Shown: positions 1 through 20,000 of the stretch, in pieces
Layout: the number at the start of each line of letters is the position of its first letter
How positions within the stretch are numbered: the stretch's first letter is position 1
Source of the DNA: an uncultured virus (IMG/VR IMGVR_UViG_3300013232_000195)
Lineage: Duplodnaviria; Heunggongvirae; Uroviricota; Caudoviricetes
Strand: one strand, 5' to 3'
DNA: 20,000 nucleotides
Virus record (IMG/VR): IMGVR_UViG_3300013232_000195
Notes under the pieces: model-generated
Seen by the model: only the letters and a program-made list of their open reading frames with translations
Told to the model about the DNA's origin: nothing
Databases searched by the model: none
Program-made: the position numbers and the translations under genes

Positions 1-276
1 CATCGTTAGAACAACCAACGGAAGGAAGGCACCAGGATCTCCGCCCTCGCTCTTGATCGGCTTGCGCCACCAGGTTCCTTGGATCTGGAACAAGGCGACC
101 TTGTTTCCGTCCTTCATCACGAACACCGTCTTGCCGTTAACCCGTTCCTTGCCAATGACTTCGGAGTCGTGTGGTTCGTCGCCGATGACGTACCGAACGT
201 CGTCGCCCTTGCGGGGTTCCTCACCCCGCAAGCGCGTCCAACAATCGTGGGTCTTGAGGAGTTCCTTGCTAACCAT
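1..276 (-). CDS. Hypothetical protein, 3' end outside window
   Basis: ATG at 276 overlaps the end of 269..514; frame MVSKELLKTHDCW... stays open to position 1. Confidence 0.65.
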   Translation of the reverse strand, partial: MVSKELLKTHDCWTRLRGEEPRKGDDVRYVIGDEPHDSEVIGKERVNGKTVFVMKDGNKVALFQIQGTWWRKPIKSEGGDPGAFLPLVVLTM

Positions 277-514
277 TGTTTTCGATTTCCTTGGCCAAGC
301 AATTCAGCTTATTGGCCAAGTCCCGTAGGACAGCGGGGTTAGACGGCAAGCAGACAGAACAATTGCCGATCTTGCTCTTAGATGTGATGGGCTGAATGTC
401 CACATCCGTGCCGTTATCGGTGACGATAACCCCTATGGTCTGGATGTCGCCGTTTCGTCCTTGAGACAAGACTGGATGCTCGCGGCTGGGCCAAAAGCAG
501 TCAACACTTCTCAT
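269..514 (-). CDS. Hypothetical protein, 81 aa
   Basis: Repeat at 537, SD GGGAGG at 520-525, ATG 514. Confidence 0.8.
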   Translation of the reverse strand: MRSVDCFWPSREHPVLSQGRNGDIQTIGVIVTDNGTDVDIQPITSKSKIGNCSVCLPSNPAVLRDLANKLNCLAKEIENNG

Positions 515-552
515 GTCAACCTCCCTTTCTAATGGTCTGGGACCCGAATGGC

Positions 553-837
553 CTACTCGCCTTCGGGAAGAGGTTCTTCGTCCTCAAAATCCTCGTCAAA
601 GTCGGGTTCTTTGGGGAAGCAGTCGTCACAAATCTGACTGATGAACATCTCTCGGTCCTTGGCGGGCATGAGCGGGAAGGCGTCTTGAATGAACGCCCCA
701 TTCTCTCTGGCCTTGATTCCCACGATAGGAGCCTTGATCTCAACGGTCTTGCGACAACTCACACACATGATCTCGACGATGACGTTTTTGTCGTCACCAG
801 GAATGGCCTTGAAAGACATCGGTCTGGTCAGAAACAT
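553..837 (-). CDS. Small protein with two CxxC motifs (probable zinc ribbon) and acidic tail, 94 aa
   Basis: CVSC...CDDC; repeat at 862 and SD; stop 7 nt from the next repeat core. Confidence 0.8.
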   Translation of the reverse strand: MFLTRPMSFKAIPGDDKNVIVEIMCVSCRKTVEIKAPIVGIKARENGAFIQDAFPLMPAKDREMFISQICDDCFPKEPDFDEDFEDEEPLPEGE

Positions 838-861
838 GTTTGATCCTCCCTTTCACTTGGT

Positions 862-1254
862 CTAGGACCCGATCGCCACGCCTTCTCGCACCGCCCGCAG
901 CGTCATGGGTTGCCACCTAGACATGTCGGCGCTTTCCCCGATGCAGATGGGGTCGATATGGTCATTAACCTCGTTGGCGAACTGGTCGGCGGTCACGTCC
1001 ACGATGATCGTCCCAACGCGAACCCACCAATGGAACGGATACTTGGCGTCCTCGGGGTCGGCGTCTTCGTCGTACTGCGACATGTCGGGGTCGTCCAGAA
1101 CAAACCTCCCCCGAACAACGCGACACTTGCCACCGTCCTCGCGGATCATGTTGGCGATGTACTTGGACGCCTTAAGGCATCCGCCCTGGGGAGGATTGCC
1201 GTACTTCCGAACGATGAACTCACGCGCCTTCTTCGCAATCGCCTGTAGGTTCAT
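862..1254 (-). CDS. Transglutaminase-like/papain-fold Cys-His-Asp protein, 130 aa
   Basis: GGCLKAS...HWWVRVG.IIVDVTADQF pattern; SD AAGGGAG before ATG 1254; stop TAG supplied by the repeat (AIGS*). Confidence 0.65.
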   Translation of the reverse strand: MNLQAIAKKAREFIVRKYGNPPQGGCLKASKYIANMIREDGGKCRVVRGRFVLDDPDMSQYDEDADPEDAKYPFHWWVRVGTIIVDVTADQFANEVNDHIDPICIGESADMSRWQPMTLRAVREGVAIGS

Positions 1255-1290
1255 CGATCTTCTCCCTTCGCGCTCGCTTCTTGTCAACTC

Positions 1291-1321
1291 GCAGACTCCG
1301 CCGACGATGGGCGGAGTCTGC
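1291..1321. other. Perfect 12-bp intergenic hairpin
   Basis: GCAGACTCCGCC-N7-GGCGGAGTCTGC, no U-tract. Confidence 0.7.
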
Positions 1322-1352
1322 TGATTTACGACGACCAGAGATGCCCTTGAGT

Positions 1353-1826
1353 TTAGGGCTTCCGTATGGCTTCATCGACGGGCCTCCCGAACAACTCGTT
1401 CATGATGATCGCGTCGGGGTGATCCTTCTTGATCTTGGCCACGAACTCCGTGGTGTAGGGAACCTTCCACGTCCCGTACTGCCCCTTCTTGGCATTCGGC
1501 AACTTCCACACCAACTTGGTCTTACACCAACGCTTGATTGACTGGAGTTCCTCGTGGGATGTCACGATGTCGATCATGGCGGAGTCATAGGCCGTTCCCT
1601 CGCCCAGCGTGGGGAACTTCTTGCGCGAGTCAAAGAACGCCCGACTTTCGCGCAACTCGGCCTTAACCGCCGCAATGTCGATGTCCTTGTACCATTGCCA
1701 CTTCAAACATCCACCATTGGCTTCGTCAATGACGAACGCCACGGGCTTGCCGCTTTGCAGCAACTCCGCGTTGAACCCGTATCCTTCCATCCCACGGAAC
1801 GACTTGAACTTGCGAATGGTCAACAT
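1353..1826 (-). CDS. Hypothetical phage-type protein, 157 aa
   Basis: Repeat at 1855, SD, ATG 1826 (MLTIRKFKSFRGMEGYGF). Confidence 0.85.
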   Translation of the reverse strand: MLTIRKFKSFRGMEGYGFNAELLQSGKPVAFVIDEANGGCLKWQWYKDIDIAAVKAELRESRAFFDSRKKFPTLGEGTAYDSAMIDIVTSHEELQSIKRWCKTKLVWKLPNAKKGQYGTWKVPYTTEFVAKIKKDHPDAIIMNELFGRPVDEAIRKP

Positions 1827-1871
1827 TGTCCTTGTCCTCCCTTTCAAGGATAGGCTAGGACCCGATCGCCC

Positions 1872-2078
1872 CTACTGGAAGACGGTAGGTATTGCGGCTT
1901 GCACGCGGGCCTCCAACACCATGGCAGGGCCATTCGGACACCGCGACAATTGCTCCAGCATCCGTCTGTTGGCCCAATGTAACTCACCAATCTTCAACGT
2001 TGTGGGATCGGTAGTCAACTCGCGTTCAAGTTGATGATGGAGTTCCTGGAAGAGGATTTCGTGGTATTTGCGGGTCAC
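1872..2078 (-). CDS. Hypothetical protein, 68 aa
   Basis: GTG start overlaps the upstream TGA (GTGA), GGAGG SD; stop just before repeat 1855. Confidence 0.7.
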   Translation of the reverse strand: MTRKYHEILFQELHHQLERELTTDPTTLKIGELHWANRRMLEQLSRCPNGPAMVLEARVQAAIPTVFQ

Positions 2079-2344
2079 TTGGCCTCCTTGATGGAACAGA
2101 TGCTGAAGACGTATCCCCCGTCACGGTCGATCAAGCTGGCAGCATCCAACTTGTCCAACTCCTTGTCAGAGAAACCCGCCTCAGTGGACATCCCAGCGTA
2201 CTCGTTAAGCTCCAGGTAGGTCAATTCGCCGAAGGGCTTTGCACTTCCAGCCATGACCTTTTTGATGGCCTCGGCCTTGTCTTCAGCCTCTACGGCGTAC
2301 TTCTGGACGTGGGTTTCGTACTGCTCGACAATGAACTTAGGCAT
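2075..2344 (-). CDS. Hypothetical protein, DpnD/PcfM-like N-terminus, 89 aa
   Basis: MPKFIVEQYETHVQKYAVEAEDKAEAIKKV; repeat at 2366 and SD; resembles 8422..8607. Confidence 0.75.
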   Translation of the reverse strand: MPKFIVEQYETHVQKYAVEAEDKAEAIKKVMAGSAKPFGELTYLELNEYAGMSTEAGFSDKELDKLDAASLIDRDGGYVFSICSIKEAK

Positions 2345-2383
2345 TCTCTTGCCCTCCAAAATGGTCTGGGACCCAAATGGCCC

Positions 2384-2503
2384 TTAGATATATCCGAAGC
2401 ACCTCAAAATACACAGGACGGCAACCACGGCAAAGAGGAGTTCCTTAAGGTCCACGCTGAATGTAATCTTTTTTTCGATTCTCTTTACCTTGAAGATGAA
2501 CAT
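2384..2503 (-). CDS. 39-aa peptide with hydrophobic C-terminal half (possible membrane peptide)
   Basis: MFIFKVKRIEKKITFSVDLKELLFAVVAVLCILRCFGYI*; SD AGGAG overlaps the upstream TAG; stop next to repeat 2366. Confidence 0.6.
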   Translation of the reverse strand: MFIFKVKRIEKKITFSVDLKELLFAVVAVLCILRCFGYI

Positions 2504-2511
2504 GGCATCTC

Positions 2512-2865
2512 CTACCAGTTGAACTTAACCAGTTCCTCGCATTCCTCGCCGTCCTTGTCAAGGTTCACGGCAAAGAAGCGTTCCTTCATGGCTTGGTGAA
2601 TGAGCGTGATGAAAGCCTCACTCATGCCAGCAGCAAGGAGGTCCTTGCGGAGGTCGTCCAGCGTTCCCGCTTGCTGCGAGTCTTCCAGGGACGGGACGGA
2701 AACATAGAACCCGTACTCGTACTTGGACACCCTTAAGGGGAATGCGGGAATGGAGTTCTGGAAACACGGATCGCTGCCCGCTTCAGCATTCGCCTCAAGA
2801 ATCAGACAGTCATCACGGGTGATGTGGCACGTGGAAACATCGGCCATTTTACGTGCAGTCAGCAT
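2512..2865 (-). CDS. DUF5983-like protein, 117 aa
   Basis: DVSTCHIT...YGFYVSVP...GMSEAF...LDKDG...FNW pattern recalled for DUF5983; repeat at 2890 and SD. Confidence 0.7.
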   Translation of the reverse strand: MLTARKMADVSTCHITRDDCLILEANAEAGSDPCFQNSIPAFPLRVSKYEYGFYVSVPSLEDSQQAGTLDDLRKDLLAAGMSEAFITLIHQAMKERFFAVNLDKDGEECEELVKFNW

Positions 2866-2904
2866 TGTCTTTCCTCCCTTTGTCATGGACTGGGACCCGA
2901 TCGG

Positions 2905-3561
2905 TCATGTGTCTTTGTCCCCTCGCCGCGCCTTGGCGGCGTACTTGTCTCGTTGTTTTTCCATCTTCTTGGTTTCGGGATGGTTCGGATTCTGCTCAAC
3001 CCAAAGGTCGTGATAGGCTGTCCACCAGTTCCAGATTTCCTTCCCCTTTCGCCAAACGCTACGGATGCCATGAACACACCAGCAAATCTGCTCACCCTTT
3101 ATGTCAGCATTCGTGACGGCGCAGAAATCAGAGAGGTCGGATCCGAAGTCGTCCAAGCTTGAAATCTTGTACCTCTTGCGAGCAGACTGATACTTCTTCC
3201 CAGACATGCAGAACTTCTTGCTCTCATTGGAAACGATCTCGTCACCAACTCGGATGATCTGCTTGAGTCGGTAATCCAGAAGGTCAGTGAAATCAAGGTC
3301 TTCCAGAAACCGATCACTCTCCAGTAGCTTGGCTTCGCATTCGGCCAAGGTCAGCGGGCATTCGGATGCCGCCTTTTTCACGCTGGCTTGGAACTTTTCC
3401 TGGCTCTCGGACATGATGGCATTGAGGAAATCCGATCCAACCATGTGGTGGTCTCTGAAAACCTGGTAGAGTATAGCGACATGTACCTCGAGCTTGTCGG
3501 CGGCAGCTTGCCAACGCAACTTGCTCCGAATGCTTTTGGGAACGTATGGTTGAGTCTTCAT
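2905..3561 (-). CDS. Hypothetical protein, 218 aa
   Basis: Fills the interval between repeats 2890 and 3585. Confidence 0.8.
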   Translation of the reverse strand: MKTQPYVPKSIRSKLRWQAAADKLEVHVAILYQVFRDHHMVGSDFLNAIMSESQEKFQASVKKAASECPLTLAECEAKLLESDRFLEDLDFTDLLDYRLKQIIRVGDEIVSNESKKFCMSGKKYQSARKRYKISSLDDFGSDLSDFCAVTNADIKGEQICWCVHGIRSVWRKGKEIWNWWTAYHDLWVEQNPNHPETKKMEKQRDKYAAKARRGDKDT

Positions 3562-3595
3562 GTAGATCCCCTTTTATAAATGGTCTGGGACCCAA

Positions 3596-3865
3596 TTAGC
3601 CCCAGATCTCCTTGACCACCTTCGCAGGGGCTTCCATGAGTGTCGTGACAGTAATCTCGCCAAGCTGCTGGCCGTAGAAGTTGGGCTTCCCATTCCTTAA
3701 AGGGACCTTGATGACCTTACCCTTCTCAAGGACCACGGGGACGCAAGGATTGTATGCGTGTTGCCCGATCTCGAAAGCCTGCCCATCCCGGGCGACCAGG
3801 ACGTATCCTCGCAAGCCAAACCCATTGGTGTTGCTGGATGCCGCCACGACCTTGAACTCTTTCAT
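3596..3865 (-). CDS. Hypothetical protein, 89 aa
   Basis: Repeat at 3887, SD, ATG 3865 (MKEFKVVAASSNTNGFGL). Confidence 0.85.
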   Translation of the reverse strand: MKEFKVVAASSNTNGFGLRGYVLVARDGQAFEIGQHAYNPCVPVVLEKGKVIKVPLRNGKPNFYGQQLGEITVTTLMEAPAKVVKEIWG

Positions 3866-3897
3866 CGTTGTTCCTCCCCCAATGGTCTGGGACCCAA

Positions 3898-4134
3898 TCA
3901 ACCTCGGCAAGGGGCGAACTCGTCCGCCGCCTTGAGGTAGCCCTCAATCTCGTCGAAGCTACCAGACACAAGGATCGTCACTCCGTCGTTCTGGATGACC
4001 ATGCGGGGAGGTTCTCGACTCTCGTCCACCCTCAGAACCAAGTCGTTCTTGACTGCACGGGCCTTGAGACGTTCCCAACGGATGATCGTCCGTTCAAGGT
4101 CGGAGAGAGGCGGCAAAACGCTATTCTTGCTCAT
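3898..4134 (-). CDS. Hypothetical protein, 78 aa
   Basis: GGAGG SD; overlaps end of upstream gene; stop 2 nt from repeat 3887. Confidence 0.75.
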   Translation of the reverse strand: MSKNSVLPPLSDLERTIIRWERLKARAVKNDLVLRVDESREPPRMVIQNDGVTILVSGSFDEIEGYLKAADEFAPCRG

Positions 4135-4393
4135 CAATGTTCCTCCATTCACCAGCAGCCTTCCTCAACGCTTCGTTGCTTGGGTTGGGGCGTTCTTTCG
4201 ACAAAAACTTGTCTGCATCAAATTCTTCTTTGCCTTGCTTACGCGCCTCCATGATCTGCCGTTGACGGAATGCAACCTCGTTAGCCAGTCGGATGCATTC
4301 CATCCGCGCCTGGATCTCAGACTCCCTTGCGCGTATCCATGCATCGTGAACGTTCCTCAGACATTCCTCGTGCCAAGCCAACTTCTTTTTCAT
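4121..4393 (-). CDS. Hypothetical helical protein, 90 aa
   Basis: Repeat at 4415, SD, ATG 4393. Confidence 0.75.
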   Translation of the reverse strand: MKKKLAWHEECLRNVHDAWIRARESEIQARMECIRLANEVAFRQRQIMEARKQGKEEFDADKFLSKERPNPSNEALRKAAGEWRNIDEQE

Positions 4394-4430
4394 GGTCTGT
4401 CCTCCAAGGATCGTCTGGGACCCAAATGGA

Positions 4431-4802
4431 CTAGGCCAATTCGTCAATCTTCTTCTGCGCCCACTGTTGGGCGTCAATCCAGTAGTCCTTGCCGTTCTTG
4501 ACCACGACAGCCCCACCGCCGAACTCGTCCAGACGGGGCTTGCTGCAAGTATGCGCCCATGAGAAGGTGATGGCGTCCGTCAGCTTGAAACAGTTCTGGA
4601 ACTCACACAGAACATCGACGATCCGTTCCAAGTCCGCGTTCTCTTCGCTATTGAGCCAAACCGTTTTGTTGTCTTCCTGGATCTCAGCATCACAACTCGG
4701 GCCGAACTCACCGTCCTTGTTGAGTTCCTCAGCAAGCCATGTGGCTTGCTCCTCTGTGGCGCATTCAATCTGCGTACTGAACTGAGTGTAGTTGTTCGCC
4801 AT
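4431..4802 (-). CDS. Hypothetical protein, 123 aa
   Basis: MANNYTQFS...WAHTCSKPRLDEFGGGAVVV; bounded by repeats 4415 and 4824. Confidence 0.85.
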   Translation of the reverse strand: MANNYTQFSTQIECATEEQATWLAEELNKDGEFGPSCDAEIQEDNKTVWLNSEENADLERIVDVLCEFQNCFKLTDAITFSWAHTCSKPRLDEFGGGAVVVKNGKDYWIDAQQWAQKKIDELA

Positions 4803-4839
4803 TCAAATCTCCTTTGTCTTGGTCTGGGACCCGAACATC

Positions 4840-5655
4840 CTAGTACCGCATGGCACGTAGCCGCTTTGCCCGATCCTCCTTCGCCGTCCCCCATGCCTCC
4901 TTGGTCATGTCACCACCATACCCAGAAGCGCGGTCAGCATCGTCACGATACTCGTCCGATCCCCACAACCGCCCACCAGTCCCTCGCGTCCAGTTCACGT
5001 TGCGTAGCGCCCTCCAGAACACCCGCGCCATCGGTTCCTCATGCGCCCGATCAACCGCGTGATTGTTCTCGGACACCACCCACGTCACCACCCGCTTGTC
5101 GGCGTTAAGGTAGATGTTTCCCTCGTACCCCACGCGGAAGCTGACTGTGGCCTTGGTTGCCTTGGGGAAGTCCTTCTTCTTCGGCGCTTTTGGCCGCTTG
5201 CGGTCTGTCCACTGGTTGCCCCAGATCTTGCCTTCGGCGTCTACGCGACGGCCCATGCCGTTGTAGCATGTTCGGTTCTTCTCGGTCACCCACGCCTCAA
5301 CCCCAGTCGTGGGAGGGCAAGTATTGCCCATCACCACTTCCCTCTTGTCTTGCATGAGGGCATGGCGAACAACGTCAGACTCCAGCTTGAACCTCTCACA
5401 AAGAATCGACAAGAGCGTCCGAATTCCATCGGGACTGGTCGGCGTAAGGTTGCAGCAATGAGTCGCCAGCAACGCCTTGACCTCGGCCTTGGCGTTGTTC
5501 TTGAGAAGCCGATCCATCTCGGTCTTGACCTTCAGGGTGTCGGCGTACCGCTTCTCTTGCAACTCGTTGTAGCCAGCTATCACGGCATCCCGCAGCTTGC
5601 GGAACTCGGCGCAAGACAAATGCCATTCGCCCTTTTCCCATTCATTGCAACTCAT
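4840..5655 (-). CDS. Hypothetical protein, 271 aa (longest in window)
   Basis: Bounded by repeats 4824 and 5679; SD GGAGG. Confidence 0.85.
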   Translation of the reverse strand: MSCNEWEKGEWHLSCAEFRKLRDAVIAGYNELQEKRYADTLKVKTEMDRLLKNNAKAEVKALLATHCCNLTPTSPDGIRTLLSILCERFKLESDVVRHALMQDKREVVMGNTCPPTTGVEAWVTEKNRTCYNGMGRRVDAEGKIWGNQWTDRKRPKAPKKKDFPKATKATVSFRVGYEGNIYLNADKRVVTWVVSENNHAVDRAHEEPMARVFWRALRNVNWTRGTGGRLWGSDEYRDDADRASGYGGDMTKEAWGTAKEDRAKRLRAMRY

Positions 5656-5702
5656 GCTTGTCTTCCTCCAAAAATGGTCTGGGACCCGATCGTGTGGTTA
5701 TG

Positions 5703-5747
5703 GGGAGGCCCTGGCGCGGAGGGAGGGCCGCGCCAGGGCAGGGAGAA
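5703..5747. repeat. 45-bp GC-rich hairpin element, copy 1
   Basis: GGGAG-GCCCTGGCGCGG-N8-CCGCGCCAGGGC-AGGGAGAA; 44/45 identical to 9154-9198. Confidence 0.9.
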
Positions 5748-6347
5748 CTAGGCTAGGACTTCGATCTTGGTTGGTTCGCCTGGAGTCTGCGTGACCTTGA
5801 ACCGCAGACATTCCTTTTCGAACTCGGCATTCTGCTCGGCCAGCTTGTCGTGATACGCCCTAACCGCCTCGTTGTACTGGAGCTGCGCGTCTTGTCTGAG
5901 GATCTCGCCCTTGCGCAGCTTCTTGTTGAGACTGGTCTTGAGCGCCACAATCTCGCGGTCCCATCGGCAGCGTTCCCGCCACCGTCGCGCCGACGTATTG
6001 TCGGGGCAAGGCACCATTTCGAAGTAGCTGAGGGGGCATTTCGACTCACATGGCCCCATCGACTCTTCCATGTCCTTGTAACCCCAACCCTCGTCTCGCT
6101 TTGAGTACAGCATCATCGCCACAAAGATCCAACGGTGGGAAGCCAGCAAGTCGGGCGTTCCATCGGGCGCGGTAATGGTGTCTTCGAAGACCGCGTACAG
6201 CGTACCCTTGAAGGAACTGCCCTTGTAACACTTGGTCAGACACTTGCGGCTGACCTTGCTGCCGTCCTCACGTTCCCACTGCTGAGGCTGAACCAACTCC
6301 TCGATGACCGAACCGCGTCTTGAACCTGGAATGAATGTCCAACCCAT
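5748..6347 (-). CDS. DUF6927-like protein, 199 aa
   Basis: MGW start and WGYKDMEESMGP...CPLSY...WRERC motifs; repeat at 6373 and SD. Confidence 0.75.
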   Translation of the reverse strand: MGWTFIPGSRRGSVIEELVQPQQWEREDGSKVSRKCLTKCYKGSSFKGTLYAVFEDTITAPDGTPDLLASHRWIFVAMMLYSKRDEGWGYKDMEESMGPCESKCPLSYFEMVPCPDNTSARRWRERCRWDREIVALKTSLNKKLRKGEILRQDAQLQYNEAVRAYHDKLAEQNAEFEKECLRFKVTQTPGEPTKIEVLA

Positions 6348-6389
6348 TTTCGTATCCTCCCTTTCCCCTAGTCTGGGACCCGAATGGCT

Positions 6390-6758
6390 CTAGTCTTGTC
6401 CGCATGTCCTCAAGACTTCAAGGACGCGGCCCCAGACCAGCATGGTGTCTGGCTTCCAGTTGTACCATTTCTTGTCGTACGTCCACCAGTACCCGCCATG
6501 ATCCAAGTCGGGGTTTTTCGCCTTCTCGTTTCCCTTGAGACTTCTCGCCGTCAAGTCAATGTCGAAGGTCACAGTTGACGTGTTCTTGCGGTTCCACTCC
6601 AGACGCAAGTTGCTGTAACAGCCTTGCGTACCATTCGTGACGAGCGACACCATGACGCAGTTGTCGGGCTTGCCGAAGACGAAGTACTGTCCAGAACGAG
6701 CGCCATGCCCCATCAAAAGAGCGCCCAGTTCCTTTTCAATCATCTCGTTAATGGTCAT
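6390..6758 (-). CDS. Hypothetical protein, about 122 aa
   Basis: Repeat at 6784 and SD; ATG 6758 has better SD spacing than 6764. Confidence 0.8.
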   Translation of the reverse strand: MTINEMIEKELGALLMGHGARSGQYFVFGKPDNCVMVSLVTNGTQGCYSNLRLEWNRKNTSTVTFDIDLTARSLKGNEKAKNPDLDHGGYWWTYDKKWYNWKPDTMLVWGRVLEVLRTCGQD

Positions 6759-6794
6759 CTTCATGTCCTCCCTTTCCAATAGTCTGGGACCCAA

Positions 6795-7037
6795 CTAGGC
6801 GCGGATCATCGCACGGGCTTCCTCGTCCCGCGCTTGCGCCTCAGTGATGTAGTAGAAGTTCACCATCGGATCGGACCATGCGGGAGCGCCCAGGTCTTCC
6901 ACGATCCCCACCGTCCGCTTCTCGTTCAGCGCCTTGTTGCAGGCGAGAACCAAGGCGAAGTCAAGGGACGGGCAATGCCGTCCTTCCACCGAGTACTTGA
7001 CGCCTTCTCCCTTGTTCATCCGCAGGAACAATGACAT
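6795..7037 (-). CDS. Hypothetical protein, 80 aa
   Basis: SD GGGAGG overlaps the upstream TAG; stop 2 nt from repeat 6784. Confidence 0.8.
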   Translation of the reverse strand: MSLFLRMNKGEGVKYSVEGRHCPSLDFALVLACNKALNEKRTVGIVEDLGAPAWSDPMVNFYYITEAQARDEEARAMIRA

Positions 7038-7047
7038 GTGATCCTCC

Positions 7048-7347
7048 CTATCCGTAGACCGTTTTTCTGGCGGTCTTCCAAACCAACTTGGCTTTCTCAG
7101 TGTTTAGCCAGTCATTCCTCGCAAAGTAAGGTACCAGTTTGTACCTATGATCCCCAAAAACTAGGCTGGCATGATGTGGCCCGTTTCTGTCTTCAAACAT
7201 CATGACTATTAGGTCTGAAACTCCCTTAAGACGATAATGCCATTCTTTCCACTTCTCCATTGGCGGGAACTCGGAGAACTCAGCGATCTCCCGCATGATG
7301 CAACCAAGCAGCTTTACAAGCGCTGGCTCAAGTAATTCAGAGTCCAT
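7048..7347 (-). CDS. Hypothetical protein, 99 aa
   Basis: Repeat at 7367, SD, ATG 7347. Confidence 0.75.
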   Translation of the reverse strand: MDSELLEPALVKLLGCIMREIAEFSEFPPMEKWKEWHYRLKGVSDLIVMMFEDRNGPHHASLVFGDHRYKLVPYFARNDWLNTEKAKLVWKTARKTVYG

Positions 7348-7366
7348 TGATTCCTCCCACCATAAC

Positions 7367-7594
7367 CTAGGACCCGATCGACCTACGCTTCTGGTCCGCA
7401 ATCATGGCGTCCATCAAAAGGCGGAACTTGTGGATCATCTCACATATCGTTATTGCGCCAGCGTCCAGACCACTGTTGGCTTGCTTCTCAGCCGCCTTGA
7501 CAGCCGTCTGGAACATGACGAAATCCCCACCTCCGTCCTCGCCAGTGAACACATCGACAATGCGGTCAACGTCTGGTTTCAGTTTGATCTTCAT
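7367..7594 (-). CDS. Hypothetical protein, 75 aa
   Basis: ATGA overlap with upstream gene; ends IGS* inside the repeat. Confidence 0.75.
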   Translation of the reverse strand: MKIKLKPDVDRIVDVFTGEDGGGDFVMFQTAVKAAEKQANSGLDAGAITICEMIHKFRLLMDAMIADQKRRSIGS

Positions 7595-8001
7595 GCGGCC
7601 ACCTTCATTCGCCTAGACGATGCCTTCGCCTCTGTCTTCTTGGCAACGTCCCGCCGCGCCAGACTAGCGGCAGCGCCCACCGCGTTAATGACCACCAGTA
7701 GCCCCAGACACCCTATGGCTATCGCTTGAATGCCGCTGAGGATCATCGTCCCCTCCAGCAGCATGACGAACCCCAGCGACTTGGGTTTGTTCTGGAAGGC
7801 GGCTTGCGCCCACTCGTACACGGTCGGCGCGGAAACCAGCAACCCGCCAAGGACAATCGTCCAGAGCCAAGGCTGGCCCTTGCTCGCCTCATAGTGGGAA
7901 ACGAGGTACGTCGCCACGGGGACGGTAGCCCCGAAAAGGCAACCAACCCATGCCGCCAACGGATTCTTCCAAGCCTCACGAATCTGCCGAAGAACTGTCA
8001 T
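7591..8001 (-). CDS. Multi-pass membrane protein, 136 aa
   Basis: 3-4 hydrophobic segments; repeat at 8034, SD, ATG 8001. Confidence 0.8.
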   Translation of the reverse strand: MTVLRQIREAWKNPLAAWVGCLFGATVPVATYLVSHYEASKGQPWLWTIVLGGLLVSAPTVYEWAQAAFQNKPKSLGFVMLLEGTMILSGIQAIAIGCLGLLVVINAVGAAASLARRDVAKKTEAKASSRRMKVAA

Positions 8002-8050
8002 CTCCCTATCCTCCCTTTTGGCCCAGTCATAGCCTGGGACCCGATCGATG

Positions 8051-8308
8051 CTATTTCGGGACGGGAATGCACGGACCAAACAAGAGAACCCCTTGCCGTC
8101 GTTCCTCTTCCTTGGAACGACCAAAGACGTACATCCCGCCTCTTGCGACCTCAACCATGGTAATGTGTTTGCCACGCAAGGGCATGGAGAACCCTATCGA
8201 CTTGGCATTGAGGACAAGGGCGGGGCTTCTGGTAAGTCCATGCTTGCCATGGTACTTGACCCAATACCATCCCTCGTCCTTCGGCGGTGTCTTCGTCCAG
8301 GTTTTCAT
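8051..8308 (-). CDS. Hypothetical protein, 85 aa
   Basis: MKTWTKTPPKDEGWYWV; GAGG SD immediately after the tRNA CCA. Confidence 0.75.
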   Translation of the reverse strand: MKTWTKTPPKDEGWYWVKYHGKHGLTRSPALVLNAKSIGFSMPLRGKHITMVEVARGGMYVFGRSKEEERRQGVLLFGPCIPVPK

Positions 8309-8321
8309 GGCATCCTCAAAT

Positions 8322-8396
8322 TGGAAGCATCGGTGGGAGTCGAACCCACTTAAACCCGCTTTGCAGGCGGGTACCTGGCCGTCCAGTCCCAATGCT
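8322..8396 (-). tRNA. tRNA-Cys (GCA)
   Basis: Acceptor AGCATTG/CGATGCT, discriminator U and encoded CCA; anticodon arm CCCGC-CTGCAAA-GCGGG; T arm GTGGG-TTCGACT-CCCAC; 75 nt; D region atypical (G at position 8). Confidence 0.85.
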
Positions 8397-8421
8397 TCAA
8401 CATCCAACGTCTAGGACCCAA

Positions 8422-8607
8422 TCAGCCCTTGATCTCCTCGGTCTTCCAGTGGGTACGCTCCTCCGTACTCTCAAACTCGTCGTCGATCTCCTCGCCCATG
8501 CCGTCCGTCTGGATCGCCTCAATGGCGAGTTCCTCGTTCTTCGCCTCCACCTCGTAGGTGGTGAAGTAAATGCGCTTCTCTTGGAACTTCACTCTGAACT
8601 TGGGCAT
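8422..8607 (-). CDS. Small acidic DpnD/PcfM-like protein, 61 aa
   Basis: MPKFRVKFQEKRIYFTTYEVEAKNEELAIEAI; AAGGAG SD. Confidence 0.75.
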   Translation of the reverse strand: MPKFRVKFQEKRIYFTTYEVEAKNEELAIEAIQTDGMGEEIDDEFESTEERTHWKTEEIKG

Positions 8608-8609
8608 GG

Positions 8610-8885
8610 TCACTCCTTCTCGTTGTAGAAGTTCATCAGCCACTCGGAATACGGCTCAATGAAAACGCCCTTCACTGGCTGCATCCCGTCCTTGAACCAC
8701 CCACGTTCCCATATCTGCATCACGGCCAGTCCAGACGTCCCCTCAAGGCAAACCGCCGCGTCTGCCGTGGCAGATCCCCAGCCCATCTCCTTCACCTTGT
8801 CCTTGCCCCAGACGGACGCCTCGCCGTAGCCATTGTCCTTCAGCCACTTGGCAAAGTCATGGGCAGCCTTCAGAGCTTTGGTCAT
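8610..8885 (-). CDS. Hypothetical protein, 91 aa
   Basis: Tightly packed between neighbours, GGAG SD. Confidence 0.8.
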   Translation of the reverse strand: MTKALKAAHDFAKWLKDNGYGEASVWGKDKVKEMGWGSATADAAVCLEGTSGLAVMQIWERGWFKDGMQPVKGVFIEPYSEWLMNFYNEKE

Positions 8886-8888
8886 GGG

Positions 8889-9104
8889 TCACTCCATCGC
8901 ATTCATGGCTTCGGTAAGCTCGGTCAACGGAACAACACGACAAAAATCATCGCCTTTGTTATGCTCAATGACGTGTTTTGACCCGATTGGATGACGGGCG
9001 ACTTCCTTCAGGTTAGACACTAGGGGCTTGTCCCCAGTGGCGTCAATGACCATGATTACTCGACAACGCAGCCCTTGTAGCTCAAGTCTTCCAATCGCAT
9101 ACAT
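8889..9104 (-). CDS. Hypothetical protein, 71 aa
   Basis: Repeat at 9128, SD, ATG 9104. Confidence 0.8.
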   Translation of the reverse strand: MYAIGRLELQGLRCRVIMVIDATGDKPLVSNLKEVARHPIGSKHVIEHNKGDDFCRVVPLTELTEAMNAME

Positions 9105-9153
9105 TCGTTATTTCCTCCCCTTAAAGTCTAGGACCCGATCGTTCTGGCACGAA

Positions 9154-9198
9154 GGGAGGCCCTGGCGCGGAGGGAGAGCCGCGCCAGGGCAGGGAGAA
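9154..9198. repeat. 45-bp GC-rich hairpin element, copy 2
   Basis: Near-identical to 5703-5747; also lies just upstream (gene sense) of a GGGTCC repeat. Confidence 0.9.
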
Positions 9199-9283
9199 AC
9201 TTAGTCGGGGAATCCGCCAGCTTGGGCTTCGTCGCAATTGCCTTCGCAATTCTGGCCGCAGTACTCGCATTCAAAGCCGTTTG

Positions 9284-9571
9284 CTAGCCATTCTTCTCTT
9301 TCTCCTTGCGCTGTGCAAGCCGCTCCTCCATGGCCTTCTTGGCGGCGTCCCGTTCGACCTTGCGCATCGCGCAAGTCTTCATCAGAATCAACTCGGAGAT
9401 GGAGATGGAGATGCCGCATTCAACCTCTTGGGCGAGAAGCCGAAGCTCGACTTGGGTCGCGTTGTCGGTGATGACCTTGAGCCGAGCCATGAATTCCTGT
9501 TCGGCGGCGTGGATGTACTCCTGCGCCTCTAGGTTCAGGACACCGTATTCGTTGTAGGTCATCTTCAGCAT
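9284..9571 (-). CDS. Hypothetical helical protein, 95 aa
   Basis: Repeat at 9595, SD, ATG 9571. Confidence 0.8.
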   Translation of the reverse strand: MLKMTYNEYGVLNLEAQEYIHAAEQEFMARLKVITDNATQVELRLLAQEVECGISISISELILMKTCAMRKVERDAAKKAMEERLAQRKEKEKNG

Positions 9572-9605
9572 CGGCGCTTTCCTCCCCTCACCGTCTGGGA
9601 CCCAA

Positions 9606-9740
9606 CTAGCCCTTGCGCTTCGGCGGCGGCAACTTGCCGTCTTCAATCAGTTTGTTCCAGGCAACCCGTTCCAGCATTTTGCCAATGTAGAAGCCAACGA
9701 AGAAATGCAGCGGACACGCGAGGATAAGTATTGTGAACAT
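9606..9740 (-). CDS. 44-aa peptide with hydrophobic N-terminus
   Basis: MFTILILACPLHFFVGFYIGKMLERVAWNKLIEDGKLPPPKRKG*; GGAGG SD; stop 2 nt from repeat 9595. Confidence 0.65.
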   Translation of the reverse strand: MFTILILACPLHFFVGFYIGKMLERVAWNKLIEDGKLPPPKRKG

Positions 9741-9745
9741 CGGCG

Positions 9746-9949
9746 TTAGTATCCTCCCGTTAACTCGACCATGTAGACCGAGTCATTGTTGTCGCGTTGC
9801 GTCTTGAACGTCACGCCTTCCCGAACGAGCTGCGAGATGAACACAGCCATCAGCTTCACGCCTTCTTCTGTCATGCTGAACAACACTTCCTTTTCCTTCA
9901 CGGGGCACCGCGCCGGATAACTCAGGTTCTCTCCAAGCTTCGTATTCAT
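9746..9949 (-). CDS. Hypothetical protein, 67 aa
   Basis: Repeat at 9975, SD, ATG 9949. Confidence 0.8.
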   Translation of the reverse strand: MNTKLGENLSYPARCPVKEKEVLFSMTEEGVKLMAVFISQLVREGVTFKTQRDNNDSVYMVELTGGY

Positions 9950-9985
9950 TCTCTTGTCCTCCCTTTCCAACAGTCTGGGACCCAA

Positions 9986-10249
9986 TCAGCCTTCCTCGCG
10001 GCATTCCTCGGACGCCCGCGCAAGGTCCAGCCGCTTCCCGTTCTCGGTCGCGATGTCGTCGAAAACCGTGAGGATCGGCGTTCCGTACTCGACCTCTAGC
10101 ACGATCGGCGTCCCGAAACCGTTCACCGAGTTGGCGTCCCCGAACCCCTTCGGGCGAATCAAGAGGGCGCCAGTCGATGCCATCTCGACCGTCACTTCCA
10201 GGTCGGGGCCACCCTTGTTGTCCTTCACCTTGAATGTCGCTGATTCCAT
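9986..10249 (-). CDS. Hypothetical protein, 87 aa
   Basis: Repeat at 10276, SD, ATG 10249. Confidence 0.8.
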   Translation of the reverse strand: MESATFKVKDNKGGPDLEVTVEMASTGALLIRPKGFGDANSVNGFGTPIVLEVEYGTPILTVFDDIATENGKRLDLARASEECREEG

Positions 10250-10296
10250 TGGCGTTTTCCTCCCTTTCCCATTGACTAGGACCCGATCGGTCGGCG

Positions 10297-10641
10297 TTAG
10301 GCCTTGCGCTCGCAAAAGAAGTCCAGCTTCTTCATGATCAAGGAAGCGACTTCGGGATAGAAGTCGGGATGAGCGGCGTTTGTGGACAAGAAGTCCAAGA
10401 CCGTCCCCGCGCTCATATACTCCGAACCATGCGCCCCGAAACGGACGCAAACATGCGCCTGGTTGACGCCGATGTCCCCCTCGTGGATATACACGTCCAC
10501 GGGATCAAACTCCAGCTTGTTCCGAACGAGGACCGATCCGATGTACTCGCTTTCCTTATGCCCACAACCGTCAGGCCAAGCCCGCTTGGGCAACTCCTCG
10601 ATATACGCATCGAACCTGGCATGGGTCATTCGCATTCGCAT
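10297..10641 (-). CDS. Hypothetical protein, 114 aa
   Basis: Repeat at 10664, SD, ATG 10641. Confidence 0.8.
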   Translation of the reverse strand: MRMRMTHARFDAYIEELPKRAWPDGCGHKESEYIGSVLVRNKLEFDPVDVYIHEGDIGVNQAHVCVRFGAHGSEYMSAGTVLDFLSTNAAHPDFYPEVASLIMKKLDFFCERKA

Positions 10642-10670
10642 CGTCTGTCCTCCCCTTACCAGTCTGGGAC

Positions 10671-10703
10671 CCGAACGGGGCGGGAATGACCCGCCCCGTT
10701 CGG
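10671..10703. other. Perfect 14-bp hairpin overlapping a repeat core
   Basis: CCGAACGGGGCGGG-AATGA-CCCGCCCCGTTCGG. Confidence 0.75.
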
Positions 10704-10711
10704 AACTCCCC

Positions 10712-11248
10712 TTAGTCCATCCGAGAACCCATGTAGGCCTTGATGCCAGCCTCTGCACAAACCTTGGCGAAGGCGCTGGCATACGCCTCTTTCCTCTGCA
10801 TGCTCTGTCCGCCCTCGTGAACCCACAACTGCATTCCGCCGTAGTAGCCCCGCGATGCCTGCGTGTTCTTCCGAAGCCAGATCGCGAACGAGCAGTTCGC
10901 TGGCTGAATCGTGACCCACGCGAACCCGCAAACCCCGCCCTCGACAAACCATTCCTTCTTGACGGGCGATGCATCGTCCAGAGGGCTTTGCCGCTCTTGG
11001 ACAACCATGGGCATCGGGCGGGCCGCTTCCAGCGCGGCCATTCCCGCCGCGTGAGCCTTGTCGTACAGCGCCTTCCACGTCGCTTCCCGATTCTCGCGCT
11101 CTTCGGCGCTCTTGGCGAAAATGGCCTTCATCTTTTCACGCGCAACCTTGGCGCAAGACGGGCAATACTTGCCCTTTCCCGCCCCATTCTGACAGCCTTC
11201 CCATGCACACTTCTTGGTGATCGTAGAACTGTAGTATTCAAGGCTCAT
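10712..11248 (-). CDS. Phage-type hypothetical protein with N-terminal Cys motif, 178 aa
   Basis: CAWEGC...CPSC; GVCGFAWV...QSMQRKEAYASAFA...SRMD pattern I recall from phage proteins; repeat at 11298. Confidence 0.85.
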   Translation of the reverse strand: MSLEYYSSTITKKCAWEGCQNGAGKGKYCPSCAKVAREKMKAIFAKSAEERENREATWKALYDKAHAAGMAALEAARPMPMVVQERQSPLDDASPVKKEWFVEGGVCGFAWVTIQPANCSFAIWLRKNTQASRGYYGGMQLWVHEGGQSMQRKEAYASAFAKVCAEAGIKAYMGSRMD

Positions 11249-11340
11249 GGTCGTTTTCTCCCTTTGGGTTTCCCTTGCTCCCCTTCACACTCATAGACTG
11301 GGACCCGAATGCCCCCATCATCGCACGACCATTTGCCTGG

Positions 11341-11383
11341 AAAAGGCAAGGGGGAGGACCGTGGCCACGGCCTCCCCGCTTGC
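11341..11383 (-). terminator. Probable intrinsic terminator
   Basis: Long GC-rich stem GCAAG.GGGGAGG.CCGTG/CACGG.CCTCCCC.CTTGC followed by CTTTT on the - strand. Confidence 0.55.
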
Positions 11384-11467
11384 GAATCAAAGGTGTCTAC
11401 TCGGCTCAAAATTTATCTAAATGACTCGGCAGCTCTCCGAGTCGCGGGCGCAACCCGCCCGCGTCCC

Positions 11468-11614
11468 TCAACCCCATTCGTGGGTTTGCGCCCTCTTCGG
11501 GCAGGCGAAGGACTTGGCCGCTTCGGGCCGTTCATTCAGTGGGGTAGCTGTCCCCACCGTTTCACTCTTTTCCATAAGGAAGAGCAAAGATCGTATGACA
11601 CTGGCGAAGATCAT
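11468..11614 (-). CDS. Possible 48-aa peptide (or leader of a structured RNA)
   Basis: Repeat at 11650, AAAGGAGG SD, ATG 11614; the region is hairpin-rich, so coding is uncertain. Confidence 0.4.
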   Translation of the reverse strand: MIFASVIRSLLFLMEKSETVGTATPLNERPEAAKSFACPKRAQTHEWG

Positions 11615-11665
11615 CCACTCCTCCTTTCTTCGTATCCTCTTCCTTCTGGCTAGGACCCGAACGCC

Positions 11666-11938
11666 CTAGCCGATCTGAGTCACCTTACCACACTTCTGGC
11701 ACGTCCAGTGATGCTTGCTGCCAGGTTCGTCTGGGTGGTAGTTGCTTCCAGGCGATTCCTTGCAACGACACCACATGTTCTGGAAGGCGTGGTATTCCTT
11801 GAACTTCTGGATTGTAACGAGCTTCTCGCCGTTACACGTCACGCAAGTCAACTCGCCTTGCATGACCTTTCCGAACTCGTGTGAGGTGTAAGCAATCTTT
11901 CCCGTTCCCTTGCAATGAGGACAAGCGCGAGCTAGCAT
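11666..11938 (-). CDS. Cys-rich zinc-finger protein (CxxCxGxG-type repeats), 90 aa
   Basis: CPHCKGTG, CVTCNG, CRC, CQKCG; repeat at 11965 and SD. Confidence 0.85.
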   Translation of the reverse strand: MLARACPHCKGTGKIAYTSHEFGKVMQGELTCVTCNGEKLVTIQKFKEYHAFQNMWCRCKESPGSNYHPDEPGSKHHWTCQKCGKVTQIG

Positions 11939-11981
11939 TGTTTCGTTCCTCCCTTTACCTTGGACTGGGACCCGATCGCGC

Positions 11982-12227
11982 TTACCAATACTTGTGGCGT
12001 ATGCTCCAACCTTTCGCGTCAAGCCACGCCTTGAGGTTCTCCCACGTCCCCGCCTTGTCGGCGTTGTGGGTGTCGGCCCAAAACAACTTGTGGTAAAGAT
12101 CGTCAAACGTCAAGCCTTGAATCGTCCAGGTCGGCGGTTGTTCGCCCTTAAGATCAAGCGTCCCGTCTGGAAACCGACGCTCGATGACCAGCTTTTGGTT
12201 CGAAGTGTATGGCTGTCCCATGCCCAT
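11982..12227 (-). CDS. Hypothetical protein, 81 aa
   Basis: Repeat at 12254 and SD. Confidence 0.8.
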   Translation of the reverse strand: MGMGQPYTSNQKLVIERRFPDGTLDLKGEQPPTWTIQGLTFDDLYHKLFWADTHNADKAGTWENLKAWLDAKGWSIRHKYW

Positions 12228-12268
12228 TGAAATGTCCTCCCTTTTCCCATAGACTGGGACCCAATCGG

Positions 12269-12400
12269 TCAGCGGTTATCGCACTCCTTCTCCTGCTTCC
12301 TGCGTCGGCGGGCCTTGCGGTTCATGAAGGTCCGTTCATACTTTTTCAATCCAGTATGCGCGGGAGAAGGATTTTTTCGGTAAGGCTTTGTCTTAGCCAT
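12269..12400 (-). CDS. 43-aa basic peptide
   Basis: MAKTKPYRKNPSPAHTGLKKYERTFMNRKARRRRKQEKECDNR*; GAGG SD; overlaps the upstream stop. Confidence 0.6.
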   Translation of the reverse strand: MAKTKPYRKNPSPAHTGLKKYERTFMNRKARRRRKQEKECDNR

Positions 12401-12566
12401 TGCGTACCTCTGTCACGTGTTCAAGGTGAACCAATTCCTGAGGGACTATCGGCCACTCCCACTCAACGGGAGAAACAAAACCACGATCCTCGTTCCACTC
12501 GACAACGACGTACAACTCATCGCTTCCAACCAACTTAACTTTGTCACCTGCCACTATGGGTTTCAT
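12393..12566 (-). CDS. Small beta-rich (SH3/KOW-like) protein, 57 aa
   Basis: MKPIVAGDKVKLVGSDELYVVVEW; repeat at 12589 and SD. Confidence 0.75.
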   Translation of the reverse strand: MKPIVAGDKVKLVGSDELYVVVEWNEDRGFVSPVEWEWPIVPQELVHLEHVTEVRNG

Positions 12567-12605
12567 CGCTATTTCCTCCCACAATGGTCTGGGACCCGAA
12601 CGGGC

Positions 12606-12752
12606 CTACCGTTCGGGTCGTTGTTTCTTCTTTGCTCCCCGCGAGAACTGCCCGCCACACTGGCGGCATGTGTAATGTTTCAGGTTCCCCAACTGCCCGA
12701 GCGGGTGAAGGTCGCCGCCACACATCGGACACGCGCCGAACCTAATCCTCAT
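12606..12752 (-). CDS. 48-aa zinc-ribbon peptide
   Basis: MRIRFGACPMCGGDLHPLGQLGNLKHYTCRQCGGQFSRGAKKKQRPER*; absent from the ORF track because it is under 60 aa. Confidence 0.7.
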   Translation of the reverse strand: MRIRFGACPMCGGDLHPLGQLGNLKHYTCRQCGGQFSRGAKKKQRPER

Positions 12753-12951
12753 CGCTCACCCCTCGCATGATGCATTCCACCACCACACCCGCCCGCTGAA
12801 TCGTTCGCGGTGTCCGAGTGACGCCCAACTCCCGCGCAATCCCGTCCGCCTGCTTCTTGGCGTGGTAGTCACTCACCGCGTCAAAGCTAACGTTGGCGGT
12901 TGACGGATGCCCCACTTGCGCCCACTTGGCCACGTAATGGTTCTTTTTCAT
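12742..12951 (-). CDS. Hypothetical protein, 69 aa
   Basis: Repeat at 12978, SD, ATG 12951. Confidence 0.8.
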   Translation of the reverse strand: MKKNHYVAKWAQVGHPSTANVSFDAVSDYHAKKQADGIARELGVTRTPRTIQRAGVVVECIMRGVSDED

Positions 12952-13000
12952 TCGTTGGTTCCTCCCTTTCCTATAGTCTGGGACCCAATCGGTCAGGCCA

Positions 13001-13270
13001 CTACGGGCGCACAATCTGCCTTGCCGCTTCTTTGGCCAGACATACCGACGCGCAAAGAGAATTGTCTGGCGCGAACCGTACCAAGTCCGAATGCATTCTG
13101 TCCCACAAAATCAGCGGTATGTCATTGAAATTCTCATCGGTGGAACTGCGCAACGTCTTTTCCCCTATCGTATTGAGTACAAAACCGCGAACAGCAGTAT
13201 TCACGTATTGCCCGTAGTACTCGGAGTGAGTACATTTTCCGTTCAGGTAGTCGTCCCTTGTGTATCTCAT
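13001..13270 (-). CDS. Hypothetical phage-type protein, 89 aa
   Basis: MRYTRDDYLNGKCTHSEYYGQYV; repeat at 13297 and SD. Confidence 0.85.
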   Translation of the reverse strand: MRYTRDDYLNGKCTHSEYYGQYVNTAVRGFVLNTIGEKTLRSSTDENFNDIPLILWDRMHSDLVRFAPDNSLCASVCLAKEAARQIVRP

Positions 13271-13314
13271 TGTCGTGTTCCTCCCTTTCACATGGACAGG
13301 GACCCAATCGGCCC

Positions 13315-13605
13315 TTAACTGGCACCTATTTTACGAATTCGCCAGCCCCAAGTAGGTACAACAACAATCTCGTACCCTTCGGCAAGAATGGGTAATGGCC
13401 TGATTTCTCCATCGTACCACTTCCCATCATGTACGCATCCGCCGTTATATCGAATTTTGCCAAACGCGGGCGGGACACTGGCAGAACTTCCAAGGTAGCC
13501 CTTGAAGTGGAGCTTGCTCCCGAACGCATCCTTATGGACATGCTTCGCTTTTTTCTCGCAAGTTGCGACACCCCAGGTTTCTTGCGGAAACGTAAAAAAT
13601 GGCAT
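13315..13605 (-). CDS. Hypothetical protein, 96 aa
   Basis: Repeat at 13628, SD, ATG 13605. Confidence 0.8.
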   Translation of the reverse strand: MPFFTFPQETWGVATCEKKAKHVHKDAFGSKLHFKGYLGSSASVPPAFGKIRYNGGCVHDGKWYDGEIRPLPILAEGYEIVVVPTWGWRIRKIGAS

Positions 13606-13657
13606 CTCTGGTTCCTCCCTCAATAGACAAGGACCCAATCGGCCAGGTTCAATGGCA

Positions 13658-13897
13658 CTAAACTGGCGCGTTAGGATTGTCGGCGTATCGCTTGGCCAGC
13701 TTCTCCGCCTCAGACACGCAACGGCAATGCGGGTTGCCATAGCCATACTTGGCCATGAAGTCAGCGCCGCGCCGCGTCCTGAATGGCCCAATGACAGCCC
13801 CGTACAAATGACCATGACTGTCAAAGGTCGGCGTATCCGCGTTCCTGAACACTTCTCGCGTAAGCCCCGTCTTGAGCCCAACCCAAAGCTTAGTCAT
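13658..13897 (-). CDS. Hypothetical protein, 79 aa
   Basis: Repeat at 13923, SD, ATG 13897. Confidence 0.8.
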   Translation of the reverse strand: MTKLWVGLKTGLTREVFRNADTPTFDSHGHLYGAVIGPFRTRRGADFMAKYGYGNPHCRCVSEAEKLAKRYADNPNAPV

Positions 13898-13939
13898 CGG
13901 CGTATTTCCTCCCACCTCTGGACTGGGACCCGCTTGGCC

Positions 13940-14158
13940 CTACAACTCCTCACAGTATAGCACATCGCGAGCGGCGTTTGCAATCCGCTCGCAATCCTCC
14001 ATCGGAAGGCCAGTACGGTAACGAATCGTTTCGGCGTCGTTGCCGTCGTTCCCGTCCCTGAACGCCCGCAAAACGTCCCGCAACGTCGGCTTGTCCTGGC
14101 CCTCGAACATATGCTGATCGAGGACGGCCTGGATACGCGGCTGAATCTTGTTAGGCAT
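13940..14158 (-). CDS. Hypothetical protein, 72 aa
   Basis: Repeat at 14180, SD, ATG 14158. Confidence 0.8.
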   Translation of the reverse strand: MPNKIQPRIQAVLDQHMFEGQDKPTLRDVLRAFRDGNDGNDAETIRYRTGLPMEDCERIANAARDVLYCEEL

Positions 14159-14179
14159 CGCTGTTCCTCCCTCAATGGT

Positions 14180-14827
14180 CTAGGACCCAACTAGCTCCGC
14201 CTTTTCCATTTCCTCCCAGCATTCCCCGTTGTAGTCGCTGGGAATCTCTGGCTTGTCCACCGTCCCAAACTGCTTTGTCTTGCAACCGCAAGCCCATATC
14301 CGCCCTTCGGGGTCAACCACCATATCGGGACAAACGCAGCCCTTGTCCTCCGTCGCGCAATCCACGCCCCGCCCCACGGGATAAACCACCCGATCCGCCC
14401 CGTCCCGTATCCCTCGCATGTCGTTATTGTCCCGATCATAGCTGGGCTTGCGCTTGAACGCTTCCACGACCTTGCTATCAATCGGCTCATGGTATGAATC
14501 GGTGGACAAGTCCACCGACAACACGCCCCGCCGCGCCAATTCAGCCAGCGCTAGCGCGTCTTTCGTCCGCTTGCCGTTCGTGATGATTCCAGGCTGTCCC
14601 TCGCCGATGCTGGCAGAGGCGGACAAGGCCAGCCCCAGGAACTCCCAGAACTTGGGATGGACCGTCGGTTCGCCACCACCAAGGAAGGGCGCGGAGCCGT
14701 AGTTCTCACACAACGCCAGCGCCTTCTTGTAGGTTGACATGCCCATGTGATTCCCAGTCGTGGGGCCACACGAGTAACAGCAATGAGCGCATTCCATGTT
14801 ACAGCGTTCGGTGATCTGGATGTACAT
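14180..14827 (-). CDS. Radical SAM protein, 215 aa
   Basis: ITERCNMECAHCCYSC (CxxxCxxC), GGGEPTVHP, ITNG, and a C-terminal C..VDPEGRIWAC resembling a SPASM/Twitch remnant; stop supplied by the repeat (VGS*). Confidence 0.92.
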   Translation of the reverse strand: MYIQITERCNMECAHCCYSCGPTTGNHMGMSTYKKALALCENYGSAPFLGGGEPTVHPKFWEFLGLALSASASIGEGQPGIITNGKRTKDALALAELARRGVLSVDLSTDSYHEPIDSKVVEAFKRKPSYDRDNNDMRGIRDGADRVVYPVGRGVDCATEDKGCVCPDMVVDPEGRIWACGCKTKQFGTVDKPEIPSDYNGECWEEMEKAELVGS

Positions 14828-14891
14828 TGGCCGTCCTCCCTTTGTTCTCCCAAGGATAGCCTAGGACCCAATCGTCGTCAATACATCGCAC

Positions 14892-15374
14892 CTATAGAAT
14901 CGGTTCCTTGAGGGTGAACGCATACGGTCCCCTCGCAATGTCCATGCTGTCAAGCGCGGCAATCGCCTTGCGCAAGGCTGCCAATTCAACCTCAAGCGCC
15001 TCCGCTGCCTTGCGGGCTTCAAGCTGCTTCTCGGCAACACGGTGGCAATCGTCCTCAAGCCGAACCCGTTGGGCTTGCCGTAACACGTCGGGATTCTTCT
15101 TCGCGGCTTCCTTCCATGCCGCCATGAAGGCTTCCACAACCTTATCCTTGGCCGAACGGCTAACATCGTGTCCGCCAGAACGGCTGATATACGCCCCCGC
15201 GCCGTTGGCATTCTCCAAGCCCCATCCACCATGAGGTTGCTTGTAGATGTGTACGTTCGCGTTGTACTGAATCCCCCGAACCGTAACCAAACCCTCAAGG
15301 TACGCGTGGTTGTCACCCGTGATCGTCGCCCGTACCTCACCAACCGCCGTGGGAATCTTCATCGTAGGCCACAT
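14892..15374 (-). CDS. Hypothetical protein with C-terminal coiled coil, 160 aa
   Basis: Repeat at 15399, SD, ATG 15374. Confidence 0.8.
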   Translation of the reverse strand: MWPTMKIPTAVGEVRATITGDNHAYLEGLVTVRGIQYNANVHIYKQPHGGWGLENANGAGAYISRSGGHDVSRSAKDKVVEAFMAAWKEAAKKNPDVLRQAQRVRLEDDCHRVAEKQLEARKAAEALEVELAALRKAIAALDSMDIARGPYAFTLKEPIL

Positions 15375-15389
15375 GGTATGTCCTCCCTT

Positions 15390-15644
15390 TCACATGGTCT
15401 GGGACCCGATCGGCTCATACGCCACCGCCACGATGTCCTCAGCCAGAAGCGCAGCGTCCTCATCCTCGCTGTCCGCTAACCGACGAATGAGAACTTGCAA
15501 CTCATCGGGGTGAACCTCGGATGTAAGCCGATGCCCATTGTCGGAGAACGTGGACCGCGTGAACCCCTCAAGACGGGAATCGATGCCTTGGTTAACGGCC
15601 TCGATGACATTCTTGCGATCTTTCCCGACAAAACTCATCTTCAT
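15390..15644 (-). CDS. Hypothetical protein, 84 aa
   Basis: Repeat at 15667 and SD; reads through the next repeat and ends IGSQTM*. Confidence 0.75.
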   Translation of the reverse strand: MKMSFVGKDRKNVIEAVNQGIDSRLEGFTRSTFSDNGHRLTSEVHPDELQVLIRRLADSEDEDAALLAEDIVAVAYEPIGSQTM

Positions 15645-15657
15645 GCTTATCTCCCTT

Positions 15658-15843
15658 TCACATAGTCTGGGACCCAATCTTCCGCATCAGCTCCAGGGTT
15701 TCTTTTTTGCTCTTGGCCAAGGCACACTCACTATGAGTTGTGAATAGCTTGGTGTAGTCGCTGGCCTTCCCGCCATACTTTTTTGCCCGTTCAGAGGCAG
15801 ACGGCACAAGCGTTATGGGCTTCCCACAAATGGTGCATTTCAT
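15658..15843 (-). CDS. Small Cys/His protein, 61 aa
   Basis: MKCTICGKP...HSEC; repeat at 15870 and SD; ends IGSQTM*. Confidence 0.75.
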   Translation of the reverse strand: MKCTICGKPITLVPSASERAKKYGGKASDYTKLFTTHSECALAKSKKETLELMRKIGSQTM

Positions 15844-16035
15844 CGGCGACATCCTCCCTTTCCCATAGACAGGGACCCAATCCCGCCAAACATTGCACCA
15901 GGCGGAGGTTTTACCCTCCGCCTGGGAGCGATTGGAAAGGAGCCAGACGGCGGTAGATACGGGGCTGAAACGAAAAACCAAGGGAAGCCCTCACGACGCC
16001 TCATCCGCTAGGCCGTTTCTTTTCCCTCGGACACT

Positions 16036-16079
16036 GGGAGAGCAAGGCGCGGGACACCTCACCGCGCCTTGCTAGGGAG
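16036..16079. repeat. GC-rich hairpin element, diverged copy 3
   Basis: GGGAG-AGCAAGGCGCGG-N9-CCGCGCCTTGCT-AGGGAG; same flanks as 5703/9154 with compensatory stem changes. Confidence 0.8.
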
Positions 16080-16082
16080 TTC

Positions 16083-16472
16083 TTACCGCTCGTTGGGGAG
16101 CATGGCGACATAGGCGGGATTGATCCCGTCAACGCTGCCCAACTCAACCCAAACCCTCACTTCATCCATCGGAAAGTCCGTGAACTCCACCTCTTGCTTG
16201 ATCTTGATGTTCCCGTTCCCGTCGTCACACGTCACGACAGCCCCGCCCTTCGCGTTCCGCTTCAACTTCCAGAACTGCATGTCCCGCAAGTCCTTGTCCT
16301 TCTTGCACTTGGGCTGGTAGCTGGCGATGATGTCCAGAAACCAGAAACACTCCGCATTCTCCGCAAGGAACCGAACCCCGTCCGTCAACAGTAGCCCCGC
16401 GAGATAGCGGGTGTAGCCTTCCGTCCCGCTGAACCCCTCAAGCGCGGCATTCAAGCAATTCGCTGGCATCAT
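16083..16472 (-). CDS. DUF6876-like protein, 129 aa
   Basis: FSGTE...LLTDGVRFLAENAECFWFLDIIAS...QFWKL...CDDGNGN...FTDFP...MLPNE pattern; repeat at 16499 and SD. Confidence 0.8.
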   Translation of the reverse strand: MMPANCLNAALEGFSGTEGYTRYLAGLLLTDGVRFLAENAECFWFLDIIASYQPKCKKDKDLRDMQFWKLKRNAKGGAVVTCDDGNGNIKIKQEVEFTDFPMDEVRVWVELGSVDGINPAYVAMLPNER

Positions 16473-16526
16473 GTTCGTCGTCCTCCCTTTCACCTAGTCT
16501 GGGACCCAATCGGCCAGGCGCTCGCA

Positions 16527-16778
16527 CTAGCTCAGTATCTTCTTGATCTCTTCGGCGTGTTCCGTGATGAAGTCCGCCACGTCGTCCTTAGACATGCCGT
16601 TATAGCCGTCGGCGTCAACCAGCGCCCGCATGGCAATCTGCCGCTGATGCGCTTCGGCGTCTTCCTTGGTGTAGAACCGCCTACCGTCCGTCGTCGTCCA
16701 ACACGGAGCGACGTCTTCCACGATCCCACTGGTATACAAATGACTCGGAATCTTCCTGGTCGTCGGTCGCTCCCTCAT
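16527..16778 (-). CDS. Hypothetical protein, 83 aa
   Basis: Repeat at 16804, SD, ATG 16778. Confidence 0.8.
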   Translation of the reverse strand: MRERPTTRKIPSHLYTSGIVEDVAPCWTTTDGRRFYTKEDAEAHQRQIAMRALVDADGYNGMSKDDVADFITEHAEEIKKILS

Positions 16779-16858
16779 CGGCGTTTCCTCCCTTTCCCTT
16801 GGGCTGGGACCCAAACGCTTCGGCGGGGGTTCAATCCTCCCGCCGTCGGCGTTTGTCT

Positions 16859-17059
16859 CTAGCTCAACGCGGCCTCCAACAGCCGCCCCAGCTTGATGCC
16901 CTTCGACGCGGCCAGCGCGTTCTTGCGAGCGGCGTTTGCTGCCGCCTTCGCTGCCGCCATTGCCTGCGCCTTGCGCTCCGCCCGACGCCTCGCGGCCAAG
17001 GCGGACGCCTTGGCCTTCTCGGTCGCGGACACGGGAACGACGACTCCGAATCTCGGCAT
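16859..17059 (-). CDS. Ala/Lys/Arg-rich basic helical protein, 66 aa
   Basis: Repeat variant at 17084, SD, ATG 17059. Confidence 0.75.
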   Translation of the reverse strand: MPRFGVVVPVSATEKAKASALAARRRAERKAQAMAAAKAAANAARKNALAASKGIKLGRLLEAALS

Positions 17060-17148
17060 GGTTGTTCCTCCCTTTCACATCGGCTCGGACCCGATCGAGG
17101 CCAGGTAGTCCGCCAGGCGACACGACGGTGCGATAATCCCATGAAGTG

Positions 17149-17182
17149 AAAAAGCAAGGCGCGGCCACACGCCGCGCCTTGC
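17149..17182 (-). terminator. Intrinsic terminator
   Basis: GCAAGGCGCGGC-N5-GCCGCGCCTTGC followed by TTTTT on the - strand, 15 nt after the stop of 17198..17716; stem related to the hairpin family. Confidence 0.75.
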
Positions 17183-17197
17183 CGCTACCCTTGCCGC

Positions 17198-17716
17198 CTA
17201 GAGGCGGTGGGTTTCGCTATCCACCCGCAGTTCCTTAATGCTTTCCAGTTTGTAGGTGAGGAAGCGGATCGGCTCATCCGTCCCTTGGTTTTTGTACTCG
17301 CTGGGCTTTTCCAGCCACGGTTCCAGCGTTTCCTTCGCCACTTCCTCGCCGTTGTCCATCACGTACCGAACCTCGGACACGTTCAGCGAGCGGAAGCGGA
17401 GGTACATCTGGCCGTTCTGCTTGTGACGGCAGAAGGGCGTCAGCGTCCCGTCAGCGCGGATGACTGGCTCATGCCAACTTTCCCCCGCGAAGAAACAACT
17501 GGCGTCCTTGCCTTCCTTCGCCAACTGGCGGAGAACCGCCCCGTCATAGTGAAAGTTGATCTGTCCGCTGATCTTGGCGATCTTGCGGACGCGGCCAGCG
17601 TAGGGATTGCCGCGCTTGCGCATCTTCGGTTCCGTTTCGGCAGTGAAACCGATGAAGGTCGCGCCCCTCTGCCCTTCCAGCAACTCGACCACTCCCGCTT
17701 CAGCCACGTTAGCCAT
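17198..17716 (-). CDS. Phage-type hypothetical protein, about 172 aa
   Basis: Repeat at 17766; AAGGGAG SD; ATG 17716 (or 17722). Confidence 0.85.
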   Translation of the reverse strand: MANVAEAGVVELLEGQRGATFIGFTAETEPKMRKRGNPYAGRVRKIAKISGQINFHYDGAVLRQLAKEGKDASCFFAGESWHEPVIRADGTLTPFCRHKQNGQMYLRFRSLNVSEVRYVMDNGEEVAKETLEPWLEKPSEYKNQGTDEPIRFLTYKLESIKELRVDSETHRL

Positions 17717-17765
17717 TGTCATTCTCCCTTTTCCGTTTCCCTTGTCTCCCCTTCACATCAACAGC

Positions 17766-18071
17766 CTAGGACCCGACTGGCCGCATGACCTCACGGATGA
17801 ATCGCACGTTGTACTTCACGCTGCCGCAAGACTGGCAAGTGTACGTCTGTCCTTTGCCAACGCCTTCCACCGTATGCCTTGTGGACATGCGGCGACAATT
17901 GCAGTAACGGTTCTCGGCAGACTCACGAGCCTCCGTTATCGCCTCCTCGGCAATTTCTTCCTCGTACTCGGCGCGGATTTCGCGGATGTCCTTAAACCGC
18001 GTGTTGCGCCCTCGCGTGGCATGAGCCATTCCCGCAGCGCGTGTTTTCGCGTTCTCTGCATGTCTGTTCAT
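17766..18071 (-). CDS. Hypothetical protein with C-terminal zinc ribbon, 101 aa
   Basis: CNC...CQSCG; repeat at 18095 and SD; ends VGS* inside the repeat. Confidence 0.8.
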   Translation of the reverse strand: MNRHAENAKTRAAGMAHATRGRNTRFKDIREIRAEYEEEIAEEAITEARESAENRYCNCRRMSTRHTVEGVGKGQTYTCQSCGSVKYNVRFIREVMRPVGS

Positions 18072-18189
18072 TTGCCATTCCTCCCACGGTCTGCCAGGGA
18101 CCCAAACGACCCCACCATCGCACCATCCAGGCTCCCGCCTGGCCCTGGCCCATTCGGGTCCGAGACTGAGAACGGGAGGAAACAAAAAC

Positions 18190-18501
18190 ATGGCAATCCT
18201 GGACGCGAATGGCAAGCCCGCCAAACTGAGGATCTATGACAACGGTGGCCAGTCGGCTGACCGATACACCGTTGTCTTCACGGGCAACTACAAGGGACGG
18301 GGAGGACGTTGTTCCTACCTCGCGATGGGTGGCTCACCGTTCCACCCGCAAGGCTTCTGCCAGCATGGGGAGCATCACACGGTCATCGACCGTCCCCAGT
18401 ACAGCCACCTTGGCAAGCCGATCAGCTTTGACGATCTGCCCGAAGACTGCAAAAGGGCCGTCTGGCAAGACTACCGCGCAATCTGGAACCTCAAGGGCTA
18501 G
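18190..18501 (+). CDS. Phage-type hypothetical protein, 103 aa
   Basis: LRIYDNGGQSADRYTVVF...HLGKPISFDDLPEDC; repeat at 18156 and SD. Confidence 0.85.
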   Translation: MAILDANGKPAKLRIYDNGGQSADRYTVVFTGNYKGRGGRCSYLAMGGSPFHPQGFCQHGEHHTVIDRPQYSHLGKPISFDDLPEDCKRAVWQDYRAIWNLKG

Positions 18502-18534
18502 TTGGGTCCCAGACCATTGGAAAGGGAGAAAACA

Positions 18535-18795
18535 ATGGCAAACGCTAAGGAAGTCGAAGCCCTCAAGGCCTTGTGGATCGCTGCCCGCGACAAAGAAGAG
18601 GAGTTGTTGGAGAAGTGGAAGGCGGCTGCGGACGATTCTGAGGAGTTCGCCAAACTCGGCGTGGCTCTCAGCAAGGCCACCGAGGACGTAGAAGAGACAC
18701 GGCGCGACTGGCTAGAGGCCAAGGCCGAAGCCAGAGCCCAGCCGACGCCAGAAGAAGAGATGGACTCCGAACCGTACGCGGATTGGGACTTCTAA
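18535..18795 (+). CDS. Acidic coiled-coil protein, 86 aa
   Basis: Repeat at 18504, SD, ATG 18535. Confidence 0.8.
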   Translation: MANAKEVEALKALWIAARDKEEELLEKWKAAADDSEEFAKLGVALSKATEDVEETRRDWLEAKAEARAQPTPEEEMDSEPYADWDF

Positions 18796-18834
18796 GACCG
18801 ATTGGGTCCCAGTCCAGAGGTGGGAGGAACGACA

Positions 18835-19041
18835 ATGGCAAGAAACGTATTCGTTCGGGACGATGCGCGAAGGACGCTGGAGTACAAGGCTCGCTGCCTC
18901 CACGGCGAGCTGCTGGACTCGGGCTGGCCCGCCAATCTCGCACCGTACGCGGCCCTCTACTACGTCGGGGCCAAGAGCATCGACTGGCTGAAGGAACACT
19001 TCAAGCCAGACGCCGTGGAATACATCTGCAAGATGCGGTGA
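18835..19041 (+). CDS. Hypothetical protein, 68 aa
   Basis: Repeat at 18804, SD, ATG 18835. Confidence 0.8.
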   Translation: MARNVFVRDDARRTLEYKARCLHGELLDSGWPANLAPYAALYYVGAKSIDWLKEHFKPDAVEYICKMR

Positions 19042-19045
19042 ATCG

Positions 19046-19167
19046 GGGCAGTAATTACCGCAAGGCGTCCCTCCGCCCCATACGGTAGGACGTGAGCGGT
19101 GGCGGTACTGATGGGGTATCGCCCACGTAATAACGCATCGACAGCGTTAGGCGTGGCAAAACTGCCC
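19046..19167 (+). ncRNA. Candidate structured RNA (multi-stem junction with kissing loops)
   Basis: Nested helices found by eye (see findings); family unknown; strand inferred from flanking genes. Confidence 0.5.
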
Positions 19168-19209
19168 AACCATTTGGGTCCCAGTCAATGTCAAAGGGAG
19201 GAACGAAAC

Positions 19210-19542
19210 ATGGCGAAGTACAAAGATAAGCTATACCGCTTGGCCGATCAGCCCACGTCTAAGGAAAGCAAGGCTCTTGGCGTACTTGACAAGCCTTGTA
19301 CGGACGACCCCTCAGTATCGCTGCCCGCTGGAATGCTTGGCAAAATCCAGCTTCGCGGGGTTCGCACTGGCGAGTACCGCGCCCCGAAGGCTGGAGAATG
19401 GTACTTGAGCGGAGCAGAGCCAGAGGCTTGGAAGGCCAGGAACGACTTGACTTCGCCCTACTACATCCTCCGCCTTGTCCGCGTCAAGACCGAGAAGGTG
19501 ACCATTACGACAATCGTGCAAGAGGTGCCAAGCAGGGACTAA
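19210..19542 (+). CDS. Hypothetical protein, 110 aa
   Basis: Repeat at 19176, SD, ATG 19210. Confidence 0.8.
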   Translation: MAKYKDKLYRLADQPTSKESKALGVLDKPCTDDPSVSLPAGMLGKIQLRGVRTGEYRAPKAGEWYLSGAEPEAWKARNDLTSPYYILRLVRVKTEKVTITTIVQEVPSRD

Positions 19543-19580
19543 GGCCAATCGGGTCCCAGTCCTAGGTAAAGGGAGGACAC

Positions 19581-19754
19581 ATGGCCAATCACATGAAACG
19601 CTGCTCGTGTCGCCATTGCGAGCGTGGGTTGCGTACCAAAGCTGGCGGAGAGGTAGCCCGTCAGGCCGTACGCAAGGCCCGCCGCATGGCCAAGGTCGCG
19701 CTCAAGAACGGTGCTGAGCCGTCCCCCGTCTTCTCCATGCACTACACGGACTGA
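19581..19754 (+). CDS. 57-aa basic Cys-containing peptide
   Basis: MANHMKRCSCRHCERGLRTK...HYTD*; repeat at 19551 and AAAGGGAGG; stop 7 nt before the last repeat. Confidence 0.75.
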   Translation: MANHMKRCSCRHCERGLRTKAGGEVARQAVRKARRMAKVALKNGAEPSPVFSMHYTD

Positions 19755-20000
19755 AGCGATTGGGTCCCAGACATAAGACGTGAGAGGTTTAGCCAGAGGA
19801 AGGGTAGGCGCGGTGGCCATTGTGGTCCCCCTACCCTTCCTCCTCCCAATACCTATAACCACTCGGACGATCTAGCACCCAGCCCCAGCCAGGTAGGACG
19901 CCAGGCAGTACCCAGGAGAGGGTATATGCCATAGAGGCGTTGCTATAACCTATAAGTACTAATAACATTTAGAATAAAAATAAAACATCATGCACAAAAC

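Follow-up and report, generated by a model that had tools for sequence, protein, structure and literature searches.

In T4-type phages, gene shuffling has been reported at repeated promoter cassettes described as PeSLs (PMC2839356, PMC4122927). Two further papers deal with promoters read by phage enzymes: the single-subunit polymerase of Syn5 uses a 15-bp promoter starting with ATTGGG (PMC3950665), and two phage polymerases in the Thermus phage P23-45 have promoter sets that are defined by motifs (PMC10770324). The window analyzed here, a 20,000-nt stretch of DNA from an uncultured virus of the Caudoviricetes, contains 45 copies of GGGTCC, as compared to a mean of 15.5 and a maximum of 27 in 200 dinucleotide shuffles, and these copies divide it into cassette-like units as a first-pass annotation had noted. 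Among the three mechanisms contemplated by that annotation (a compact recombination site, a promoter for an element-encoded factor and an mRNA processing site), the second provides the best fit, and from the sequence we consider it rather probable that the array is a dense set of phage-specific promoters and that the factor reading them, RNA polymerase or sigma factor, is encoded beyond the window.

Aligned on their core, all 45 copies constitute a single, oriented motif of about 22 nt (GGCCgaTYGGGTCCYAGWCYAT, spanning -8 to +13), which is asymmetric, carries about 25 bits of information and presents T at -2 in 44 copies, A at +7 in 41, G at +8 in all 45 and C at +10 in 44. The consensus initially put forward, (A/T)TYGGGTCCYAGWC, matches only 27 of the 45 copies exactly, whereas a looser TYGGGTCC....C matches 43, and the quasi-palindrome read in the core (TGGG-T-CCCA) is partial, with T at -1 in 23/45 and C at +6 in 32/45. 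Thirty-nine copies lie on the minus strand (cores 540..18098) and six on the plus strand (18156..19762), at a mean distance of about 437 nt that agrees with the 430 bp first estimated. The reported co-orientation of motif and downstream gene is likewise borne out, the orientation of all 45 copies being that of what follows them, with both flipping at 18.1 kb. Downstream of the motif, AAAGGGAGG is found in 21/45 copies, GGGAGG in 33/45 and any Shine-Dalgarno-like word in 43/45. This word begins 13-27 nt past the first core G (at +20 in 20 copies and at +17/+18 in 11), so that the expected ribosome site is present, at a gap tighter than the 6-12 nt originally given. The ATG lies 26-58 nt from the core in 43/45 copies and 28-35 nt in 36 of those 43, and the upstream stop falls anywhere from -54 to +15; the position of the motif is hence fixed relative to the downstream gene, not to the upstream one. 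The single co-oriented motif, its flip and this lock to the downstream gene are all counted in favor of a promoter.

The proposed succession of a stop, a few nucleotides and the motif does not apply to 16 of the 45 copies, in which the upstream frame enters the motif (stop at -5, +6, +11 or +15), and this overlap indicates that the constraint acts on nucleic acid. Frames ending inside the motif are seen at 15394..15415 (core 15402; before gene 14892-15374, ATG at +33), where the frame closes with ...IGSQTM*, and at 15662..15683 (15670; 15390-15644, +31), and the copy at 14175..14196 (14183; 13940-14158, +30) lies within the 3' end of a radical SAM gene. Outside the motif, GGGTCC is absent from both strands of the 18,560 unmasked bases of the window, against 12.6 +/- 3.4 expected, and the relative presents 5 instances on both strands against 16.2 +/- 3.9. 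Avoidance on both strands is to be expected if the site is read as double-stranded DNA. A site for mRNA processing, releasing individual messages, fits this result poorly, since the avoidance extends to the antisense strand. Both the two-strand avoidance and the overlap with upstream frames are therefore counted for the promoter reading, as is an upstream box. Seven of the 11 GTGCGA words in the window are located at -20..-22 in motif orientation, and GTGC occurs within -30..-9 in 16/45 copies. The copies bearing a GTGCGA box are 857..878 (core 865; gene 553-837, ATG +33; box at -21), 6779..6800 (6787; 6390-6758; -22), 11293..11314 (11301; 10712-11248, with a long 58-nt leader; -20), 12249..12270 (12257; 11982-12227, +35; -22), 14856..14877 (14864; radical SAM gene 14180-14827, +42; -22), 16494..16515 (16502; DUF6876 gene 16083-16472, +35; -20) and 18090..18111 (18098; -20), all of them on the minus strand. 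The box is optional and stands at variable distances from the core, mostly between -19 and -27; its restriction to about one third of copies and a spacing looser than that of a classical -35/-10 pair are counted against a promoter.

Further copies on the minus strand conform to the same layout: 532..553 (core 540-545; gene 269-514, ATG +31), 1850..1871 (1858; 1353-1826, +37), 2361..2382 (2369; 2075-2344, +30), 2885..2906 (2893; DUF5983 gene 2512-2865, +33), 3580..3601 (3588; 2905-3561, +32), 3882..3903 (3890; 3596-3865, +30), 4410..4431 (4418; overlapping pair 4121-4393 / 3898-4134, +30), 4819..4840 (4827; 4431-4802, +30), 6368..6389 (6376; 5748-6347, +34), 7362..7383 (7370; 7048-7347, +28), 8029..8050 (8037; pair 7591-8001 / 7367-7594, +41), 9590..9611 (9598; 9284-9571, +32), 9970..9991 (9978; pair 9746-9949 / 9606-9740, +34), 10271..10292 (10279; 9986-10249, +35), 11645..11666 (11653; ORF 11468-11614, +44), 11960..11981 (11968; 11666-11938, +35) and 12973..12994 (12981; pair 12742-12951 / 12606-12752, +35). 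On the plus strand, the same holds for 18496..18517 (18504; 18535-18795, +31), 18796..18817 (18804; 18835-19041, +31), 19168..19189 (19176; 19210-19542, +34) and 19543..19564 (19551; 19581-19754, +30).

The claim that a gene follows every motif stands for 43 of the 45 copies, which precede small protein genes; of the remaining two, one precedes a tRNA-Cys and the other a non-coding hairpin. In the former (8406..8427, core 8414, minus strand), the first core G lies 23 nt before the 5' end of a tRNA-Cys (GCA) with an encoded CCA (8322..8396, minus strand; Rfam 40.3 bits, ARAGORN), and a ribosome site is absent; the motif is thus a transcription-level signal and not a translation signal, which speaks for a promoter. 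In a relative (run X3), this copy is retained, the only changes in it being Y-to-Y, and a 10-nt insert present there can be read, on the gene strand, as a GGTGCTA box. The latter is the last copy of the plus arm (19754..19775, core 19762), downstream of which neither a ribosome site nor an ORF was found, and which is followed by a 12-bp-stem hairpin (about 19790-19846) and AT-rich DNA. In the relative, too, the copy that comes last (core 2415) has no recognizable gene behind it, and for these gene-less last copies, which are counted against a promoter, a motif signaling the end of genes would fit equally well.

Where the gene arms diverge, the first copy of the minus arm (18090..18111) and that of the plus arm (18148..18169, core 18156; gene 18190-18501, +34) are placed back to back with 52 nt between them, and neither has an upstream gene. 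The same layout recurs in the relative contig (cores 4174- and 4227+). Such copies are naturally accommodated as promoters heading divergent arms, whereas a processing site would here have nothing upstream to transcribe it. The promoter reading is also favored by the copy at 17079..17100 (core 17087, minus strand; gene 16859-17059, +33). The preceding conserved gene (17198-17716), which has its own motif at 17761..17782 (core 17769, minus strand) and a long 58-nt leader, is directly followed by a strong intrinsic terminator (17153..17183, minus strand; 13-bp stem with 10 G-C pairs, then TTTTT), and between this terminator and the next gene the motif is the sole conserved element. Sigma-70-type promoters are not enriched in the window (4 vs 7.4 +/- 3.1 expected), and upstream folds below the 5th percentile of background are seen in 6/45 copies, against about 2.3 expected; both observations are counted on the same side. 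Two 45-nt hairpin elements, 98% identical to each other, adjoin minus-strand motifs upstream: the first (5703..5747, minus strand; 11-bp G+C stem) at 5674..5695 (core 5682; gene 4840-5655, +32) and the second (9154..9198, minus strand) at 9123..9144 (9131; triple 8889-9104 / 8610-8885 / 8422-8607, +32). Other hairpins adjoin the 5' side of 10659..10680 (10667; 10297-10641, +31; 15-bp stem, -40.6 kcal/mol), overlap the 5' flank of 12584..12605 (12592; pair 12393-12566 / 12269-12400, +31) or lie upstream of 15865..15886 (15873; zinc-ribbon gene 15658-15843, +35; -37 kcal/mol) and 16799..16820 (16807; 16527-16778, +34), all on the minus strand.

Metagenome relatives keep the GGGTCC core but differ in its flanks, yielding three genome-specific dialects: WTYGGGTCCYAGWCYAT in the window, TGATCGGGTCCYWGNC in a 42.9-kb contig (38 copies) and AAGCGGGTCCTYGAC in two short contigs, the latter with a GGCTGCC box at -21..-24. 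These dialects with a shared core also weigh in favor of promoters. As the first-pass annotation had anticipated, single gene units are gained, lost and reordered between relatives and window, and the breakpoints fall on the motif or immediately beside it. Gene 13315-13605 is missing exactly, from motif to motif, in a close relative (run X1), and the copies involved in turnover (minus strand) include 13292..13313 (core 13300; gene 13001-13270, +35), a unit-deletion breakpoint in relatives, 13623..13644 (13631; 13315-13605, +31), which heads the missing gene, and 13918..13939 (13926; 13658-13897, +34), at which a deletion of two units in run X3 has its breakpoint. The proposal of an undescribed gene-cassette system with a compact recombination site is not supported. 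No hairpin or paired-arm site was found at the motif, GTTRRRY is not tied to it (11/37 within 40 nt of the core vs 6.7 expected), neither the window nor the 28 larger reading frames in 23 kb of the relative encode a recombinase, and crossover points, rather than falling at one position, are spread between -12 and +37 relative to the core. Instead, a promoter-plus-ribosome-site block of about 40 nt recurring every ~430 nt could sustain unit turnover through ordinary homologous or short-homology recombination between copies, deleting, inserting and reordering single units, and the cassette-like look would follow from it.

Under the promoter reading, the phage would encode, outside the window, or deliver either an RNA polymerase or a sigma-like factor conferring specificity on the host polymerase. 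This reader would bind the motif in double-stranded form, by way of its invariant GGGTCC core and the C at +10, assisted in about one third of copies by a GTGC(G/C)A box some 20-22 nt before the core. Transcription would begin about 12-16 nt past the first core G, leaving a very short leader with only the ribosome site within it, or one of 7-11 nt before the tRNA. Almost all genes and coupled gene pairs would thereby possess a start signal of their own, with stem-loop terminators ending a few units. Several points count against promoters. The 50 proteins of the window (Pfam, PHROGs) and the 28 larger ORFs in 23 kb of the relative yielded neither a polymerase or sigma factor nor any other candidate for the reader. 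An array of 45 promoters within 20 kb, separated by few terminators, is far denser than in T7-like phages and would give rise to heavily nested transcripts. Moreover, about 25 bits exceed the information needed to find 45 sites, and part of the conservation could hence stem from recent copying between repeats.

The genes behind the motif are small and mostly ORFan phage genes; as noted at the outset, this cargo is largely unrelated, with a Pfam family named for 5 of the 50 proteins and PHROG matches for 11, most of unknown function. The window is best explained as part of the small-gene region ('ORFanage') of an uncultured freshwater phage, probably a large one.

In comparison with known systems, the array differs from integrons, as its motif has no hairpin site and no recombinase was found in the window. 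Of the likeness between the motif and the Syn5 promoter, GGG..CC is all that remains in the other two dialects, a point counted against the promoter reading. In a 494-kb IMG/VR phage record, a 28%-identical homologue of the 172-aa protein of the window is placed inside an array with one word per gene (ACTAAACTTYC, 39 forward and 1 reverse copies), and three Sigma70_r2 matches are encoded in that record as well; by analogy only, this array may be taken as a parallel to the one described here. Cassette shuffling as such is not new, PeSLs having already been described in the T4-type reports (PMC2839356, PMC4122927), and it is these promoter cassettes that the array of the window resembles in its behavior.

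The GGGTCC core occurs 45 times in the window, against a mean of 15.5 and a maximum of 27 in dinucleotide-preserving shuffles, and all 45 cores belong to one and the same motif when each is printed in its own orientation, with 39 on the minus strand (cores 540 to 18098) and six on the plus strand (cores 18156 to 19762). A position count over these copies, taking the first G of the core as position 0, yields the consensus GGCCgaTYGGGTCCYAGWCYAT, which runs from -8 to +13 and holds about 25 bits; the most fixed flanking positions are T -2 (44/45), A +7 (41/45), G +8 (45/45) and C +10 (44/45). The exact consensus offered by the first-pass annotation proved too strict, fitting 27 of the 45 copies, but a looser form of it fits 43. 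Once the motif copies are masked, GGGTCC is absent from both strands of the remaining 18,560 bases, where shuffling predicts 12.6 +/- 3.4 occurrences. Hence, the repeat reported at first sight is real and far above chance, and its core is actively avoided elsewhere in the window. There is one copy per ~437 nt, and every copy points the same way relative to transcription.

Each copy is bound to the gene that follows it much more closely than to the one that precedes it. The window encodes about 56 small genes, and a protein gene stands behind 43 of the 45 copies, its start codon lying 26-58 nt past the first G of the core and, in 36 of these 43 cases, only 28-35 nt past it. Among the words found downstream, AAAGGGAGG is present in 21/45 copies and GGGAGG in 33/45, while some Shine-Dalgarno-like word is present in 43/45. 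About a dozen genes have no copy of their own, and each of them overlaps or abuts the preceding gene. The upstream stop codon, on the other hand, falls anywhere from -54 to +15 relative to the core, and in 16 of the 45 copies the upstream frame runs into the motif, so that the encoded protein ends in, for example, ...IGSQTM; the motif is therefore conserved as nucleic acid and tied to the next gene. In about a third of the copies there is a further box on the upstream side: GTGC lies within -30..-9 of the core in 16/45 copies (the overall range of the box being -14..-33), and seven of the 11 occurrences of GTGCGA in the window are found at -20 to -22 in motif orientation. The genes at 10712-11248 and 17198-17716, on the minus strand, have unusually long leaders of 58 nt (11250-11300 and 17718-17768), both with three successive blocks resembling ribosome sites, GAAGGGGAG, CAAGGGAAAC and AAAGGGAGA.

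One copy serves a gene that is not translated. A tRNA-Cys (GCA) with an encoded CCA, detected by Rfam (40.3 bits) and by ARAGORN, lies inside the small-gene array at 8322-8396 on the minus strand; its 5' end is 23 nt past the core of copy 8414, and there is no ribosome site between the two. In X3, a DNA run with related strains, this copy is kept with pyrimidine-to-pyrimidine changes only, a 10-nt insert there amounts to a GGTGCTA box on the gene strand, and the tRNA-Cys is likewise kept, with the adjacent downstream gene (8051-8308) missing. The last plus-strand copy (core 19762) has no reading frame behind it; a hairpin follows and then AT-rich DNA. This terminal stretch, 19776-20000, holds no open reading frame, forms a hairpin with a 12-bp stem at about 19790-19846 and switches sharply to AT-rich sequence from about 19940. 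It can be aligned in run X3, where its indels are not multiples of three, and it may represent a small RNA, a module boundary or the genome end. An Rfam search of the window returned the tRNA as its only match, with nothing credible behind the last motif.

The same organization recurs in a related 42.9-kb metagenome contig (the relative), of which 23,167 bases were examined. This contig carries 38 copies of TGATCGGGTCCYWGNC, again ahead of small genes, with C at +10 in 37/38, the same distance to the ribosome site as in the window, and a back-to-back pair where two arms diverge. About a third of its copies have a GGTGC box at -19..-27, and its core is found five times outside the motif, against 16.2 +/- 3.9 expected. 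A third dialect, as we call the flank variants that share the GGGTCC core, reads AAGCGGGTCCTYGAC and is present in two overlapping short contigs (L016 and L072) and in a further one (L005); here GGCTGCC lies at -21..-24 in four of eight copies, and a counterpart of the upstream box is seen in both of the other dialects. Another short contig (L040), 85% identical to window positions 16305-17476, keeps the window dialect. Homologues of no more than 11 of the 56 window genes are present in the 23 kb of the relative, where they keep broadly the same order save for two local swaps, so the region is a thin conserved scaffold with a large variable cargo, in which each unit, that is, a motif copy with its gene or genes, carries a copy of its genome's dialect.

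All copies but the first of each arm also lie just after a gene, and both the last plus-strand copy and the last copy of the matching arm in the relative follow the final gene with none behind. The motif might on these grounds be a gene-end signal at which a phage polymerase terminates, and the available text on Thermus phage P23-45 provides a precedent in a conserved 26-nt motif associated with seven termination sites (PMC10770324). Such a role is nonetheless very unlikely, because it is the distance to the upstream stop that varies and the distance to the downstream start that is tight, because no gene precedes the first copy of either arm, in the window and the relative alike, and because several copies have a separate hairpin terminator upstream.

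We judge it probable, from sequence features, that the motif is instead a phage promoter, from which transcription would be started on double-stranded DNA. The lock to the downstream gene and the tRNA copy devoid of a ribosome site count in favor of this reading, as does the position of the first copies. The two arms are headed by back-to-back copies at 18098 (minus strand) and 18156 (plus strand), 52 nt apart. Within the minus-strand arm, gene 17198-17716 is followed by a classical intrinsic terminator (17153-17183, minus strand), consisting of a 13-bp stem and a T-run, and between this terminator and the next gene the motif copy at 17087 is the only conserved element. In 6/45 copies, against ~2.3 expected, the 76 nt upstream form a fold that ranks below the 5th percentile of the background, and about 6-8 of the 45 copies bear a stem-loop overall, most having none. 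A 45-nt hairpin element with an 11-bp G+C stem is present twice, at 5703-5747 and 9154-9198, each time just upstream of a motif copy and with 98% identity between the two; both sit in probably non-coding stretches, the open reading frame at 9121-9270 looking spurious. The avoidance of the core on the antisense strand, the place of copy 17087 after the terminator, the upstream stem-loops and the lack of any enrichment of sigma-70-type promoters point to a start signal that acts in double-stranded DNA, and the change of dialect between genomes with a constant layout points likewise to a transcription-start signal.

Conservation ends at +13 and the tRNA lies 23 nt away, from which a transcription start at about +12 to +16 is predicted. 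Relative to such a start, the GGGTCC core would occupy about -13..-8 and the GTGC box about -33..-35. This layout would suit a sigma-type promoter of two boxes with a dispensable upstream box, and it would suit equally well the one-piece promoters of 15-23 bp used by single-subunit phage polymerases. No polymerase, sigma factor or recombinase was detected by Pfam among 50 window proteins or among the 28 larger frames in the 23 kb of the relative; the Pfam search specifically returned no polymerase of the PF00940 type among the window proteins, and a Sigma70 domain was likewise absent from both the window and the 23 kb of the relative. A hairpin promoter of the N4 type was also considered and discarded, there being no conserved stem, and so were Chi-like sites, given that the copies are locked to gene starts.

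A rather unlikely alternative is that the array consists of operators, with the motif binding a phage regulator, either an activator or a repressor that blocks elongation in the manner of stoperators, and with real promoters being few and located, for instance, at the divergent point. The site is indeed short, asymmetric, set in short intergenic gaps and used in a single orientation to transcription, its core is avoided on both strands, and the 18098/18156 pair could be operators lying over divergent promoters. A roadblock, however, needs neither a copy every ~437 nt nor a lock to the ribosome site and start codon, and the genes below the 17153-17183 terminator would have no promoter unless the motif itself is one. 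Promoters of the sigma-70 type number four in the window against 7.4 expected, so they are not in excess, and none of them coincides with the motif or with the divergent point. Moreover, nothing that would suggest a temperate lifestyle, such as a repressor or an integrase, was found in the window with Pfam and PHROGs.

The motif could also act in RNA, either as an endoribonuclease site that frees single messages from long polycistronic transcripts or as a translation enhancer or operator. Its location between stop codon and ribosome site, at a fixed distance from the latter, agrees with this view, as does the pairing of the core UCCC with the ribosome-site GGGA in several folds. In several such single-copy folds the pairing reaches 13 nt downstream, and one may speculate that in read-through RNAs the core might hide the next ribosome site, an effect that RNAs started at the motif would escape. 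Yet we hold an RNA-level signal to be distinctly improbable. The tRNA copy has no ribosome site to act upon, there is nothing upstream to transcribe the first copy of each arm, and the core is absent from the antisense strand too, which is not required of an RNA signal. The copies also have no fold in common: eight of ten fold no better than shuffles (z > 0) and their structures differ, and while T at +3 is invariant, its would-be partner at +9 varies with no compensating change. The strong terminator inside one arm likewise speaks against one long transcript.

Related strains differ, in addition, by the gain and loss of genes at or near the motif. The contigs of four DNA runs, aligned to the window at 80% likeness, provide 21 placeable joints (15 plus six more). 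The zones from -15 to +40 around the cores make up 12.6% of the window and hold 24 of the 42 endpoints; six of the first 15 joints have only 21-34 letters on their shorter side, so that the motif in the contig may sit on the wrong copy, and the 18180/18764 joint pair was traced to the aligner picking another copy of the repeat. When the count is confined to the nine joints whose shorter side has 93 letters or more, nine of the 18 endpoints lie in these zones. Five events are large and all of them end at unit boundaries. In run X1, from a near-identical strain, the gene at 13315-13605 is exactly missing (13291->13623), the ends being joined at +14/+13 of two copies; in run X3, two units are missing (13270->13921); the others are 16455->16775, 8884->13273 and 8047->8318, the last of which removes the gene after the tRNA. 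Among the short related contigs, L016 carries a gene 88% identical in protein to 13001-13270 and flanked by copies of the window type, the neighbors of which belong to the third dialect and are arranged differently, and L005 has the homologues of 10712-11248 and 12742-12951 next to each other but the other way round. With unit-bounded events, half of the well-supported endpoints in one eighth of the sequence and the rearrangements in L016 and L005, the suggestion that breakpoints between relatives should fall at the motif is borne out.

A dedicated recombination site, at which a site-specific recombinase captures, excises and reshuffles one-gene cassettes as in integrons, though on a much shorter site, would account for one site per unit and for relatives that differ by whole units, for the losses seen in X1 and X3 and the enrichment of well-supported endpoints, and for a window-type gene with its motifs among units of another dialect in L016. 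We nevertheless assign it little probability. Inverted arms, hairpin and central spacer are all absent, GTTRRRY is not linked to the motif, and neither the window nor the 28 larger frames of the relative yielded a recombinase. Crossover points are spread between -12 and +37 relative to the core, some of them at start codons, as predicted by exchange driven by homology, and part of the joints may be assigned to the wrong copy. Nor would a recombination site account for the tRNA copy or for the fixed spacing between motif and start codon. Combining both functions, one could picture the motif as the promoter of a so far unknown per-gene transcription system and, at once, as the preferred crossover of an active, phage-encoded exchange that would move promoter-plus-gene units between co-infecting phages, even across dialects, as self-expressing cassettes with one-motif circles as intermediates; this is a long shot. 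The array illustrates cleanly how, in nature, regulatory words that are repeated along a phage region make it a zone of gene exchange, with single units present or absent between near-identical strains and the joints inside the repeat.

We read the window as coming from an uncultured freshwater phage, in which it would be the accessory or early region of small genes. Five DNA runs, all from lake or freshwater metagenomes, contain small shares of its sequence, and no RNA run is listed for positions 10000-19999. Pfam families could be assigned to five of 50 proteins, among them DUF5983, a DnaJ-type zinc finger (weak and below cut-off), radical SAM and DUF6876, and the PHROGs matches are mostly to entries of unknown function. 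Homologues of the zinc-ribbon gene at 15658-15843 (61 residues) are found in 124 phage records, a large number of which are from very large phages, and the 103-residue protein of 18190-18501 has homologues in Rhodococcus and Caulobacter phages. Counting both strands, CCGG occurs four times where a second-order model predicts ~179, and GTGC/GCAC and words related to CCWGG are likewise low; in the relative, CCGG is found 42 times against 179 expected and AGCT 40 times against 144. The scarcity of CCGG looks like typical avoidance of restriction sites. DUF6876 is a plasmid family, and its presence led us to consider the leading region of a conjugative plasmid, which is dismissed on account of the PHROG matches, the phage-wide zinc-ribbon gene, the tRNA gene and the near-absence of CCGG. 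The gene for the 172-residue protein (17198-17716, minus strand), which adjoins the divergence point and has its own strong terminator, is the best conserved of the region, with 65% identity to the relative, where the homologue has a leader of normal, short length. The protein falls in 27 metagenome protein clusters, none of them named, and its structural neighbors in a protein atlas are viral hypothetical proteins; a 271-residue protein has no neighbor in the same atlas.

No relative of the group turned up among 50,697 deposited phage genomes: the whole window gave no megablast match there, and one 49-nt unit compared by blastn with deposited phages gave six matches only, all by chance. A scan of IMG/VR for the motif returned no match. 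Two further motif scans returned at least 120 loci and another 16, with one match per locus among the matches listed, and the loci inspected held at most four loose motif-like matches each, which lie in DNA of 67-72% G+C and are read as chance. With protein queries against IMG/VR, the pair of 172-residue proteins found no match and the radical SAM pair found only enzymes 25-32% identical; a profile of 27 sequences of the 172-residue protein reached four loci with distant homologues (28-44% identity) and without the motif, two of which (L290 and L291) have ordinary genes and no array. The possibility that the word is a host operator used genome-wide, which would have undone its novelty, is answered by the genome collection: since each of the 47 loci found there holds a single match, no genome of the collection makes host-wide use of the word in this pattern. 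Full-text searches of the literature for the word gave primer matches or nothing. With no phage paper found by these searches to contain the word and only chance matches to the 49-nt unit in deposited phages, the motif appears undescribed.

The other two loci of this profile search (L292 and L293, from records of 494 and 371 kb) hold a further one-word-per-gene array. The 494-kb record encodes a homologue of the 172-residue protein with 28% identity, and this gene lies inside an array of the word ACTAAACTTYC followed by GCGCA, with 31 copies in 14 kb of the locus. Across the whole 494-kb record the word ACTAAACTTYC occurs 39 times forward and once in reverse, concentrated in a 25-kb array at 302-327 kb, each copy 20-40 nt ahead of a small gene. 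Three Sigma70_r2 matches are found in this record, outside the array. The PF00940 profile gave no match, but this control matched nowhere at all. Both arrays consist of dozens of co-oriented, lineage-specific words that lie 20-40 nt ahead of small-gene starts and are gathered in a single genome region, whereas the words themselves are entirely unlike. If the window motif is a promoter, it is the recognition code of a transcription system in uncultured freshwater phages, a code in which the GGGTCC core is invariant, the flanks are lineage-specific and the upstream box is optional. Knowing a word of this kind would allow the early or accessory genes of such phages to be found in metagenomes, and the matching polymerase to be sought.

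The array shares with integrons the presence of one co-oriented site per small, seemingly promoter-less gene, unrelated cargo and gain or loss by units. It differs in that attC sites are imperfect inverted repeats (R''-L'' / L'-R'), whose single strand forms a hairpin of 57-141 nt, with GTTRRRY ends at the point of recombination, and that they are served by an integrase, none of which is seen in the window, where the site lies upstream of the accompanying gene and locked to its start. In integrons this enzyme is the tyrosine recombinase intI, encoded nearby together with attI and Pc. The conserved block is asymmetric and 22 nt long, no attC-type inverted arms flank the copies, and the ten copies folded share no structure. 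GTTRRRY occurs 37 times on both strands (~39 expected by length); 11 of these are no more than 40 nt away from a core, where 6.7 would be expected. No recombinase of the intI type was found among the 50 window proteins (Pfam) or the 28 reading frames of the relative. Judged by its site, which has neither the attC hairpin nor linked GTTRRRY ends, the array is not an integron. Of the interpretation put forward in the first-pass annotation, the promoter option and the cassette-like flux stand and the integron-like mechanism falls.

Start-associated sequences of cluster K mycobacteriophages are, like the window motif, short oriented repeats close to gene starts. They sit immediately ahead of the start codon, where they stand in for the ribosome site, whereas the motif is followed by a separate GGAGG-type site (43/45) and in one case precedes a tRNA, so it does not belong with them. 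Stoperators of cluster A mycobacteriophages are asymmetric repressor sites of temperate phages that encode the repressor. They share with the window copies a single orientation relative to transcription, but they are far sparser and keep no fixed distance to start codons. The 17-bp palindrome of cluster O mycobacteriophages, as presented in the accessible text of PMC4351075, was also compared and is unrelated in sequence and symmetry.

T7-type promoters belong with the promoter sets of phage-encoded polymerases, and such lineage-specific sets, for example those of Syn5 and P23-45, would by analogy be the closest to the array in function. They are contiguous, asymmetric, conserved words of 15-23 bp just upstream of the start, specific to a lineage and with dialects between relatives; in the window, conservation spans -8..+13 in one piece with about 25 bits, and the start is a predicted one. 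They number 3-20 per genome, as opposed to 45 in 20 kb here, where both strands are used and a third of the copies have a further box upstream. In the portion of the source available, the promoter of the Syn5 polymerase is described as a 15-bp word, ATTGGGCACCCGTAA, with transcription starting at the next base (PMC3950665). Many window copies have the ATTGGG..CCC..G letters in common with it, but the likeness fades in the other two dialects and is given little weight for that reason. P23-45, which has virion and non-virion polymerases, uses 14 AT-rich and seven GC-rich motif-bearing start sites according to the available text, the letters of the motifs being confined to figures (PMC10770324).

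In evolutionary behavior, the closest relatives of the array are the PeSL cassettes of T4-type phages, described in the accessible parts of two reports as promoter-plus-stem-loop repeats among non-essential ORFans, at which exchanges, losses and gains end (PMC2839356, PMC4122927). Going by these descriptions, both systems have repeated cassettes, promoters in PeSLs and putative ones in the window, set in hyperplastic ORFan regions, as well as indels and replacements that end at the repeats, and some copies lie next to a stem-loop, a terminator in PeSLs and a candidate one in the window; in our case, five of 50 proteins are named by Pfam, 11 of 56 genes recur in the relative and the joints lie at the motif. 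PeSLs, however, are strong sigma-70-like promoters for the host polymerase, while the window repeat has no sigma-70 consensus, is far denser, with one copy per gene, and mostly has no stem-loop, so the array is not a member of this class. The kind of system is already known, as a phage-specific promoter array with repeats doubling as recombination points. What is unusual is the presence of one signal per gene or coupled group, a density that resembles giant viruses more than classical phages, together with a six-base core that is invariant across three dialects, an optional upstream box and a direct sight of single units present or absent between near-identical strains.

Follow-up and report, generated by a model that had tools for sequence, protein, structure and literature searches.

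The attC sites of integrons are imperfect palindromes of 57–141 nt (R''-L'' / L'-R') that fold, carry GTTRRRY core sites, form part of the upstream gene's 3' end and need IntI. The promoters of T7-type single-subunit RNA polymerases are contiguous sequences of about 18–23 bp, present in about 2–17 copies per phage. The PeSL (promoter-early stem-loop) cassettes of the T4-like phages RB49/phi1, PST and nt-1 are presented, in the parts of the two sources drawn on here, as early promoters, AT-rich and sigma-70-like, that contain a G/C stem-loop and occur at high density in regions of small ORFan genes, and their authors compare the system to integrons (PMC2839356; PMC4122927). Another group of repeats, the start-associated sequences (SAS/ESAS), is known from Cluster K mycobacteriophages and its function is unknown; according to the excerpted description, SAS is a 13-bp sequence of the GGGATAGGAGCCC type that contains the Shine-Dalgarno (SD) sequence, lies 3–7 bp from the start codon and occurs at about 93 sites in six genomes (PMC3203893).

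The repeat described here shares features with each of these and was found in a 20,000-nt stretch of DNA, analysed over its whole length and referred to below as the window. Judging from its sequence, the source is a large uncultured phage-like element, of which the window represents a small-gene ('hyperplastic') region: 11 of its 52 proteins match PHROGs families. Most of the genes have no assigned family, Pfam matches at E ≤ 0.01 being limited to nine of the 52 proteins, only three of them over the curated cut-off. The window contains one tRNA gene (tRNA-Cys), and the cluster of its own 75-aa protein is recorded on a contig of 196,989 bp. The 20-kb window and 21 kb of one relative revealed no gene for an RNA polymerase, a sigma factor or a recombinase. 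Four related contigs, L003/L010, L006, L026, and L013, have the same architecture.

With at most one mismatch, GGGTCCTAG occurs 43 times in the window versus 3.7 ± 2.1 times in shuffled sequences, and none of 200 shuffles reached 43 copies. The pattern GGGTCC[CTG][AT]G identifies 45 copies of a unit of about 40 nt, composed of YGATY-GGGTCCYAG-NCNAT, a strong SD and then ATG, which recurs about every 440 nt and stands in front of nearly all genes or, where two to three are tightly coupled, of the group. All 45 units are co-oriented with the genes. On the minus strand 39 of them (537–18095) form an array spanning 537–18103, each unit being located between the stop of a small gene and the next SD/ATG, while six pattern copies on the plus strand (18156–19762) make up a divergent array spanning 18156–19770. 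The head units, 18095–18103 on the minus strand and 18156–18164 on the plus strand, stand back to back, 52 nt apart. Position counts over the minus-strand array yield the core consensus GGCC(G/A)(A/T)T(Y) GGGTCC(Y)AG NCNAT, followed by about 4 nt, AAAGGGAGGA, about 6 nt, and ATG. About 19 contiguous nt (−5 to +13 relative to the core) are conserved and are succeeded by the purine-rich stretch GGAAAGGGAGGA; the conserved part is GC-rich (YGATYGGGTCCYAG), and the semi-conserved positions differ by transitions (Y at −1, +6 and +11; R at −4). The SD is kept at a fixed spacing from the core, +18 to +25, both in the window and in L003, where the invariant part of the unit is GATCGGGTCC plus C at +10, only about 11 positions. 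An optional element, GTGC(G/C)A, lies about 21 nt upstream in the unit: GTGCGA is present at −20 to −22 in seven units, and eight of its ten sense-strand copies fall within −36 to −11 of a core (0.5 expected).

As far as the SAS features cited above go, the two repeats are alike in being short, asymmetric, present in one orientation and located upstream of many genes that are non-structural and belong to unrelated families, with the upstream gene's stop codon sometimes inside the repeat. The unit differs from SAS in its core sequence, GGGTCCYAG, in the separation of this core from the SD and its location 19–49 nt upstream of the ATG, in the number of copies, 45 in 20 kb, and in preceding a tRNA gene as well. 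The promoters of T7-type polymerases, as generally described, resemble the unit in having a contiguous block, here of about 19 nt, with a purine-rich stretch after it and no sigma-70 likeness. They differ in that the unit occurs nearly once per gene, only the 11 or so positions mentioned are invariant in L003, and no polymerase gene was seen in the available DNA.

The unit is probably a per-gene expression signal, a candidate promoter plus leader, and several features of the sequence point in this direction. No conserved fold was detected by RNAalifold in the 38 of 45 units that were aligned (2 pairs, −0.06 kcal/mol, no compensatory change). The unit heads both divergent arrays, in the window as well as in L003 (3087 on the minus strand and 3135 on the plus strand). 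One unit (8411–8419) has no SD and is followed after 14 nt by the tRNA-Cys gene (8322–8396), the two occupying 8322–8419 of the minus strand. Sigma-70-like sites are scarce, since a consensus scan of the 20-kb window found four where 7.4 were expected, none of them at the array heads, and the conserved part has no −35/−10 likeness; one site, 14881–14853 on the minus strand, overlaps unit 14861–14869, the −35-like hexamer preceding the core and the −10-like hexamer falling in the leader immediately after it. Finally, a strong hairpin is present upstream of the unit in all eight spacers of at least 39 nt, and the other 37 units have no such hairpin. A U run is present in just one of these hairpins, a strong intrinsic-terminator-like structure at 17153–17183 on the minus strand, about 60 nt upstream of unit 17084–17092; those lacking it may stabilise RNA ends without necessarily terminating transcription.

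Most of the facts that serve the promoter reading also fit an intercistronic element acting at the RNA level, in endoribonuclease cleavage, ribosome loading or translational coupling, with recombination and the gene ends that read into the unit (see below) as by-products of repetition and compaction. The strictly sense orientation, the fixed SD spacing and the variation by transitions agree with such a role, and the hairpins without a U run, which form the majority, could protect processed 3' ends. The upstream stop, moreover, often lies within the unit: in L003, 22 of 34 units carry TGA at −5, and for 13 of these it actually terminates an ORF of 44 codons or more; this recalls SAS as far as it is described in the excerpt used (PMC3203893). 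The array heads argue against an RNA-level role, as neither has an upstream cistron and only 52 nt are available for other promoters, and so do the unit located downstream of the strong terminator with a U run and the one preceding the tRNA gene with no SD. Neither a sigma-70-like promoter able to feed long polycistronic transcripts in the 20 kb nor a fold suited to RNase III- or Cas6-type cleavage was found. For genes that have no unit an ordinary SD suffices, which makes the unit dispensable for initiation. Altogether, an element working only on RNA is considered rather unlikely.

Comparison with the relatives indicates that the unit is a junction where gene-sized modules are swapped, as the initial annotation had proposed, because shared genes are reordered, their similarity starts at the unit, and two unit-to-unit joins were observed. 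The order in L006 is radical SAM-G-M-N versus G-H-radical SAM-J-K-L-M-N in the window, and the order breaks in L006 fall at units. In five of six aligned pairs (13001–13270; 15390–15644; radical SAM versus L006 and versus L003; 7591–8001) similarity begins at the unit and continues into the downstream gene, the upstream sequence being unrelated; the sixth pair, 17198–17722 versus L003, gave no clean alignment around the unit. By these alignments it is the downstream gene, and not its upstream neighbour, that the unit accompanies. The two joins were seen in run X3, in two contigs of another sample, in each of which neighbouring units are joined in register with the loss of precisely one gene. 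The first contig lacks 13292–13622 of the minus strand, that is a leader, the gene 13315–13605 and the 5' half of the next unit; its joint, 13291>13623, connects +13 of one unit to +14 of the next, with 100 nt on the shorter side and two letters that fit both sides. The second lacks 19203–19579 of the plus strand with the gene 19210–19542; its joint, 19202>19580, leads from the SD end of unit 19176 to the base before ATG 19581, with three other letters between and 95 nt on the shorter side. Both joins are precise and truncate no gene, and they are evidence for module exchange, not for the origin of the read-in genes.

In these respects the unit resembles PeSL, limited here to what the cited parts of its descriptions contain. 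Both elements are dense in regions of small ORFan genes; both are intergenic composites that reach from the stop of the upstream gene as far as the SD and ATG and recur among ORFan genes, here 45 times in 20 kb; and in both, the elements delimit the indels and replacements that distinguish relatives, crossovers falling at various internal points. In contrast to the AT-rich, sigma-70-like PeSL with its G/C stem-loop, the unit described here is GC-rich, without −35/−10 likeness and without a fold, hairpins being confined to the eight long spacers, outside the unit; no link of this element to T4-like phages was found. Module swapping at a repeated regulatory signal is already known from T4-like phages, and on this comparison the unit is most likely a variant of it.

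Six small genes, all on the minus strand, obtain their final 2–6 residues and their stop from the unit. All six are real genes; each begins either with an SD followed by ATG or at an ATGA overlap, and homologues exist for every one. Their ends are as first described: four ORFs end at a unit TAG, after IGS (862 and 7367) or VGS (14180 and 17766), and two (15390 and 15658) read through to IGSQTM and a stop. The 130-aa product of 862–1254 ends in RAVREGVAIGS at the TAG of unit 862–870; AIGS is kept in close relatives, one of which continues as AIGSW, and relatives with 58% and 45% identity diverge after RWQP. The 75-aa protein of 7367–7594 ends in KRRSIGS at the TAG of unit 7367–7375. Its homologues P0006 and P0008 end in KRKSIGS and KRRYDG, respectively, and P0007 has 38 aa more after KLKS, so that relatives of about 80% identity show three continuations past the same residue (IGS and stop, YDG and stop, and the 38-aa extension). 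The 215-aa radical SAM protein of 14180–14827 ends in LVGS (CWEEMEKAELVGS) at the TAG of unit 14180–14188, and its homologues in L003, L006, and a Vibrio phage have other tails, longer or different. The 101-aa zinc-ribbon-like protein of 17766–18071 ends in PVGS (VRFIREVMRPVGS) at the TAG of unit 17766–17774; the homologue P0013 ends in VRFIRSVMA and that of L003 at KYR. The 84-aa product of 15390–15644, ending in AYEPIGSQTM, reads through the CAG-type unit 15399–15407 to TGA. Its L006 homologue (71% identity) ends in AFGPFEE, the match at DNA level breaks off 5 nt ahead of the core, and the next gene there is different and has no unit. Similarly, the 61-aa product of 15658–15843, ending in ELMRKIGSQTM, reads through unit 15667–15675 to TGA; homologues of 62–67% identity in large E. 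coli and Pseudomonas phages match it to ELMR(K/R)(I/L) and then have their own tails, and further tblastn matches were obtained in Klebsiella phages. The alignment of homologues called for by the initial annotation thus gave the same result for all six genes: outside the closest relatives, homologues lack the unit-encoded tail, and similarity is lost where the unit-encoded residues begin. Native tails in these families vary in length. Reading of upstream ORFs into the element, with C-termini encoded by it, does not appear in the PeSL descriptions, in the parts cited (PMC2839356; PMC4122927).

The distances from upstream stop to core were measured with the gene models of this analysis for the 45 units. 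In agreement with the early impression of many stops 2–9 nt before the core, 24 units have theirs in this range (seven at 2 nt, two at 6, five at 7, eight at 8, and two at 9); in six the stop is inside the unit, in five 12–22 nt away and in eight 39–204 nt away, and the remaining two are the heads of the divergent arrays. In 30 units, therefore, the upstream stop is inside the unit or no more than 9 nt from the core. All six read-in genes are in frame 0, the sole frame in which the unit soon supplies a stop, either TAG at +6 (four genes) or TGA at +15 (two genes); with no constraint on the frame, the chance of this would be (1/3)^6 = 0.0014 by our own arithmetic. The TAG variant is enriched among the read-in units (4 of 6 versus 6 of 39; Fisher one-sided p = 0.016). 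In L003, a further four ORFs run into the unit.

Could these genes have arisen in place, by point mutations or small indels that destroyed the native stop, the unit having played no part in them as a junction? Neighbouring genes with no unit between them likewise overlap or are separated by 10 nt at most, and general compaction, named at the outset as a possible refutation, explains much of the short stop-to-core distances; the 24 stops at 2–9 nt are in line with it. Three read-in genes retain an out-of-frame stop at a usual stop position, as a late frameshift would leave (TAG at −5 of unit 14188, TAG at −11 of unit 7375 and TGA at −10 of unit 15407), and the differing lengths of native tails also agree with this explanation; these stops are compatible with a small deletion or frameshift in place as well as with imprecise recombination. 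The three continuations from one residue in relatives of the 75-aa protein, and the different gene, with no unit, that follows the L006 homologue of 15390–15644, speak against compaction as the whole explanation, as does the module exchange seen directly at units. It appears improbable that compaction acted alone, although at the level of sequence small in-place deletion or frameshift and imprecise recombination would look the same in the six genes.

The initial annotation had likened the array to integron cassettes with a constant joining point immediately 5' of the core, and in its full form this would make the motif a dedicated site of a site-specific recombinase. The one-directional array of unrelated small genes with a single repeat family between them, the ORF ends that may overlap the repeat, the gain and loss of modules exactly between units and the six proteins whose similarity to homologues ends at the unit are indeed integron-like. 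The attC fold, the GTTRRRY core and the linkage to the upstream gene have, however, no equivalent in the unit: the 38 aligned units have no conserved hairpin or inverted repeat, GTTGGGT is present at −3 to +3 in only four of 45 copies (6784, 9595, 14180, and 18504), the others having ATT, ATC or TTC before GGGT, and the unit keeps to the gene that follows it, attC by contrast being part of the one before. Nor is the joining point fixed, as the two joins are at different places, +13/+14 and the SD, and the truncation points of the six genes lie scattered between about −1 and −12 from the core, and that of 862–1254, less clearly, may be even further upstream, at a resolution limited by upstream stops only 2–9 nt from the core. 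No integrase family was found among the 52 window and 20 L003 proteins, which represent only part of the element (about 20 kb of a contig of possibly about 197 kb). An integron-like platform is therefore highly improbable; the SD within the unit, its place at the heads of both arrays and the tRNA gene downstream argue instead for an expression signal whose repetition invites homologous recombination.

The preferred reading, with a probability of roughly 0.65, is that the unit is a promoter plus leader for each module and at the same time a recombination point, where imprecise joins or small deletions give rise to read-in genes in frame 0. The unit would be read as a linear sequence, not a fold, most likely as a promoter and short leader for machinery that we infer to be other than sigma-70. 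Owing to its repetition along the arrays, it also hosts recombination that adds, removes and reorders modules, as comparison with the relatives shows. With genes packed against the unit, an imprecise join or a small deletion removing a native stop would let translation enter it, and such genes would persist only in frame 0, where TAG at +6, in the T variant, or TGA at +15 ends them; the variable native tail would thereby be replaced by 2–6 unit-encoded residues.

More tentatively, the unit may represent a previously undescribed class of per-gene promoter/leader in an uncultured phage lineage with genomes of about 200 kb, served by a phage-specified polymerase or specificity factor and doubling as a substrate for cassette exchange. 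If this possibility proved true, the arrays would be a phage equivalent of integron cassettes that works without an integrase, the expression signal of one gene also supplying a fail-safe stop for the gene preceding it.

The ~58 small genes of the window lie on the minus strand from 1 to ~18100 and on the plus strand from 18156, and most of them are preceded by a ~40-nt repeated unit. Its core, GGGTCCTAG, allowing for at most one mismatch, is matched 43 times, compared with 3.7 ± 2.1 in shuffled sequences, and the pattern GGGTCC[CTG][AT]G finds 45 copies (39 minus-strand, 6 plus-strand), every one on the gene strand. Numbered from the first G of the core (position 0), position counts over the 45 copies give GGCC(G/A)(A/T)T(Y) from -8 to -1, an invariant GGGTCC from 0 to +5, Y at +6 (32 C, 11 T, 2 G) followed by A and then G, NCNAT from +9 to +13 with the C at +10 present in 44/45, and a purine run, AAAGGGAGGA, from +18 to +25; the distance from core to ATG is 19–49 nt, mostly 21–26 nt. 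No conserved fold of the unit was found by RNAalifold among 38 aligned copies (2 pairs, -0.06 kcal/mol, 0 compensatory changes). A small hairpin, GGTC-CCA-GACC, and a 5-bp stem around the core, GATTG/CAGTC, were both dropped, as no covariation of the variable positions was seen by eye and RNAalifold returned neither.

In part of the units the core is one half of a two-part layout, the other being a GTGCGA box. GTGCGA(T) is located 20–22 nt 5' of the core in seven units (cores 870, 6792, 11306, 12262, 14869, 16507, and 18103), eight of the ten sense-strand copies of GTGCGA fall at -36 to -11 of a core against 0.5 expected, and GTGCG and GTGCC are the top enriched 5-mers 5' of units. Other units carry related GTGCC or GTGCA boxes, and the GTGCGA(T) box of some units falls within the coding sequence of the upstream gene. 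GTGCGA at -33 of unit 17766 was not counted as an upstream element, being coding sequence conserved in homologues.

Six minus-strand genes run in frame into a unit and take their last residues and stop from it, exactly as described in the initial annotation. Four of them, 862-1254, 7367-7594, 14180-14827 (encoding a radical SAM protein), and 17766-18071, end in AIGS, SIGS, LVGS, and PVGS, respectively, at the TAG of the variant with T at +6; the remaining two, 15390-15644 and 15658-15843, pass through a CAG-type core to the ATG-TGA and end in IGSQTM. Each of the six starts properly and has homologues, and they are therefore genes. The accompanying remark that many other genes stop 2–9 nt before the core also holds: in our own gene models the upstream stop lies at that distance in 24 of the 45 units, inside the unit in 6, 12–22 nt away in 5, and 39–204 nt away in 8, the last 2 units being array heads. 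All six read-in genes use frame 0; neither of the other frames meets a stop soon after entering the unit. Four of the six read-in units carry the TAG variant vs. 6 of the 39 others (Fisher p = 0.016), and three of the six genes have kept an out-of-frame stop at a usual stop position.

Alignment of homologues, proposed in the initial annotation as a check, revealed that in all six genes the unit-encoded residues are missing beyond the closest relatives rather than recurring there, as would have refuted the junction reading. The Vibrio phage homologues of the radical SAM protein (249 and 253 aa, 42–45% identity) and its ~60% identical relatives on the metagenome contigs L003 and L006 share ...CWE.M.., followed by tails of their own, CGHPLQVSDRLY, KERREEEREVACA, and MEEKANV, where the window has EKAELVGS and a stop. 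For the 61-aa protein of 15658-15843, homologues of 62–67% identity from large E. coli and Pseudomonas phages can be aligned up to ELMR(K/R)(I/L) and then end in VAESKAKKVLA, NAQANL, or SKK vs. GSQTM in the window. This CxxC protein (phrog_8738) is encoded by a small phage gene of unknown function that is very widely shared: the aligned relatives come from phages of 112–356 kb, and tblastn matches were obtained in 124 phage records, including those of Klebsiella phages of ~350 kb. The 84-aa protein of 15390-15644 terminates in AYEPIGSQTM vs. AFGPFEE in its L006 homologue, the DNA similarity ending 5 nt before the core. Among the relatives of the 75-aa protein of 7367-7594, P0006 retains KRKSIGS, P0008 ends in KRRYDG, and P0007 continues for 38 residues past KLKS; this in-frame tail, cysteine-rich and zinc-ribbon-like, stands in place of an ending in the unit and may stem from fusion to another gene at that junction. 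RPVGS of the 101-aa protein of 17766-18071 is retained in four sequences of 85–100% identity, one of which (P0011) is the protein of the window itself with a later start call; P0013 terminates in ...VRFIRSVMA, and the L003 homologue does not extend past KYR. As for the 130-aa protein of 862-1254, P0001 retains AIGS, P0002 has AIGSW and nine further residues, so its core has TGG at the window's TAG, and P0003 (58% identity) and P0004 (45%) part from it after RWQP. The start of this gene is uncertain, since the proteins of its relatives begin 9 residues further upstream; it has no unit of its own, and in front of it stand an ordinary SD and a 12-bp hairpin with perfect pairing, CAGACTCCGCC...GGCGGAGTCTG (1255-1352, minus strand).

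A pattern scan identified four metagenome contigs of like architecture, Ga0180438_10001403 (L003/L010), L006, L026, and L013. All 16 genome_contigs loci and 19 of the 24 metagenome_contigs loci were set aside: they represent either a single conserved stretch of protein-coding sequence or isolated chance matches, with neither TY before the core nor ATG after it. In viral_contigs the unit pattern gave no locus and a looser gapped pattern at least 120, none of those listed with more than one unit; a protein-seeded search there found no relatives of gene 17198-17722, and 8 kb of the window had no blastn match in phage records. L003 carries 34 units with GATCGGGTCC and the C at +10 invariant and with the SD spacing of the window; TGA occupies -5 in 22 of the 34, and in 13 an ORF of 44 codons or more actually terminates at it. 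Four further ORFs of L003 read into a unit; gene ends thus overlap the unit as a trait of the family as a whole. At the divergence point of L003 two head units stand back to back.

L013 aligns colinearly with the window over 1.2 kb at 85% identity. In L006 the radical SAM gene is followed by homologues of 15390-15644, 13001-13270, and 12742-12951, and in the window the order of these genes differs and four other genes are interposed. In five of six pairwise alignments similarity starts at the unit and runs through the leader and the gene, the sequences 5' of about -6 being unrelated, which indicates that the unit travels with its downstream gene; the sixth pair, gene 17198-17722 and its L003 counterpart, gave no clean alignment around the unit. 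Alignment of contigs from another sample to the window (run X3) yielded two clean joins. One, 13291>13623 (331 nt skipped, 100 nt on the shorter side), leads from +13 of one unit to +14 of the next with loss of gene 13315-13605; the other, 19202>19580 (377 nt skipped, 95 nt on the shorter side), leads from the end of one SD to the nucleotide just 5' of the following ATG with loss of gene 19210-19542. Joins 555>2565 and 10940>11033, with only 21 letters on one side, were ignored. The junction role proposed for the motif is thus borne out by the reordered genes and the two unit-to-unit joins; the fixed joining point just 5' of the core, also proposed, is not, as the joins sit at different places, at +13/+14 and at the SD. 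Both connect neighbouring units in register, at varying positions, as expected of homologous recombination between repeats.

An in-register crossover would leave both genes whole. Because 1 to 12 or more native residues have been lost, the six read-ins would require imprecise joining or, alternatively, a short deletion or frameshift beside the unit, and such events are their probable origin; the out-of-frame stops retained in three of them fit either route. Selection would then retain events after which translation terminates within 2–6 residues of entering the unit, as suggested by the exclusive use of frame 0 and the enrichment of the T variant. Read-ins are a modest consequence of the unit-per-gene architecture. 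Their comparison in the initial annotation to integron cassettes, whose stops overlap attC, stands as regards the junction role, but three of four integron features were tested and the unit lacks them; as to the fourth, no integrase was found in the ~41 kb read. The unit resembles SAS in orientation and in overlap with upstream stops and differs from it in sequence, position, and link to the SD. It works like PeSL, but without the promoter and stem-loop features that define the latter. In the cases presented in the PeSL report, crossovers were placed in the interval from the SD to the -10 box, in the loop, or within the AT-rich portion (PMC2839356), and the varying joins within the unit match these.

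What the unit does is suggested by its surroundings. It stands at the head of both divergent arrays, the two cores lying only 52 nt apart. At 8322-8419 (minus strand) a unit without SD lies 14 nt upstream of a tRNA-Cys (ARAGORN; Rfam 40.3 bits), a position showing that the unit is not tied to translation. A unit follows the strong terminator at 17183-17153, which has a U run, a strong hairpin is found 5' of the unit in all eight long spacers, and unit-less genes are tightly coupled to the preceding gene, like operons of two or three genes served by a single signal. Sigma-70-like sites are below expectation in the window and none was found at the array heads. Together, these features point to an expression signal setting transcript 5' ends. 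A promoter with a short leader is the favoured reading; its main rival is a site of RNA processing or loading. Likenesses to sigma-54 or ECF-type promoters fit too poorly to be claimed.

Several other features were observed in the window and its relatives. A 12-bp GC-rich hairpin, CCCTGGCGCGG...CCGCGCCAGGG, constitutes a second repeat family, found on the minus strand at 5707-5755 and 9158-9194 and in L003 at 10843-10893 (86–89% identity; -28 to -32 kcal/mol, z about -5), without a U run and each time shortly 5' of a unit. The 136-nt spacer 19040-19175 (plus strand), between gene 18835-19041 and unit 19176, is predicted to form a closed three-arm fold (-63.6 kcal/mol, z -4.56, 0/200 shuffles as good). 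It is a candidate small structured RNA and gave no Rfam hit at the gathering score. Within the 161-nt spacer after gene 11468-11614, a short non-coding stretch adjoining strong hairpins, 11443-11502 (minus strand), is conserved in two relatives, L003 8401-8429 and L026 123-180 (96.6% over 29 nt and 80% over 59 nt). Units 11249-11306 and 17723-17774 (minus strand) have similar long purine-rich leaders, GTGAAGGGGAG.CAAGGGAAAC..AAAGGGAGAA, with 49 nt from core to ATG and no predicted fold, and precede two unrelated genes of 174–178 aa. In L003 1181-1328 (minus strand), a unit without SD precedes a stretch that contains a T arm resembling that of a tRNA, GCGGGTTCGATTCCCGC; ARAGORN found no tRNA there and the Rfam tRNA-Sec match is weak (20.8 bits, E 0.093, below gathering). 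Amid the ORFans, 16083-16472 and 2512-2865 (minus strand) encode DUF6876 (E 6.5e-35) and DUF5983 (E 2e-12) proteins, homologues of the former being frequent on cyanobacterial, Acetobacter, and Piscirickettsia plasmids (107 plasmid records).

The unit represents a second case, unrelated in sequence, of repeated regulatory cassettes shuffling small phage genes, a phenomenon described so far chiefly in T4-like phages. In this lineage, in which almost every gene lacks a known function, the motif flags gene starts and module boundaries, and the read-ins offer a concrete route from module shuffling to novel C-termini of proteins. Should the unit be a promoter, present once per gene at 2.25 copies/kb, the transcription layout would be unusually regular, and the unit would be a ready-made natural standard expression part.

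Follow-up and report, generated by a model that had tools for sequence, protein, structure and literature searches.

Towards the end of the 20,000 nt stretch of DNA analysed here (hereafter the window), two small genes on the + strand are separated by a 122 nt element (19046–19167, +) that is predicted to fold into a four-way junction, and the question raised by this locus is whether the element acts as an RNA in its own right, serves one of the neighbouring genes or has no function. The window contains a block of ∼50 small genes, almost all of them without known function; exceptions with an assigned family are limited to a radical SAM domain protein, DUF6876 and DUF5983, at 14180–14827 (−), 16083–16472 (−) and 2512–2865 (−). 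The host element is ∼197 kb in size (the record for the 110 aa protein of the window places it on a contig of 196,989 nt) and may be either a jumbo phage or a megaplasmid. Two of the proteins encoded in the window have plasmid relatives, many of them predicted to be conjugative, and none in cultured phages; for DUF6876, tblastn relatives were found on cyanobacterial and Acetobacter plasmids. A protein atlas provided only leads for the two proteins flanking the element (68 and 110 aa), amongst them feature-based look-alikes of the 110 aa protein that are viral.

The genes of this block are organized in units led by a short repeated motif. Its core, YGGGTCCYAG, is present in 43 copies (546–19770); the word TGGGTCCCAG, allowing one mismatch at most, occurs 35 times compared with 1.95 expected, and the extended consensus, ggccgaT-tGGGTCC-cAG-aC.at, covers ∼20 nt. 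All copies run in the same direction as the genes around them, with 38 copies on the − strand (546–18104) and five on the + strand (18503, 18803, 19175, 19550 and 19761). In 41 of the 43 copies a strong Shine–Dalgarno sequence and an ATG follow 16–49 nt after the motif, and stop codons are mostly located within ∼10 nt of the next motif. The two exceptions are a copy that precedes a tRNA gene and the last copy, at 19761, which is not followed by an ORF. As a unit containing a tRNA and one with a non-coding hairpin carry the motif too, it marks units and not just protein starts, and we infer that it is a transcription (promoter) or processing signal rather than a translation signal. In the titles and abstracts of the literature consulted, nothing relevant to the motif word or to similar phage RNAs was found.

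The tRNA in question, a tRNA-Cys (GCA) with an encoded CCA, was identified by ARAGORN at 8322–8396 (−), 14 nt after the motif at 8411–8420. It ends 13 nt before the ATG (8308) of an 85 aa ORF (8308–8051) and 4 nt before the GAGGA of the same ORF; thus, it lies inside a motif-led unit, within what would be the leader of an mRNA, and transcripts of this kind must be processed in order to release their RNAs. At the other exception, the motif at 19761, a 13 bp perfect hairpin (GAGGAAGGGTAGG...CCTACCCTTCCTC) follows and no ORF is present (19761–19860). This region, of which 19685–19837 or more is covered by three metagenome runs with few differences, may represent a further non-coding unit or mark the boundary of the gene block; the sequence becomes AT-rich at the end of the window (19940–20000).

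Two IMG/VR contigs that also encode the 103 aa protein of the window, one of 98 kb and one of 200 kb, carry repeated words of other kinds. On the 98 kb contig (L037), a distant relative on which this protein has 60 % identity, a palindrome, TTACTAGCTAGTAA, is repeated (e.g. 4869–12096), its 10-mer core being present in ∼53 copies on 98 kb; it is often followed by TGGCAC-N5-TTGCA, which resembles the sigma-54 promoter consensus. The 200 kb contig (G002; L045–L054) carries another repeated word, AGTAACCCTGGCTCCG, in ∼26 copies. Genome-wide signals for gene units may therefore be a habit shared by these large elements.

The element itself is the second item of the unit that opens with TGGGTCCCAG at 18803–18812 (+). 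The first item is an ORF of 68 aa (18835–19041, +; no Pfam or PHROGs family), whose stop codon (19039–19041) ends 4 nt before the first helix of the element. Directly behind the element lies the motif of the next unit, again TGGGTCCCAG (19175–19184, +), with an extended consensus that begins at ∼19168–19174 (..CCATT), and the ORF of that unit, encoding 110 aa (19210–19542, +), starts 43 nt after the element. Just as the earlier note on this DNA had it, the element takes up almost the entire gap, i.e. 122 nt out of the 133 that separate the stop codon from the motif core. The corresponding position, immediately before the next motif, is occupied in other units by plain GC-rich hairpins (e.g. 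at motifs 10673, 9137 and 15879). Such hairpins, of 9–13 bp and without a U-tract, are seen in the − strand gaps 10642–10672, 9138–9200, 15880–15930, 16040–16082 and 11330–11400; the gap at 15880–16082 has a z-score of −3.5 to −3.9.

Unconstrained minimum free energy (MFE) folding of 19046–19167 recovered the architecture that had been proposed from reading the letters, save for the register at the junction. A terminal helix, P1, is formed over 7 bp by GGGCAGT (19046–19052) and ACTGCCC (19161–19167) and encloses three hairpins, with junction linkers of 3, 0, 0 and 4 nt. P2 (19056–19101) is a long hairpin of 6+6+3 bp, interrupted by 3×2 and 2×2 internal loops, and all of its proposed parts (19057–19061 with 19096–19100, 19065–19070 with 19088–19093, and CCG/CGG closing the apical loop CCCCATA at 19076–19082) are present. 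P4 (19123–19156) consists of 6+6 bp around an AA/G internal loop, has the apical loop ATCGACA (19137–19143) and likewise contains the predicted pairings, CACG with CGTG and 19131–19136 with 19144–19149. For P3 (19102–19122), an 8 bp hairpin, the helix was correctly recognized, but its register, given as 19101–19108 with 19116–19123, differs in the MFE fold: here G19101 pairs into P2 and C19123 into P4, which leaves P3 as 19102–19109 with 19115–19122 and a 5 nt loop, GATGG (19110–19114), in place of the TGATGGG (19109–19115) of the earlier register.

This fold is exceptionally stable for its composition. The MFE of the element is −62.2 kcal/mol, compared with a mean of −42.3 (sd 3.9) for 200 dinucleotide shuffles (z = −5.08), and none of these shuffled controls reached it. 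It is also very well defined: the MFE structure has a frequency of 0.44 in the ensemble (shuffle median 0.025, maximum 0.32) and the ensemble diversity is 2.25 (shuffle median 27, minimum 4.3), values attained by none of 300 shuffles. When folded inside a context of 301 nt, the four-way junction was unchanged in both the MFE and the centroid structure. Amongst 3976 windows (122 nt each, moved in steps of 10 along both strands), the element has the fifth lowest MFE and ranks third to fourth (tied) by GC-corrected residual. The other places with top MFE values (10666–10787 −, 15806–15937 −, 17106–17227 − and 5696–5817 +) hold or overlap long single GC hairpins; therefore, strong structures of another kind exist elsewhere in the window. 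On the gene-sense strand, the gap containing the element nevertheless has the lowest z-score of the 12 non-coding gaps (−5.10; the next is −3.53). A second copy of the element was found in the window neither with a single-sequence covariance model nor by blastn-short.

The fold also favours one strand. The antisense sequence folds at −53.1 kcal/mol (z = −2.77), i.e. the + strand is better by 9.1 kcal/mol, and the 42 pairs of the + strand include five G·U pairs, which turn into C·A mismatches when the other strand is folded. Both flanking genes have the better-folding strand as their sense strand. With DNA parameters the junction of the + strand is still formed (−31.6 kcal/mol, z = −4.16, reached by none of 200 shuffles), so that a signal in single-stranded DNA has to be considered as well. 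In the thermodynamic sense, then, the fold is real; it favours one strand, forms a module and matches its gap exactly. Of the claim that this is a structured RNA, a discrete, very stable and well-defined four-way-junction fold on the gene-sense strand has held up, whilst RNA identity stays at the level of a candidate; as the following searches gave it no family, we describe the element as an orphan candidate structured RNA, with thermodynamics as its support.

The earlier note could assign the element to no known family, and comparison with Rfam 15 agrees with this. At the gathering threshold, a search of the whole window returned a single match, a tRNA at 8325–8396, and none at 19046–19167; at E ≤ 10, a 311 nt segment gave three weak matches, none of them overlapping the element, and a 136 nt segment gave one match on the − strand, at 11.5 bits compared with a threshold of 44. 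The phi29-type pRNA model produced no match at E ≤ 10, and the junction of the element is four-way. A tRNA was considered and rejected. ARAGORN reported no gene at the element with default settings, with or without introns; calls there arose only with ps70, ps60 or the mitochondrial mode, with low scores and ends that do not match P1. In addition, P1 is followed by A-A-C-C-A, so that the CCA is offset by one base from where a tRNA would have it. The bases after P1 are AACCATTTGGG, and the CCATT amongst them forms part of the extended sequence that leads into the next motif, many copies being preceded by ..ccgaT or ..ccatT.

Signals of other kinds were equally absent from the regions scanned. 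In 18000–20000 we found no terminator-like sites and, on the + strand, no sigma-70-like promoter; no U-tract follows P1, and in the 301 nt context neither the MFE nor the centroid fold contains a helix that sequesters a Shine–Dalgarno sequence. With regard to coding potential, the gap contains no ORF with a ribosome-binding site, and a protein search with the antisense ORF that runs across the element yielded no match.

We looked for relatives of the locus in several collections. Distant-mode blastn of the region gave no match in 50,697 phage and 72,556 plasmid records. The motif 15-mer occurs at nine loci in IMG/VR, with one chance copy each, and the pattern of motif plus ribosome-binding site at two chance loci in IMG/VR, at six loci in GTDB genomes, all single copies, and at 21 loci in JGI metagenomes, where the only true relative (L022; 1183 nt, three motifs) corresponds to 16000–17700 of the window and does not cover the element. 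In IMG/VR, the 18-mer from the 3′ end of the element was found at three loci and a three-loop pattern with free stems at 10, the best model score being 11.2 bits in both cases, which is at chance level. Searches of IMG/VR with the flanking proteins gave no relative for the 68 aa protein and one match of 14 residues for the 110 aa protein; the 147 aa read-through ORF gave 17 matches, none of which reaches over the element; amongst them are proteins of 88 and 79 % identity, encoded on contigs of 5193 and 1896 nt, respectively. The 98 and 200 kb contigs share one to two genes with the window and contain no match to the element model. These searches thus revealed no full-length homologue in cultured phages, plasmids, IMG/VR, GTDB genomes or JGI metagenomes.

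Sequencing runs provided one partial relative. Small parts of 18500–19800, at most 0.14 of its words, are shared by 17 DNA runs from 14 studies, with labels, where given, of freshwater, lake, pond or sediment (which we treat as leads only); no RNA runs are amongst those sharing words with this region. Contigs from four runs were aligned to the stretch, and none covers 18906–19107. However, a lake-metagenome contig of 197 nt (run X4, record 8) matches 19108–19202 with nine substitutions and one deletion in 95 nt. This contig joins 19202 to 19580 with CGT in between, such that the 3′ part of the element and the motif are kept whilst the gene at 19210–19542 is missing, the difference being exactly one ORF with its following motif/ribosome-binding site cassette, gained or lost. 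Gene cassettes seem to be gained and lost by recombination between the repeated motif–ribosome-binding site stretches, and as the next gene differs in this relative, the element is not tied to the gene at 19210–19542. Three of the differences in this contig can be given by position, with seven more not itemized, and all three fall in P4: 19145 C>T keeps its pair (G–C to G·U), 19147 T>C would break an A–U pair unless accompanied by 19133 A>G, and at 19128 the U of the terminal G·U pair is deleted. Neighbouring coding DNA (18750–18905) shows 11 substitutions and six gaps in 156 nt; the 95 nt matched by the lake contig are about as diverged as this, and so give no sign of special conservation.

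Because the fold is strand-specific, modular and exactly fitted to the gap, we regard a functional sense-strand RNA as the best single explanation for this locus. Specifically, and tentatively, since we rate it at somewhat less than an even chance, the element may be a small stable RNA that is co-transcribed with its neighbour and released, or left over, by processing. A structured module on the sense strand would be transcribed together with the 68 aa ORF in a unit with the order motif (18803), ORF (18835–19041), element, and would then be cut out of the longer transcript, or remain from it, as must happen to the tRNA-Cys. Such a compact RNA would most probably persist, with P1 holding its 5′ and 3′ ends together, and the complementary loops of P2 and P3 could either join copies of the RNA or lock its fold. 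A quality of folding far beyond both chance and the rest of the window argues for this reading, as do the independence of the domain in its 301 nt context, the preference for the + strand (z = −5.08 versus −2.77), a terminal helix that joins the ends and the filling of the gap from stop codon to motif. It is also consistent with a genome that embeds a tRNA-Cys within a motif-led unit, with the retention of the 3′ part of the element before a different gene in the lake contig, and with a gap that offers no ORF bearing a ribosome-binding site and whose antisense ORF has no protein match. In disagreement with it are the failure of the searches above to bring up a full-length homologue, the lack of an upstream motif of its own, which the tRNA-Cys does have, the position at the end of a unit, where others bear plain GC-rich hairpins, and the divergence of the lake contig, including the potentially pair-breaking change at 19147; MFE values similar to that of the element also occur elsewhere in the window, although these belong to single hairpins.

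The position at the end of a unit suggests another explanation, namely that the element is a passive structure at the 3′ end of the upstream message, which would stop transcription or act as a barrier to 3′ exonucleases with no function as a separate RNA and would be a more elaborate form of the GC-rich hairpins at the ends of other units. It stands where the hairpins before motifs 10673, 9137 and 15879 stand, it has no promoter-like motif of its own, and several intergenic hairpins in the window are comparable to it in MFE. Yet no U-tract is present, the scan of 18000–20000 detected no terminator-like site, a junction of three hairpins closed by a terminal helix exceeds what a stop or a barrier needs, and the z-score of −5.10 stands apart from those of the other 11 gaps (best −3.53). 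We therefore consider a merely passive role unlikely, albeit worth keeping in mind.

A similar judgement, of a rather low probability, applies to the notion that the element has no function and represents a fortuitously stable stretch or a decaying relic, e.g. of an old insertion, which is tolerated in the gap. The element is single-copy, the sole relative found is one partial contig, and that contig, with its nine substitutions and one deletion in 95 nt, is about as diverged as neighbouring coding DNA is. Against this, no shuffled sequence matched the element in energy (0 of 200) or in definition (0 of 300), the partial relative has kept part of it, and in a genome with otherwise tiny gaps, 122 useless nucleotides would be unusual.

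The proximity of the downstream gene, whose start codon (19210) lies 43 nt from the element, would also be compatible with a cis-acting leader, i.e. a riboswitch, thermosensor or protein-binding site, all the more as many riboswitches are built around a four-way junction that has a tertiary contact. We deem this improbable to a high degree: the conserved motif that starts the next unit intervenes between the element and the ribosome-binding site, the same layout from motif to ribosome-binding site is used in 41 other units without such an element, the 301 nt fold contains no alternative pairing that hides the Shine–Dalgarno sequence, no terminator-like site was seen in 18000–20000, no riboswitch family in Rfam 15 matches, and in the lake contig the next gene is a different one. 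Least probable of all, and very much so, is a signal in single-stranded DNA for priming, single-strand initiation, replication or transfer, of the type known from single-strand origins and from the leading region of conjugative plasmids. In its favour, the junction persists with DNA parameters, several genes of the window have relatives on plasmids, many of them predicted to be conjugative, and none in cultured phages (DUF6876 in 57 plasmid records, the 103 aa protein in 11), and the Pfam families DUF6876 and DUF5983 are present. Against it, neither a relaxase nor a replication gene was identified in the window, nor was a known nick or ssi sequence; the five G·U pairs behind the preference for the + strand would be weaker as G·T in DNA, and the element is flanked by two ordinary + strand genes.

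Returning to a small stable RNA, a further property of the element concerns the loops of P2 and P3 (L2 and L3), which had been proposed to form a pseudoknot. CCCAT (19077–19081) and ATGGG (19111–19115) can indeed form five Watson–Crick pairs, with a duplex energy of −6.6 kcal/mol, and in a simulation with random 7 nt loops of the same composition, complementarity of this extent arose by chance in 0.9 % of cases for that pair of loops and in 2.8 % for any of the three pairs of loops. We regard this match as suggestive, not decisive. Whilst the 5 bp complementarity stands, its use within one molecule seems doubtful in view of general junction geometry: an antiparallel stacked junction could place P2 and P3 next to each other, but P2, with ∼15 bp plus two internal loops, has about double the length of P3 (8 bp), so that an intramolecular kiss would require P2 to bend sharply, a demand that pairing between molecules does not make.

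This leads to a bolder version, which we consider improbable, in which the element represents a new class of small stable RNA in large freshwater mobile elements or jumbo phages. In one variant, L2 and L3 would, after excision, pair between molecules as in pRNA and build dimers or rings; in the other, the tRNA-sized, four-armed body would serve as a decoy for an RNA-directed defence of the host or for a processing enzyme.

A comparison with known systems helps to delimit what kind of RNA this might be. With 3′ stabilizing hairpins and factor-independent terminators the element has in common its location directly after a stop codon and at the end of a unit, but it is multi-branched, closed by a terminal helix and devoid of a U-tract. 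The SAM-I and cobalamin riboswitches are four-way-junction aptamers with a tertiary or pseudoknot contact, and the element resembles them in size, in its junction and in a possible long-range contact between loops; unlike them, it has no Rfam match and no expression platform, and a unit-start motif stands before the next ribosome-binding site. The likeness to tRNA consists of a four-way junction, a closing helix of 7 bp, three hairpin arms and a ..CCA shortly after, whereas neither the arm lengths nor the linkers of 3, 0, 0 and 4 nt fit a cloverleaf, and the complementary loops are on adjacent arms rather than arranged like D and T loops. By description, the element can also be set beside rnaC and rnaD of phage T4 (species 1 and 2 RNAs), which are phage-encoded RNAs without a known function, tRNA-sized, highly structured and processed from a longer transcript, in that it is a tRNA-sized and highly structured candidate; the T4 RNAs, however, lie inside a tRNA cluster, and the only tRNA here is 10.6 kb away from the element. 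If real, the element would be an uncatalogued structured RNA and would join the very few stable RNAs, other than tRNAs, that are known from phages and plasmids. Furthermore, it belongs to a genome in which one 20 nt signal marks essentially every unit, including those of a tRNA and a non-coding hairpin, and which makes the release of RNAs from such units a testable question.

A further parallel is the pRNA of phi29-like phages (Rfam Phage_pRNA), an RNA of ∼120 nt with paired 5′ and 3′ ends and a multi-helix junction that assembles into a ring on the portal through intermolecular loop pairing. The element is of the same length, ∼120 nt, and likewise has a terminal helix, a junction of several helices and two loops that are Watson–Crick complementary. 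The pRNA, however, has a three-way junction, a bulged left-hand loop, loop pairs of 4 nt and a home in small, protein-primed phages of ∼20 kb, whilst the element has a four-way junction and a host of ∼197 kb, without packaging genes in the window or a match to the Rfam model at E ≤ 10. Should the loops of the element prove to pair with each other between copies, it would be the second case from nature of an RNA assembling in the manner of pRNA, and one that lies beyond the phi29 group.
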